From: Macrostomum lignano
Lineage: Eukaryota
DNA length: 64,000 nucleotides
Reading direction: 5' to 3'
NCBI GenBank assembly: GCA_002269645.1
Contig: NIVC01000301.1
Location: forward strand, 480,460 to 544,459
Both the position numbers and the translations under genes were made by a program. This document shows positions 1-64,000 of the stretch, one piece after another. Below the pieces are notes generated by a model. The model did not search any database. It was not told the DNA's origin and was given only the letters and a program-made list of their open reading frames with translations. The stretch's first letter is position 1; every line of letters begins with the position of its first letter.

Positions 1-467
1 TTTGCGGGGATTTCAGAATTCGATGTACGTTCATGCGTACTCACAGTAACAATAAGAGTATAGTATGAAAAGGCAGTCAGTTTCTGGTCTAGTAGTACTT
101 TTCCACTCACTAGCGACCGAAACTGCTGCTTTGACCGCGCTTCAATACGATGCGAAACCAATATTCCCGTGTAGAAAACAAAAATTTGAGTATGTTGAGA
201 CTTTGTAGAGTCATTAAAAGTCCCACGCATCTTGTCCGTGAGAATAGAGAAAAAGGAATTTGTCAACTTAAACCTCTAGTTCGGATGCCTCCGCTATGGC
301 TGCGCTAAACTAAAGAGACTAAAGAAAGAGATGGGAATATCAACTGTCATCACCCTCCGCCGTTGATACACACAACAGATGTACGAGTAAAAAGCGACTG
401 AAAACTATGCAACAGTCATGCGATTGCTCAATTTTGCCTTTCGTTTGATGACGCTGTGAACGAGCCT

Positions 468-3041
468 TTAGTACTCTCCTAGGCATTGCGTGTTCAGGTT
501 TGCAAATAAAAAAGAAAATGGCACCGCCATCATTGCGACTCCGAAGATGACGAACGCTTTAAAGAACACCCGATCAGCGGAAGATCCGACAGTCTTCCAT
601 TCGTTTTCGACAAAACTGGCGTTGGAAGTCTGTGATGCCGATACGTCGCCATCCGCATCGGCTGTGGTGCGTGTGACTGTCCGCTTAGAACTTTCTCCGA
701 CAACGAATCTGTTGAGGAAGAGTGCACGGACGACCCGGCTGCTGACGCTGCTCTCCTGTCTGAAGTGACAGCTGAGAACGAATGCGTTGCAGAGCACATT
801 CAGGATTGTCATGACCACGGCCAAGCTGAAGTACCAGGCTGGAATGTGAGGCAAGTGTCAAATTCAGATAGACTGCTCACGCAATGGAAGCAATCGAGAG
901 ACTCACTGATGAACGGCACGGACTCGCTCTGCGTAGGCGTGTAGTTGCCAACCAGCTGCAGGAACACGCACATGGACAGCACGATGGTGATGCTGAAGGA
1001 GACTCGCTCGCCACACTCTGGAGGCAGGCAAAAGGCGAGCGCGGAGACTCCAAGGAGAAGAATGCAGGGCAGCATCAGGTTTATCATGTAGAAAATCGGA
1101 AGTCGCTGCAATTACGAGCGTAGAATTCCTAATCTAGTATTTCATGTTTCTACGAGTAAAGCATGATTTCAAGAAATTGTACCAAGATCTGGACAACAAC
1201 TCACTTGAAATCCGACCCGGAGCTCGGCTGTGTCGTACAGGCCAAACGATCCGTTTTCTAGCCGGGCCCACAGAATGCAGAACTCGCTGCTCTTGATGAC
1301 GAGCACATCAGGCGCATCATTCTGGTACAGGGACTTGATGCGGACTCGAGTCGATCCCGTGACTTGCTGCAGACTCGAGAGCCTGACGAGACAGTTTTGC
1401 TCATCGAACGGAAACAGCTGCATTTGCATGCTGCACTTGGTGGACAGAATCATTCCTGTGCTCCACAGCACAATGCCTGAGGACATCACCGAAAGAATCG
1501 CGCGGCCCTCTGTAGCGTCCGAGATTTCCACCCTAGAGTGAATTGTTTAAATGAAGGCACTCATTGAGAGCAGTTTCAATTCGTCAGTCGTCAGAACGTC
1601 AGAACTTAATTTCTTCAGTAGTCTCTGCAGTGCATGCATCAAGCAGGATATCTTTTTTAGTTTGATTGAGTAGCTTTTTATTTAATCCATTTGCTTGTAG
1701 AGCGTATGTCCGAGACACAAAAATTTTGTTGCACTGGGATACCTGCAAAGGTTTTCCTAATTGGGTTATTTTATACCTAAGTTCGAAATTTTCCCTTTAT
1801 CAGTTTGCGTTGCCTTAAGAAGTCCAAGGTTATGGCCTCTTCTTTCAATGCGTCGATCCAACGCTGAGCGGAAGAATTAAAATTAAACAGAATTAAATGG
1901 CGCTGAATGGAGTTGCAACCGCGAGCACGACAACAGCTCGAGTTTAACATTGAGCTGCTCCTTTTTCAGTATTAGTATTAATCAGTATAATAATAATAAT
2001 AATGAATAAATTATTATACAGTATTAATATTGCTAATGCACTATGTTCGAACATATCGACTCCTATTTAATGAGAAGTTCTATTAAACTCTCAAAAAATA
2101 ACGTCGATGTCCCTAAGCTACTGAACTAAAAAGCTAAGCAACCCACGTCGGGTTTTTTCGCACAAGTGACGAAAAACAGCGGTCGCACTTCCGCAATCTA
2201 AAGTGGCCTATCTAGCGAATGTATCATCTATTGTGGTCTGTAGTGTTGAAAGCAACCGGCATGTTCTCGATATCTTTTTTAGGTCCAAGCACTGAACCAT
2301 ATTCACTAATTCTCTTTTGTTAAATTTCAAGTTCGAGCACGCGTAAAACAACTCACGCATCGTAAAAGGATGCGTCAGGTTGCCACAGGTACGAAGCCGG
2401 AAGGCTGATTGCGCTGATATTGTCCAGACTGGAGTTGAACTTTCCTTTCCAGGCCAGGCGACTGTCGGTCCAGTGCTGCAATTACAGCTCATTAAAAATT
2501 ATCTCTGCAAGGATTGAAAGGAATCTTTCTTGTATCAAAGGTATCTAAGACTTAAAGCTTACCACGTTAAGCCACACCATGAGCTTTATTTCCTGTTTTG
2601 TGGAGTCCTGAAAGAAGTGTCAGAAAGTGGGTCATCCATTTACGAAAAAAAAATCTGCGTATCAGAATTAATGAGTGATTCGAGTTCATTGAGCATCGAA
2701 ATACGATTAGTAAACCTACAAGCAAGCATACAAACCTTAGAGATTTAGTGTATTAGATTATGCTGAAGCAGGAAACGGAAGAAACTCGAAAAGGGATGCA
2801 CTAAAAAGCTTAGCATGACTCGTTTAACACAACTGCTCACCACTTTAACGATGGAGTTCAGGTAGATGAAGACGTTGAGGGTGTTGGCGAATCCGCTGTC
2901 AGGTGGCGGTCGGATTGCTTTGTTATACTCGGTGAAGAGCTTCAGCGCTGCCGCGACGGCATCGTCAGGTGAGGCGGGCGATGCGGCCGCTGACACAGCA
3001 GCACCGAGCAAGGCCAGGCAGATGAGGAGTCGCGCCGACAT
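468..3041 (-). CDS. Divergent Cys-loop ligand-gated ion channel subunit A (nAChR-like, cation-type), ~420 aa, 6 exons
   Basis: Exons 3041-2841, 2607-2563, 2475-2357, 1532-1205, 1105-907, 838-468; all GT-AG and in frame (1263 nt). Signal peptide MSARLLICLALLGAAVSA, WQPD loop A, Cys loop CSMQMQLFPFDEQNC, M2 GERVSFSITIVLSMCVFLQL, M4 preceded by EWKTVGSSADRVF. The 45-nt second exon is typical of nAChR genes. Confidence 0.93.
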
Positions 3042-5512
3042 ACCGGATGCTGCAAGAGTCTGTCAGTCACAGAACGCAAAATTTAGTTGCGAATCTGGCA
3101 AAATAGTCAAATCACGAATAAATTTGAGTCAAGACGGCTGGGCTTGTTCCGCTCTGATTTTTATTGGCAAAAATGTAAATCCTGCTTGAATATTCAAGTA
3201 CCGTCTGTTTGCTGAAGCTGATTGCGCATATAAAATCTTTGTTTAACACACTGCTCAGCTGAGTGTTATACACCGAGAATACTCAAATTATTTCTTGTAT
3301 CCTGGAGGAAACGCAAACAATTTCAGGCAGATAAATTTCTTTGAGTCTTTCTCTGAGACAAAAAATCAAGTTGCAAAGCTGACTAAATTTCTAGTTCATG
3401 AAAAAGCGAATTGTCATTGTCAGAAAACTTTTATCCCTTCGGTCAATTACTTATAGTCCCCTCTATCAGTTCCCTCGGACTATCAGGGTAGCATTTTATA
3501 TGTGCTTTGCATTAGAGGGGTTCGCTATGCAGTCATTCGTCCCGAGTTTGCTCTCCGTGTGGCATGGAAATTTCGGGAGAAATCCAATTCATTAGCGCCG
3601 CAGAAGTCAATTTAATCAGCAATTTTCGGCGTTGCAGAATCAGCCCACTTCTCCGTGCTGTCACGGCAAACTTTTCTGTGAATTTTTTACATTATCCAGC
3701 TATCCATCCAGCAATTTTCCAGCACTTGGATGTTGGAAATAATTAGAGGAAATGTAGTCTCATTTACAGCAAGATACATCAGTACTCAAAATTTTTGTCA
3801 GTGTTTTATTTTTTATACGAGGCGATCCTGTAGCAAGTTAATATGCTCTAGCATATTATCTTATAGGATCCTATAGGATTTGCATGTTCAGGTTCTAAGA
3901 ATCAGATTCTTAGAAAATGTCTCGCACAGGAATACGGCGTAGCTGGCCAGCCACCAACCACCCAACTTGAGGTAGGTTTGGATTGACTATATATGAAACT
4001 GTATTTTGGCAGTCAGATCTCTGCCTTCTTCTGGTCCACGCGCCGCATCTGTTTCTCCATCTGCCGCGCTTTGAGGCGCTTTGATTCTGCCTCGGTCCAT
4101 TCGTTGTTACCTTGCCCGACTGCAGTAGTCTTGCCGGCGTAACGTTCGCGGTGACCTCATCTGAGCATCGTTGCAGGTAAGCGCGTTCTAGATAGAAGCC
4201 CTCAGCTTTGACTTAGTACGCGATGCCGACCCTGAGGATCTCAGTTTTACACCGGAGGATCTGGTAGGTTTTGGCCAGAGCGTCGCTGAACTGCCAGACC
4301 GCGAGCGTCCTCTGTTGAGAGTAGGACCCCGAGATTAGGCCAGTATTGGGGAAACTTCTCCGTTAGTCGATCTGTTCATCCAATCTTTTAGCTCGTATCA
4401 CCTGCCGTGTCCGTCTCATTCACTGCTGAGATCTAATTGCCAAGTTCGCATTAAACTACCAAGCGTTAATTACAAAAGTTACGAGGAATGTCCCAAAAGT
4501 TCCCGGAATGTTTGCTCCAGCTCCTCAGCACCTTAACCAATTTTTATGCGTTACGTGTCAAACTAAAGACTATTTTTTAACAAAACATCTTTTCATTTGA
4601 ATTTCCTTTTTATCTGGTTTTAGTTAAGAGTTACACCAGTAAATGTGAAGCAAGTTCAGTACTAGTGTTACGCAACCTCAAATGTCTGTGGTGTCCTTGT
4701 TCCATCATCAATATTTTGCAAAAATTAACTTTGAATTTGTCAGAAAGATGTGGAAACATCTGTGGATGAAACTAGTAAAATTGCTGATCAGATCTAGTGG
4801 TGTCAGCGCTAGCTTACATGTATGTCATACTAAATGCTTGCCTTTGGCTAAAGATTTAAAGATGAGTTCCCTCCATAGCCTTGAGAGTCAGTGGGAGTCA
4901 ACTTTTCGCCCTGCGGGGGTGGCGAGAGCGTGACTGATGGTCATTCAAAGTGGATTAGCCATCCTTGAACCGTTGGTTGAGAAAAGATGATTAGCAATTT
5001 TGGCTCCACTCCATCCTGCAGACCACAGGGCGTAATTTATCTGAATCGTTGTGTAATTTATTGGATCAAGGTACACGAGTTAAAAATCGTTATCTGTGAG
5101 CAGTTATTATCAGGATCGAATCACAACTCGATCAAATTTTATCCGGAATTGTGTTATTCATTTTTTGGTACCGTACCACCTGCGGCTATTGGAAACATTT
5201 TCGTAGGACTCGCCGACCGGCGATGGGCAAATGGGAATTAATAGTTTTAACACCTCTAGTAGGTTGTATCTTTTATTGCTACGAGTATAAGCTAAATCCG
5301 CCTGCTATCGCAGGCTACGGCTGTGTCAAAAATATGCTGAAATAGTCTATGGCCTGCTCTGCAGGCCATTCCGCAAGCTACGCTGGTGAATAGAATCCCA
5401 ACCAGCAGTGTAGGGGTTAAGCAATGCAGTCCTCTCGGGAAAAAGTGGTTACAAAAATTGCGGTAACTGCCACAGCTAAAGCCGAAACTGTCATAAAGAA
5501 GGCAAAAAATAG

Positions 5513-7297
5513 TCAGTCAGCTGAGTCCACAACTTCAATCAAATCCTGACTACGCGAGCTGCTCGCACTACTGGCATCGGGAAGCTGCGACGAGTTCTCT
5601 GCAACTGTTGTTTCCGCCAAAGAATGCTTCGGCATCTTTCTGATGACTCGGTTGAGGAACAGCGTACGGATGAGCCGGCTGCTCACCGGAGCGCCGCTTT
5701 GCTGCTCGAAGTTGTTGTGTCGTGGCAAGGAGCCCTTAAAAGGGCCGTTTTACTAACTAATTAAAAGGGATATTTTTTCTAACTACTCTACTGTAAGTAG
5801 GCGTCACCGTAAATGTGATGCAAACAATTAATACCTTTTCTTGCTGCCAAATTTATCGATCGCCTATTAATTCATTATTGGATGTGAAATATTAGCGCGC
5901 GTTTAATAGTGTGTTGAAAACTAGCACAGAAAAGTACCAGGCTGCAAAGATAGGAAACTTGTAGAGTCGCGGTCGTTGCATTGAGACAGAATGCTAGCAG
6001 TTAATGGAAGCTTTGAATGACTCACTGATGAGCGGCACGGACTCGCTCTGCGTGGGCGTGTAGTTGCCGGCCAGCTGCAGGAACACGCACATGGACAGCA
6101 CGATGGTGATGCTGAAGGAGACTCGCTCACCGCACTCGGGCGGCAGGCGGAAGGCGATGGCGGAGATGGCGAGGAGGAGGACGCTGGGCAGCATCAGGTT
6201 CACAAGATAAGAAGGTTGGCCTTATCTGTTTTTTAAAACATCAAAATATCTCATGGATTTCTTTGATTGGTTGAAGTTTTACTCAAAACTTAATTCGAAT
6301 TATCATTTAATGCATTTTACCTGAAATTCTACTATAAGCGGCAGAATCGGATGCCCCGAGTCCTCATATTCAATGAGATGAACTTGCAAAAGGCTGAACT
6401 CGTTCGATCTGGCTAAAAATCGAGTAACGGAATCATTGGGTTCGATTGATGATTTTACAATATCAGCTCGTTCCTTCATCGAAGTGCGCGAGATGATCTT
6501 CAGGCTGCACCGTTGCACATCGACAGGAAAGCTGGCAAGATTCATTTCGCACTTGAATGTCGTGACCAGCTCGACGTTGGTCGCAGCGGTGCCGTCCATC
6601 ATCACCGCTATCGGTGCAGGTTCGAGGCTTGTAGACTTTTGATCCAGCCTGCGTGCAACGGGAACAGGCAATGATCACGGGTACTTGTGAAACAAAGCAA
6701 TGCACTCTGCTTTGCATTTACACTCCGTAGAGAGTTCGCTCCGGCTCCCAGACTTTGCCAGTTGGAACTGTTATTTCGGTAATGCTGTCGCGTGACTGCC
6801 ATTGAATTTGCCCTTTCACGAGAGTCGACTGTCTTTCCAGTACTGAAAAGCAAAGAAAAGAAACGGAGGGGACTCAACTCACTCTGTTAAGCCTTTTGCA
6901 ACCTCGAAGAAGCCAACAAATTTGCTGCCTCGTATTCAATAATTTTCGAAAAGATACGAAACGTCACCGAACGGCGCCTGTCAAACCTTTGTTAACCACA
7001 GTTGAAGTGTAACCTCTTGGGACGTTGAGTCCTGAAATTTCCAACATCCGCCATGTTAGCTTTTGTGCTCAATAAGCTGAGTAAAACAAAGAGAGCATGA
7101 AAACTGACGCACAACTTTTGCCAGGCTGCTCAAGTAGACGAAAGCGTAGAAGGCTCGGTCCGTCCAGTTGGCTGCCGGCGCTCAGAACGCGCTGTTGTAG
7201 GTGGATCGAACCGCAGGGCTGTCAGCACCGCCTCCTCCGGTGAAACCAGCTCTGCATCCGAAGCAGCCTCGATCATGACAGCATTGTACAGTGCCAT
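5513..7297 (-). pseudogene. Cys-loop channel subunit B pseudogene
   Basis: Same exon layout: 7297-7113, 7031-6987, 6842-6722, 6648-6321, 6225-6026, and a broken exon 6 from 5941 to ~5513. Nonsense TGA at 7182-7184 (conserved Arg of RPP) and at 6816-6818 (conserved Trp). Frameshifts in exon 1 (-1), exon 3 (121 vs 119 nt) and exon 5 (200 vs 199 nt). Exon 6 is interrupted by ~200 bp of AT-rich sequence. Confidence 0.9.
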
Positions 7298-7647
7298 GTT
7301 CAGTGCTGTTAAGAGAATAGCATTTTTATGGGAGCTGAGGAAGCCATGAGGTTCTGCAATATGCTCATTCCAGAAGGAGTCAGTGATGATGCACTGTCTT
7401 CAGTTTCTTGATCCGAAAAAATCCTATAGCAATAAAGCTACTGAGTACGAAGCGGATAGGCAGATGCTGTCAAATGGGTCGGCAATGGAGCCGTAACCGC
7501 TAAATAGTTTTTGAGGTGTTTGCCTTAGGTAGGCTAAACTAAATACAATAAAAGCCCCTATGTTGGCGTAGCGCGCGAATTTGTTTGATTAAGTCAGAAA
7601 AATCAGCACGGTTTAGAATAGTGATAGGCTAGATCATATCTGACATG

Positions 7648-7855
7648 CAGCAATCAATACTCAGTGCTAGATCATGTCTGCAATCAATACTCAGTGCTAG
7701 ATCATGTCTGCAATCAATACTCAGTGCTAGATCATGTCTGCAATCAATACTCAGTGCTAGATCATGTCTGCAATCAATACTCAGTGCTAGATCATGTCTG
7801 CAATCAATACTCAGTGCTAGATCATGTCTGCAATCAATACTCAGTGCTAGATCAT
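7648..7855. repeat. 30-bp minisatellite, ~7 near-perfect copies
   Basis: Unit CAATCAATACTCAGTGCTAGATCATGTCTG, head to tail, no spacers. Confidence 0.97.
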
Positions 7856-8509
7856 CACGCGGCCTGTAGCCGCCCACAAAGCACGCTTACCTTGAATTCC
7901 ATAGTGGGTAATGCCAATTTGAAGACTAAAGAATTTTCTAAGAGCGAAACTATGCTACCCTGGGAGCCCAACTGCTTTTTACTTATAAAGAATCCCGCAA
8001 ATCCCTCACTAACTTATTTCCAGACATTCCGCAATTTGAAACTACCGTCAGTAGTGTAAAAGCAAATTGTAAGTCTAAGAGCAGCTTCTTTATTGCTTGT
8101 ATCGCTGCTATGCGGGATTTTAGCTGTTTTAATCGATGATTCTCGTTTGACTTCATAGAAAATCTCAACTCCAGCTATCATCTGTCACCAGCAGCAACAG
8201 CAGATGCTGTCTGGCCGCCAGAATTTTCATTCAATGACCTTACTGAGAACCTTACAAGAAAACCCGTGAGAACACTATGAAAATCTAGAATCCAAATTTA
8301 AGAATTTTCGTGAGTTACTCGTGAAGGTTCGTGAGTTAAGGAGGATTTAGGGAAGAAAAAAACTTTTGCGTCGCCCAGCAGAAGCATGAATACGGGGAAA
8401 GTGGCTCAATTTATCTACGGAAATTCTGAAAAGAAGATGGGTTAACATTATTAGCTTGCTAACAGTATAGACAAAACATAATACACTGCAAGCCCCTTGA
8501 ATAAACCAA

Positions 8510-9030
8510 AGCACAGAGACAGGTGGGCCAGCACCTCCCGACTGCCGGCAATCGAGCGCGGCTGTCCCCGGTCCTTCCGTCGCCCTCCGCAGGTCTTTGC
8601 TTCGATTCAATCGCAGGGACATCATGTCGGTAACCATGGCTCTCTCAGGTAAAGGGTGCGTCCAAGAGAAAAATCTATAGCGAGGAAAGCCCATTCTGAA
8701 GTGTTGAGAATGCGGAGTACTTTATCTGTGAATGCCCCGCCTTTACTCAGGACAGGCTCACCCACCTCGGCCCAAATTCGGACCTTTTCGACGCTTTCAG
8801 GCCCGAGGATTTCTGCCAGCTCGTCCGCTACCAAAAGGCTACCGGGCGAGAGACCATTTACCTCCTGGACTCTCTGGAGGGGAGCCGCAATACGGATACC
8901 AATACCGCCGGATCGACCCGCGTGACAACGCAACACCAGCTGCCCGTAGTTTCCAAAGGTCAGCGGAATGGGCGCCGACACCTCCCCGCTGCATCCGGAT
9001 GCTCAGAACCCCTGCAGTTAGGTCAAGTCA
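8510..9030 (+). mobile_element. Degraded 3' end of a non-LTR retrotransposon ORF2 (CCHC zinc-knuckle region)
   Basis: Translates with stops and shifts to [18 protein letters not shown]...ENAEYFICECPAFTQDRLTHLG, matching the LINE C-terminal GH...CxxC...EHxxCxCP...R...LG pattern. A second copy lies at ~29985-30380. Confidence 0.7.
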
Positions 9031-9604
9031 AGTAAGTAAATGATACACTGCAAGTTTACGGGAGACAGGGAGGCCGTACTCAACATCCCCGGCACTCAGA
9101 AACCCCAGTTTGAGTGTAGGGGAGCTACCCTTAGCCTGATTGAACCAGTCTCAAGTCCAGGCAGTGTTTGCATAAATGAGGAAGGCATTGAAAGAAGCTT
9201 TTGCTTGCATTTCGATTTTCAGAGACTGATTTTCTATACATTTCTAGTTGATTCTATGCTTATCAAGAATTTGTCTGTTTGTCTCGAATTGCTTGCGTTT
9301 CCTCTAGGATATATTGACTTACATTGAAGCCAAATTGTGTAAATTTGTACAAGAAATAATTTGAGTATTCTCAGTGTATAACAGGCAGCTGAGCAGTGTG
9401 TTGAACAAAGATTTTAAATGCGCAATCAGCTTCAGCAAACAGACGGTACTTGAATATTCAAGCAGGATTTACATTTTGCCAATAAAAATCAGAGCGGAAA
9501 AAGCCCAGCCTTCTTGACTCAAATTTGTTCGTGATTTAACTATTTTGCCAGATTTGCAACTAAATTTTGCGTTCTGTGACTGACAGACTCTTGCAGCATC
9601 CGGT

Positions 9605-11422
9605 ATGTCAGTGCGACTCCTCATCTGCCTGGCCTTGTTCGGCGCCGCCGTGTCAGCAGCCGCATCGTCCGCCTCACCTGACGATGCCGTCGCGGCAGCT
9701 CTGAAGCTCTTCACCGAGTATAACAAAGCGATCCGACCGCCACCTGACAGCGGATTCGCCAACACCCTCAATGTCTTCATCTACCTGAACTCCATCGTTA
9801 AAGTGGTGAGCAGTTGGGTTAAAGGAGTCATGCTAAGCTTCAATGTATTGCCCATGATTACTCATAAGAGCTTCAATTCAATCGTTGAGTTTCAATAACT
9901 ATCAGCCAGTGGTGTTGGTGACCATATAAACGTTCATGTCATGATTTAGCAGAAGAGAGGGTACTAATTTTGTAATAGATTCTGCCAATTCAGAATGTTT
10001 CCCACTATTCTTCAGGATTCCGCAAACCAGGAGATCAAGCTCAAGGTGTGGCTGCATGTGGTAAGCATATGATGGCTTGTTTTGAGTAATGTCCGAATAG
10101 TTCCTGTTGATTATACTAACGTAAACAATTAAATTTTAGCACTGGACCGATAGCCGCTTGGCCTGGAAAGGAAAGTTCAACTCCAGTCTGGACAACATCA
10201 GTGCAATCAGCCTTCCGGCTTCGTACCTGTGGCAACCGGACGCATCTTTTTACGATGTGTGAGCCGCATTCCGAAAAAGGATTTGGGGAAAATAAACAGT
10301 TATGAGGAATGAACTTAGGTAGCTATTGACAACATGACTGACAATTTAACAGCATTTAGTTTCATGCCTCACTCTAGGGTGGAGCTCTCGGACGCTACAG
10401 AAGGCCGCGCGATTCTTTCGGTGATGTCCTCAGGCATTGTGCTGCGGAGCACAGGAATGATTCTGTCCACCAAGTGCAGCATGCAAATGCAGCTGTTTCC
10501 GTTCGATGAGCAAAACTGTATCGTCAGGCTCTCGAGTCTGCAGCAAGTCACGGGATCGACTCGAGTCCGCATCAAGTCCCTGTTCCAGAATGATGCGCCT
10601 GATGTGTACGTCATCAAGAGCAGCGAGTTCTGCATTCTGTGGGTCCGGCTGGAAAACGGATCGTTTGGAATTTACGACACAGCTGTGCTGCGCGTCCAAT
10701 TCAAGGTGAAACTTATACAAATCAGTAAAATACATTTAAAGCCTCGTGTTTATCGCCGACAAGCTTCTAAATCAAGTATTGCCATTTTAGCGACTTCCGA
10801 CTTTCTACATTATCAACTTGATGCTTCCGAGCATACTGCTACTTGGCATTTCTACGCTCGCCTTTTGCCTGCCTCCCGAGTGTGGCGAGCGAGTCTCCTT
10901 CAGCATCACCATCGTGCTGTCCATGTGCGTGTTCCTGCAGCTGGTTGGCAACTACACGCCTACGCAGAGCGAGTCCGTGCCGCTCATCAGTGAGTCTCTC
11001 GATTGCTTCCATTGCGTGAGCAGTCAATCTGAATTTAACACTTGCCTCACATTCCAGCCTGGTACTTCAGCTTGGCCGTGGTCATGACAATTATGAATGT
11101 GCTCTGCAACGCGTTCGTTCTCAGCTGTCACTTCAGGCAGGAGAGCAGCGTCAGCAGCCGGGTCATCCGTGCACTCTTCCTCAACAGATTTGCTCTCAGA
11201 CGAAGCTGTCCGCGGAAGGTGGCAAGTGCTGCAACCGATGCAGACAGCACGCAATCGGATGTCCCTAGCGATGTCCCTAGCGAAAACGAATGGAAGACTG
11301 TCGGATCATCCGCTGATCGAGTTTTCTTCAAAGCGTTCGCCACTGTTGTAGCCGTAATACTTATTGTGCCGTTCGCTATTTCCTTTGCGTCCTGGAATAT
11401 GAGCTGCCTTGGAGTGTACTGA
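9605..11422 (+). CDS. Divergent Cys-loop channel subunit C (inverted close paralog of A), ~418 aa
   Basis: Exons 9605-9805, 10016-10060, 10140-10258, 10378-10705, 10791-10989, 11058-11422; in frame (1257 nt). Same motifs as A. Confidence 0.94.
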
Positions 11423-12266
11423 GGCTCAACGAAGAATTTAAAAAAATGTTTTGTATGAAATGCCCTACTGAGCCGAACTAAGGAAGGATCTTTGCAAAAG
11501 AACTATAATTCTGCCATCAATACTATGGATTTTAGGGTTTTTTGAACTCTTTAAAGAAGAAATTTAAATAAACAATGAAAATTTGACCGAAACAACGCAC
11601 TGAAAAGAAAGAGTGATTTTGTATTTGTGATTTGTGTTTTTAGCAACAGTTTTATGTAGGGCCTGTGTTAGCCAGTGACTGCAGGGGTCTGGCTGTGGCG
11701 GAGAAACAATACACTACTGAAATATGAGAAAATTGAGCTTGAAACATTTTTAGACAATCTTTCAAACACCTCGTAGGTACACGCCTTCTGCATTTTAATT
11801 AATTTTCTTAGCTGAAAGTTTAGGACAAAAGTGACTAAAGTTGATGGTTAAATGATCAATCCCTAGAAATCACCAGGCCCTTCCATATGGCGACTGGACA
11901 AACACGTTAATTACTATTTTTCATTTACCAATGAAAGTGTCTCTGTGACTTCTATGTTTTGCATTCTGCATTTTTTGAATTTTCGGTATTTACCGAGGTT
12001 CAGTGATGAGTAATCTTGCCAGAATGCATTACAGGAACATAAAAGTTGTGAGATATTTTATACTCAGCCTCATTTTCGCTCAGTCTACTTAACTCGTAGT
12101 TAAACAAAGGCTAATTTGCCTCTAATAGCAAGTGTAGATCAAATTTGCTGCTGGCTCCAGGCAAACAGCGGTCTCTTCTGTAAACACGGAACCATGATAT
12201 GTAAGCACTCTTCCATTGGCTACTAACCTAGCCAGCTGTCAGTCAGAACTCCAGCCAGATCCCAAG

Positions 12267-14788
12267 ATGTCGGATCTTTTGTACTGCATGGCGTTTGTCT
12301 TCGCATTCGGAGCCGCCCGCGCTGATGCAGCTGTCGCCTCGCCAGACGCGGCGTTGGTGGTCGCGCTGAAGCTCGCCACCGAGTACAACAGCTGGGTCCG
12401 GCCGCCCCCTGACGCCGGCAACGCCAACACAGTCAACGTGTATCCATTCTTGAACAGCTTAGTCAATTTGGTGAGCTGGCAGTACCTTCTAACAACTTGA
12501 TGCTGATGCCCTCTAAAGTTCTTTGCATTCATCCGTTATTGTTACAGAACTCGGCATCTCAGGAGCTGACTCTGCAGTTTTGGTTGCAGAAGGTTTGTTT
12601 CATATTTATTTCACCTTAAAAGTATCGAAGCATTATTTTCAATGCTGCTGTCACTATGATGAAAATTGCAGCACTGGCTTGACTCCCGACTGTCCTGGCT
12701 GGGCAAATTCAACTCCAGTTATGACAACATCAGCTTTATATTTCTGCCCTCAAGTAAGGTTTGGCAGCCAGATATTAGCGTGAACAATGTGTAAGTCTCG
12801 TTTCTATTGTTTCCAAAGGGACTTCTGATTTAAAAATTCAACCCCCCAGCCCTGTTGCACAATTATTTAGGATCGAGCTAAAAGACCTATCGCTGAATGA
12901 GGCTCCCGTTGAGGTCATAAGTAACGGCATTGTCCACCAAGGACTGGAGCTGCTTGTCACCTTTAAATGCAAAATGCAGATGTATCTGTTTCCATTTGAC
13001 AAGCAGAAATGCCGATTGAGAATCTACTCACGACTGCAGACTAAAGAAACAATGACATTGAATACGAGCCGATTGTTTCCTAACATTTCCATGGAAACCT
13101 ACTTGATGAAAAACAACGAATTCTGCATCACAAATTTGCAGCTGGAACAAGAGGAAGCATTCGGCCAGAATGCAATATTATTCACCATTTCGTTCCAGGT
13201 AAACTCAGTGCCAACTTCTTGAATTTGAGCGTTTCACTATTCAACGGCATATTCTAAGATAATGAGAGCGAACTCAATTTCAGAGAGGGTCGGCATTCTA
13301 CTTCACCACCCTGATTTTGCCCAGCGTCCTCCTCCTCGGCATTTCGACTCTCGCTTTTTGTCTGCCGCCCGAGTGCGGCGAGCGAGTCTCCTTCAGCATC
13401 ACCATCGTGCTGTCCATGTGCGTGTTCCTGCAGCTGGCTGGCAACTACATGCCCACACAGAGCGAGTCCGTGCCGCTCATGAGTGAGTTTTAGTGCCCCA
13501 AAGCAAAACACGAATACGCGATGTTGGCGAAAGCGAAAGCAGTAACGAGAGCCTCCATGCAGCTTAGACTGTCGGGAAGGCAGGCCACGTGGTGAGCAAT
13601 GGACTGCTCCAACTGGTTGACGCTGACGGTATGGTTGGTGTCGAGCTGCCGGCAGAGCTCGAGGAGGCTGTCCAAGTCCTTGGCAGCGAGTGCTGCAGCT
13701 ACCAATGCGCGCATTGAGGCTTTCGGCTCCATGTGAGACAGGGCTGGGTGAGTCAGTGGCGAAGGAGAGAGTGGGTGAGTCCACAATTAACGTGTTGGCA
13801 TTTAATACTTTAGTGCCCCAAAGCAAAACACGAGTACGCGATGTATTATAGGATAAAAGAAGAAAGAAAGAACTGCGCGAAAACACTGCCAACTCAGCAG
13901 CGCGGCTGGAGTAAAATACCCCCCCCCCTCGCCGGCGGAGGGGTGGGCGCCCACCTAAACAACACAGAACGTACACACGCGGCGGGGGGGGCGCACCACA
14001 GACGCAGCGCGCTTGGGCACTAAAGCCGGTTTGCTCAAGGCAAGCCTAGCGCAAACCGCAGCCTTTGCACTCAGGGTAGAATTTCATATATTTTAGGGAT
14101 TTTAGCGACTGGTAAAGACGCTTGCTGAGATGAAGTGGGGCTGGTTGCGATTCAAAGGGCTTCATTGCACGTGCTATAAGAAATTGTCGTGCGTACATTT
14201 CGACAGGACAGGCTGCTTTTAGCAAGACGACGAATAGACATTAATGGTTCTTTTAGTTGTTTAGGTTTTCTTACAATCGAGTTTAAAACTTCTAGTCGAT
14301 TTGCAAAGTATTTTGGCTCATAGTCCTACATAGTCTTCATGAAGGGAGCGCACGCTGACTTGTCGAAAAATCTTTTTCAAACTAGTTTCCTTTTTGCAGC
14401 CTGGTACTTCAGTTCGACCGTACTTCTGACGATGGTTAACGTGCTGTGCAACGCATTCGTGCTCAGCTGCCACTTCGAGCAGCAGAGCAGGTCTCGCGTG
14501 AGCAACCGGCTGATCCGAGCGCTCTTCCTCAACCGTTTTGCCGTCTGGATCAGCTCGAGCCGGAAGAGGGCTGTGGCCAATGTGCAGAGCTCACAAGCTG
14601 GAGATTGCAGTTCAGCCGGCAAGCAGGGCGACGAGTGGGCAGCAGTTGTCCGATTTGCCGACGCCTTTTTCTTTATGCTTTTCCTTCTGGCTACCCTGGC
14701 AAGCATATTTCCTATGGCAGTTCTGATGGCAGTCTCTTCGCAAACAGAATGTCTGCAAGGAGCCGAGGAGAATGACATCACTGCCTGA
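12267..14788 (+). CDS. Divergent Cys-loop channel subunit D, ~427 aa
   Basis: Exons 12267-12470, 12548-12592, 12672-12790, 12871-13198, 13284-13482, 14400-14788; in frame (1284 nt). Cys loop CKMQMYLFPFDKQKC, M2 GERVSF. Confidence 0.92.
13488..14024. mobile_element. Insertion in intron 5 of subunit D, with duplicated left end and short inverted right end
   Basis: TTTAGTGCCCCAAAGCAAAACACGARTACGCGATGT at ~13488 and ~13809; inverted TTGGGCACTAAA at ~14013-14024. Confidence 0.5.
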
Positions 14789-14899
14789 AATCTGCAATAG
14801 ATAGTTTAGTAGATGCTACTTAAAAAGGATATTATTCTAATATTTAGATTTCACTTAGGTCTGTAGTTTCAGGTTTGTCTCTTTTTTCAGCCTAGCAAA

Positions 14900-15690
14900 A
14901 TAAGCAAATCTTGTTAAGCTTCTGTTGTTTACCTGATGTAAGTTTTGCACCATACAAGGTCTGTAGTGCACTGTTGTGTCTGGTCTTCCCTTTGCTCTCG
15001 CTTTAGCCTTCCTCCACGTGCCTCGGTGAGGATGTTACAGTCGGCTCCGCTGTCCACCAGCGCCTGCACTGGAGTCGCTTCTACCAGCACGGTGGCAAGA
15101 GCCGCTGCCGCGTTCGTGTCGGAGGCCATCACGGTCAGGCAGAAGACTTCGTCCTCTGCGCCTGAACTGTCGCTGCCGACCCGCAGAGCTCGCATGTCAT
15201 CCGGCCAGGACAGGCAGGCCTTGGCGAGGTGATTTGGCTTGCCGCATCGGTTGCAGGTCTTGCCTACCGCTGCGCTGCAGCTGCAGTGGCCGAAGTTGCC
15301 GCAGCGGGATGCACTTTGGCTGCGTGCGATCGGCTGTCCGCGCGGCTGATCTCTGCGGCTGCTCTGGCGGGCTGCACGGTCGCTGCGCTGGTCTTCATGA
15401 GGCTGGCCTGTGACTCCGCTGCCTCCATGGCCCTGGCCACCCGGACCGCCTGGCCCAGGTCCACGTTGTCCATGGCAATCAGTTGGTCGCGGATCAGCGA
15501 ATCCCGGAGGCCTTCGAATTTGCAGCAGTCTGTGGTATCGTTGAGCCGCCGTAGCCAGTCGTCCAGGGACTCTCCGGTCTGCTGGATGCACAAACGGATT
15601 TGTTTGCAGGTGAAGGGCAAGTTGAGCTGGCTGGTGAAGTGCTCATTGAGAGCACACATGCGATGCCGAGGCACGTGGGGGAAGGCTAAA
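14900..15690 (-). mobile_element. Degraded Ty3/gypsy LTR-retrotransposon gag-protease fragment
   Basis: QQTGESLDDWLRRLNDTTDCCKFEGLRDSLIRDQLI (gag), CNRCGKPNHLAKAC (CCHC knuckle), ALVDSGADCNIL (aspartic protease D-S-G), split over two frames. Confidence 0.85.
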
Positions 15691-15969
15691 GCGAGAGCAA
15701 AGGAGAGACCAGACATAACAGTGCACTACAAAGGTCCATCTGCAGTTCATAAAAATTGGCGTTTCAAATTTTAATTAGAAATAACCCGAAATATAGAACT
15801 CGAAATAACGAAATATTTTTTGATAGTATGAACTACTAAAACGAAAAATTATTCGATGAAATCCAAATTTAAAGAATTTACTTCAAAGTCTTGTGAGTTA
15901 ATTCATTTAGAAATATACGACTCAGCTAACTCAAACTCAGGGCAGAGCGTAAAAATCTCTCGCAATACC

Positions 15970-16500
15970 AGCGTCGGGCACAAGAGGAAACTTGAGCAGG
16001 CTGCCGTTCTGCTGGTCGAAGAGCACCGCCTGGCAGCCCTCCGAGCAGAGGAGGGCACACATGCTCACGTTAGGAGCCTTGGTCAGCGAGTAGAGCGGCT
16101 CGGAATAAGAGCTCAAAGTGGCGACAGTCGGTTTGGTCTCTCAGCAGACCAGCGTCTAAAAATACAGCGCGTCAGAATATGACCCAGTTTCACCTGCCTT
16201 GCTATGAATTGAGCCTATTCAACAGCAACACTGCCAGAGTTTTCGAGATAGGCGAGGCCATGCACCGAGTTGCAGCTGTTGCCGTTGCAGATTTGGGAGG
16301 CGTTGCCGCTGAAGAGTTGATTCGGGAGGTGATCAGTCCCCCGAAAACTCCCACTTCCAGACACTTAAGCCTGGGAACAAAATCAGTGATCACTTACTGT
16401 TGCGGGCTCCTCTTCTTTGTCGCGCGTGTCTGTAGAGCTCGTCTCCTTAGAGCTGTTCCTCCCGGGGTGGTCTTCTTGAAGTCTAGAGTCGGCCGAAAGT
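15970..16500 (-). mobile_element. Possible highly degraded non-LTR reverse transcriptase fragment
   Basis: SKTLAVLLLNRL resembles the LINE RT 'K+L..+LLNR' segment; the surrounding frames are broken. Confidence 0.3.
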
Positions 16501-17279
16501 GAGAGCGTAGCAATTAAATCGACGTCGCAGTATTCCTTCGGGTGCAGAATTCAATGTATTCCTCGAGTGCAGAAATCAATATCAACGATGCGCCCTAATA
16601 ACAAAATCAACTTCAATACGAGGTCCTCCAGAAAGGGCGTCTTCTTCTAGAACTAACGGAATCGGAGTCGTGTGCTCCTATCGGTTAATCTAGGATAACC
16701 AAAATCAATCAAATCGATAATCCTCTAAGGGTATCGGAATCGGTCCGCAGATCCTATCCAATCCCTTAGGAAAAGGGAGGCCTCAAACTCAATAGACTCA
16801 ATAAAATCAACTGAACAGTAACGGCCGGCAATAACAATCGCTCTCAATAATCAAAATAACGAAGACTTGAACAAAGCTTACCAATTGGTGTTTATCTCTT
16901 CCTCAGAGATATAGCCTCGTTGGCTGCTCTTGCAAAGCCCAAGATCTTTGGAGGCTGCTCCGAGTCTGAGATTTCAGCTCGGATTTTTTGTATTTATATT
17001 TATACACAATTTGTCGGCCTTGAGTCGGCCTTGAGCTCAAAACCGGTTTTTTGAAGAGTTCACGAAAGGAATTTTATCATTTGACAGGTGGGGTTTTTGA
17101 ATAGAAAGGGGTGAGACTTGGGTGACATTCAGGTTAACATTTACCATATTTGGAAGTTCTAAAAATAGATGTCGAGAACCGGTTTTTTGAACAATAGCAT
17201 AGCCACTCGCTGTTTGCGTGATATGACTGGTATTACTAAAAATAGAGTATGACACATAGCTATTTTTAAATTTGTATTC

Positions 17280-17643
17280 ATAACTTTATGTTACTACTTT
17301 TAGTAGGCTACTGTGTTTGAAGATCTCTACACCGCTGCACGCTGTGCCGCACTGCGACTCTGGCGCGGATCCCTGGGAGCCATAGGAGAATCCGCAGTAG
17401 CAACCGACTCCAGCCTGCAGACCCAGTGGAGCAGCCAGCCGTGCACAGCTGCAATGTCAAACTGCTAGACTCATAGTTCGGATAATTTCCGTCCTTTTTG
17501 TAGACGCCGAGTGTCGTACTCTTCTCAAGGCCATTAAGGTCTCGTGTGGCATTCACATAGTCCGTGTAGCAGCCCAGGTACTTCACGCTGGTGACTTGCC
17601 GCCCGACGCAAATTTCAAAGGAATGGAGCAGGAGCAAAAGCAT
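17280..17643 (-). pseudogene. Secreted WSC-domain protein, frameshifted/truncated
   Basis: Hydrophobic N-terminus, then YLGCYTD...RDL...SLTLQLCTAGCST. After a frameshift it continues GLQAGVGCYCGFSYGSQGSAPESQCGTACSG, matching the WSC cysteine pattern. The usual Y/F-x-Y-A segment and the final CGG motif are missing. Confidence 0.7.
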
Positions 17644-18399
17644 GCCAGCACAGCCTGATTTGTAAATAGATGGCTACGCGGCATGGTGATGCTCAGAAGG
17701 TTTTAAAATGAATGACACAAAAAGGTACCGTAGAGATGCAGATTGAAGCATCGTTTAGTCTGCTTTATATATGCTTTTTAGTGGAATGCTGCAATCGGCT
17801 CAGCTACACAATAGCTGATGCTGAAGTATTGTGCGTGATTTGCTTTGCTCAATTTAGCGAGTCCAGATTCAATGATAAAAAAGAACAAAAAATTGCTCTT
17901 TCTTGTCTGATGTCGAAGTTGATCAAAGCTGGGATATACAGAAAGTCTACTTTTAAGTTGTATTTGACAATCGAGAAGGCATTCATCTCTGGGATTTGAG
18001 CAAATACAAAAAACAGCTGCTCAGACTGCCGTGAGATTTTCAGAAATTTTCTATTTAACAATACGCGGGCCGCATTTCCGCATCAGATTTTGACAATATT
18101 CTGTCTTTTCGATGCGCGCGATAGCTATATCGAATGCGAAAAATGTCTGCAGGACTCTGGAGAGGAGAGGCTGACTCCCTGTGGATGAGGAGAGCGAATT
18201 GTCGGAAGCTTTTTGTTTTTTTTCTTACCGATTGAAATACGAGAGTAATTTAATGTTCGAAGCTCTAATCCATACAGAGGCAGGTGAATCTCTTTTGATA
18301 CAAGACTCGAACACCCAGCCTGACGCGAATGAATCGCTGGAGTGCAGGGGACTCAACTGCAGCATCTCGTATAGAAGCATTTTTTTATAAATTTGTACC

Positions 18400-18690
18400 T
18401 GAGAGAAAGGTATTTATTGGATCGCATTAGCTTCTGAAGAACAACGTCGATACATGGTCCCGGACGTTGAAGACGTGTATAACCACCAGACCGGTTATCA
18501 TGCTTGCAGAAAGTGCAAAATGAGAACCAAAAACAGATTGCCGAGGCCGACACAACTGTCGCCCATTCAGTGTTTGAAGTTTGTGCATTGCCAGCATCAA
18601 ATGACGGCACATGAAATGATGAAGCCCAGAGTCAGCATTGAAGCTGGTAATGTCAGAAAAATGGATGAGGTGAAGTACTAGATGCAATTA
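18400..18690 (-). pseudogene. Orphan relic of a Cys-loop channel last exon (M3-M4)
   Basis: *YFTSSIFLTL (vs WYFSLAVVMTI) and NTEWATVVSASAICFWFSFCTF (vs NEWKTVGSSADRVFFKAF), with stops and shifts; no upstream exons found. Confidence 0.5.
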
Positions 18691-19482
18691 TAAACTAAAG
18701 CATATTGCTGTCGATCTGCATCTAGCGATCAAATATTTGTGGTGTACTCAATATTGAGTCGAGTGTGCTTACCCGCATGGCAAAATGGCACGCATGATTA
18801 ATTGCACTTCTATTGTTTACCTGTCAATCAGGCAAATTATTCGCTGGTCGCATTGACCATTGCAGATGTAGAGGCCAGGGGTAAAAGCTCGTTATCCATA
18901 AATTAAGAACGTATGAAAGTAAGAACCAGGCTTTAAAAAATTCCGGTTCGCTTCCAAACTAACCTTAAAAACTGGTTGAACAAGAGACTGACTGCCCAAG
19001 CTGCTCGCCTGGCAGTGATGTGTCAATGAGATTATGTGCCAACTTGCCTTTTTTGCCTAGCTCGTAGTACGACGTAAGATGGTGTTTATGGATGACGCAG
19101 CAGGGCAGTCGACTGAAGCGCGTCTCTGAGCCAAGGCTGCAGTGCAGTACACTGGTAGGAACATGAAACTGAAAAAATCACTGCAGCAGCCACTTTGCGA
19201 TTCTCCACTCATCTCAACAGAATGCTCCCCAAAGAGGAACTCAAGGTTGACTGAAGGCAAACACGACAGAACAAATAATTCTCTATTTGCTCTCTTGAAA
19301 CGAGTTTAAAGAGAATGCACCGCTGAGCCAACAGCTCGATACAATAGCTGGAGGCAGGGCTCCGGATGCATCCTCCTGAATATTTAATTGGTGGAAAGAG
19401 TGGTCTCTGGACAAACACGGGCAAAGATGCATAAAACTCCGACTGACTGGTTTTCTCAGAGCTACGCTCGTACTTCGCCTTC

Positions 19483-21196
19483 ATGTCTCTGCAGTGGCTC
19501 GTGCTCGCGGCCGCTTCAGCGGCTACTGTTGCCGCCGGAGCAGCAGCCATCGCCAACGTTTCACCTGACGAGTCGGTGATGGCTGCATTGAAATTCCCCA
19601 CCGAATATAACAGAGCTGCCCGACCTCCACCCGACAATGGCAATGCAAACACGGTCAACGTTTTTGTCTTTTTTAACGGCATTACAAGATTGGTGCGATA
19701 ATGTTCTTTGTTCAGTATCGATGGCTGGATTTCTGGGGCACAGCTTCAGTTTTGCAACTTATTCTCGTTTAATGACGGTCACAATAGAAAACTTACCCAA
19801 CTGACACAGGATCCCAACATCAATTTCAGGATTCTGCAGTGCAGGAAGTTACTCTGAGGATTTGGCTAATGACTGTTAGTGCCGATGTATTTCCATATGA
19901 ATTATGAAAATAAATGCAACACGTTTTCATGCAGGTTGATAACTCATCAAAATTTTAGCACTGGACTGACACTCGTTTATCCTGGTACAACAAGTTCAAT
20001 GCAACTCTGGATAGCATCGACTTCATCATTGTCCCCGCCAGCCTATTGTGGCAACCTGATGTCTCCTTCCTGGAAGCGTAAGACCAACACTAACAGACAA
20101 CGTCCATGGCCATTTCGATCTCTGAGCTACGTGACTCCTACTTAATCTATATTGATTTTAGCATCGAACTAAAGGATGTGGGAAACAGCCGAGACTTTGT
20201 GATGCTACACAACGATGGGACACTGCTCAGGAGCGGCGGCATGGTTCTCACCAGCAAGTGCAAGATGGAGATGTACCGATTTCCGTTTGACCTGCAGACT
20301 TGCGCACTTCGCATAGCGACCATTTTCGATACCACTGGCAGCACGTCTCTAGGGATTCTGCCACTTAATATTTCCCATGAACTGTATCTGAACAAAAGCA
20401 ACGAGTTCTGCATTCTGGGCCTTGATTATGAAATAAGTAAGCTGGTAGAGAAAAATGTACCCGAATTTCGGATTACTTTTCAGGTAAGACGGCCTCAAAA
20501 ATAATATCGCAATCGCATAACCCGCAAAGTGCAAAAGCTTTTCATTGCAGCGAATGTCAACATTCTACGTGGTGAACCTGATGCTGCCCAGCATCCTCCT
20601 CCTCGCCATCTCCGCGCTCGCCTTCCGCATGCCGCCCGAGTGCGGCGAGCGAGTCTCCTTCAGCATCACCATCGTGCTGTCCATGTGCGTGTTCCTGCAG
20701 CTGGCTGGCAACTACACGCCCACGCAGAGCGAGTCCATTCCGCTCATTAGTGAGTTTCTTTATGCGTTTTAAATTTATTACTGGCTCAGAAACTTTTACG
20801 TGATTTTTTCCTGGTACCTCAGCCTGGTACTTCAGCGTAACGTTGCTCATGACTATACTCAACGTTCTCTGCAATGCTTTTGTGCTCAGCTGTCATTTCA
20901 AGAAGCAATGCAGTTTGAAAGTCAGCAATCGTTTTATCCGCGTACTTTTCTTCAACCGTATCATGATGAAGAGCACTGCGGGGGCAAAGATTTCTCCCTC
21001 GGACTCGGTGGGCCCGCAGCCACAGCAGAATCAAGAGGACACGACTGTGAAGTTCGAAAACGACTGGGCTGATGTAGGAGCGCTGGCTGACAAAACATTT
21101 TTTGCTGTGTTCCTAGTCGCTACCGCAGTTCTCACCTTGAGTCTAGTCATATTTCAGCTCTCTGTGTACCGCACAGACTGTTTGGGACTGCTTTGA
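19483..21196 (+). CDS. Divergent Cys-loop channel subunit E, ~422 aa
   Basis: Exons 19483-19692, 19830-19874, 19959-20077, 20162-20483, 20551-20749, 20823-21196; in frame (1269 nt). Cys loop CKMEMYRFPFDLQTC. Confidence 0.93.
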
Positions 21197-21883
21197 CGAT
21201 ACTGAAATAAGTAAATGAATGTCACGGAATTCAAACAGCGATTGTACTAGATATTCCTCCGGAACGATATTTCATTTATCTTCTTTCCTTCTGTTAGTTT
21301 TTTAGTCAGAATCTCGAGTGCAAGTTCTCTAAGTCGCGAGATTTCAAATACTTTGATTAGTTCGACGCGAATCTGCTGTGTAATGATATCTGTGACATTT
21401 AGTTACTAAACTCGCCATTTTGGGGCCCCAATAAGAAATGAAAAATGTCCTAACTCGTATACCACTCTACTACAAGTAGACGTCTAAATAACTTTAAATA
21501 AATCGTTGTTATGTAGTTTCGAATTATCGATCATGTAGTTTTTTGTTCCGTCTTTTTGGGTTTCCCTTGTTAGCTATCAGTACATGCAAGTCAGAGACAA
21601 CATCATCAAAGCAAATGTCACTCGTGAATTGAATTGAAAGCTTCCTGCAAGGTGAATTTTCCAGCGCGCACTCTGGGCTTTGCTGTGGTTAATATTTATT
21701 GAAACGACCTTCCACCGAACCGACTTGGTCTCCAAATTGTAGCTGGCCTCGTTAATTCTACTAGTTTATTGTAGATTGAGACTCGTCTAAAATTAACTAG
21801 TCAAAGTTTTGTAACTTAATAAATCGATGATTTGAAGCATCTGTTTCAGCACATTAAGCTTGCCAATTGAGAGTTTCAACTCG

Positions 21884-24407
<2,524 letters not shown>

Positions 24408-26216
24408 GTGACCCCCGCTCCGGGAGACTGGCTTCCTGGTTGCTTTCTGGCCAGCATTGGTGGCGGTTCGCGCAAGTCTTTCCTCTGCTAATGAAAATAC
24501 AATTGCTTGCTGGGCAGCCCGTTTCCACCCAGGTTGCCACTGTATTTAGTCAATTTTTTGCGATAGATCCATCTATCGTGTCAATAATTAAGGCTAGTTG
24601 TGTCAGCTTAAATGAATTCATTTTCAGTGCGTACGAGTATCTTCTTGCACACCAATGTGTTTACCGAAGTATGCGGTCCGTGAAATTTGTGTGTACGCTC
24701 GTATCAGGTGATAATTCAATTTTTCCCAGCTTTGCAAATATTTGCGCTACAAATGGAATCTACCCAGATTAATATATAAAATTTTATTGACTATCTAGAC
24801 TATATGATTTGATAGGCTATCACACCAGACTACGGGCTTATAAAACACAGGTAGGCTACTGACACCGGTCGCATCCCGTGATTTTGCAGTCAAAAGTTCT
24901 TTCTAATATTTCATTTATGGTTGATATTGATAAATTAATATTCATTCACTTTAATTTATGCTGATTATGTGTTAAAAGGTTGAATCAAAGTCAATCGCAT
25001 TGTTTATCATCAGCTCAAATATGCGTTGACTGCCTCTCGAGTGCGCATCTCGAATGATTGCTTCTTTTGACGAGACTGGCTGGGCACTCACTAGTTTAGC
25101 GGATAAGCAGCCTACTGCTAAAATCCCTAAATTGAAATTCTGAAACATTTAAGTCTATGGAATCATAGAGACCATAACTGACAACTCATGCAGTTCGAGA
25201 CTGCAACAGGAGCTCAATACTATCCGTGGCGAATCTAGACGAGAGACTAGAGACTGAACATGCGCTTTGTGCCACGGATGACCTAAGCAGGCATGGTAAC
25301 GAAAGCAGGTGTCAATGACTACGGCTTCGGAGGTAATGACCTTGTGGGAGTCAATTAATTGAACGCGACTTTGGATTCGGGTGGGTAGAATTCAGATATA
25401 AGTTTTCAACTATTTTAGCCGATGGCTAGCAGCCGAGTTCCATCAACGCCCTCCCCGAAGCCACACAATTCAACAATTTACAGTAGATGTAAAAAACTTT
25501 CGACGGCTTTAATATAGGAAAACAAAGACAATCGAAAATAACATACAAACAATTAATATTGCTTGGATACACAGAAACGATTTTTAATGAATAGTACATG
25601 TAAATGAAGGATAGGGGAATTAAAATACTAGTATAACGTCAACGTCGCATAGGGACTCGAAGCAGGCACATTCTTATGTCACCGGGTTTGCTACAAAAAT
25701 AGGACTGGCAGATAATTAACGCAATTACAATTAGGACAGGCAACTGTCATTCTTGAGTAAATAGGAAATTTCTAATCTGAAAGTGATCGAGAATTTTTTC
25801 ATAAGATCATATCAACACCTAGACAAAACAACCATAAAAATTGAAGCAAATTTATCTACAATAAGCTTTTCGCTGGACTAAAAAGAAAGCGACGCGTCAA
25901 AGGAAGGCAAACCCAGGCGAGAAAAAAGGGCTCAGTCTGATGCATATCTTCTTCATTTGGTTAATTATGGGTGAATACAAAAAGTTAAAATGGTCCCTTA
26001 ACTCTGCTGAAGAGGCCAGAACTACTGTAAATTAAAATTATCCAACTTAACAAATTCTTTTTCCTTGAGCAGTGGAGTAATATAGGTACAGTTTCTATAT
26101 TTCTTGGATCAATATAGTACCGCAGCGTCAGAAAAATCCGGCTTAAAAAGCCTACAGTCAAACTTACAAGCAGTTGTTCTGTTACGCCATCAAGTCTGTT
26201 TGTTACGCATGAAAGT

Positions 26217-29066
26217 TCATGCTGTCCTTCGCTTTTGAATTTCATCATCGTGAAAGTACATCTGCTTCGCTAGACTTCCTCTGGTCTCGATAGTTTGGTA
26301 CATTTTGGTGCCGTCCGGCTTCTCAACTATTGGTGTGTCCGCCATGTGCGCCGCGAGCTTGTCGACGATCTCCTTCAGATGGAGTCTCCTTCTGTAGTCG
26401 GATATGAACCTGCACAAGTTTTCGATGAAAACTGTTCCTCTCTGGTGCCTGAATGAGGCATCGCCTTGAGAGGTGGAGTACACCTCCAGCAGGTCGGAGA
26501 GGTCTCTCTGATTGGTTTGTCTCGCTCCTCTAGGAGGAGTCTTAATTGCTTGGGCTCTGAGATCCTTCTGCAGACATCGGCAAGCCTGGGTGAAGAAGAC
26601 CTTCGGTTTTCCACGGAGGGAGGGGCAGCTAGTGATCGGATCGATGAGATTTTCCACACTGATGAGCTTCTTACCGGCACTTTCAGTTGCCGGGTTCGTT
26701 GGATTTCTGCCTGAAATGTAGGTTCTCCGTGTATCCATGTCGCTGCGGCCGTGAGCCGACACAATGCAAATAAAGGACGCTTTGGAGCTGTGGTCCTCTT
26801 TCCCTATGTCCTGCATTTTACTTTGAAGTTCTTTGGCTGTAGGATTCGAAATAAGACGGAACTTGTACCTTAAAGTGGTCTGAAAAAGGCTCAATAGCCG
26901 ATTCTGGTCGTACTCAATGGCCACCCTGTGAGCTTCATCGGACCAGATGGAGATGAAAACGACGATGCCGCGATAGCTGGCTCCAGTGATCATGGCAGGG
27001 TATCGCCACGTGCGCATCCTGTTAAAATGACAGTGCATGTTGATTGACGCTTGTCAATATCGTTTTAAGAGTACGCTTTAGAATTAACACACAGAGATGA
27101 CCGGTATAGGGAGTATAATTAGGCTAGGACTGAATATATTGATCCATAGACAGTCTTAAATCTACCAAGAATAAGTGAATGGGTGCTTACAACTTTTTAA
27201 TGAAATCGACCACAAGATGATGTCCCTTCTCGACTGCGAGGTCGATTGCTCTCTGATTGAAGCGATTTTTGTGGTTGAAATTGGCTCCCACTTTTGCTAG
27301 CAGTTGAACCATGTCCAGATGGCCCTTTTCGGCTGCCAAAGTGAACGCAGTGTTTCCATTCGCGTCCGTGTCCTCAAGATAGTTTGGTTTGTCAGCCTCA
27401 CAGTAGGATAGAAAAACCCTTAAAGCCTCCTTTCGATCAAGCTCGACAGCAAGGTGCAGAGGTGTTTTACCATCACTATTTTTGCACCCTAGACAGGCAT
27501 CCCCGCGTTCCTCCAGCAACAACTGAAGAAATTGGGCGTTTTGAAAGTGAACGGCCAAATGTGCCGCCGAATTTCCAGAGTTGCATTCCAGGAAAACATT
27601 TGATCGGTGTTTGAGCAAGTGCGTCACTATTTGTTTACGGCAGCGCCGTCGGATGGAACAAAGCATGAGAGGCGTGTGACCGTTCTCATCCTCCATGCAG
27701 TTTGGATCGGCCCCACATTGGAGAAGCTTCAAGACTGAATCCTGGCTGTTCGCCTCGACTGCGTGATGCAAGGCCGTCATTCCGTTCGTATCGCGCAGGT
27801 CCACGTGAGCACGCGCATCAACAAGATCCTGAATCATGCGAACGCGGTTGAACCTGGCTGCAGTCATGAGCAGACTGCACTGCTGCTCGTCACCGAATGA
27901 ATCCACGTTGTAAACCGTGCCTAGCAACTTTTTGAATTGATCTCGACAATTATTTTGAATAAGTTTGTACAAATTGCCTAATAGAGATGGATCTGAAATT
28001 GAGGGTTTATCTTCTGTTATACTGTTGCAATTCAGTCAGCACTATGTCTGTACTAGAAAAATTTGAAGTTGTTCTTTTCCATTGCAGATTTAATACTCAC
28101 CGCTTCTTAAGTCGGTGAGCTGCCGAACAATTTGCGATTGAGACCTAAAACAATAATTTTCTGTAGGTCAGTAAATACGGTACATAAGAGAATAAAAAAG
28201 TTGGTTTGCTAGCCACCGTCTCACCGTTTATCTTTGTAGAGCTTCTCGAGATATCGGACAATGTCCTGCCTCCCTCGCAGTCGGGCAATGTCGAGCGCTG
28301 TCATTCCTGCCCGATTTCGGTGCTCAATGTCCGCATTGGCTTCTTTCAGGAGTTTCAAATGCCGCACGCCACCACACCTCCCCGCCATTGTGAATGCGGT
28401 CTCTCCGTCGGTGCTGACTTTGTCTATACCTTCTTTCATTCTCTCGAGCAGAAGTTCAGTAATGATGGTAGATTTAAGCTTCGAAGCTAAAATCAGTGGC
28501 GTGCTGCCATTGTCATCAAAAACCGTCAGTTTGCACTTGTCGCTCTCGATGATCATTTTTGCTATCTCGACAGCATTGTTCTCGATGGCAATGTGCAATG
28601 CGGTTCTTCTGTTCTTGTCGCGCTTTCCTAAGTCAATGTCCGCATTAATAAGCCATCTGGCCAGTACGATATCTTTAGCTCTATCCTCACTCCTATTGTC
28701 GCAGCAGTACATAAGAGCATTGAACTCTTGGTTTTTATCCTGGACAGAAATATTCACGTCAAACTGCTCCCTTTCATCGACCAAGACTTTCGCGGCTTTC
28801 AGCTTACCAAACGAAGCTGCAAGGATCAGCGGAGTGCAGCCCCCTCCTCCTCTCTGACTGTTTGGGTCAGCTTTCTTCTGCAGGAGAAAGCGAACAACCT
28901 CTGGATTATCGCTCATCACAGCGAGGCCTAGCAGAGTCATGTTCGTTATTTTGTCGAAAAAGTTTGCTCCACGTATTCCGTGGGTGCGAATATACTTTTG
29001 CAGCTCTTGCAGGTCTCCATCGTAGGCAGCCTTCGACTGCCGCGGCAACTTGTCCAATTGGGACAT
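26217..29066 (-). CDS. Ankyrin-repeat-caspase fusion protein 1 (~829 aa; ANK block, linker, ANK block, caspase)
   Basis: Exons 29066-28225, 28144-28101, 27992-27191, 27018-26217; GT-AG, phases 2/1/2, total 2490 nt in frame. About 8+8 ankyrin repeats (TPLILAA, TALHIA, TAFTLAA). Caspase domain with KEDHSSKASFICIVSAHG (His codon 26751-26753) and GKPKVFFTQACR (Cys codon 26580-26582). Confidence 0.88.
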
Positions 29067-29984
29067 AGCCCGAAATGTCCTTCAGTGAACAGCAACGACG
29101 CCCTTCGAATCGGAGCATTAGGCTCCTACAGTTATATGCGCTCTTGTAGACAATAAGATTTGTAATGAGTGCATTTATATAGCCACTTTACAAATTGGAG
29201 CTAGACACTGAGATGAGTGGCAATTGTAGTATGTAAATCCAAGACCCCTTGAACAATGGCAGTAAAACCCTCGAGCAAGTGTCTGTCCCGCTATGTTGGC
29301 AAGACTATTATTGCGAGCCAGACGATGCTCAGCACTTGAGCCGATGCGAACATATTGCAAAAGTGCTGCTCTCTTTGCATCTCAAATCTCTCATGGCTGT
29401 TCCTAAAAGTGTAAGTATTTTGGAATATTACGCTGCAGTGACGCAGAGTTCCTTTTTTAATCCAATTCTGTGCTAGTGAGTCACTGCCTAATTGCTAATT
29501 TTATATTCACTGAACCGTCCTTTTAAAACTGCAAGTGTCATTTGATATGTCATTCCACAATGTTAGCTATTTAAAAATCATGACATCATGAAATCATGGC
29601 TTAAACCGCATGACAGTATTGTAATTTTGATTCGATAGGTCTGGGCTTGAGTTATTTCGAACTGCTGATGACTGAATGTCAAAAAGCATTTTTGGTGCAT
29701 CTTAGCTAGCCTTGCATCTCCCTAACTTACTCACGCTGTCACGCAGCACAGAAGTCAAGCAGTGTCGTTGAAGATAAATTACCGTAAGAAGAAAGAACCA
29801 TGAGCATGGAAAAGTGCCGTCACTCGTGGCTTCAGGGGTTTAAGTTGACCTGCGCTAGCTTCAGGGGCGCCAGCACCGTGGTTACCAGAAGGGGCGCTAA
29901 AACTATAAGGGAGGGCGACATATCCCGAGATACCTTTCCAGCCGATTAAGGGGCAAAGTGAAGGGGCAAAGCCTCTCTCACTCT

Positions 29985-30380
29985 CGTTAGGAGCATGCTT
30001 GGACTCAACCGCAGGGACATCATGGCGGTATCCACGACTCTCTCAGGTCAAGGGCGCCTCGCTAGGCATCGCTACTTCCAAAGGAAAAATGCGCGGAATA
30101 TGAGGAATGCCTGAGTTGTTGAGAATGCGGAGCACTTCATCTGTGAATGCCCCACCTTTACTAGAGACAGGCTTCACTACCTCGGCACACACCCGGATCT
30201 CTCCGACGTTTTCAAGCCTGAGTGACCATCCACCCCCTGGACTGACACTGGCATCACCGGATTTTCCCGTGCGGCACCGCACGCAGCACCAGCTGCCCGT
30301 GACCGCCAGGGGTTGGCAGAATGGGCGGCGAAGCCTACCGCAGCATCCTGGATGCCCTGAGCGCCTACAGCCAGGTAAAG
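29985..30380 (+). mobile_element. Degraded 3' end of a non-LTR retrotransposon ORF2, same family as 8510-9030
   Basis: GLNRRDIMAVSTTLSGQGRLARH...CLSC...ENAEHFICECPTFTRDRLHYLG; nucleotide similarity to the 8.5-9.0 kb copy. Confidence 0.72.
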
Positions 30381-31031
30381 TAAATCGAGAAGAGTGCAAA
30401 ACACTTTTTTTATAGAAATTGTAACGAATAGAATAAACAGTAAACAGTTTAACTCGGCTTGTAAATTCCACATCAAATCCATATATTTAAACATTCGTTT
30501 TATATAAATTTGGTTAGAAGAAATTGCAAAGTAGGTATTAACTATACGGTAGTTTATACCTAATCTTTTTATCGTAGCGATACAGTAAAATTTTACAAGC
30601 CATTTTAGATTGTGTACAAATTCAAAAGAAAGAAGAATAATATGTTTCGCATCGCATCAACTGAGAGATTTTTTAGTCAAGAGGCTAAGGGTATTGGCTT
30701 GGATACAATTATATTGCTTGCAAAGGCAAGCAAGCAAAGGCAATAGAGATATAAAGCATTAGAAGCGTCTGGTTTAAAATAACTGAATCGAGGATAGCGC
30801 TCACATCGCCGTAAGGCCCAGTAAAGAGAGTTTTTCTATGTGAAGAAGCCTTTATTGCCACGCCTATAGTGCCCGCACTAATAAAAAGGCCGTTCTATAA
30901 AATCATTCGGAACTATTTCTGTCCATGACGAATTGTTTCGTTAGTTAAGCTAGAGCCCGTTAGTTAAGCCTCCTTACCGAAACTGTTGTATTGAGTAGAA
31001 AAGTTTAAATGTTCTAAAACTCTAGAATGAT

Positions 31032-33774
31032 TCACGGAAAGAAGAACACACGCTTTGGCAGGTTACCCTTGATTTGAACAGTTTGGTAGTTCTCGTCTTC
31101 ATCGCTGAAACTGACGGACTTCTCGTTGAGGTGGTCCGCAAGTCTGTCAACAATATCTCGCAAATGCTCCGTGTCCATGTACTCCCACATATACTGGCAG
31201 AACTCCTGCAAGAAAAGCGTGCCTCTTTGGTGTCTGAAGGCCGCATCGCCGCGCGAAGTCGCATGCACTTCGAGCAAGTCAGCTGATTGTCTCTGGTTTG
31301 GTTGCCTTGTCCTTTTAGCCGTTTTGACCGCCTTTTGCCTGAGACCGGTCTGGAAGGTTCGGCACGCCTGATAAAAGAAAATCTTCGGTTTGCCTCTGAG
31401 AGTTCGGTTATTCGATATTGGCTCAGTGAAGTTTTCCAGACTGATCAGCTGCTTGCCGGCGCTTTCGGTTCTGGGGTTGATGGGTTCCATGCCACACATG
31501 TAGTCCTTGTTTGTCTCTTCGTCACTGCTTCCGTGGGACGATACAAAGCACACAAATGAGGCGCTCGATGAAAAGTCTCTTTCCTGCAAATCTAGCATGA
31601 GCTCCTGCATTTTCTTGGCCGTTAGATTCGTATACGGAATAAACTTATATTTGAGTTCCGTTTGGAACAGCTCTCGAACACTGTTCTCATCGTAGCCCAT
31701 TGCTAAACTGCGGTCACTATATGGGTCATTTGCAATGTAGATGCAAGTGCCCGGATGGCTGCTGCCCGGCATCTTGAACGGGTATCGCCCAATGATTTGC
31801 AGTCTGCAGGTGTTTATAAACAAAGCGATCAAAATTATGACGTTTACGGTCTTGTGTTTATTACAAGAATGACACAAATTAGAAACAGAACTGAGAGTGC
31901 TCACCGTTTTTTAATAAACTTGATTACATCGTCACTTTTTGATACCTTGATAGCGTCTTCACTATGCTTATTTTTGTGGCGCAAGTCGGCTCCAGCATCG
32001 GCCAGAAGCTGAACACTTCTCAGGTCTTCCATCTTAGCAGCCAATGTAAAAGCCGTGTTGCCATCCGAATCCGTCGCTTCCAGGAAATCTCGAAGCTGAC
32101 TGTCTCGTTCACTCTCGGGCATTTTCGCTACATCAACATTAATTTTTCTTAAAATCGCTTCTAGCGCCTCCCGGCACTTGAGACTCACTGCCAGCATAAG
32201 GGGAGTGAACAAGTCACTGTTTGTGTTTGAGAGGCTTTCTTTGGCATTTTGGCGTAGCAGTTGTTGCACTAAGTATTTTTTATTGGTGCGTACTGCGAGA
32301 TGGATCACAGTTTCGTTAGAACGCTTGCATCGTTGAGTTAAATTGATATTGTAACGTAGAAGGAGTTTCGCTGCTTCGATGAGACGTGCTTGAACGGATT
32401 TCTTCTTGCACTCTGTCAACTCGTTCATGCACATCATCAGTGGAGTGAAGCCATCAACCGAGTCTTTAATATTTGGATCTGCCTTCAGTCTCAGTAGCTC
32501 CTCTGTGATATTGCGGCTTTCCGCTAGCACGGCGTGATGCAGCGTTGTCCGGCCGTTCTCGTCGGTTTTGTTCACATCGGCACCCTGCTTCACGAGATAT
32601 TTCACGACAGCTATGAACTTGGAGTCAACGGCAGCCTTGAGAAGATCTGTCAGCAGTTTTTTATTTAAAACTTCTTTATCTCGCAGGATTCTGACAAGGT
32701 CTTGAATTTCACGAAAACCGTTCTTCCTATCACTCGTCCTTTTTATCAGATCGTGCAGCGCGCTTTTAATTTCAGCGTCTGAAAATCCGGAATGGAGAAA
32801 AAAGTAGCTTGGGAATCTAGCAGAATTGAAAGAAACCCGGTTCATAAAAACATACCAGTCCGCCTGTCTCTTTCCAGTTTGATAACTGCGGCTAATTCAC
32901 TTGTTGTCTCATCGGAAGGTCTGCGGTCTGTATGACTGGCAGATGCAACAGATCTGGATTGCTGACTTCTCTGGGTGCAAGGACCACTAGAAAGTACCGT
33001 TGTACGACCATTACTTCTAGCGGTCCTTGTTTGAGTGTTCTCTTCCGACCTGCAGTTTTAAATTCATTGAGTACATGCTTGACTCTGATCTTTTCCGTAG
33101 TACACAATTTCAAAGTACGCATAAATACATTTAGTTTCGTACCTGGCGCTCACAGACAATGATCTCAGGTACTTAGCTATCGCGCCTCTATTCAGACGTT
33201 CAGCGATAGCGAGTGCAGTCTCTCCGTTGTTATTCTTATGAGAAATGTCGACACCAGCTTTGTATAGAAGTTTGACCTGTTCCAGCTTACCGCGAGCTGC
33301 CGCAACTGTAAATGCCGTGTCACCATCGTCGTTTTTCCAGTTAATCGATGCCTGCACATCGGAATGCAACAATAAAACCTTAGTCACTGTTTGAAGCCCC
33401 TCTACTGAAGCCAGAATCAAAGGTGTATTTTTCTTATTATTCGCCGTCGTCAGGCATTTGCTGCACTCGCTGCTATCAATAAGCATGCGAACTATCTCCA
33501 GAGCACGAGTTCCAATTGCAATATGCAAAGCCGTGCTACCCTCTTTGTCCTGCTTGTCAAGGTCAATGCCTTCTTTAATAAGAAGCTCAGCTGTCTGGAC
33601 ATTCACTGCCAAAAGAGTCTGGACAAAAGAGTTTGAGACTGCTCTGGTGAGTAGGTGCATGTCGCTTTTCTTGTCATAGTACCTCGCTTTCACCTTCTTG
33701 TTTTTAATGCATCTTTCAAGCTGCTCGAGATTTCCAGAATCAACCAACTGAAAAAGAGTTGGTCGTGAGCTCAT
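31032..33774 (-). CDS. Ankyrin-repeat-caspase fusion protein 2 (~823 aa)
   Basis: Exons 33774-33143, 33049-32856, 32778-31905, 31803-31032; GT-AG, phases 2/1/2 as in copy 1, total 2472 nt in frame. Caspase motifs FVCFVSSHG (His 31533-31535) and GKPKIFFYQACR (Cys 31362-31364). Confidence 0.88.
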
Positions 33775-35255
33775 GGCTTGTCAGTATAGCTTTATGTTTG
33801 TCAGAAATGATGTTCTGGCAACCTAACTCATATCCAGCCCCCCCTTTTAAGTGCGCAGACAGTTCGCACAACCGAATGAAAAATTACCGTTAAATTTTCT
33901 CGCCCCTCTAATAATAGAATTTTTGCGTTTTTCCAGGTATAATTGAAGTAGTTTAGAAACAGTAGCAGCTGCAGCGGTAGTCAGATGAGTCAGACATTTA
34001 TCTAAGAATAGAAGTGACTCAGAACCTTGTCTGAAGTCTATTACGCAGCTGACTTAAAGTACAAGCGTAGGTCGCTTTTTGTGGGGCTCTATCACGGATC
34101 AAGTAAAATCGACCAAAGGTTCTTGGAGGCACATTATTAAACTTACAAGTGTAACGCATCTTGGCTCTAGATGCACCTAAAAGCACCTGATGACAACTGG
34201 AAGACTTAGTCGTCCTAAAAACCAACGTCCTTGAGCCATTGCATTTGCGGAGCCATTCATTCTACGAGACTCGGCAAACTCGAATTTGCACATCTGTGCA
34301 AGCAGTGCTGACACCTCCTGGCATCGCGGTCAGACCACCAGTCTGCGGATGACCTCGGTTGGCTTGGACAGCCGGGCCTCGGCCGCGGCAGCCATGATCA
34401 GCACAATGGCAGGGACACACGGAGGGAAGCGCTGCAAGTTTACGCTCATATTTTTGTGTTTTGGAGCAGAAAGTGGCGGCTTTAACCTGCAGGCGGTAGA
34501 GGCAACAGTAAATATTGAGCATCTGTAGGACAATAGTCATCATGATGTACATTATCTCCGAAGTAAAGATAAATTATCCAACAAAATTCAATAACAACAA
34601 CAGATTCAAGAATAGCATTTGATGACTAATCCGATAACATGTTCCACGGCAAGTTGCCTGTCCTTGCCAGCACCATTCCCAGTGAGTCTCTAACATGATC
34701 TCCAATATGATTTTGATTTTAAACTTTAACATTAAAATTTCAAAGATGCTAATATCTCCTACAATGAAGAGTGACGCAGTGTTGTAACTAATGTGATGCT
34801 TCTGACTTCAAATAATCACAGTTGTCTGCTTCTATATTTATTTCCTGCACCGATGACTAACTGTAATCTGGGGTGCGCTTTTCTGATCTATGCGACAGGC
34901 TTTTCATTTTCATAACTTGAAATCACTTTAATAGCCACTGTAGCCGCTATATTAAAAAGATGATTTGTGCCCCGACTGACCGAAACTCCCAATCGAAAGC
35001 TGAGTTAGTTCCGCTGTGTGAAGCAGGAGTGAGCAGGGTGAGCAGTGAGTCTAGATAAGCCAGCAATTTGCAAACTGATGGCCCACTTCCTACACAGTAA
35101 AATAGGAGTGCTGACGCTGGGGCAGCAAGTGCGGAAGTGTGCACAGAACTGGCGGATATAAATTCACAAAATTTGAAAGGAATTGTCGTTACTGTTTGCT
35201 TATATTTTTCTCGTTGATTTTCTGCTTCATTCTACCATTGGAAACAGAAGACGGC

Positions 35256-36956
35256 ATGCTGAAAGCAAACTTTTTCATTTTGTTACTCATTTTCACTGGA
35301 TGCAACTCAGGTAGGCGTTGCATGGGAGCGCATGTTGCTCGTGTTTCCACAAACATTTTTCTGATAGTCACGATGCCGAATTCTGGCTTGTACGACTAAG
35401 GCTAGCTCAAGAGTCAGCGAACTTGGCAGAACTGCCTCCCAGTTGGTTGTGGAACGATGTCGCCAGGTGTCCGCCAACAACCATCTTGCCATATAGTAAT
35501 CACAAGGACAACTGAAGCAACATATACACAGGACGCGACACTCGCGTTTTATGTGAAAAGTTTTGAAGGCCACTTTCGCCGAAAAATACACTACGGAGAG
35601 AGGAATTTTTCATTTTTTCAGCACAAAAATTGTTCTTGGTTTTGATAGGACGCAGACACAATGTTCATCTTTTGATATGTTGTGCCTTTCTTATTGCTCT
35701 ATTGATATTTATAAAGCTTTTTGTTCAGAAAATTAGGATGCTGTTAATTCTTTATTCTACGTACACTTCCTGTACCTATAAAATATTAAAAAGCATGGAA
35801 CACCTCGAATCTTTGGTTTTATGAATTGATTTTATCATCTCTGTTACACATATTGTTACACAGTCGGCTAAGAATAACAAAATAGATTCATAAAATTAAT
35901 GAGCTGAGGCTTTTAGGCACCGGACATTTACAATTGTTCGTAGAATAAAAAATTAACACAGAATCCTAATTTTCTAAACGAAAAGCTTTATGAATATCGA
36001 TAGAGCAATAAGACAGGCACAGCATATCAAAAGATGAACTTTGGTCTGCCTCCTATCAAAACTAATAACAAATTTTTGTGCTGAACAAATGAAAACTTCC
36101 TATCTCCATAGTGTATTTTTCGGGCGAAAAGTGGCCTTCAAAACATTTCCAGAAACTTCGAATGTCGCGTCCTTCTACTTAAGACTTCTCCTTGACTTAT
36201 CATAGTTATAAACAGTACTTATGTCTCTATGACTGCTGCAAATTGGTTCACCATAAACCCTGAAATGGACGGTAACCTGATTTGATTCTGAAGTCAAGTC
36301 TTGTTGGCCATTTTACAGACGCACACAGAATTCACCATACGCGAAAATTCTTCACCATTTTGCAATCAATTGCAATTGATATTTCAGATTTAGCGTTGTT
36401 AGGAAACGTCAGTAACTCCAACTGGTGCACGGACGTGATGAACCCCACGATGGACTATCTGCTCGGCAGCAGCTTCCTTCGGTCTGCTATCAGGAACGAG
36501 TCGATTGCCACGGATACGTTCAGCGCCATGGGCATTACAATTTCCAATATGCAGCTCAGTGGCGTTGAGAGGCTGGAGCGGTACGGGAATCTCTACACCA
36601 TCGTGCGTTCCGGGCAGTTCCTGATTGTGCAAGGCGCTATCCGCGCTGTCGAAGTGTCCACCAGCTTCATGGCCAAGTTCTCCTTCTTCAGTCCAGACGC
36701 AATCCAGTTGGTGACGCGAGGCGCCGTCATTCAATTCGGCTTGCAGGTCCGACTTCAGACTGGTGAGAGAGCGGCGCTGATGTCGCTTGAAGTGACTGAC
36801 CTGGGCCGCGTTGAGGTCGCCGGCTCGGGCCGGCTGAGCTCGATAATCCGCAAGGCGACGGGGAATTCGCTGACGCGTAGCCGCATTTCCAAGGCGATCG
36901 GCAGTGTGCTGAGGCTCACGATCACTGAGAAGCTTCAGCAGAATCCGCTGCTGTGA
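35256..36956 (+). CDS. Secreted ~207-aa protein, probable TULIP-superfamily (group-7-allergen/JHBP-like) lipid-binding fold
   Basis: Signal-peptide exon 35256-35310 (MLKANFFILLLIFTGCNS, phase 1) joins in frame to 36388-36956. LSGVERLERYGN resembles the GLSxLxRxGD motif of group-7 allergen proteins, followed by alternating beta-strands and a C-terminal amphipathic helix. The gene model is better supported than the fold call. Confidence 0.7.
35503..36194. mobile_element. MITE/foldback element with long TIRs, diverged copy (in intron of the secreted-protein gene)
   Basis: Ends CAAGGAC.../...GTCCTTCTACTTAAGACTTCTCCTTG; arms align with the element at 38692-39388. Confidence 0.75.
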
Positions 36957-37849
36957 TTTTAATGCCTTTAGAGTTACTGCTGCCTGTGTATTAGCTAATG
37001 CACTTAGGAGCAACTTGGTAACGCACAGTCAAATGCATGCAAGCACGAATTTCCTTCATGCAATGATGAAATCGCAATTGTTATATGAAGCTAACTTAAT
37101 TCGGTAAAAATAGTAAATGTAGAAGTTAAAAGTTGCGGTGTGAAGATATTACTTTATAGTCCTATTGCAGTCCCTATATCACTCATATTACTCATGCGAT
37201 TTGTTATTTGGAGTTTCAATCAGTCAGCCACGAGTGCGGATCGTGATTTCAAGAGGACGTCAATTGTGAGAGGTTGATGGGTGGAAGCAGCAAATTCAAA
37301 GGGCAAAAAGTAATCCTTCGTAGTCATGCCAGCAGTACATCATAATGTCGCACGCAGCTTGCATAACCATATAAAATTCCATGCCAACTGGAAAGCCTAT
37401 GTCTTTCTACGACTTTCTACGTCTTTCTACGTACAAAACATACTAATACATGTTTAAGACCTAGAGAAGTTACTTGTCCTTGAGCCATCCCATTTGCAGA
37501 GCCATTATACGAGGCTTTAAAAACTCGTACGAGTATTGCACATCTGCGCAACCACCAATGCAAGGATGAACTCAGTTGGCTCGGACGGCCGCGCCAGCCA
37601 GCACGATCAGCACAACAACACGATCAGCACGATCAGCACAATCAGCGCAACCGGCGAGGGCGACTCCGTGGAGCAGCCAGACGATCTCCACCGTTTCATC
37701 GAAGAAACGCGCTATCTGCCAATCGACGCTAATCATTATCTTTATTGACTTCCGAAAGCGTTCGATTCGGTTTCGACAGCCGCATTACCTTTCGTCCTGC
37801 AGGCCTATCGGGTTGCACAGTAGCTGACTGACGCCAAATATGTTGTTGT

Positions 37850-38350
37850 TGCACTGCACGGCACAAAAGCTGGTGTTGCGATAGCGGTTCGCCTGTTCGA
37901 CATGTTCGACCCCTCGTCTGGTGTTCTGCAGGGTGACACGCTGGCGCAGTTTCTCTTTTAGGCTGGTGATGGCTTCTTGCAGCCTGCTATGGCTTGGCTT
38001 CGCTCTACTGTAATCATCTGTTGAAGGCGCCCAGCGCCAGATTGGTTAATAAGCTCAAGACCGCGAGGTGTTCACTGTGCCGGCTGACATCCCAGCGGAT
38101 CTGACATGCCGCAGCGAAGACCACACTCGCACGCTGCCAGGGGTGCACCTATCTGGGCGGTCTGCTGCCTCCCGTAGAGGACATCTGGCGGCGCAGAGGA
38201 CTCGCCTGGGCGGCCTGTGCTGCCCGACCAAAAAGGGCACGGCTGTGGCAGGCGGTGGTCGATCGAGACTGTCCTGTGTCGATACGTGGACTGCCTGCAG
38301 TGCACTGCTGAAGCTTCCGGCAACCGCTGGCAGGGCGGACTTCGTCGCAC
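37850..38350 (+). mobile_element. Degraded non-LTR (RTE-like) reverse transcriptase fragment
   Basis: SGVLQGDTLAQFLF (RT QG motif) and later TYLGGLL (YLG motif), with stops and shifts. Confidence 0.65.
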
Positions 38351-38691
38351 CTTAACCGCTTTACCCTGGTCTTTTGTTGTTGTTGCTGCTGGGGGAGCAA
38401 CACGTATACTGTACATGTACGCGCGCATTAGGCAAAGCCTTGCATTACATATAGCGTATAGTACATCAACATCAAGGACTTCCTTGACTATATTATACGA
38501 GTATTATATTCCTTGTTTATAACAAAGTCTTCCTTGATAAAAAAATTATAAACTTTTAGGCTCCGCTGAAATGGGCTCTAGGCTGTATTGATTGCAGATT
38601 GGCGAGACAGTTAACAGATAAAGGACAACTTTTTGGGATACTGTCTATAGGGCACTAGGACCTCCATTGCACTTACAATACATATATATAC

Positions 38692-39388
38692 CAAGGACGA
38701 CTTAAGTAGAAGGACGGGAAACCTCGTTTCTTAGAAAATTTTTGAAGGCACTTTTTCCCGAAAAAATACACTGCGGAGATAGGAAATTTTCATGTTTTCA
38801 GCACAAAAATTGCTATAACTTTTGATAGGAGGCAGATCCAGTGTTGATCTTTTGATATGTTGTGCCTTTTTTATTGCTCTATCGATATTTATAAAGCTTT
38901 CCGTTCAGAAAATCAGGATTCTATGTTAATTTTTTATTCTACGTATATTTCCTGTATCTAAAAATCACAAAAATGCATGACACAGCTCTAATATTTGGTT
39001 TTATGAATCTATTTTATCATCTATGTTACGACTATTTGCTATACAGTCAGGTAAGAAGGATAAAATAGACTCATAAAATCAAAGAGCCAAGCCGTGGCAT
39101 TCTAATGTATTTCAAGCACAAGACACATGAAAATATACGTAGAATAAAAAATTAACATAGAATCCTAATTTTCTGAACGGAAAGATTTATAAATATCGAT
39201 AGAGCAATAAAAAAGGCACAACATATCAAAAGCTCAACACTGGATCTGCCTCCTATCAAAAGTTATAGCAATTTTTGTGCTGAAAAAATGAAAATTTCCT
39301 ATCTCCGCAGTGTATTTTTTCGGGAAAAGTGCCTTCAAAAATTTTCTAAGAAACGAGGTTTCCCGTCCTTCTACTTAAGTCGTCCTTG
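38692..39388. mobile_element. MITE/foldback element, ~700 bp, with ~300-bp inverted arms
   Basis: CAAGGACGACTTAAGTAGAAGGACGGGAAACCTCGTTTC at left is mirrored at right; the arms stay complementary for several hundred bp; inserted in a TA-rich site. Confidence 0.88.
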
Positions 39389-39495
39389 ATATATACATTA
39401 ATGCATTCTAATTTCTAATTATTGTAAAAATTCATCCATCCATCCAAGTCTAATTCATCCATTCAAAACTCTTAATAGAATGAAGAGAACAGCAG

Positions 39496-39659
39496 CAGGG
39501 GCGTAGCTAGGGCTTAGGGCGTAGAGGGCGTAGAGGGCGTAGATGGGGGAACCGGGGACAAATCCCCCGGCCGGAGGGGGACAATTTTTTTACCGCTTTT
39601 GTAATTAAGCTGGATTGATGTCTCTGTTCCCACTGACGTGAATCCTGAATACGCGCCTG
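39496..39659. mobile_element. Small non-autonomous DNA element
   Basis: Imperfect TIR CAGGGGCGTAGCTAGG ... CCTGAATACGCGCCTG; a possible 8-bp TSD (G/T)AGAACAG. Confidence 0.4.
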
Positions 39660-40889
39660 TAGAACAGTGAATTTGTTATTAAATAAGGATTACATGCCAA
39701 ATCTATTCTTTCTAGAAGCATGCATCGATAAAATTATTTGATTTAATAAAATATATCAATACAATCCATTAATATTTGTTGTCGCTTGCGTAATCTATAA
39801 GTGTTTCTATATATTTTAGACTTTTTCGCAAAAAATTATCTGGCAATGCTCTTCCAAAAGACGAACATTCGATCTGCTTTTGCTTTTTAGTAATAAGTAT
39901 CGCTATTTTTCTGTAAAAATGAACTAGCTAGCTGATTCACTATGCATTTTGAGGCACATTTATATTAACTGCTGCTCCTCACATAATTTCGAAGCAAGTA
40001 CCCGATCGCGATGTTTATTTTATATTTGATGCAGAGATTATGTATGTTTTTTTAAGTTGTCAAGTCGGTAGAAACGAGAATTTAAAAGAGAGGTTTGTTT
40101 TACGCTTTAAATAATGCGTGTCAATTTTTTAAACAGTTGATTTCATTGAAATGGACCAGCCGACCCTATTGTTTGATATCGATGCTTTCGTTGTCATGAT
40201 TGTTTTTCAACCTTCAGGATCCACGAAAAGCCAGAAAAGAAGTTTAATTGTTACAAATTCTTGTTAGTATTCTGGAACGAACACCTGGTGCCTAACAGTG
40301 AGTTGTTGAAGAAAAAATTAAAATAAAGAGTAAAGACCCCAACCAACCAAAGACAAAAATCAAAACTTAACAACTTGGCTAGAATAGAAATGTATAAACT
40401 AAAAACAAGCTATCAATTGTGGTGCATCCCATGTGTTAAATTTGTGATCTCACTAAACTGTTTTGATTAGGAATAAATTTTTTACTGCCTTTTTAAATGT
40501 TATTTGTCATATAACTTCAAGATGTTATTTGAGAACTGATAGATATATAAAAAGACCTATTTTTGGCTTCATTCAAGAACAATTAAAAACTTCTAATAAT
40601 TTATATAATTTAAAAAATACAACCTATTATAATTTCTAATTATGGCTCAGAATGCTAAAATAAGATCAGAATCCTAAGCCAGGCTAAGCCAATATAATAA
40701 TAGCATAATAGTAAATAGGCCTACAGTATTTTTTCAGTCAATTAGCAAATACTAGCAATCTTCGCCCCCCGATGGGGGACATCTGGATAGAATCTCTGTT
40801 TTCTACAAGTAACAAAAAGACAGCCAAAAATCCTTCAAAAAGACAATAGACAAACTGCTCAAATGAAGTGCATTGCAAAAAGAAATCAT

Positions 40890-41432
40890 CCCAAGACTGC
40901 AAGCATCCCCCAGATAGCAAGCATCCCCAAGATAGCAAGCATCCCCAAGATAGCAAGCATCCCCCAGATAGCAAGCATCCCAAGACTGCAAGCATCCCCA
41001 AGATAGCAAGCATCCCCCAGATTGCAAGCATCCCCCAGATAGCAAGCATCCCCAAGATAGCAAGCATCCCCCAGATAGCAAGCATCCCCCAGATAGCAAG
41101 CATCCCCCAGATAGCAAGCATCCCCAAGATAGCAAGCATCCCCCAGATAGCAAGCATCCCCAAGATAGCAAGCATCCCCAAGATAGCAAGCATCCCTCAG
41201 ATAGCAAGCATCCCCCAGATAGCAAGCATCCCCAGATAGCAAGCATCCCCCAGATAGCAAGCATCCCCAAGATAGCAAGCATCCCTCAGATAGCAAGCAT
41301 CCCCCAGATAGCAAGCATCCCCCAGATAGCAAGCATCCCCCAGATAGCAAGCATCCCCAAGATAGCAAGCATCCCCAAGATAGCAAGCATCCCCCAGATA
41401 GCAAGCATCCCCCAGATTGCAAGCATCCACCA
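40890..41432. repeat. 19-21-bp minisatellite
   Basis: Unit GCAAGCATCCCC(C/A)AGATA, ~26 copies. Confidence 0.97.
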
Positions 41433-41524
41433 GACAATAAGTAGCTAGTGCGACAATTTCCTTAGCATTATAGCGGCTCCTTTAAAATTCGCTTACTTTT
41501 ACGTTTGAAATTGTGTATCTTTTA

Positions 41525-42712
41525 TGTTTAACAGGGTGGCTCTTTTATGTCATACATTGTGGCTCTTTTATGTTATACATTGTGGCTCTTTTTTGTTATA
41601 CATTGTGGCTCTTTTATGTTATATATTGTGGCTCTTTTTTGTTATACATTGTGGCTCTTTTATGTTATACATTGTGGCTCTTTTTTGTTCTATGCTCGTA
41701 CATGGTAACTCTTTTATGTTTGATACGGTGGCTTTTCAATGTCTGACATAGTGGCTCTTCTATGTTTGACATGGGGGCTCTTCTATGTTTGACATGGGGG
41801 CTCTTCTATGTTTGACAAAGTGGCTTTTTAATGTTTGACATGGTGGCTCTATTATGTTTGACATGGTGGCTCTTTAATGTTCGAAATGGTGGTTCTTTAA
41901 TGTTCAAAAAGGTGGCTCTTTTATGTTTGACATGATGGCTCTTTAATGTTTGACATGGTGGCTCTTTAATGTTTGACATGGTGGCTCTTTAATGTTAGAC
42001 AAAGTAGCTCTTTAATGTTTGACATGATGGCTCTTTAATGTTGGACATGGTGGCTCTTTAATGTTAGACATGGTGGCTCTTTAATGTTCGACATAAAGTC
42101 ACTTATATGTTTGACATGATGGCTCTTTTATGTTTAACATGGTGGCTCTTTAATGTTTGACATGGTAGCTCTTTTATGTTCGACATGGTGGCTCTTTAAT
42201 GTTCGACATGGTGGCTCTTTTATGTTTGACATGGTGTCGCTTCAATGTTTGACATGGCGGCTCTTTAATGTTCGACATGGTGGCTCTTTAATGTTTGACA
42301 TGGTAACTCTTTTATGTTTGATATGGTGGCTCTTTTATGTTCGACATGGTGGCTCTTTAATGTTCGACATGGTGGCTCTTTTAGGTTTGAAATGGTGGCT
42401 CTTTAATGTTTGACATTGTGGCTCTTTAATGTTTGACATGGTGGCTTTTTAATGTTCGACATGGTGGCTCTTTTATGTTTGATATGGTGGCTCTTTTATG
42501 TTTGACATGGTGGCTCTTTAATGTTCGACATGGTGGCTCTTTTAGGTTTGACATGGTGGCTCTTTAATGTTTGACATGGTGGCTCTTTAATGTTCGACAT
42601 GGTGGCTCTTTAATGTTTGACATGGTAACTCTTTAATGTTTGACATTGTGGCTCTTTAATGTTTGACATGGTGGCTTTTTAATGTTCGACATGGTGGCTC
42701 TTTAATGTTTAG
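41525..42712. repeat. ~21-23-bp minisatellite with 5'-to-3' variant gradient
   Basis: Unit CATGGTGGCTCTTTAATGTTTGA; the early units are CATTGTGGCTCTTTTATGTTATA. Confidence 0.95.
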
Positions 42713-43588
42713 AATTTTGTGTTTTTTAAGGTGTTTTAATAAAAAAAACATTTTTCACTACTAAGATTCGAACCAAGGTCGCTACATTTGCATTCCAGTC
42801 TGTTTGCATCCGGCTATCTCTTTTCAATTGGAGAACATGACTTGTGGCCCTTATAATTCAATACTTATAGCAAGTCGGTTAGAGTAAAAAGTTATGACAT
42901 AATCAATTTCTCAGTCAGCCAGTATCAGTCTCAATTCAAGTTAGCAATATGGTTACGCAATTTAAATCAAGTCTTGTGTGCATTTCTTCGGCACTGTTTT
43001 CAACTGGTTGTGATGCAATCTTTATCACAATCGGAATTCAGCCAGTCAGTTTTTTCTCTAGCATTCTTACAATGCATTTCAGGTCGAAAGAGCTGCTTGA
43101 CCTTTGCAAAAAAGCATGTTTTTCGAATATTTAATCCCTTTAATATTGAGCAATTTCTTAGCCAAGATGCATGTACTGTCCCAGGAAAATTTCTGATCGA
43201 ATGGTGCAAGTTTGAAGAAAATCGGTTAAGCTGTTTTTTCTGAAATCTATCTCACAGAGACACACATTTCATTTTTAGTATATAGGATTTTGCATTAGAT
43301 ACTTGAAATTTTTACAAAATTCTTTTTGTTTTTACTTTCTTCAACAGGTTAGCTTGCTTGCCCCTAGTCAAGAAACAACTTTAATCTTATACTATAAGCC
43401 TATTTGAAATTTTGATTAGCATTTATACTTATATACAGTTTTTTAATTAGAATTTCTAAAGTGTTTTAAGATTTTTTCAATGGGCCTAAACAAATAACAA
43501 TATGTTTCTATGCTTTTTGGTGCCTATGCTTTTTGGTGCCCTAGTGTATGATGCTTAAATAATAAAAAAGTAATCTAATAATAGTATA

Positions 43589-44929
43589 CAAGTGTTATTT
43601 CAAAAGTTCATAGAAAGTGATAAAAAGCAAGCAGATATCAAAAAGCTGGTTGCAACACATTAATCAGCATCTCAATTTGATCTCTCAATGTAATTGCCAC
43701 ATATACACATATGTATACATATATACACATATATACACATTCGCATGCGCTATAGCCAGCTATCAAAGCAACCCTTAAAATCAGCTTTTTCAATGGAGTT
43801 GAGCTGCTCATTCACAGTAAAAATCAGCTCATCACAAGTCAAACAACTTTCATATAGCGGCTGCTTGATTTTCAGAAATAACCAAAAAACACACAATGCC
43901 AGATCCAGTGAATACGACAGAGTGCTCAGCAGCTTGATGCTAGAAGCATGAATGTCTTGCACTGTGTTGTTCATTGTGTGCGCAGGTGCGTTATTGTGAT
44001 GTAGGAAGTAGTGGCATAGCTTAGCTTTGCCATGGCCAGCTGCAATGGAATTGAACACAATGAGCAAAAAGCTGGTCATGTACCAATCAGATGTCACAGT
44101 GCAGCCTTTCTCAATAGGCACTAAGGCTACAATGCCTCTGGGTGAGAAGAAAATTGCAAACATGATTTTCCCAGCTGACCTCATCTGCTTTGCCTTTTGC
44201 AGAGGTGGGGCTCCTTTCAGTGACCAAAACATTGACTGTGATTTAGTTTGCGGGTCGTACTGATAACACTAGGCTTCATCACCTGTGACAATATTCTGAA
44301 AGTTTGCAGATGCTCCATCTTTTAACTGATCCAGGAAATTTTTGTAGAAATCAATTCTCTGCTGCTTCTGCTCAGGCAAGAGGATTTGTGGCACCCATTT
44401 GACAGCTTTCTTGGTGACACCAAAATCTTCATGCAAGATCCTCCAAATCAATGTGGCATCAATGCCCAAACTCTCCTCCATCTTCTCAATTGTTAGTCTT
44501 GCATCCTTGTTCAATGCTCACTGCACAGCAGCCACATTTAAGGAGTCTGTTGATGTTCTTGGATGACCATCTCTTGGCTCATCAGCCAGATTGAAATGGC
44601 TGGCTCTAAAGCAACCAAACCACTTGTGTACAGTGCTAAGCGATAGAGCTTCATCTTGCAATACAGTCTTCATCTTAGCAGTAGCTTCATTTGCGCTAGA
44701 GCCTCAATGAAACAGAAACATCATTATGGCTCTTGACTGCTCCTTGGAGAATGCAGGAAATGCAGTGGGGGGTTCAGAGTTTGATTGCAGATTTCTGGTG
44801 GCCATTTCAATTAATTTTGCTGAAAATTTAGCTATAGGCTTTGGGTATATGAAATAGTATTTGTGAAAAGTTTCAAGGCTATAGCTTAATGCAAAGATGG
44901 CTTTTCTAAAACTTTTGAAATACCCCTTG
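43589..44929 (-). mobile_element. Full-length but inactive mariner (Tc1/mariner) transposon, ~1.34 kb
   Basis: TIR CAAGTGTTATTTCAAAAGTT / AACTTTTGAAATACCCCTTG, flanked by TA. Transposase remnants WVPQIL, IVTGDEA, HHNNAPAH (Asp lost), YSLDLALCVF (Asp lost); stops and frameshifts. Confidence 0.92.
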
Positions 44930-47429
44930 TAATAAATGCTTTATAAAACTTTTTATTTTCCTAATATGGTAAATTGGTAGGTTTCTTTAATTTTGAGAGT
45001 CCAATTGATTTAATTGCATTTGCTATATCCTATATTAGATACAAGGCTGCACTTTGCATGTATGCTAAGAAGAATTAGTTAGGTAAAGATGAAATCTATC
45101 AACAACAATATTGAAACACATTGTTTCAAAATTGATTAGTTTTGATCAAATTTATAGAATGTGAGTCATGGCAAATCTATTTTGATATTGATTTTTTGAA
45201 TCGTGACTTATGATTGATATCTTAAGAAATTGAGATAAAAATTTAATATATAGATTTAAATAAAATGAGAGGCTTCTCAAAATTATAACAGTAGATCAGC
45301 TTCACAAAATGAATAATACCTTAGTTATTTAAAGTAAAGAAGTATTGCAAAGCATATATTGTTAAATTAAGGCTCACTTTCTATTTTTTGTATCTATTCT
45401 AACTTATAATTTAGGTACCAAAAAGCAAACTAAGGTACTGAAATGCTAGACACTGAAAAGCATTGGAATTGAAGTGTGGATATCTAATAGTACATAGAAT
45501 TTTTTAAAATTATAGTAATAGCAAATTGTTATAAATGAATTATATTAAGTAATAAATAAATTGTGACATTAAGTTATACAAATTATGTATCATTTAGTAG
45601 TGATAGTAAAGTAGGCCTATCTTATTTAATGATAGGCCTTTTTAGTGGTCTTAAGTGTCTAGTGACTAATTTTTTTGCCCCTAAGCCATTTTTGCCATGG
45701 ATGTTTTATCCTTAGACTATTCAGCCTATAGGCCATTTTGCCCCTAAGCCAATTTGGTCGAACTAGTTCAACCAAGGTAGTATGGAATGTTTATACATTC
45801 TTTGTTAGTCTTAAAGTAAATTGACAAATTTTTTGTCTTGCGAATTTTTATGAATTACTATATTTATAGATCTATATATATTATAATTTTATTTTAATTA
45901 ATTGCTAAATTTGCCAAAATAAATTAACGGTTAGCTGACTAGGCTCATGATCTTGGTAGAAGTCTATTGCCATAAGCATGATCTACTATGGTAGATATAG
46001 ATAGATATAAACAGATTGCTAAATTGCCCAACTATCATTAATATACAAGCTCTAGGCTAAGTAGACAGGTAGATATACTTTATATAACTTGCCATTAAGT
46101 GTGGAATTTATATTGTCTATGCAGCTTGCAGTTTGAATTTAGCTCAAATTAAGAACTTTTCTATCACACTACAAACCACTGGCTAATTTTTCATTCCCAA
46201 AGTAATGCATGGAATCAGACCAGGGGTTGTGATATATGAGTTGGACATGTTTACAATTGAGCTTGTTCTGTCCTTTATAGACAGTTTTATTTTTTACACT
46301 AAATACTAGTGTTCTACTAAATATAGACACTATATATTAATATTTCTACTATTAGATATAAGTATAAAAAAACAATTAGGTTCCAACATGCAGCTTTGGA
46401 GTTGTTTTGCCTATCTTAAGGAAGGAAATTTGCAGGCTTCTATAATATGGCAAAGCTTTGTGTAGCTCATAACTGACATTCAAAAGAGCATTGAGTCTCT
46501 TTGGATATTCATATCAGCCTATGTATGCAATTTCTCATTGAAGATTAGACTAGGGTTTGTAGCTAATATGCTATTCTGCATAGACAATGGCTGATCTCAA
46601 AGTTCTCAAGTTGAGCATTATGCCCTAGTCTGACCAGGACTTGCCATTTTCATTTTCCTTACTCTTTCTGTTCAGTTGACCTCTCTTAAACCTGGATAAG
46701 CTGCTTTGGCTAAATCTGACATAAGATCGCAATGTACTTTCATAAGATTTCCTCGCGCAATGGGCAGTGCGCTGGATTGAAGCTGTATTCTCTCTGGCTC
46801 CATCCGGGATCAGGGGAAGCTGGAACTAGGGAAGGCAACTCCTTTAGCGATGTTATTGGAGATCGGTGAGCTTCCCCTTGACCCGAGATTGAACCCGGCC
46901 TTCTAATTGAGATTTTTCAACCCTTTTTATTCCCAACTCAATCTGCTTTTAATTTGTTTCAAATCCCGACAGACAGAGCTGCAGTCCCGCTGTGCTGCAA
47001 TGCGATTTGAAATTTCCTGGCCAGCGCGAAAGGTCAAGCAGCTGCAGCACTGGCTCGGCTTACTGATAGCCAATGCAGTACCACATGGCGGATGCTCGCT
47101 TAGATGCAGTTTAGATGCATCAGTTTCCCGTGTTCGCTGCAGCCTCTCTTTCCCCCGCGTGTGGTTGTGGCCATGTTTTTCCAATGAAGGGAATTCTCTG
47201 CAGAACAGGACGCTTCAGCGCCAGCTGACTGCTAACGTTAGATTAGAGCCGCAGCCACGGCTGAGGGGGAGGGGCATTCTTGAAGCAGTTTTTTCAATGC
47301 TTTTTAACTGCAGGGGCACAAGCTTGATGTCTCTGTTAGTATGAGTGCTCCAGATTCAATAGTCTGGCTGCTTGGGACCACCAACTGCCATTCTAGCCAT
47401 TCTTTTAGTAGTTCGTCTATTGCGTAACC

Positions 47430-47747
47430 CAAGCAGATCCGCAAACTTTTCTACCTCAAAGGCCGGGTAAAAAATCTTGCTTAATGGTTGCGGGCCAGAT
47501 GAGAGATGAGAGAAGACAGGAAAACACCAGAGATGAGATAATAGGAGAGAGGAGAAAAGAATATAGATAAGATGAGAGATAAAAGGAGAGAAGAGATGAG
47601 AGAAAAGAAACGAGTGGAGAGAAGATCGGGAGAAGGTATAAGAGAACTGAGAAGAGGCCTTTAGCGGGCCGGATTGCTATTGTGAAGTTTTAAAGGACCC
47701 GAGGGCTGGATAGAGAGGCTTCGTGGGCCGGAGTTTGACGACCTCTG
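47430..47747. mobile_element. hAT-like non-autonomous element
   Basis: Right end GGCCGGAGTTTGACGACCTCTG, degenerate left end; 8-bp flanking duplication GCGTAACC / GTGTAACC. Confidence 0.5.
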
Positions 47748-48229
47748 GTGTAACCCCATCGGCTGGCCCAAATCTGCAGCTTAACAGTTCAGCACTTGGC
47801 TATATAAAAGCCATCAACTAACCGCGGTCACTCTTCCAATTTACTAAACTGTAAGGATTTCAAAGGCATTGAGCAAATACTCCCCGATTGTGGAAATAGA
47901 AATTGAGTTTTGCAGCTGGCGCCTGTGCATTAGTGCATTTCCTCTTCGAGCGCTCCTCTCCCCGCTGCCCCGCTGGGAGCGCCACTGGGTCGCTTTGAGT
48001 GGCCTGCTGATGCCGGGGAGGGGAGGCTGTGGCGAGAATGAGATGAGGCTGAGTGGCCAGCTCTGGGCCTTCAATTTATTAGCCTAAGCCTGCTGGCTGT
48101 TGGCGGGGCTTCGGCGCGACAGTTTCTTCAATTTGTTAGGGGAAGGCCTTCGATTCTGCTTTGCGCATGTAGCTGATGGCGCTGTGGCCTCTGCCGCCTT
48201 CAATTGATCAGCTGCTGATGCTCATAGTT

Positions 48230-48910
48230 GCTCTCATCTACTCTCATCCTTCTCTGTCTACTCCCACTCTTGTCTGCGTTTAATCTCACCCTTCTCTGTC
48301 TACTCCCACTATTGTCTGCGTCTACTCTCATCCTTCTCTGTCTACTCCCACTCTTGTCTGCGTCTACTCTCATCCTTCTCTGTCTACTCTCACTCTTGTC
48401 TGCGTCTACTCTCATCCTTCTCTGTCTACTCCCACTCTTGTCTGCGTCTAATCTCACCCTTCTCTCTCTACTCCCACTCTTGTCTGCGTCTACTCTCATC
48501 CTTCTCTGTCTACTCTCACTCTTGTCTGCGTCTAATCTCACCCTTCTCTCTCTACTCCCACTCTTGTCTGCGTCTACTCTCATCCTTCTCTGTCTACTCC
48601 CACTCTTGTCTGCGTCTAATCTCACCCTTCTCTCTCTACTCCCACTCTTGTCTGCGTCTAATCTCACCCTTCTCTCTCTACTCCCACTCTTGTCTGCGTC
48701 TACTCTCATCCTTCTCTGTCTACTCCCACTCTTGTCTGCGTCTAATCTCACCCTTCTCTCTCTACTCCCACTCTTGTCTGCGTCTAATCTCACCTTCTCT
48801 GTCCACTCCCACTCTTGTCTGCGTCTAATCTCACCCTTCTCTCTCTACTCCCACTCTTGTCTGCGTCTAATCTCACCTTCTCTGTCCACTCCCACTCTTG
48901 TCTGCGTCTA
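48230..48910. repeat. 42-bp minisatellite
   Basis: Unit CTACTCCCACTCTTGTCTGCGTCTACTCTCATCCTTCTCTGT, with a variant ...CTAATCTCACCCTTCTCTCT. Confidence 0.96.
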
Positions 48911-51900
48911 CTCGCAGTTTTGTCTTCAACTCATCATCGTTTTTTCTTTACCATCTCTTCTCTGATCTCAACCAAAATCTCATCCTCTTTTCTTTTGCGT
49001 ACGATTGCTGCCTCGGTAAATCTGATGCCGTGCACACAGCTCCGGTGCTAGCTAAAGACCAGTAAAGTCTGTACTGTGCGATGCTTATGTAATTACAGCT
49101 CTCACTCGAGTATGATTGATGCTCCTGCACTGCCTTGTAGTGTTTTCTTGCCAGCCAGCAAGTGTATATTTATTGGGCCCTTAGTTTCGCATATCGCATC
49201 ATTATGGATTGGCCCAGTTGGTTGCGGCAATATTATTAATCACCAGTGTCAGTCGGCTGCACGCAATCTCTGGCCAAGTAAAGTTCGAGTATGCTTGTAG
49301 TTTTATGTTCGGACTGTTTCTCAGTGAAATTTTATTCGGCTTTATGCGGATCAGATCTAGATAAAATGTCAGATGAAGCTGGCACGAAGTTTCGCATTTT
49401 GCGTGCCATTTTAGCGAGTCTGAGCCGCTTTAGCCCGTGAGCTGATCCCTCTTGTGCTCGGCCGAATTGGGAACAGCTCATTTCTGCACTTTTATCCCCC
49501 CTTTGAGGATTCTGTTCTGCATTGCCAGCTGAACTGACAGCTGCCGGAATATATTGCGGGGTCGGGCCGGCTGGCCTTGAGCAGTAGCCCCCCCCCCTGC
49601 TGCTGCTTGCCTTGCTCAAACCCCCCCCCCCCGGATACAGCATCACTAGCTGCCTTTTCCTCCAGTTTATCTATACAGAGGGCCTGTGCCTCCCAGCTCT
49701 GCCCTGCCATGTGCTCTTCTGTATCTCCTTCGCGCAGTCTCGCTCTAGGCCGCATCATCATGCTATGCTCAGCCCAGCTGTCTGGTAACTGTGCGCACAA
49801 ACCAACCACCCTCCCCATCAGCCCCAGTCCGTCTGGTCCGCGCTTTTTCTTCCATTTCTCCATCGCCTGCTGGAGTAATTTCCCCTGTTGGGGGATTATT
49901 TTACAATGCATGAATGGCGGGCGGTGGGGTGAGAGTTCGTAGTCCCAAACTGCCGAGAAGAGGTTCGGGATTCATAGATGGCGGGTCGGAGGGGGATTCC
50001 TCTGGGTTAAAATGCCCCCTCCAGTGGCTTCGTTGGACTTTATGGGATTTTCTGCACTGGGCCAGACGTACTTTTGATTCCCGATCCAGATCGTGTGTTT
50101 TGGTAGTTTTTTTATTGCCTGCATTACCTATGCCCTTCCGTGTGCAGTTGAAGGACGTGCTACTTTTGACTTCTGGATTTCTTGTCGCTAAAGCAAGCAC
50201 TAACCATCGGATCTGCTGCATGAAGAGTTGAACTGGGTTTTCATTTTTTTGTAAAAGAAGAAAGTGGGTTACGTAATTGTGGGTTGAGAATATGGCCTCT
50301 CTAATGCCTTTGCGCAGGAGTTCAGGTGGCCGACAAGAGTTTAGTTTGATCGGAGAGCCCTTGCACCCTCGGGGTCATGCCAGTTCATGGTGGTGCAGTT
50401 GTTTCCGAATTAAACTCAATTGACATTTTCTCTTGAGTTTAGCCTCAAGGCTTCTCACTCGACAGACAGTGTTAAGCATTGCGCGGCGCACGCTAGCTTA
50501 GTCAAGGCTTAATCCCTTTGCTCTGAGGCTTGTGTGATTCACACAGGGCCGGCTCAGGCTCAGTAAGGGTTAAATGCGGTACTGGGCGGCAAAGTGCGCA
50601 GTCCCGGGCTGCGGCCCGTACCACTATGAAGCCTTATTTTTGGAATCCAGACCAGATGAGGCATCGCATGTGAGGAGCCGACTTTAGCCCGGCTTAGCCT
50701 GCCTCAGTCTGCCCGAGTGCGATCGACCGTCATCCTCTGGTCTGCGTATCAGCTGACTTGTGTTTGTTTCTGCGCTGGGTGGAGTGGAGAGGTCGGAGTC
50801 GGGCTGATAGCAGCCGCCCCCCTCCTCCCCGACTTCTCCCCTCCGCGCCCCATTCGTGCGCTCTTTTCCTTCCCCATAATTTCTGTGCTTCTCCTTCCGT
50901 TCCGTCTCTGTTCCAAGCAGCCGCGCCGCGGCGGGGAGACGGAGGCCGCTATGTGAGTCATATAGTCGTCAATTGGGGATGAAGTAGGGCAATGGGGAAG
51001 GGGGGGGTTTAGAGTGGGAAAAATAAGCCCAAGGCATGGAGACCGGGAACAAGAACCTGGTGTAACAACTCTCCTCTCCTCATTTTTTAAATCTGAATTT
51101 GTTCAGAGTTAAAATGAGACCAAGTTCTGAAACGAAAGTCGGTTGAACCGAATCAAATCTCAAAAGCTCGACCTATCTAATGGTGTGCAAACTGAGTCTG
51201 CCAGACTCTGATGCTGAGTCTCCCTGGCCGAGGGGAAGGGGACCGACTTTGTGCTTTGTGTACGCCGCAGAGGATATCCTGCCGGCCGGCAGTAAAACTA
51301 AATCTGATTGGAGCGAGACGGAGTCTCAGATTATATTAAAGCAAAGGTTGTGAGTGCTATTTTTATATCACAAGAAGCTGACTGTCAAGCCAAGCGGCAG
51401 CTCAACAAGAGTCTAAATAGCAGCATTGGCTTATTGGATTTGCCAGTTAGGGCGCTGAGCGCTCCTGTCCGCCCCTCCCTGCCACTAATTGGGGCTTCGA
51501 GGTCCGGAATGAAACGAACCTGTCAATTAGGCTGCTGCTCCTTTGCATTCACCGTCCTGTCCCTTGGGACAGAGCCTTATGACTTCCTATCAGCTTGGGT
51601 CTCCATCGACTCTCTAACTTAAGTGACCTCTCCAGCTTCTTCTTGAGTTATTGTGAAGCCGTCCGGCTTTTAGATGAGCCAATGATGATAAGAGTGTACT
51701 TATATCCATTCATTTTGCCGTGCTAAAACTTCAAGTCTGGCAGTCTGCCAAAAAGTGGAACGAAAAACTTTGCTACCGCAGTTAAATAATTCAAATAGAG
51801 AGTTCATCGACTGGATTGAGCGATTGATTTCACCTCTGCAGTGTACATCATCGTGTGGCAGATTTTAGTGAGGAGACAACGCGCTCTGAGCATGACTAGG

Positions 51901-52159
51901 AGACTGCTAGGGTGGGACGGAATCCCTTTTAATCTCGACTCGACCTCTGTGCTCGCTCTCCCTCATCTTGTCCTATGCATCTTCTTCCCCACTCGGCCAC
52001 GCCTCAGGCGCGCTCCGGTGCAGAGCAATTTGGCAACGAGCCAAGAAACTCCAATAGCTGGATTTGCACTCACGCGATAGGCTTGGCGGTTCGGTTTTTC
52101 TTGAGCTTCTATGCTCTGAGGGATCGAGAGTTTTGATCATATTAAATGGCCTAGGAAGG

Positions 52160-52370
52160 CAGCGGTGCCATCTGAAGGGTCTGGGGAGCCAGCTGCACCA
52201 TCTGAAGGGTCTGGGGAGCCAGTGGCGCCACCTGAAGGGTCTGGGGAGACAGCGGCGCCATCTGAAGGGTCCGGGGAGACAGCGGCGCCATTTGAAGGGT
52301 CTGGGGAGACAGCGGCGCCATCTGAAGGGTCTGGGAAGGCAGCTGCGTCATCTGAAGAGTCTGGGGGGCA
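52160..52370. repeat. 30-bp minisatellite, ~7 copies
   Basis: Unit CCATCTGAAGGGTCTGGGGAGACAGCGGCG. Confidence 0.94.
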
Positions 52371-53024
52371 GCGGAAAAAGCAATTAAAAAAGATATTAGC
52401 CAGATGATAATTATAGAAGTCACTAATTCTTTGGGTGGGCCAGAAACCGCTAAAAGCAGTTAACTAAACGCACTCAAATATGCTTTTTAGTTTCCGCTCC
52501 GCTTTCAACTCTCAATTCAACGATGCATTTTCGGCCAGTGCTTTGAAGTGTTTCCTGGGTTGGGGAGGGGGGAGGCCAGGAACCAGGCCTAAGCAATTTG
52601 TCAGCTCAGTGTGACTGGCAATTGGGTGCAGTAAAATAATATAATATTTGGGGCAATTAATGCGCAGTCTAGCGCCTGCGTCAGAGCTGCTTGAGTGCGT
52701 CTCTTGTTTGCATCTGTGCCCCCCCCCCCCAGACGGCTAGCTCTGGCTGCGGTGCACTCATGGCCATTCGCAACACTTGCTTCTTGGCCTGCAGGCTTTG
52801 CAGAAAACTTTTCGCCTTTCGCTGTATTCCGGAGCTTCTGCGTCTCAGATAAACTGTTTTCTTTAACTAATTTTCTATTTGATGGTCTTATTGTCGTAGA
52901 GGGACCAAGATGAACTAGCAAAATATTAATATCGATTTTCTGTTGATTTTAGCTACCATATGCTTTTATTTATTGTCTGTCTGTGCCCCAGGACCTCCGG
53001 ATCAGTCTCTTTGAATCCCTACCA

Positions 53025-54640
53025 CGGTAACCGTCCCTGCATCCCAACCTCCCCACAGTAGCTTCTCTGCATCCCACCCTCCCCTCAGTAGCCTCTCTGC
53101 ATCCCACCCTCCCCACAGTAGCCTCCCTGCATCCCACCCTCCCCACAGTAGCTTCTCTGCATCCCACCCTCCCCACAGTAGCTTCTCTGCATCCCACCCT
53201 CCCCTCAGTAGCCTCCCTGCATCCCACCCTCCCCTCAGTAGCCTCCCTGCATCCCACCCTCCCCACAGTAGCTTCCCTGCATCCCACCCTCCCCACAGTA
53301 GCTTCTCTGCATCCCACCCTCCCCTCAGTAGCCTCCCTGCATCCCACCCTCCCCACAGTAGCTTCCCTGCATCCCACCCTCCCCACAGTAGCTTCTCTGC
53401 ATCCCACCCTCCCCTCAGTAGCCTCCCTGCATCCCAACCTCCCCACAGTAGCCTCCCTGCATCCCACCCTCCCCACAGTAGCTTCTCTGCATCCCACCCT
53501 CCCCTCAGTAGCCTCCCTGCATCCCACCCTCCCCACAGTAGCTTCCCTGCATCCCACCCTCCCCACAGTAGCTTCTCTGCATCCCACCCTCCCCTCAGTA
53601 GCCTCCCTGCATCCCACCCTCCCCACAGTAGCTTCCCTGCATCCCAACCTCCCCACAGTAGCCTCCCTGCATCCCACCCTCCCCACAGTAGCTTCTCTGC
53701 ATCCCACCCTCCCCTCAGTAGCCTCCCTGCATCCCACCCTCCCCACAGTAGCTTCCCTGCATCCCACCCTCCCCACAGTAGCTTCTCTGCATCCCACCCT
53801 CCCCTCAGTAGCCTCCCTGCATCCCAACCTCCCCACAGTAGCCTCCCTGCATCCCACCCTCCCCACAGTAGCTTCTCTGCATCCCACCCTCCCCACAGTA
53901 CCCGTCCCTGCATCCCACCCTCCCCACAGTACCCGTCCCTGCATCCCAACCTCCCCACAGTAGCTTCTCTGCATCCCACCCTCCCTCAGTAGCCTCCCTG
54001 CATCCCACCCTCCCCTCAGTAGCCTCCCTGCATCCCACCCTCCCCACAGTAGCTTCCCTGCATCCCACCCTCCCCACAGTAGCTTCTCTGCATCCCACCC
54101 TCCCCTCAGTAGCCTCCCTGCATCCCAACCTCCCCACAGTAGCCTCCCTGCATCCCACCCTCCCCACAGTAGCTTCTCTGCATCCCACCCTCCCCACAGT
54201 ACCCGTCCCTGCATCCCACCCTCCCCACAGTACCCGTCCCTGCATCCCAACCTCCCCACAGTAGCTTCTCTGCATCCCACCCTCCCCTCAGTAGCCTCCC
54301 TGCATCCCACCCTCCCCTCAGTAGCCTCTCTGCATCCCACCCTCCCCACAGTAGCCTCCCTGCATCCCACCCTCCCCACAGTACCCGTCCCTGCATCCCA
54401 TCCTCCCCACAGTACCCGTCCCTGCATCCCACCCTCCCCACAGTACCCGTCCCTGCATCCCACCCTCCCCACAGTACCCGTCCCTGCATCCCACCCTCCC
54501 CACAGTACCCGTCCCTGCATCCCACCCTCCCCACAGTACCCGTCCCTGCATCCCACCCTCCCCACAGTACCCGTCCCTGCATCCCACCCTCCCCACAGTA
54601 CCCGTCCCTGCATCCCACCTTCCCCACAGTACCCTCTGCC
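53025..54640. repeat. 30-bp C-rich minisatellite, >50 copies
   Basis: Unit CTGCATCCCACCCTCCCCACAGTAGCTTCT, with GCCTCC and CCCGTCC variants. Confidence 0.97.
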
Positions 54641-54877
54641 ACACCCGCCCTGCATCCTATGATTCCCTATCCCAGTTGCAGTACCCAGAAGCACCCAACA
54701 GTTCAGCCAGCGATTCTCCCCCCTGCAGTTTGCAGCCCAGCCCGCACCGCAAGCACCAGCAGCTCTGACACTCCCTGACACCCCGGCAGCAGCACCCGAA
54801 TGACCGGTCGGCACTGATCGTTGGGCCGCCATCCGCACAGGCTATTAAATGTCCCACACGGCAGTGCAGCCGTCCAC

Positions 54878-57800
54878 ATGGAGAAGCCGCCACATCCGCA
54901 GCAGCAGCAGCAGCTGTTAACTGGGGCCGTCAGTTTGCGCTCAAAGAAGCCCGCCGGTCCCGCCGGCCGTTTCGCCGGCTCGGGTGCCGCCGCCGCGGCC
55001 GCAGCGGCCGCTGTCGCCGCAGCCCAGGATCGGGGAGTGTCTTGCAAGAGCATCGTTTCGTTGAATAACTGGACTGATTTTTTCGGTGAGAATGGTGTGC
55101 TTAACTTAGGGCTTTATTGGTTTCTGTTAAGCCTTTACCTCTTAATCGCCTCTTAGCATCATCAAGAATCGCCCCTTAGCATCATCATGAATCGTCTCTT
55201 AAAATAATGAAAAATCGCCCCTTAGCATCATCAAGAATCGCCCATTAGCATCATTAAGAATCACTCCTTATCATCATCGTCATCATCATCATCATCATGA
55301 ATCACCCTTAGCATCATCAAGAATCGCCCATTAGCATCATTAAGAATCACTCCTTATCATCATCGTCATCATCATCATCATCATGAATCACCCTTAGCAT
55401 CATCAAGAATCGCCCATTAGCATCATTAAGAATCACTCCTTATCATCATCGTCATCATCATCATCATGAATCACCCTTAGCATCATCAAGAATCTCCCCT
55501 TAGCATCGTCAAGAATCGCCCCTTAGCATCGTCAAGAATCTCCCCTTAGCATAATCAAGAGTCGCCATGCCCACGAGAATCGCCATTCACCTTCAAATGT
55601 TCACCTCACGGTGCAGTCAGTCTCTATTTACTTACACCAGTTCGTTCGCTGGTCTGAAATCGGCTAAGGACACAGTGAACTTGCAACTTAGCATCTGTAT
55701 ATCACGGGTGCTGCACCGCAGTGGCTTCAGCTTACATAATATGAGATATGAGAGCGGGACTGACTCATACCACACAGACAGGCAAACTCGAACATCTACT
55801 GGTAGCACAGTGTGTGTCACTCAGCCAGCCAGCCAGCCAGCCGTTACCGCGCATTGCGCAAAAGTGCACCGGAATGACTCACTCTAAGTGTTCGAGGCCA
55901 GTAGGGTTTGGGAGAGTGGGGAATTCCCCCCAGCTATTGGTGCCTTCCTGGCACCTACGCATGTGTTGGGGAGAAGGGAGCGCGACTGTGGAATATAATT
56001 GGCACTCTGCCCCGTGCTTATTGTTGAACTGCTCAAATCAACTTCTAGATATAGAAGACTTTTCTAAATTTATCTGACCTGACTTATAACTATCAGAATC
56101 ATTAACGGTATATCATATTAACTACTTAGCAACAAATAGAATACTGTAATTACTGGATACTGTAATATAGTGTACTGTAATTACTGGATACTGTAATATA
56201 GTGTACTGTAATTACTGGATACTGTAATATAGTGTGCTGTAATTACTGGATACTGTAATATAGTGTACTGTAATTAATGGATACTGTAATACGAACGTAT
56301 TGGATGCTATAATGAGCTTCGGAGAGCTAGATAAGGACATCAGCTTCTCTCTCTCTTATTCCCCATCCCATGGCGCAGTTAAGCAGGAGGCGCCAGTCAG
56401 TCCAGAAACTTGTGTGCTCAAGTTGAGTTGGCTGGCGGTTGGGCGAGCTGGAGGGCAGAGGGGGGAAGCCAAGGCTGGGGAGTTTCGGGAGTTAAACAAA
56501 ATCGAATTCGGTCGGGCCTCTGTCAGTTCAACTAATGGAGCTGCAATTTTTTGCTGGGTTTATTCGCATGCGGCGAATTCGCTACTGACTACTGGCCAAA
56601 CTGTCATCAGTAGACAGTGCAGTGTTTTCATCTCTTCAGCTGCTTTGACATAGGGGAGGCAAGAGGACACTGCGAAGAAATCTGGAGAGGAAAGGGAAGC
56701 TGTAGGGAGAGGAGAGGGAAGCTGTAGGGAGAGAAGAGGGAAGCTGTAGGGAGAAGTTGGCAGTCCAGGTTCTCGGTTCCAGGTGTCCTTGTGCAGAGCT
56801 ACAATATACAGCAGTTGGGCACGTTGGCTGCGCGAAAATTTGCTCGCTAACTGGCTGGTCGACCCGCGCCTTTTCCATTCAGGCGCGGGCAATTCATTCA
56901 CAGCAGCCTGGGGCTTCGCCTGCCTTCCTGATCCCCAGTTGGCTGTCGAGGGAGGGAATGAGGAACGAGGACAAAGCCGCATTCCACTGCGGGGATTTTG
57001 TAGGGAAGAAGGGATGAGGGAGACTAGGGAAGTTCGGGAGCCGAGAGGCTTTTGGTGGGTGAAGATTTGCGGCTGGTGGCTTCTCTGCCAACCCATCCCC
57101 CTGGCGGCCAAGTGCTGCGCGGTACGAGCTGGTTGCTGTCTGGCTGTACGGTTAGCGGCATTTGGGCCGGCTGCCGCCTTCATATTGTGTATATATAATG
57201 TGTGTTGCTGGCCCCTAGTCTAGTGCACAAAAGTGCAGCCAGGGCAATTCTAACTTGTGCAAGCTGAAGCTACGAGTTTGGAAAGATCTGCTAAAATCAA
57301 CATAGAAGAAATTTTTATCATCGAGTTAAAAACTTCACTCTGTAAACGGTGAGTGATCTTTTAAGTATCGGTTTATATTGGTTTCATAGGCTGAGGAGAG
57401 GAGAATAAAGGAGAGGTGAGGTGAGGAGAGGAGAGAGGAGAGGTGAGAAGAGAGGAGAGGAGAGGAGAGGAGAGAAGAGAGGAGAAGAGAGATGATGAGA
57501 GGAGAGAGGAGAGGAGAGGTGAGGTGAGGTGAGGAGAGGAGAGGAGAGATGATGAGAGGAGAGAGGAGAGGAGAGGTGAGGTGAGGTGAGGAGAGGAGAG
57601 GAGAGATGATGAGAGGAGAGAGGAGAGGAGAGGTGAGGTGAGGTGAGGTGAGGTGAGGAGAGGAGAGGAGAGATGATGAGAGGAGAGAGGAGAGGAGAGG
57701 TGAGGTGAGGTGAGGAGAGGAGAGGAGAGATGATGAGAGGAGAGAGGAGAGGAGAGGTGAGGTGAGGTGAGGAGAGGAGAGGAGAGATGATGAGAGGAGA

Positions 57801-59771
57801 GAGGAGAGGAGAAGAGAGATGATGAGAGGAGAGAGGAGAGGAGAGAAGAAAAAGAGAAAAGAAGAGAAGAGAGGAGAGAGGACAGGAGAGAGGAGAGGAG
57901 AGAAGAAAAAGAGAAGAGAAGAGAGGACGAGAGAGGAGAGGAGAGGAGAGGAGAGAAGAAAAGAAAGGAGAGAAGAGAGGAGAGGAGAGAGTTAGAGAGT
58001 AGGGGTTGTAGCCTAGTGGATAGAGCTGACTCACGAATTGAAGGTCGTGGGTTCGATTCCCGATCCCACTGGAACAATTTGTGTCTTTGAGCAAGGCATT
58101 TAACTCTGTATTGCTTTAGTTCACCCAGCTATTAAATGGGTGCCAGCATTAGCTGGGGTAATTGAGGGTGTGTGGCGACCCCCCAGTCCTTGGACTGAAC
58201 AGCCGTACTCAGCCTTCAGATGCGCCACGCAATAGCTACGGCTGAGCTCCCCCGCCCCCCCCCCCCCCTACTTGAAGATATTCTTACGACTTTATCTATA
58301 AATACTTGCTAAATTATTGCTCAATAGCGGGGCGCATTTCTCATCTTTTGGCGCGTGTGCTGTGCAGAGAGAGAGAGAGAGAGAGAGAGCGCTCAGCAGA
58401 TAAGCTCAACTCTGACGTCGGCACCTTTTCTGTGCTATTAATTGATTTTTCAGCGCCATCGAGTCTTCTGTACTCGGCTTGTCTGTGCTCTGTCCAGGGC
58501 TCATCGAATTCTCAGTTCCCGTCCTGCTTTCCAGGGCTAACATTCTCCCCTCCCCATATTAAAATCCTCGCTGTTCTCTATCTCCCTCTCGATCCTCTCC
58601 TCTTCTTGGCCTCTACCCAGTGTACTTGGCGTCTCGCTTCATTCCTCAGGCCTTCCTTTTCCTCCCCAGTTACGTAACCACCATGGCCGGCTTCCCCTCC
58701 CATGCATTCGGGTGCCGCCTGCCTCTAAAAACTGACGAGCTGCAAATCCTCTCTGGCCAGCGCCAGCTATGCAGCTTGGGGGGCCTCAGCGAATCCCCGG
58801 GCATTGGCATTCTCCCCCAGATCCTCATTTTTTCTGCCATTTTTCCCTTCAAGCCCCGGCCCAGCGGGTCTGCAATCAGTTTCTCACTGTCCCGCTCAGC
58901 TCCGCAGTTGCTGAAGCAGATCGGAAACTACTATTGCCCGCCTCCCCGCCGCCGCTGCAGGGTCCTCTCTTGACCTCTCGTCCAACGTCCTGACCGAGTT
59001 TGACACCGCGGCCACCGAACCGTCGTCAGCCTCGCGAACCGTCGAAGGCGAAGGCGAAGGCGAAGAGGCCGACGACGAAGGCGAAGAAGACGAGAACGAG
59101 GAGGAGGAGGAGGACCTCGGCGACCTGCTCGATCCCACAGACGTGGTGGTGCTGACCAACCGGCAGATCATCGGTCGCAGGGCCTCCGCCAGTCTGGTCG
59201 GCGGCTCTTCTCGCCAGTCCCGCGCGTCGCCCTCAGCAACAGCGGCCAGCGCCGAGCAGCAGGCCGCAGCTGCCCAGCAGCAGAAGTCTTTCAGCCCGCA
59301 GCACACGGCTGCGCAGTCAGCCAGTCAGTCCTTTGTCGCCAGCCGCGGCTATCAAACTCTGCCGGCGAGATCAAAGGCCCGGCAACCGCCGCCGCCGCCT
59401 CAGCAGCAGACGGCCGAGGCAACAGCGGAAGTTCAGTCCGCGGCTCTGAACAGCTCGCCCAGCCTGCCGCTGTCTGCCAGCCAGTGCGGTCCCAGCAGCC
59501 TGCGGCAGGCGGCCTGCCCCATGCCGGCCTCCACTATGCAGGGCGCCGGCGGCTCCTCCTGCTCCCTGCCGGTGGGCAGCGGGCCAGGCGGCGGCTTCGA
59601 CGGCGGCGGATCAGCCAATCCGACCGAGCCCTGGCAGCGGGTGGTGGCCGAGATCGTCACCACCGAGGCCGCCTACGTTAAGGACCTGGCCGTGCTGGTT
59701 GATGTGAGTGGCCGCTGATCGGGGCAGACACTAAGACAGACAGACGGACAGACAGACAGACAGACAGACGG

Positions 59772-59821
<50 letters not shown>

Positions 59822-59904
59822 CAGACAGACAGACACACAGAGACAGACCAGACAGACAGACCAGACAGACAGACACACACACACAGACAGGCAGACACAG
59901 ACAG

Positions 59905-59942
<38 letters not shown>

Positions 59943-60033
59943 CAGACAGACAGACACACAGAGACAGACCAGACAGACAGACCAGACAGACAGACACACA
60001 CACACAGACAGGCAGACACAGACAGACACAGGC

Positions 60034-60066
<33 letters not shown>

Positions 60067-60119
60067 GGCAGACAGACAGGCAGGCAGACAGACAGACAGA
60101 CAGACAGGCAGGCAGACCC

Positions 60120-60198
<79 letters not shown>

Positions 60199-63100
60199 TA
60201 GGCAGGCAGACAGACAGACAGTCGGACTCACTGACACCCGTCCCCATCCGCATCCCAGGGCTACATATCGCCCATGAAGCAGGAGCGACAGCTGTTCTCA
60301 GAGGACACGGTGAACACGGTGTTCAGCAATCTCGAGAGCCTGTGCGAATTTCATCGCGGGCTCCTGCGCCGCCTTGAGCGGCACCAGCGCAGCCTGCGCG
60401 ACTTTTCCCAGGTGTTCGTGGACAGCCTGGCCGGCTTCCAGCAGTACGGAATCTACTGCATAAACTTCCCCAGGTGAGGCTCGGAGAGGAAGCAGAGAGG
60501 AAGGGGAAGAGAGGGGGTAGAAGAGGAATGGAGGGAGTGAGAGGGAGGGGATGAGGGAGAGGAGGGAGGGGATGAGGGAGAGGAGGGAGGGGATGAGGGA
60601 TAGGAGGGAGGGGATGAGGGAGAGGAGGGAGGGGATGAGGGAGAGGAGGGAGGGGATGAGGGAGAGGAGGGAGGGGATGCGGGAGAGGAGGGAGGGGATG
60701 AGGGAGAGGAGGGAGGGGATGAGGGAGAGGAGGGAGGGGATGCGGGAGAGGAGGGAGGGGATGAGGGAGAGGAGGGAGGGGATGAGGGAAAGAAGGGAGG
60801 GGATGAGGGAGAGGAGGGAGGGGATGAGGGAAAGGAGGGAGGGGATGAGGGAGAGGAGGGAGGGGATGAGGGAGAGGAGGGAGGGGATGAGGGAGAGGAG
60901 GGAGGGGATGAGGGAGAGGAGGGAGGGGATGCGGGAGAGGAGGGAGGGATGAGGGAGAGGAGGGAGGGGATGAGGGAGAGGAGGGAGGGGATGAGGGAGA
61001 GGAGGGAGGGGATGAGGGAGAGGAGGGAGGGGATGAGGGAGAGGAGGGAGGGGATGAGGGAGAGGAGGGAGGGGATGGGGATAGGAGGGAGGGGATGAGG
61101 GAGAGGAGGGAGGGGATGAGGGATAGGAGGGAGGGGATGAGGGAGAGGAGGGAGGGGATGAGGGAGAGGAGGGAGGGGATGAGGGAGAGGAGGGAGGGGA
61201 TGAGGGAGAGGAGGGAGGGGATGAGGGAAAGGAGGGAGGGGATGAGGGAGAGAAGGCAGAATGAAGAATGTGAAGCGGGAAACTGCAGTCCATGCGGACT
61301 CATTGACAATACCGCATCACTTAGTCTATCGCATCCCCCCTGCAGCTCCCTGGCCCACCTAGAGGAGGTTCAATCTCAGTCCGAGGCCAGGGCCTACCTG
61401 TCTGCCCGCCAGCAAGCCCTGGAGCTGTGCCTGCCTCTGCAGACCTACCTGCTGAAGCCAGTGCAGCGGATACTCAAATACCACCTGCTGCTCATGGTGA
61501 GTCCTTGGATGCTTGCTTGCCGCTGCGCCAGTTCTCTTTGCTGTTTGCCAGCCCCTGGTAAACACGGGGCCGCGTGCCACTGGTTAAACTCTCCTTCGAT
61601 GAACAACTGGCGATGTTTTCTAAACCAATTTGCCTTCAAATCTGCCCGCTCCGCCCCTTGTGGAAATCCGCCGCACTGAATAGAATCCGCCCCTGTTCCG
61701 CCCCCTAACGGCTTGTATAAATCCGCCCCTGTTCTGCCCCTAACGGCCTGTATAAATCCGCCCCTGTTCTGCCCCTAACGGCCTGTATAAATCCGCCCCT
61801 GTTCTGCCCCTAACGGCCTGTATAAATCCGCCCCTGTTCTGCCCCTAAACGGCTTGTATAAATCCGCCCCTGTTCTGCCCCTAACGGCCTGTATAAATCC
61901 GCCCCTGTTCTGCCCCTAACGGCCTGTATAAATCCGCCCCTGTTCTGCCCCTAAACGGCTTGTATAAATCCGCCCCTGTTCTGCCCCTAACGGCCTGTAT
62001 GAATCCGCCCCTGTTCCGCCCCTAACGGCTTGTATGAATCCGCCCCTGTTCCGCCCCTACCGGCTTGTATAAATCCGCCCCTGTTCCGCCCCCTAACGGC
62101 TTGTATAAATCCGCCCCTGTTCCGCCCCCAACGGCTTGTATAAATCCGCCCCTGTTCCGCCCCTACCGGCTTGTATAAATCCGCCCCTGTTCCGCCCCCT
62201 AACGGCTTGTATGAATCCGCCCCTGTTCCGCCCCTACCGGCTTGTATAAATTCGCCCCTGATCCGCCCCCTAACGGCTTGTATAAATCCGCCCCTGTTCC
62301 GCCCCCTAACGGCTTGTATAAATCCGCCCCTGTTCCGCCCCCTAACGGCTTGGATAAATCCGCCCCTGTTCCGCCCCCTAACGGCTTGTATAAATCCGCT
62401 CCTATTTCGGTCTTAGAAAGTTCTTAGAAATCCGCTACAATCCGCCCCTAAAGCTGTCCATAAATCCGCTCCTGTTCCGCCCCTGCTTCTTCTAGGTTTG
62501 CTAAATCCACCCTGAATCTCACCTTAGTAATATATGGATTTGCCTTCATGGAAATTCTGTATTTTCAACTATCCGCCCTCCTCCGCCCCAGAGCCTGCAG
62601 AAATCCGCCCCCAGCGGCGACGCCGATCGGCACATCAAGGCCGCCCTGGACGGCATGACCGGCATCGCCTCGGACATCAACGAGGTGCAGCGCCGGCACG
62701 AGCACGCGCTCCGGGTGGAGGAGCTCAAGTCGCTGCTGAAGTCCGCCCACCTGGACATCGGCAGCCTGGGTGAGCTGGTGCGCGAGGACAGCTTTCGCAT
62801 CCACGGGCACAAGGGCGCCCGCCAGGTGTTCCTCTTCCACAAGGCCATCCTGCTCACCAAGCGGCTGCAGAACGGCTGCCTGGCCATCAAGGAGATCATC
62901 CGCTGCGCCAACCTCATGCTCATCGAGTCCATTCCCAAGGAGCAGCTCAGCTTCCACATTCTGCCATTCGACAATCCCAAATGCCAGCTCACCCTGCAGG
63001 CCCGCCGCATCGATCAGAAGGCGCAGTGGTGCCGCGACATCAAGCGGCTCATTATTGAGAACTACGAGGCCACAATACCGGAGAAGGCCAAGCACATTGT

Positions 63101-63424
63101 GCTCAACATGAGCGAGCTGTTGAACCAGAACTGCAACGGAGCCGCCGCCGCAGCCGCGCCTGCCACGGTCGCCGAGTCGCAGTCGCCTCCGCCATCTGGC
63201 CGGCGCCGCAATCATTCGTCCGGCAGGCGGGAGCTGCACATCTCCTCACCTGAGCGGCCCGCTGCCGGACTGCGCCGGAACAACTCGGACGAGCAGCTGG
63301 AGGTGGCCGCCCCCTTGCAGCGGTCGCGCCCCGTCTCCCGCTGCTACTCCAGCACTGAGGACCTCGGCGACCTGCTCCGCTATCATGAGGAGGCGCTCAA
63401 GGAGATCTTCACCAGGACTACCAG
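54878..63424 (+). CDS. DH-PH Rho guanine-nucleotide exchange factor, PLEKHG1/2/3 family (3' end beyond the window)
   Basis: Exons 54878-55085 (putative first), 58961-59703, 60259-60473, 61346-61496, 62592-63424; phases compatible. DH motifs [40 protein letters not shown]; PH domain and LIIENY...[12 protein letters not shown] are typical of PLEKHG proteins. The first exon is less certain. Confidence 0.9.
55155..55562. repeat. Compound 23-bp/(ATC)n minisatellite
   Basis: TTAGCATCATCAAGAATCGCCCC units, organised in higher-order ~80-bp blocks. Confidence 0.9.
56142..56290. repeat. 31-bp minisatellite, ~5 copies
   Basis: Unit TACTGTAATTACTGGATACTGTAATATAGTG. Confidence 0.92.
57390..57995. repeat. 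(GAGAG/GTGAG)n purine-rich simple repeat
   Basis: Direct reading. Confidence 0.95.
57998..58255 (+). mobile_element. tRNA-derived SINE
   Basis: A-box GTAGCCTAGTGG, B-box GGGTTCGATTCCC, followed by the body TTGAGCAAGGCATTTAAC...AAATGGGT typical of tRNA-head SINEs; no tRNA acceptor stem. Confidence 0.75.
59720..60222. repeat. (CAGA)n microsatellite filling a RhoGEF intron
   Basis: Direct reading. Confidence 0.97.
60535..61255. repeat. 21-bp G-rich minisatellite filling a RhoGEF intron
   Basis: Unit GAGGGAGAGGAGGGAGGGGAT. Confidence 0.97.
61685..62402. repeat. 33-34-bp minisatellite filling a RhoGEF intron
   Basis: Unit AATCCGCCCCTGTTCYGCCCCTAACGGCYTGTATA. Confidence 0.96.
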
Positions 63425-63477
63425 GTTTGCTATTCGAATGAATTTCGAGTTCGGGAGTTGTCCTTATATACACCTGA

Positions 63478-64000
63478 GAACCGCCCCGAAGTCATCCTGA
63501 GAATCGCCCCGAAGTCACACTGAGAATCGCCCCGAAGTCACACTGAGAATCGCCCCCAAATCACCCTGAGAATCGCCCCGAAGTCACACTGAGAATCGCC
63601 CCGAAGTCACCCTGAGAATCGCCCCGAAGTCTCACTGAGAATCGCCCCGAAGTCACCCTGAGAATCGCCCTGAAGTCTCACTGAGAATCGCCCGAAGTCT
63701 CACTGAGAATCGCCCCGAAGTCACCCTGAGAATCGCCCCGAAGTCTCACTGAGAATCGCCCCGAAGTCACCCTGAGAATCGCCCGAAGTCACACTGAGAA
63801 TCGCCCCCAAATCACCCTGAGAATCGCCCCCAAATCACCCTGAGAATCGCCCGAAGTCACACTGAGAATCGCCCCAAAAGCACTCTGAGAATTGCCTCAA
63901 AATCACCCTAAGCATCGCCCCGAAGTCACCCTGAGAATCGCCCGAAGTCACACTGAGAATCGCCCCGACGTCTCACTGAGAATCGCCCCCAAATCACCAT
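63478..64000. repeat. 22-23-bp minisatellite in a RhoGEF intron
   Basis: Unit CTGAGAATCGCCCCGAAGTCACC. Confidence 0.95.

Follow-up and report, generated by a model that had tools for sequence, protein, structure and literature searches.

The window analysed here is a stretch of 64,000 nucleotides from the flatworm Macrostomum lignano, in which positions 468-24457 (24 kb) are filled with Cys-loop receptor genes on both strands. Searches with tblastn and a family HMM identified exactly six loci of a single six-exon Cys-loop receptor family in the window, here termed G1-G6. The family HMM was applied to all six-frame segments in the window that were 15 aa or longer, and no seventh locus or fragment was found. 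The first-pass annotation of this DNA had described a mixed-orientation cluster of same-architecture genes over about 24 kb, and this description holds, with G1, G2 and G6 on the (-) strand and G3, G4 and G5 on the (+) strand. Its count of "six genes plus a relic", however, comes to six loci in total, the relic (G2) being one of the six. The loci are:

G1, 468-3041, (-) strand: intact, 420 aa; exons 3041-2841, 2607-2563, 2475-2357, 1532-1205, 1105-907, 838-468 (stop codon included)
G2, 5423-7277, (-) strand: pseudogene; exon remnants ~7277-7111, 7031-6987, 6842-6722, 6648-6321, 6225-6026, 5941-5423
G3, 9605-11422, (+) strand: intact, 418 aa; exons 9605-9805, 10016-10060, 10140-10258, 10378-10705, 10791-10989, 11058-11422
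G4, 12267-14788, (+) strand: intact, 427 aa; exons 12267-12470, 12548-12592, 12672-12790, 12871-13198, 13284-13482, 14400-14788
G5, 19483-21196, (+) strand: intact, 422 aa; exons 19483-19692, 19830-19874, 19959-20077, 20162-20483, 20551-20749, 20823-21196
G6, 21884-24457, (-) strand: nearly intact, at least 417 aa; exons ~24395-24219, 24129-24085, 23899-23781, 23706-23382, 23306-23108, 22272-21884

The copies share a common exon plan of 201-210, 45, 119, 322-328, 199 and 365-389 nt, with short GT-AG introns; intron 5 of G4 is 917 nt long. The model of G1 is a spliced frame with an ATG, a signal peptide and GT-AG introns, and every one of its exons matches the family HMM. G3 is a recent, inverted duplicate of G1 with 84% amino acid identity; complementarity to G1 is 90-95% in the inverted repeats I1-I3, I12 and I13. 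G2 is disabled by at least six lesions: stop codons lie near 7183, 6817, 6223 and 5514, exon 1 and exon 3 (at 6784-6806) are frameshifted, and an unrelated stretch of about 190 nt (5888 to 5719) stands in place of part of M3. Exon 4 and the M2 part of G2 are still open. G6 has no in-frame ATG, since beyond a run of five G at 24411-24415 the frame is shifted by one base relative to the ATG at 24455-24457, and its intron 4 has a GC donor; the copy may be a second pseudogene. An (AGAT)n array occupies 22482-22910 inside intron 5 of G6. With four clean copies (G1, G3, G4 and G5), one nearly intact (G6) and one dead (G2), the cluster has four or five working genes. The inverted pair G1/G3 and the pseudogene G2 bear out the birth and death proposed earlier, and the array would evolve by such duplication and loss.

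The live genes all code for a signal peptide, a beta-sandwich extracellular domain, a pre-M1 Arg and four membrane helices. Matches to the Pfam domains Neur_chan_LBD PF02931 (E = 1.4e-19) and Neur_chan_memb PF02932 (E = 6.9e-21) are both above gathering scores. The Cys-loop is intact, a C-x13-C with FPFD (for example, CSMQMQLFPFDEQNC and CKMEMYRFPFDLQTC), and both Cys and the FP.D are invariant across the family alignment; fold and gating residues are invariant in at least 11 members. An AlphaFold2 model of family member P0003 contains the ectodomain strands and M1-M4, with pLDDT of 75-92 over most of the membrane domain, and Foldseek matches this model to nAChR and 5-HT3A chains with a probability of 1.00. 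M2 is 5-HT3A-like, with E at -1', S at 2', T at 6', L at 9' and V at 13'. It starts with CGERVSF in every copy (PPECGERVSF in all six), with no extra Pro at -2'. The GER at -2' to 0', read beforehand as a mark of cation selectivity, is present in all copies, as a sequence marker of that property. The M3-M4 loop, put at about 60 aa in the first-pass annotation, measures 59-64 aa, and this short intracellular loop contains MX-like and MA-like helices. The family is part of the superfamily of pentameric, ligand-gated Cys-loop ion channels, and its products are predicted channels; judging from sequence, the subunits would form cation channels opened by ligands at subunit interfaces.

Close relatives appear to be confined to M. 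lignano: HMMER, run exhaustively over 1.84 billion representative proteins, found them in this species only, and no orthologue outside it. The family has at least 14 members in M. lignano, in several tandem arrays, with at least nine distinct members elsewhere in the proteome. A lineage-specific family had been proposed, to be checked by phylogeny, and the tree agrees: neighbour-joining recovered an M. lignano-only clade with bootstrap values of 88% for the core family and 89% with two more distant M. lignano branches added. The accompanying label "nAChR-derived" was not supported in that form, as scores against 5-HT3A and nAChR are about equal. A single family member gives 144 bits against 5-HT3A and 119 against nAChR beta2 (HMMER), the family profile gives 198 against 5-HT3A and 190-191 against nAChRs, and fold comparison does not separate the two. 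Nodes above the M. lignano clade have bootstrap values of 0-12% in this neighbour-joining tree of 190 units, which has no anion-channel outgroup root. Fish and frog "5-HT3A-like" proteins lie at a mean distance of 2.34, which is not smaller than that of other relatives (2.08).

The best-scoring solved relative is 5-HT3A of mouse and human (for example PDB 4PIR, 6NP0, 8BL8). The two share identical M2 residues at -2' to 3' (GERVSF), 5', 6', 9' and 13'-15', an MX-like helix, an MA-like helix with the pattern DW..VG..DK.FF, and the fold (TM-score 0.73-0.76, normalised to target length). However, overall identity is only about 22-24%, the flatworm intracellular loop is much shorter, the serotonin-binding residues are replaced (see below), and the tree gives no support for grouping the family with 5-HT3. 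What can safely be said is that, by sequence, the family is a member of the cation-selective nAChR/5-HT3 branch.

We placed loops B and C by HMMER alignment to 5-HT3A and by alignment to nAChR-like proteins. All of the motif strings quoted in the first-pass annotation are present in the spliced models, and the loop B Trp, said there to be missing, is absent from all six copies. Loop B reads RLSSLQ in G1 and G3, with L at the Trp position, RIYSRL in G4 and KIISRT in G2, both with R, RIATIF in G5, with I, and PLLPQL in G6, with Q; nearly all non-family relatives aligned have GSW at loop B. Loop C, as described earlier, is variable and without vicinal Cys: no copy has the Cys-Cys, and the stretches (ENGSFGLYD, EQEEAFGQN, EISKLVEKN, VSGEPTGLD, EYEDSGHPI) differ between copies. 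The conserved Tyr pair of loop C is also absent from the copies in the alignment to nAChR-like proteins. The loop D Trp is present in all copies (VWL, FWL, IWL). At loop A, G1, G3 and G6 still have the Tyr (SFYD), and G4 (SVNN) and G5 (SFLE) have lost it. In the HMMER alignment to mouse 5-HT3A, Ile stands at the position of the loop B Trp, and of the serotonin-site residues the Trp of loop D and the Glu of loop A are the only ones retained; the loop C Phe and Tyr, the loop E Tyr residues and the loop D Arg are replaced. In 5-HT3A numbering we take the loop B position to be W183 (changed to L, R, I or Q), and the others to be F226 and Y234 in loop C, Y141, Y143 and Y153 in loop E, and R92 in loop D.

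Across 11 non-redundant family members, identity is 15-26% in loops B, C, E and F, compared with 58-62% in the Cys-loop and beta2-beta3 turn and 84% in M2, in keeping with the earlier description of one pore with variable binding loops. Binding loops, especially C and F, evolve fast in many pentameric receptors, and variability alone is no proof of different ligands. In the alignments, the family has lost the larger part of the classical aromatic box, and its orthosteric site is eroded. Because the box is mostly lost and each paralogue has its own loops B, C, E and F, the agonists are probably neither acetylcholine nor serotonin, and they probably vary between paralogues or between subunit combinations. 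Alpo4 of the annelid Alvinella pompejana (PDB 8BYI) is likewise a lophotrochozoan orphan between nAChR and 5-HT3 in sequence, with no loop C Cys-Cys and a cation-type pore with -1' Glu, and it responds to neither ACh nor 5-HT (PMC10338036). It differs from the flatworm family in keeping the aromatic cage, loop B Trp included, in being an isolated gene with no diversifying array, and in having a 16' Met constriction where the flatworm family has Gln.

Possible, but less likely, is a role inside the animal: the proteins may serve synapses or neuromuscular junctions as receptors for an endogenous ligand that is neither ACh nor 5-HT (an amine, choline, betaine, a peptide, protons or zinc), or they may be non-binding structural subunits that assemble with canonical nAChR-like subunits. 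The conserved gating machinery and cation pore are consistent with such a role, canonical nAChR-like partners exist in M. lignano (P0005 and P0012), the sister branch P0039 retains the loop B GSW, and many non-alpha nAChR subunits likewise have no loop C Cys-Cys. However, an endogenous ligand would be expected to conserve the binding loops, which here are 15-26% identical between paralogues, and to leave orthologues in other flatworms, whereas none was found outside M. lignano.

Somewhat doubtful, in our view, is the proposal that these are candidate peripheral chemosensory receptors, a flatworm counterpart of the cephalopod chemotactile receptors (CRs), which would sit in epidermal or ciliated sensory cells and respond to cues from the environment, food or mates. 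The family has evolved in a way typical of chemoreceptors: its clade is lineage-specific, its tandem arrays include a pseudogene, its binding loops vary while the scaffold stays fixed, and the transmitter-binding residues are lost. Apart from this course of evolution, the sequence offers no argument either way. The same evolutionary pattern is, however, shown by immune and reproductive gene families. Moreover, in the ligand-binding domain (LBD) of the recent pair G1/G3 the ratio of non-synonymous (pN) to synonymous (pS) differences per site is about 0.4, which indicates relaxed purifying selection, with no evident positive selection. Orphan receptors such as Alpo4 also show the pattern (PMC10338036), and mollusc nAChR expansions have been tied to development, immunity and stress instead (PMC6896357). 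These mollusc and lophotrochozoan nAChR-like expansions resemble the flatworm family in consisting of large, lineage-specific, tandem sets of highly diverse cationic subunits, but the mollusc copies are mostly intronless retrocopies that were later tandem-duplicated, whereas the flatworm genes have six exons (Jiao et al. 2019, PMC6896357). Neither flatworms nor gene conversion turned up when the text of this study was searched.

The cephalopod receptors show that a route from transmitter receptor to chemoreceptor exists (PMC11526382). Like the flatworm family, octopus CRT1 and squid CRB1 represent a lineage-specific tandem expansion of cation-selective Cys-loop subunits in which the acetylcholine-binding signature was lost and the binding pocket diversified while a conventional pore was kept (PMC11526382, PMC10338036). 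Their origin is independent, the flatworm genes forming a clade of M. lignano alone. Both M. lignano monophyly (bootstrap 88-89) and the best non-family matches speak against a shared ancestry with the cephalopod CR clade: the 14 best named non-family representatives include no cephalopod CR, all 14 being from other animals. CR structures are likewise absent from the best 60 PDB sequence matches and the best 50 fold matches listed. CRs are placed within the nAChRs, whereas the flatworm family sits between nAChR and 5-HT3 by its scores; for CRs, it has been demonstrated that sensory cells of the suckers express them and that hydrophobic ligands gate them. The likeness is one of mode of evolution only.

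The pore is encoded by exon 5 (M1-M2), which in every copy contains a homogenised tract with an invariant 58-mer:

G1 exon 5, 907-1105, (-) strand: 3' two-thirds form the homogenised tract; 58-mer at 952-1009
G2 exon 5, 6026-6225, (-) strand: M2 part 92-98% identical to the live copies; 58-mer at 6071-6128
G3 exon 5, 10791-10989, (+) strand: 58-mer at 10887-10944
G4 exon 5, 13284-13482, (+) strand: 58-mer at 13380-13437
G5 exon 5, 20551-20749, (+) strand: 58-mer at 20647-20704
G6 exon 5, 23108-23306, (-) strand: 58-mer at 23153-23210

Nucleotide identity in the M2-coding part of exon 5 is 90-98% among all six copies, pseudogene included, and the 58-nt block has zero differences (6/6 copies). 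Within the M2 tract pS is 0.03-0.19, compared with 0.5-0.9 elsewhere, and identity at third codon positions is 1.00, compared with about 0.25-0.5 elsewhere. The M3 peptide NVLCNAFVLSCHF is equally conserved, yet its third-position identity is only 0.37-0.70. Fisher tests give p = 1e-5 to 1e-10 for nine non-sister pairs and 0.0085 for the recent duplicates G1/G3, and a run-length permutation gives 0 or 1/5000. Relationships also conflict along the genes. In the LBD, the sites at which G1=G3, G1=G6 and G3=G6 number 39-45, 0-5 and 0-4 per 30-codon block, whereas the counts are 10:9:4 in M1 and 30:16:6 in M4; in both of these segments G1 has variants shared with G6 and not with its sister G3. A paralogue on another contig, a partial stand-in for a between-species comparison, is 80-82% identical in the tract, and M2 peptides differ in other M. 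lignano arrays. GC3 is 0.85-0.95 in the tract versus 0.5-0.7 in most other segments.

The low divergence of the M2 DNA points to gene conversion within the cluster as the likely mechanism, since pS in the tract is far below that of the rest, relationships conflict along the genes, and the pseudogene carries the tract. The uniform pore is better explained by gene conversion than by protein-level selection alone, a point missed in the first-pass annotation. The M1-M2 exon would be overwritten repeatedly between neighbours, possibly by GC-biased conversion, so that all copies, the dead one too, would have the same pore DNA. With the pore and the helix-packing surface kept uniform, the paralogues would still be able to assemble with one another.

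We consider it improbable that the identical M2 DNA is instead maintained by selection at the nucleotide level, as a small-RNA target, splicing enhancer or regulatory element that would serve co-regulation of, or choice among, family members. The homogenised tract ends no more than about 5-10 nt from the exon borders, as would also be expected if the mature RNA were under selection. Even the paralogue from another contig has an identical 29-nt core of the tract, and a distant subfamily shares 17 nt, so codon preference or other constraint does contribute. However, G2 keeps the tract although the rest of it has at least six lesions, many synonymous tract sites are different in paralogues from outside the array, whose M2 peptides are also different, and the mosaic sharing of variants between G1 and G6 reaches M1 and M4. 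Moreover, the tract has no stable RNA structure or special fold (z = -0.34) and no Rfam match, and its raised GC3 is what biased conversion would give. Gene conversion has a parallel in TLR1/TLR6, where one part of neighbouring paralogous receptors is homogenised and the rest is divergent (PMC2077338); in the flatworm, the tract is a single exon, about 130-200 nt, in six copies including a pseudogene, and the family is one of ion channels. A full-text search returned no published example of mosaic conversion in a ligand-gated ion channel family.

Outside the tract, four or five frames of about 420 codons stay open despite saturated synonymous sites (pS 0.7-0.9). In the LBD pN is 0.4-0.5; from exon 1 to M4 it lies well under pS in all structured segments, and the intracellular loop is the only part where it comes close to parity. 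Since the frames are open, pN is low and gating elements are conserved, the genes are, by these sequence measures, under constraint. It is thus highly improbable that the array is decaying junk, with recent duplicates drifting to pseudogenes and loops varying through lost constraint: one copy is dead, another has a doubtful start, and public gene models are poor, fused or truncated, but the paralogues are old, and four have full frames, canonical splice sites and signal peptides, with pN well below pS and invariant fold and gating residues.

We favour, with a probability of roughly 0.6, the reading that the cluster is a tandem array of Macrostomum-specific pentameric Cys-loop subunits of the cation-selective nAChR/5-HT3 branch, with altered ligands and a pore exon homogenised by gene conversion. 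It seems unlikely that, beyond this, the cationic Cys-loop receptors of free-living flatworms independently became modular environmental or social chemoreceptors, in which variable binding exons are joined to a conversion-uniform pore exon and any mix of paralogues is functional. If true, this would represent a second independent route of the cephalopod type from transmitter receptor to chemoreceptor, and a new evolutionary mechanism for maintaining a shared signalling module.

If the channels work, the flatworm case joins the octopus chemotactile receptors, Alpo4 and the mollusc expansions as orphan, lineage-specific Cys-loop receptors outside classical transmitter signalling. As a compact, natural case of mosaic ion-channel evolution, with free divergence of binding loops and one pore exon copied between neighbours, the array would bear on how receptor families acquire specificities while still assembling and conducting. 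As M. lignano is transgenic and RNAi-tractable, ligands and expressing cells could be found.

Public gene models at this locus are wrong, and the corrected models are directly usable. Model P0002 (UniRef A0A1I8JJA8) matches the G5 exons at 100% where they overlap, an identity that assigns the window to M. lignano, but it lacks the 45-nt exon, and its C-terminus is false, being derived from the antisense strand of G6. Another public model, A0A1I8JJA1, is a fusion of three genes.

Exactly six Cys-loop receptor loci, G1 to G6, were located in the window by tblastn with family peptides and by a family HMM run on all six-frame segments of at least 15 aa. All lie within 468-24457, and the same searches found no other family loci in the remaining 40 kb and no seventh copy or separate relic. 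The window DNA is eukaryotic in character, with short introns and numerous satellites, and a public protein from M. lignano, a marine, free-living flatworm, matches exons of G5 with 100% identity (P0002, UniRef A0A1I8JJA8). Gene models were assembled after three-frame reading at every exon junction, and all copies follow a common plan of six exons (201-210, 45, 119, 322-328, 199 and 365-389 nt) separated by introns mostly of 67-233 nt, with three of 824-917 nt. The first-pass annotation counted six genes plus a relic; the corrected count is five genes, one of them doubtful, and one relic.

Receptor loci of the array
G1, minus strand: ATG, signal peptide, GT-AG introns, stop codon
G2, minus strand: pseudogene, with stops near 7183, 6817, 6223 and 5514 and frameshifts in exons 1 and 3
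G3, plus strand: ATG, signal peptide, GT-AG introns, stop codon
G4, plus strand: ATG, signal peptide, GT-AG introns, stop codon
G5, plus strand: ATG, signal peptide, GT-AG introns, stop codon
G6, minus strand: complete from the signal peptide on

The products of G1, G3, G4 and G5 are 418-427 aa long. G1 and G3 share 84% amino acid identity and lie in inverted arms that are 90-95% identical; they are a recent, inverted duplicate pair. Identity in every other gene pair is 48-52%. G6 has a single ATG near its start, at 24455-24457, but it is out of frame by one base; the shift spans five consecutive G at 24411-24415 and may reflect a real frameshift or a fault in the assembly. Many M. lignano mRNAs receive a trans-spliced leader that ends in ATG, and this would be a third possibility for the G6 start. 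The donor of G6 intron 4 is GC, and much of intron 5 is occupied by an (AGAT)107 microsatellite (22482-22910) that gives a long YLSI open frame. In G2, about 190 nt of unrelated sequence substitutes for part of M3; a minisatellite of seven perfect 30-nt units (7650-7855) lies upstream of this pseudogene.

Both Cys-loop receptor domains were detected by Pfam, and every loop B and loop C string quoted in the first-pass annotation is present in our models. These loops were placed by HMMER alignment to mouse 5-HT3A and by alignment to about 170 nAChR-like representatives. The reported loss of the loop B Trp holds, the aligned position being L, R, I or Q, against GSW in nearly all of the relatives outside the family. 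Loop C lacks the Cys-Cys, as had been noted, and also the conserved aromatic pair. All copies retain the loop D Trp, and three of five the loop A Tyr. M2 opens CGERVSF, with Glu at -1', in agreement with the GE(R/K) mark of cation selectivity named earlier, and is the same as M2 of 5-HT3A at positions -2' to 3', 5', 6', 9' and 13'-15'. The M3-M4 loop is indeed short, at 59-64 aa. The earlier picture of a fixed scaffold and pore with a variable pocket is correct: among 11 non-redundant members of the family, identity is 15-26% in loops B, C, E and F against 84% in M2, with values of 66% for M1, 57% for M3, and 54-62% for the Cys-loop, beta2-beta3 turn and beta1.

Several cysteines besides the Cys-loop pair are invariant in the family. 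One follows beta9 (NEFC; C207 in G3 numbering, exon 4) and another lies just after M4 (xCLG or xCLQ; C414 of G3, exon 6), 4-8 residues beyond it in G1 and G3-G6. These two could form a disulfide linking the C-terminus with the ectodomain. Further invariant cysteines in the G1 and G3-G6 proteins occur at M2 -3' (PPEC), at M2 12' (SMC) and in M3 (SCH).

Four or five copies keep a reading frame of about 420 codons open despite synonymous saturation. Non-synonymous differences in the ligand-binding domain (LBD) amount to 0.4-0.5 per site (pN), under the synonymous level, and the gating elements (Cys-loop FPFD, beta2-beta3 turn, pre-M1 Arg and M2-M3 region) are conserved. The genes with open frames are working genes, whose products most likely form ligand-opened cation channels; that the array as a whole is decaying seems highly improbable. 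Because synonymous sites of the old paralogues are saturated, dN/dS as a sign of positive selection in the binding loops is not estimable between them, and the comparison of dN/dS by domain suggested earlier is usable for G1/G3 alone, where pN/pS is about 0.4 in exon 4. Since the aromatic box is mostly gone and the pocket varies from paralogue to paralogue, neither ACh nor 5-HT is a likely agonist.

The family appears to be specific to M. lignano. Strong matches were limited to this species both in word-indexed searches and in a HMMER scan that covered all of 1.84 billion representative proteins, with the public model of one family member, P0003, as query. Scores drop from above 260 bits for these matches to about 220 bits and lower, a level at which the hits are mixed and include "5-HT3A-like" proteins of fish and frog, a clam "alpha-7" and a protein from a hemichordate. 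A bootstrapped neighbour-joining tree of 190 receptor units and 322 columns recovered the lineage-specific clade that the first-pass annotation had proposed, with 88% bootstrap for the core family and 89% once two M. lignano branches further out, P0024/P0167 and P0039, were included. Every deeper node received 0-12%. The loop B GSW is still present in P0039, which suggests that the Trp was lost inside the M. lignano lineage.

By sequence and fold, we place the family in the cation-selective nAChR/5-HT3 branch. The more specific description "nAChR-derived" is not established, as sequence, fold, tree and distance comparisons do not separate nAChR from 5-HT3. Against solved structures, a single member scored best with 5-HT3A (144 bits; beta2 119, alpha7 117), and the family profile gave 198 bits for 5-HT3A and 190-191 for nAChR subunits. 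An AlphaFold2 model (pLDDT 66 overall, 75-92 across most of the membrane domain) fits nAChR and 5-HT3A chains equally, with target-length-normalised TM-scores of 0.70-0.76. The 45-nt exon, which encodes beta2, presumably has its counterpart in an exon of equal length that vertebrate nAChR genes conserve; such a match would agree with deep homology to the nAChR/5-HT3 branch.

Exon 5, the M1-M2 exon, is the sole repeat family or arm set that joins every copy, and was found by repeat detection at all six loci with 80-95% identity. Its M2-coding part (the tract) contains a 58-nt stretch without differences in all six copies, the pseudogene included. Synonymous differences per site (pS) are 0.03-0.19 in the M2 part, whereas elsewhere they are 0.5-0.9, or saturation, between all non-sister copies. 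Identity at third codon positions reaches 1.00 in the core versus about 0.25-0.5 elsewhere. Codons for the same amino acid are identical in 29-36 of 34-37 cases in M2 versus about 45% in the rest (non-sister pairs; Fisher p for M2 versus rest 1e-5 to 1e-10, and 0.0085 for G1/G3), and run-length permutation gave 0 or 1 in 5000. Third-position GC is 0.85-0.95 in the tract and 0.5-0.7 in most other segments. Protein-level selection alone is insufficient for this pattern, because the M3 peptide NVLCNAFVLSCHF is as conserved in amino acids as the M2 core yet has a third-position identity of merely 0.37-0.70. A cause in RNA structure was rejected: the tract has an unremarkable fold energy (z = -0.34), and Rfam gave no match anywhere in the window.

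Kinship among the copies also varies with position in the gene. Informative sites in the LBD divide about 40:1:1 per block among G1=G3, G1=G6 and G3=G6; the same site classes stand at 10:9:4 in M1 and 30:16:6 in M4, and in both segments G1 sides with G6. In a paralogue on contig NIVC01003108.1 tract identity is merely 80-82%, with many synonymous sites differing, and the M2 peptides of other arrays differ. The best explanation for the tract appears to be repeated gene conversion inside the array, which may be GC-biased and would be restricted to the sole segment still similar enough for pairing. Two observations qualify this explanation: the tract ends no more than about 5-10 nt from the exon borders, and a 29-nt core is identical outside the array too, which indicates that some direct constraint or codon preference also acts. 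Exon-restricted homogenisation of the pore, reaching even a pseudogene, might be unexpected to specialists. A full-text search on the topic found no ion-channel example of such conversion; the closest analogue found was the mosaic conversion of TLR1/TLR6 (PMC2077338).

The family was described nowhere in the papers found. A survey of flatworm receptors pooled all cationic subunits as "nAChR-like" (PMC6881066), and Macrostomum goes unmentioned in a 5-HT3 survey that relied on BLAST (PMC9977066). As to function, the proteins are possibly, though doubtfully, internal receptors or accessory subunits. The first-pass annotation favoured chemosensory receptors, a role that we consider rather unlikely. 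The evolutionary pattern of the array fits such a role and resembles that of the cephalopod chemotactile receptors, which provide a precedent (PMC11526382). However, the pattern also fits orphan receptors with no known ligand or role, such as Alpo4 (PMC10338036), and the mollusc nAChR expansions, which are tied to development, immunity and stress (PMC6896357). Orphan lineage-specific expansions of cationic Cys-loop receptors are an already known kind, to which the flatworm family adds one.

Outside the array, the M. lignano proteome contains at least nine more distinct members, several of which public models join together owing to their tandem position. At the P0170 locus, the P0170 gene adjoins the start of a second family member; the remainder of P0003 was absent from locus L001. 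Another locus, L002 (GCA_002269645.1, contig NIVC01000984.1, 3067-13916), carries three tandem copies of a distant, P0167-like subfamily, with M2 PADSGDRLALNVAILLSMSVFLQ and exon 5 sequences 98-99% identical, which shows that the wider clade is as a rule arranged in tandem arrays.

Family proteins are present in public databases solely as unnamed predictions, partly mis-modelled, and those at 9605-24457 are wrong. P0020 (A0A1I8JJA1) is a 1056-aa fusion of G3, G4 and G5; it has AFVVSCHF in G4 where the window has AFVLSCHF, a one-residue difference that marks it as coming from another haplotype or assembly. P0002 lacks exon 2 of G5, the 45-nt one, and its end peptide is an antisense reading of G6 exons 6 and 5. 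Antisense ORFs across exon 5 (e.g. 20557-20874 and 13254-13976), which we interpret as a side effect of the conserved, GC3-rich tract, account for this false C-terminus.

Other features of the window
14929-15774, between G4 and G5: ORF with a gag-like CCHC zinc knuckle, CNRCGKPNHLAKAC
26217-33774, minus strand: two tandem ankyrin-caspase units, each of two ankyrin-repeat ORFs then a caspase-domain frame
43750-44232, minus strand: mariner/Tc1-type transposase fragment (Pfam Transposase_1, E = 7e-5, just under the curated cut-off)
59143-63500, plus strand: exons of a RhoGEF-type gene, with a DH-like frame and a separate frame with an SOS1/NGEF-like PH domain
40899-42710, 48237-48910, 52160-54636, 55144-55566, 57393-57989, 59734-62403 and 63473-63998: unrelated minisatellites

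The zinc-knuckle ORF, probably what is left of a retroelement, has a 65-nt inverted repeat at its flanks (14962-15026 and 15666-15730); Pfam returned nothing for it at E <= 0.001. Each unit at 26217-33774 looks like an ankyrin-caspase gene, tandemly duplicated, the caspase frames matching Peptidase_C14 (E ~1e-26) with the active-site motif QACR. The PH domain of the RhoGEF-type gene matches Pfam at E = 1.5e-11, and the gene is broken up by GC-rich satellites. The minisatellites form a dense series, with units of 4-141 nt in up to about 120 copies, and account for the extreme GC content and strand skews of the final 16 kb of the window.

Follow-up and report, generated by a model that had tools for sequence, protein, structure and literature searches.

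Two tandem ankyrin-repeat caspase genes in the free-living flatworm Macrostomum lignano

Caspases with an ankyrin-repeat region were described in flatworms in 2024 as 'ANK caspases' (PMC11463336), in a paper that credits Lee et al. (2014, Trends Parasitol) for the ANK caspases of Schistosoma. The 2024 study, the only comparative one, reports them from parasitic flatworms (Neodermata) alone and states that free-living species lack them; it links them to parasitism and puts them forward as parasite-specific biology. An initiator role has been proposed for them. In its tree the flatworm ANK caspases group with the DED caspases and not with the executioners, a placement that is weakly supported (PP 0.61). 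Our literature search found no functional, interaction or expression-pattern data on any ANK caspase.

Macrostomum lignano is a free-living flatworm (Platyhelminthes, Rhabditophora, Macrostomorpha). We analysed a window of 64,000 nucleotides from its contig NIVC01000301.1, and we describe here two tandem genes in which ankyrin repeats precede a caspase domain.

Gene models and transcript support

The two genes lie on the minus strand and have three introns each, all six bounded by GT..AG and with phases 2/1/2 in gene 1 and gene 2 alike (Table 1). The sequence-only reading had joined seemingly separate ankyrin and caspase frames through these introns into proteins of ~825 residues, and every donor and acceptor that it quoted is present. 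Removal of the introns (80, 108 and 172 nt in gene 1; 93, 77 and 101 nt in gene 2) leaves single open frames of 829 and 823 residues, which agree over their whole length, without a mismatch, with the M. lignano proteins PAA85923.1 (Mlig019599g2) and PAA85924.1 (Mlig017129g1), respectively. These are consecutive accessions on the same 698,385-bp contig (assembly GCA_002269645.1), and GenBank and UniProt already list both genes, as hypothetical or ANK_REP_REGION proteins.

Because the GenBank annotation of NIVC00000000 was made solely from RNA-seq/transcriptome assemblies and TransDecoder (PMC5730564), the splicing of ankyrin to caspase exons has RNA support. Whether transcripts do join these exons was the point on which the earlier models hung, and the transcript-derived CDSs join them exactly as predicted. 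Older, independent UniProt models (A0A1I8JJC9 and A0A1I8JJZ0) have the same junctions. Both window genes are real, transcribed ANK-caspase fusions.

Table 1. Features of the two ANK-caspase genes, in window positions
Gene	Feature	Positions	Strand	Remarks
1	Exon 1	28225..29066	-	Start codon 29066-29064; ankyrin block 1, residues 1-281, 6 detectable repeats
1	Exon 2	28101..28144	-	44-nt linker between ankyrin blocks; phase 2 in, phase 1 out; junctions also in A0A1I8JJC9
1	Exon 3	27191..27992	-	Ankyrin block 2, 7 repeats, residues ~334-563
1	Intron 3	27019..27190	-	ANK/caspase boundary; 172 nt, GTAAGC..AACAG, phase 2
1	Exon 4	26217..27018	-	Complete caspase domain (p20+p10) and stop codon
1	Catalytic His652 codon	26753-26751	-	
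1	Catalytic Cys709 codon	26582-26580	-	QACRC
2	Exon 1	33143..33774	-	Start codon 33774-33772; ankyrin block 1, 4-5 repeats
2	Exon 2	32856..33049	-	194-nt linker, Ser/Thr/Arg-rich, low-complexity
2	Exon 3	31905..32778	-	Ankyrin block 2, 6-7 repeats
2	Intron 3	31804..31904	-	ANK/caspase boundary; 101 nt, GTGAGC..TGCAG, phase 2; junction KKR|LQII in A0A1I8JJZ0
2	Exon 4	31032..31803	-	Complete caspase domain and stop codon
2	Catalytic His657 codon	31535-31533	-	
2	Catalytic Cys714 codon	31364-31362	-	QACRT

The linker exon has the same position and phases in both genes and is longer in gene 2, where an AATAAA lies 176 nt beyond the stop codon. Neighbouring features of the window are a cys-loop receptor exon, transposon fragments and a RhoGEF gene, none of which gives a functional hint; a literature search on the gene identifiers (Mlig019599 etc.) found no paper.

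Comparison of gene 1 with its 97%-identical duplicate gives a dN/dS of 0.29 (ANK1 0.33, ANK2 0.32, caspase 0.24), a value drawn from only 42 substitutions, with an excess of synonymous changes (p=2e-4) and a dS of 0.038, close to the intron divergence of 0.042. Gene 1 is under purifying selection across all its domains, and since its ankyrin and protease parts are similarly constrained, the fusion acts as one functional unit. The protease domain of gene 2 has a dN/dS of 0.17. A second genomic copy of gene 2 bears three frameshifts; we considered and rejected its being a pseudogene, since each of its three coding indels falls within a homopolymer run and is probably a long-read assembly error.

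Domain architecture and protease domain

In both proteins Pfam detects only ankyrin families, in two blocks, and Peptidase_C14 (E about 1e-25). Neither protein matches CARD, DED or Death domain (PF00619, PF01335, PF00531) at E<=0.01, nor does Pfam find a kinase-like domain in either. The ankyrin-ankyrin-caspase order without death-fold domains that had been read from the sequence is therefore upheld. The pro-domain ahead of the protease spans 560 residues, in which an iterated repeat HMM counts, for gene 1, 13 repeats (6+7) with one or two degenerate or capping units in addition, and for gene 2 about 10-11 (4 + 6-7); the earlier figure of 14-16 fits gene 1 roughly and is too high for gene 2. 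Identity between the paralogs is 37% over 773 residues and 47% in the protease, the ankyrin blocks being less conserved. Strongly diverged as they are, each keeps one open frame, as the same reading had it.

The protease domain models as the caspase/hemoglobinase alpha-beta fold with contiguous p20 and p10 (MEROPS C14A, PF00656). For gene 1 the AF2 model of this domain has a pLDDT of 90.7 and a pTM of 0.90, and its top Foldseek matches are caspase-7, -3 and -6 (probability 1.00, TM 0.7-0.8); by sequence the domain matches caspase-3 with E=1e-16, and the family profile reaches E=2e-51. A single-sequence AlphaFold prediction of full-length gene 1 (pLDDT 40.9) is too low in confidence to show how the ankyrin repeats pack on the protease.

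The intact His-Gly/QACR dyad noted earlier holds up, as SAHG/SSHG and QACRC/QACRT align with His121 and Cys163 of caspase-3 and supply the catalytic His and Cys in both genes. Also kept, along with His-Gly and Gln-Ala-Cys-Arg, are the KPK motif, the equivalent of Arg207 and, in gene 1, that of Arg64. The S1-pocket residues Arg(L1), Gln and Arg(L3) are all in register in gene 1; gene 2 keeps the Gln and the L3 Arg, its L1 Arg being displaced by one position and aligned to a gap. Judged by alignment, gene 1 has the full set of catalytic and P1-Asp-binding residues and gene 2 nearly the full set. The pair nonetheless sits on a long branch, with 25-28% identity to each of the other caspases, and near-universal residues are changed: the pentapeptide is QACRC (gene 1) or QACRT (gene 2) and not the canonical QACRG, the fifth residue of which is Gly in 98% of relatives, R-x-G has become R-x-A, and the Asn of IINN is lost. 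Full activity and Asp specificity are therefore not guaranteed. The pair also carries a 9-residue insertion after the catalytic His. The large and small subunits are joined by a short, basic linker that is poor in Asp or devoid of it (none internally in gene 2), and the sequences offer no Asp site where the pro-domain passes into the protease.

The ANK-caspase family of M. lignano

At least five lineages combine ankyrin repeats with Peptidase_C14 in M. lignano: the window pair (A) and lineages B (PAA63849.1, PAA53038.1, A0A1I8F2E4), C (PAA93441.1), D (PAA68165.1) and E (A0A1I8J1I0). The three lineages that were mapped, A, B and C, share a phase-2 intron placed directly upstream of the protease domain. 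Lineages B-E show only 25-33% identity with the window pair, from which they differ in an extra phase-0 intron within the protease domain, shorter single ankyrin arrays and the lack of the insertion after the His. They carry the canonical QACRG, except for E (QAGRG); the Cys-less family member P0198 has QAGRG. In a neighbour-joining tree A and B-E each receive 100% bootstrap and their union only 62%, and A is a long branch; the tree cannot place the family in a caspase class.

Among the best 150 of 2768 matches in an exhaustive HMMER search, the ankyrin-bearing proteins are from M. lignano only, and two word-indexed profile searches returned M. lignano ANK proteins and ordinary caspases only; no neodermatan or annelid ANK caspase appeared in either set. 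Caspase-8 dominates the named matches of a word-indexed search with the family profile, whereas the same profile scores caspase-3/-7 highest against the PDB. The caspase-8 enrichment is for this reason probably in large part an artefact of the word prefilter, and we rejected it as firm evidence for a caspase-8-like family. The nearest of the unnamed relatives, P0158, has a DED exon upstream; the environmental relatives P0200, P0223 and P0279 have no ankyrin sequence upstream.

With an ankyrin pro-domain before the protease, no CARD or DED, and a platyhelminth genome as their source, the window genes belong to the ANK-caspase architectural class, an assignment by architecture and phylum. The sequence-only reading had proposed a candidate new class. 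Since the genes are annotated and the ANK-caspase type has been described (PMC11463336), it is better regarded as a correct re-discovery. The architecture is thus a described one, although ANK caspases are not widespread outside flatworms. The accompanying remark that no animal caspase bearing ankyrin repeats as its pro-domain has been characterised is still literally true, since no member of the family has been studied functionally.

The free-living M. lignano contradicts the published parasite-only distribution but not membership of the architectural class. The only new point is a small one: a non-parasitic, genetically tractable flatworm also has ANK caspases, and has them as an expanded family. 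Either the likely origin of the fusion moves before the split of Macrostomorpha and Neodermata, or the fusion arose more than once. Because transgenesis and RNAi are routine in M. lignano, caspase activation without a death-fold domain becomes experimentally approachable. A bolder scenario, which we think improbable, would make ANK caspases an ancestral rhabditophoran (flatworm-wide) invention and no adaptation to parasitism, lost in planarians and expanded in Macrostomum, that acts as adaptor-free, ANK-mediated sensor-proteases in a cell-death or innate-immune pathway. If true, this pathway would be without counterpart in flies, nematodes and vertebrates and could be tested with the transgenic and RNAi tools of M. 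lignano.

Proposed mechanism and comparison with known systems

In the M. lignano ANK-caspase family, a bipartite ankyrin-repeat array stands in place of the DED or CARD pro-domain that apical caspases have. We propose a cytosolic cysteine protease with Asp specificity, of the apical (long pro-domain) type, whose ankyrin solenoids would act as a protein-protein recruitment module for a partner or scaffold. Partner binding would raise the local concentration and activate the protease by induced proximity or dimerisation, and cell-death or stress signalling would most likely lie downstream. The sensor/induced-dimerisation mechanism is what we infer, and for the account as a whole we put the chances slightly above even. 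Activation of gene 2 is probably independent of Asp-directed autoprocessing, because its linker is short and basic and has no internal Asp. Only the long pro-domain and the published tree (PP 0.61) speak for the designation 'initiator-like', since caspases-3/-7 rank highest in the score and fold searches and the linker is executioner-short.

Those last features would suit an executioner-type or non-apoptotic caspase whose ankyrin repeats localise it (to cytoskeleton, membrane or organelle), select substrates or auto-inhibit, with no activation platform. The closest sequence and structure matches are indeed caspase-3/-7/-6, and as no Asp site separates pro-domain from protease, the array probably stays on the active enzyme. 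We nevertheless regard this as unlikely: the published tree places flatworm ANK caspases away from the executioners, P0158 has its upstream DED exon, and the gene 2 linker offers upstream caspases no internal Asp to cut.

One or both paralogs could instead be weak pseudo-proteases which, by analogy with cFLIP, modulate other caspases by heterodimerisation. The non-canonical pentapeptides, the loss of several near-invariant residues, the displaced L1 arginine of gene 2 and the precedent of P0198 would all agree with such a role, but the catalytic His and Cys, the oxyanion Gly, the Gln and the Arg207 equivalent are kept in both genes, the protease domains show low dN/dS and the model folds confidently as a caspase; we consider the idea distinctly improbable.

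Slightly less probable still is the direct sensor of the sequence-only reading, a one-protein innate-immune sensor-effector whose ankyrin array would bind a small-molecule or pathogen ligand, much as 2-5A is bound by RNase L, and dimerise the protease without an adaptor. Long ankyrin arrays abut the protease with no other domain, the family is expanded and diversified and includes a catalytically dead member, which is frequent among immune gene families, and the ankyrin blocks have diverged more than the protease. Most ankyrin arrays, however, bind proteins and not small ligands, the ankyrin dN/dS of gene 1 (0.32-0.33) is not that of positive selection, no ligand is known, a pseudokinase dimerisation module like that of RNase L is absent, and the window holds no immune-linked neighbours.

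Finally, ORF finders do report separate frames, splitting gene 1 because retained intron 3 gives an immediate in-frame TAA, but separate genes or a chimeric mis-annotation with coincidental GT..AG joins can be dismissed with near certainty, given spliced models identical to transcript-derived CDSs, the same architecture and phases in two such diverged paralogs, its recurrence in three or more other M. lignano lineages (the two mapped ones sharing the same-phase boundary intron) and purifying selection uniform across domains.

The sequence-only reading drew a comparison with RNase L, where ankyrin repeats at the N-terminus are followed by an effector enzyme activated by dimerisation. The comparison is an analogy only, as homology does not extend beyond generic ankyrin repeats and the window proteins are without the pseudokinase dimerisation module. 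The death-fold initiators (caspase-2/-8/-9/-10, Dronc, CED-3) bear an adaptor-binding CARD or DED pro-domain, not found in the window proteins. Among them the DED initiators such as caspase-8, the published sister group of ANK caspases, likewise have a long non-catalytic pro-domain for recruitment, whereas the window proteins lack a DED and have a much shorter inter-subunit linker. Caspase-3/-7 provide the best sequence and structural match, with a similar linker length and an Arg/Gln/Arg S1 pocket that gene 1 keeps in register; they differ in having a short pro-peptide and in being activated by cleavage at linker Asp sites, as against the 560-residue pro-domain and basic linker with few or no Asp described here. 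The published clade of neodermatan ANK caspases is reported from parasites only and the window pair is very divergent, yet both come from the same phylum and share an N-terminal ankyrin pro-domain followed by p20/p10 with no CARD or DED.

Gene structure and transcript support

In each of the window genes two ankyrin solenoids are fused to a caspase domain, and the fusions are transcribed and constrained. The genes lie head-to-tail on the minus strand (33774-26217), and models rebuilt from the junctions of the sequence-only reading join the ankyrin and caspase ORFs as it had proposed: six of six introns have GT..AG borders, the phases are 2/1/2 in each gene, and each coding sequence is a single open frame. 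ORF finders split both genes because read-through of the phase-2 GT(A/G)AG donor yields an in-frame TAA or TGA. The rebuilt products are exact matches to PAA85923.1 for gene 1 (BOX15_Mlig019599g2, UniProt A0A267GIQ4) and PAA85924.1 for gene 2 (BOX15_Mlig017129g1, A0A267GKK4), consecutive accessions on a single 698-kb contig. Because RNA was the sole basis of the NIVC00000000 GenBank annotation, its ORFs being called by TransDecoder on genome-guided RNA-seq and de novo transcript assemblies (PMC5730564), these exact matches constitute RNA evidence for splicing of the ankyrin exons to the caspase exon. The same junctions recur in older, independently built UniProt models: KDKR|SQSQ..LRS|DPSL and IKKL|MRTW of gene 1 in A0A1I8JJC9, and KKR|LQII of gene 2 in A0A1I8JJZ0. 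Transcripts thus continue past the ankyrin exons into the caspase exon.

Pfam matches in both proteins are confined to ankyrin families and Peptidase_C14 (E about 1e-25), which bears out the claimed architecture; no CARD, DED or Death domain was detected by Pfam in either. An iterated repeat HMM places 13 ankyrin repeats in gene 1, in two blocks (6 + 7) with the small exon 2 between them, and about 10-11 in gene 2, for which the earlier estimate of 14-16 was slightly high. The paralogs are indeed diverged yet open: their proteins share 37% of residues across 773 aa, and their protease domains 47%.

Elsewhere in the window, the plus-strand ORF matching a ligand-binding domain probably belongs, as a single exon, to a cys-loop receptor gene. 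Of the two minus-strand transposon remnants, one is gag-like, its ORF encoding a CCHC zinc knuckle and the retropepsin-like motif 'LVDSGAD', and the other is a mariner-type transposase fragment (PF01359). The RhoGEF exons, which include an SOS1/NGEF-type PH domain (PF22697, E=1.5e-11) at 62.7-63.1 kb, are broken up by GC-rich low-complexity repeats. On both strands, tandem and low-complexity arrays generate spurious ORFs 150-620 aa long. GC content is high (0.5-0.6) in the 3' third, where GC skew swings between extremes of -0.38 and +0.45.

Coordinates of features in the window and in compared stretches L002 and L003
Feature	Position	Strand	Detail
Gene 1 exons 1-4	29066-28225, 28144-28101, 27992-27191, 27018-26217	minus	829 aa
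Gene 1 introns 1-3		minus	80, 108, 172 nt
Gene 2 exons 1-4	33774-33143, 33049-32856, 32778-31905, 31803-31032	minus	823 aa
Gene 2 introns 1-3		minus	93, 77, 101 nt
ORF matching neurotransmitter-gated ion-channel ligand-binding domain	10334-10993	plus	PF02931, E=3.5e-10
Transposon remnants	14929-15716, 43750-44232	minus	
Dbl-family RhoGEF exons	59143-63500	plus	DH pieces (PF00621) at 59.6 and 61.3 kb
Long tandem/low-complexity arrays	22464-22940, 40738-41437, 48200-48965, 52970-54838, 57373-58094, 59678-61309		
Subfamily B intron borders	L003 4370/4913, 5270/5357		
Subfamily C intron borders	L002 18349/18418, 18775/18963		

Duplication and the Macrostomum lignano family

A second copy of the entire gene 2-gene 1 tandem, flanks included, occurs on NIVC01001427.1 (stretch L008, 2283-15052); its DNA is 96.8-98.2% identical to window about 36000-24000, as fits the redundancy already known for DV1 (PMC5730564). 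Conservation is far lower in the 1.5 kb between the two genes (window ~31011-29553; 72-84%, gapped). Gene 1 has an intact counterpart there, annotated as PAA68042.1. Between the two, dS is 0.038, near the intron divergence of 0.042, and dN/dS is 0.29 (ANK block 1, 0.33; ANK block 2, 0.32; protease, 0.24), with a significant excess of synonymous changes (p=2e-4). The ankyrin and protease parts of gene 1 are under joint constraint. The gene 2 copy is unannotated and carries three coding indels; because all three sit in homopolymer runs, they are probably assembly errors and not decay.

HMMER, run exhaustively on 1.84 billion representatives, gave only three proteins below 1e-30, and among the best 150 of 2768 matches ankyrin repeats are restricted to M. 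lignano proteins. At least five lineages combining ankyrin repeats with Peptidase_C14 occur in M. lignano: A (gene 1, gene 2 and their duplicates), B (PAA63849.1, PAA53038.1, A0A1I8F2E4), C (PAA93441.1), D (PAA68165.1) and E. In lineage E (UniProt A0A1I8J1I0 and A0A1I8JID0, our P0198 and P0157) QAGRG replaces QACRG and the catalytic Cys is therefore lost, with Gly in its place, which suggests a pseudo-caspase within the family. In the nearest unnamed relative, P0158, the caspase ORF has a DED ORF 3.4 kb upstream (L001 5948-6598 and 10001-11293; ENA ERZ28496113 ctg4636); P0158 is therefore a eukaryotic DED-caspase. In the metagenomic stretch L005 (251-6128; ENA ERZ24794429 NODE_6277), a 274-aa caspase-like ORF precedes an 859-aa NB-ARC/NACHT + LRR ORF on the same strand, a layout that looks compact, operon-like and prokaryotic, with an NLR-like protein beside a caspase-like protease.

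A phase-2 intron directly upstream of the protease domain is common to the window genes and to B and C, in which it was mapped on genomic DNA; its donor in B is GC, not GT. A phase-0 intron inside the protease domain of B and C (KFK|ASVCP, KFK|SSVCR) is absent from the window genes. The subfamily C gene (Mlig024060g1; L002 3001-19388, NIVC01000028.1) spans 16 kb because one of its introns contains an LTR-retrotransposon pol ORF (RVT, RNase H, integrase; 6257-8125). In a neighbor-joining tree, bootstrap support is 100% for A, 100% for B-E and 62% for their union, A being a long branch. Based on the common boundary intron and this weak tree signal, a single ankyrin-caspase fusion followed by expansion is favored, but not proven.

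The protease domain and its activation

The protease domain matches caspases, with E=1e-16 for gene 1 against caspase-3 and E=2e-51 for the M. lignano family profile match. An AlphaFold model of the gene 1 domain from a 63-sequence alignment (pLDDT 90.7, pTM 0.90) has caspase-7, -3 and -6 as its closest structural neighbors (probability 1.00, TM 0.7-0.8). Both genes keep the His-Gly (also the oxyanion Gly) and Gln-Ala-Cys-Arg motifs, so that the dyad described earlier is intact, as well as the Arg207 equivalent and a KPK motif; the Arg64 equivalent is present in gene 1 and lies one residue earlier in gene 2. The caspase domain of the fusion protein appears catalytically competent. Other near-invariant positions are derived in both: the pentapeptide, whose catalytic Cys is residue 709 in gene 1 and 714 in gene 2, is QACRC or QACRT in place of QACRG, R-x-G has become R-x-A, and the 'IINN' Asn is absent. 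Both also carry nine inserted residues (ENLIDPITS / ENFTEPISN) between the catalytic His and Cys, three residues downstream of the subfamily B/C phase-0 intron position.

We propose that the ankyrin arrays may take the place of a death-fold pro-domain as a recruitment or oligomerization module, and that the protease would then be activated by induced proximity; we regard this reading as having slightly better than even chances. The inter-subunit linker is short and basic in both genes, with no Asp inside it in gene 2, and in neither sequence is an Asp site evident between the pro-domain and the protease. Because the linker is basic and Asp-poor, its composition would argue against Asp-directed autoprocessing as an obligatory step. 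The short linker, together with caspase-3 and -7 as top matches, is also what would be expected if the ankyrin region served an executioner-like enzyme in targeting, substrate selection or auto-inhibition, an alternative that these data do not firmly discriminate from recruitment. Nor are regulatory pseudo-proteases firmly discriminated: the active-site motifs are derived and the family already includes one Cys-less member, which favor that reading; the retained catalytic residues speak against it. Direct ligand sensing by the ankyrin array, as in RNase L, is unsupported, and the ankyrin region of gene 1 shows no positive selection.

Relation to described ANK caspases

The suggestion that the pair represents a candidate new class is not supported, because the architecture has already been described: ANK caspases are treated as monophyletic, platyhelminth-specific and sister to DED caspases, and an initiator role has been proposed for them (PMC11463336). 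According to the same paper, which dates from 2024, it was Lee et al. 2014 who first noticed them in Schistosoma. The neodermatan ANK caspases that it lists include ones from Schistosoma, Echinococcus and Taenia; Alitta virens also has an ANK caspase. Our literature search found no functional study of any ANK caspase. The sequence-only observation holds in full, and its interpretation is partly supported: it was right about the genes, their architecture and their transcripts, but the class was known and the genes had been annotated beforehand.

What remains new is that the published taxonomic distribution needs correcting and that a genetically tractable flatworm carries a divergent subfamily, duplicated in tandem, whose active site reads QACRC/QACRT. 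ANK caspases were said to occur only in parasitic flatworms and in no free-living ones, M. lignano having only a caspase with a kinase-like pro-domain (PMC11463336). M. lignano is a free-living macrostomorph flatworm, yet its GenBank proteins with ankyrin repeats and Peptidase_C14 include PAA85923.1, PAA85924.1, PAA68042.1, PAA63849.1, PAA53038.1, PAA93441.1 and PAA68165.1. Judged on architecture, the window locus and its M. lignano relatives contradict the parasite-only distribution.
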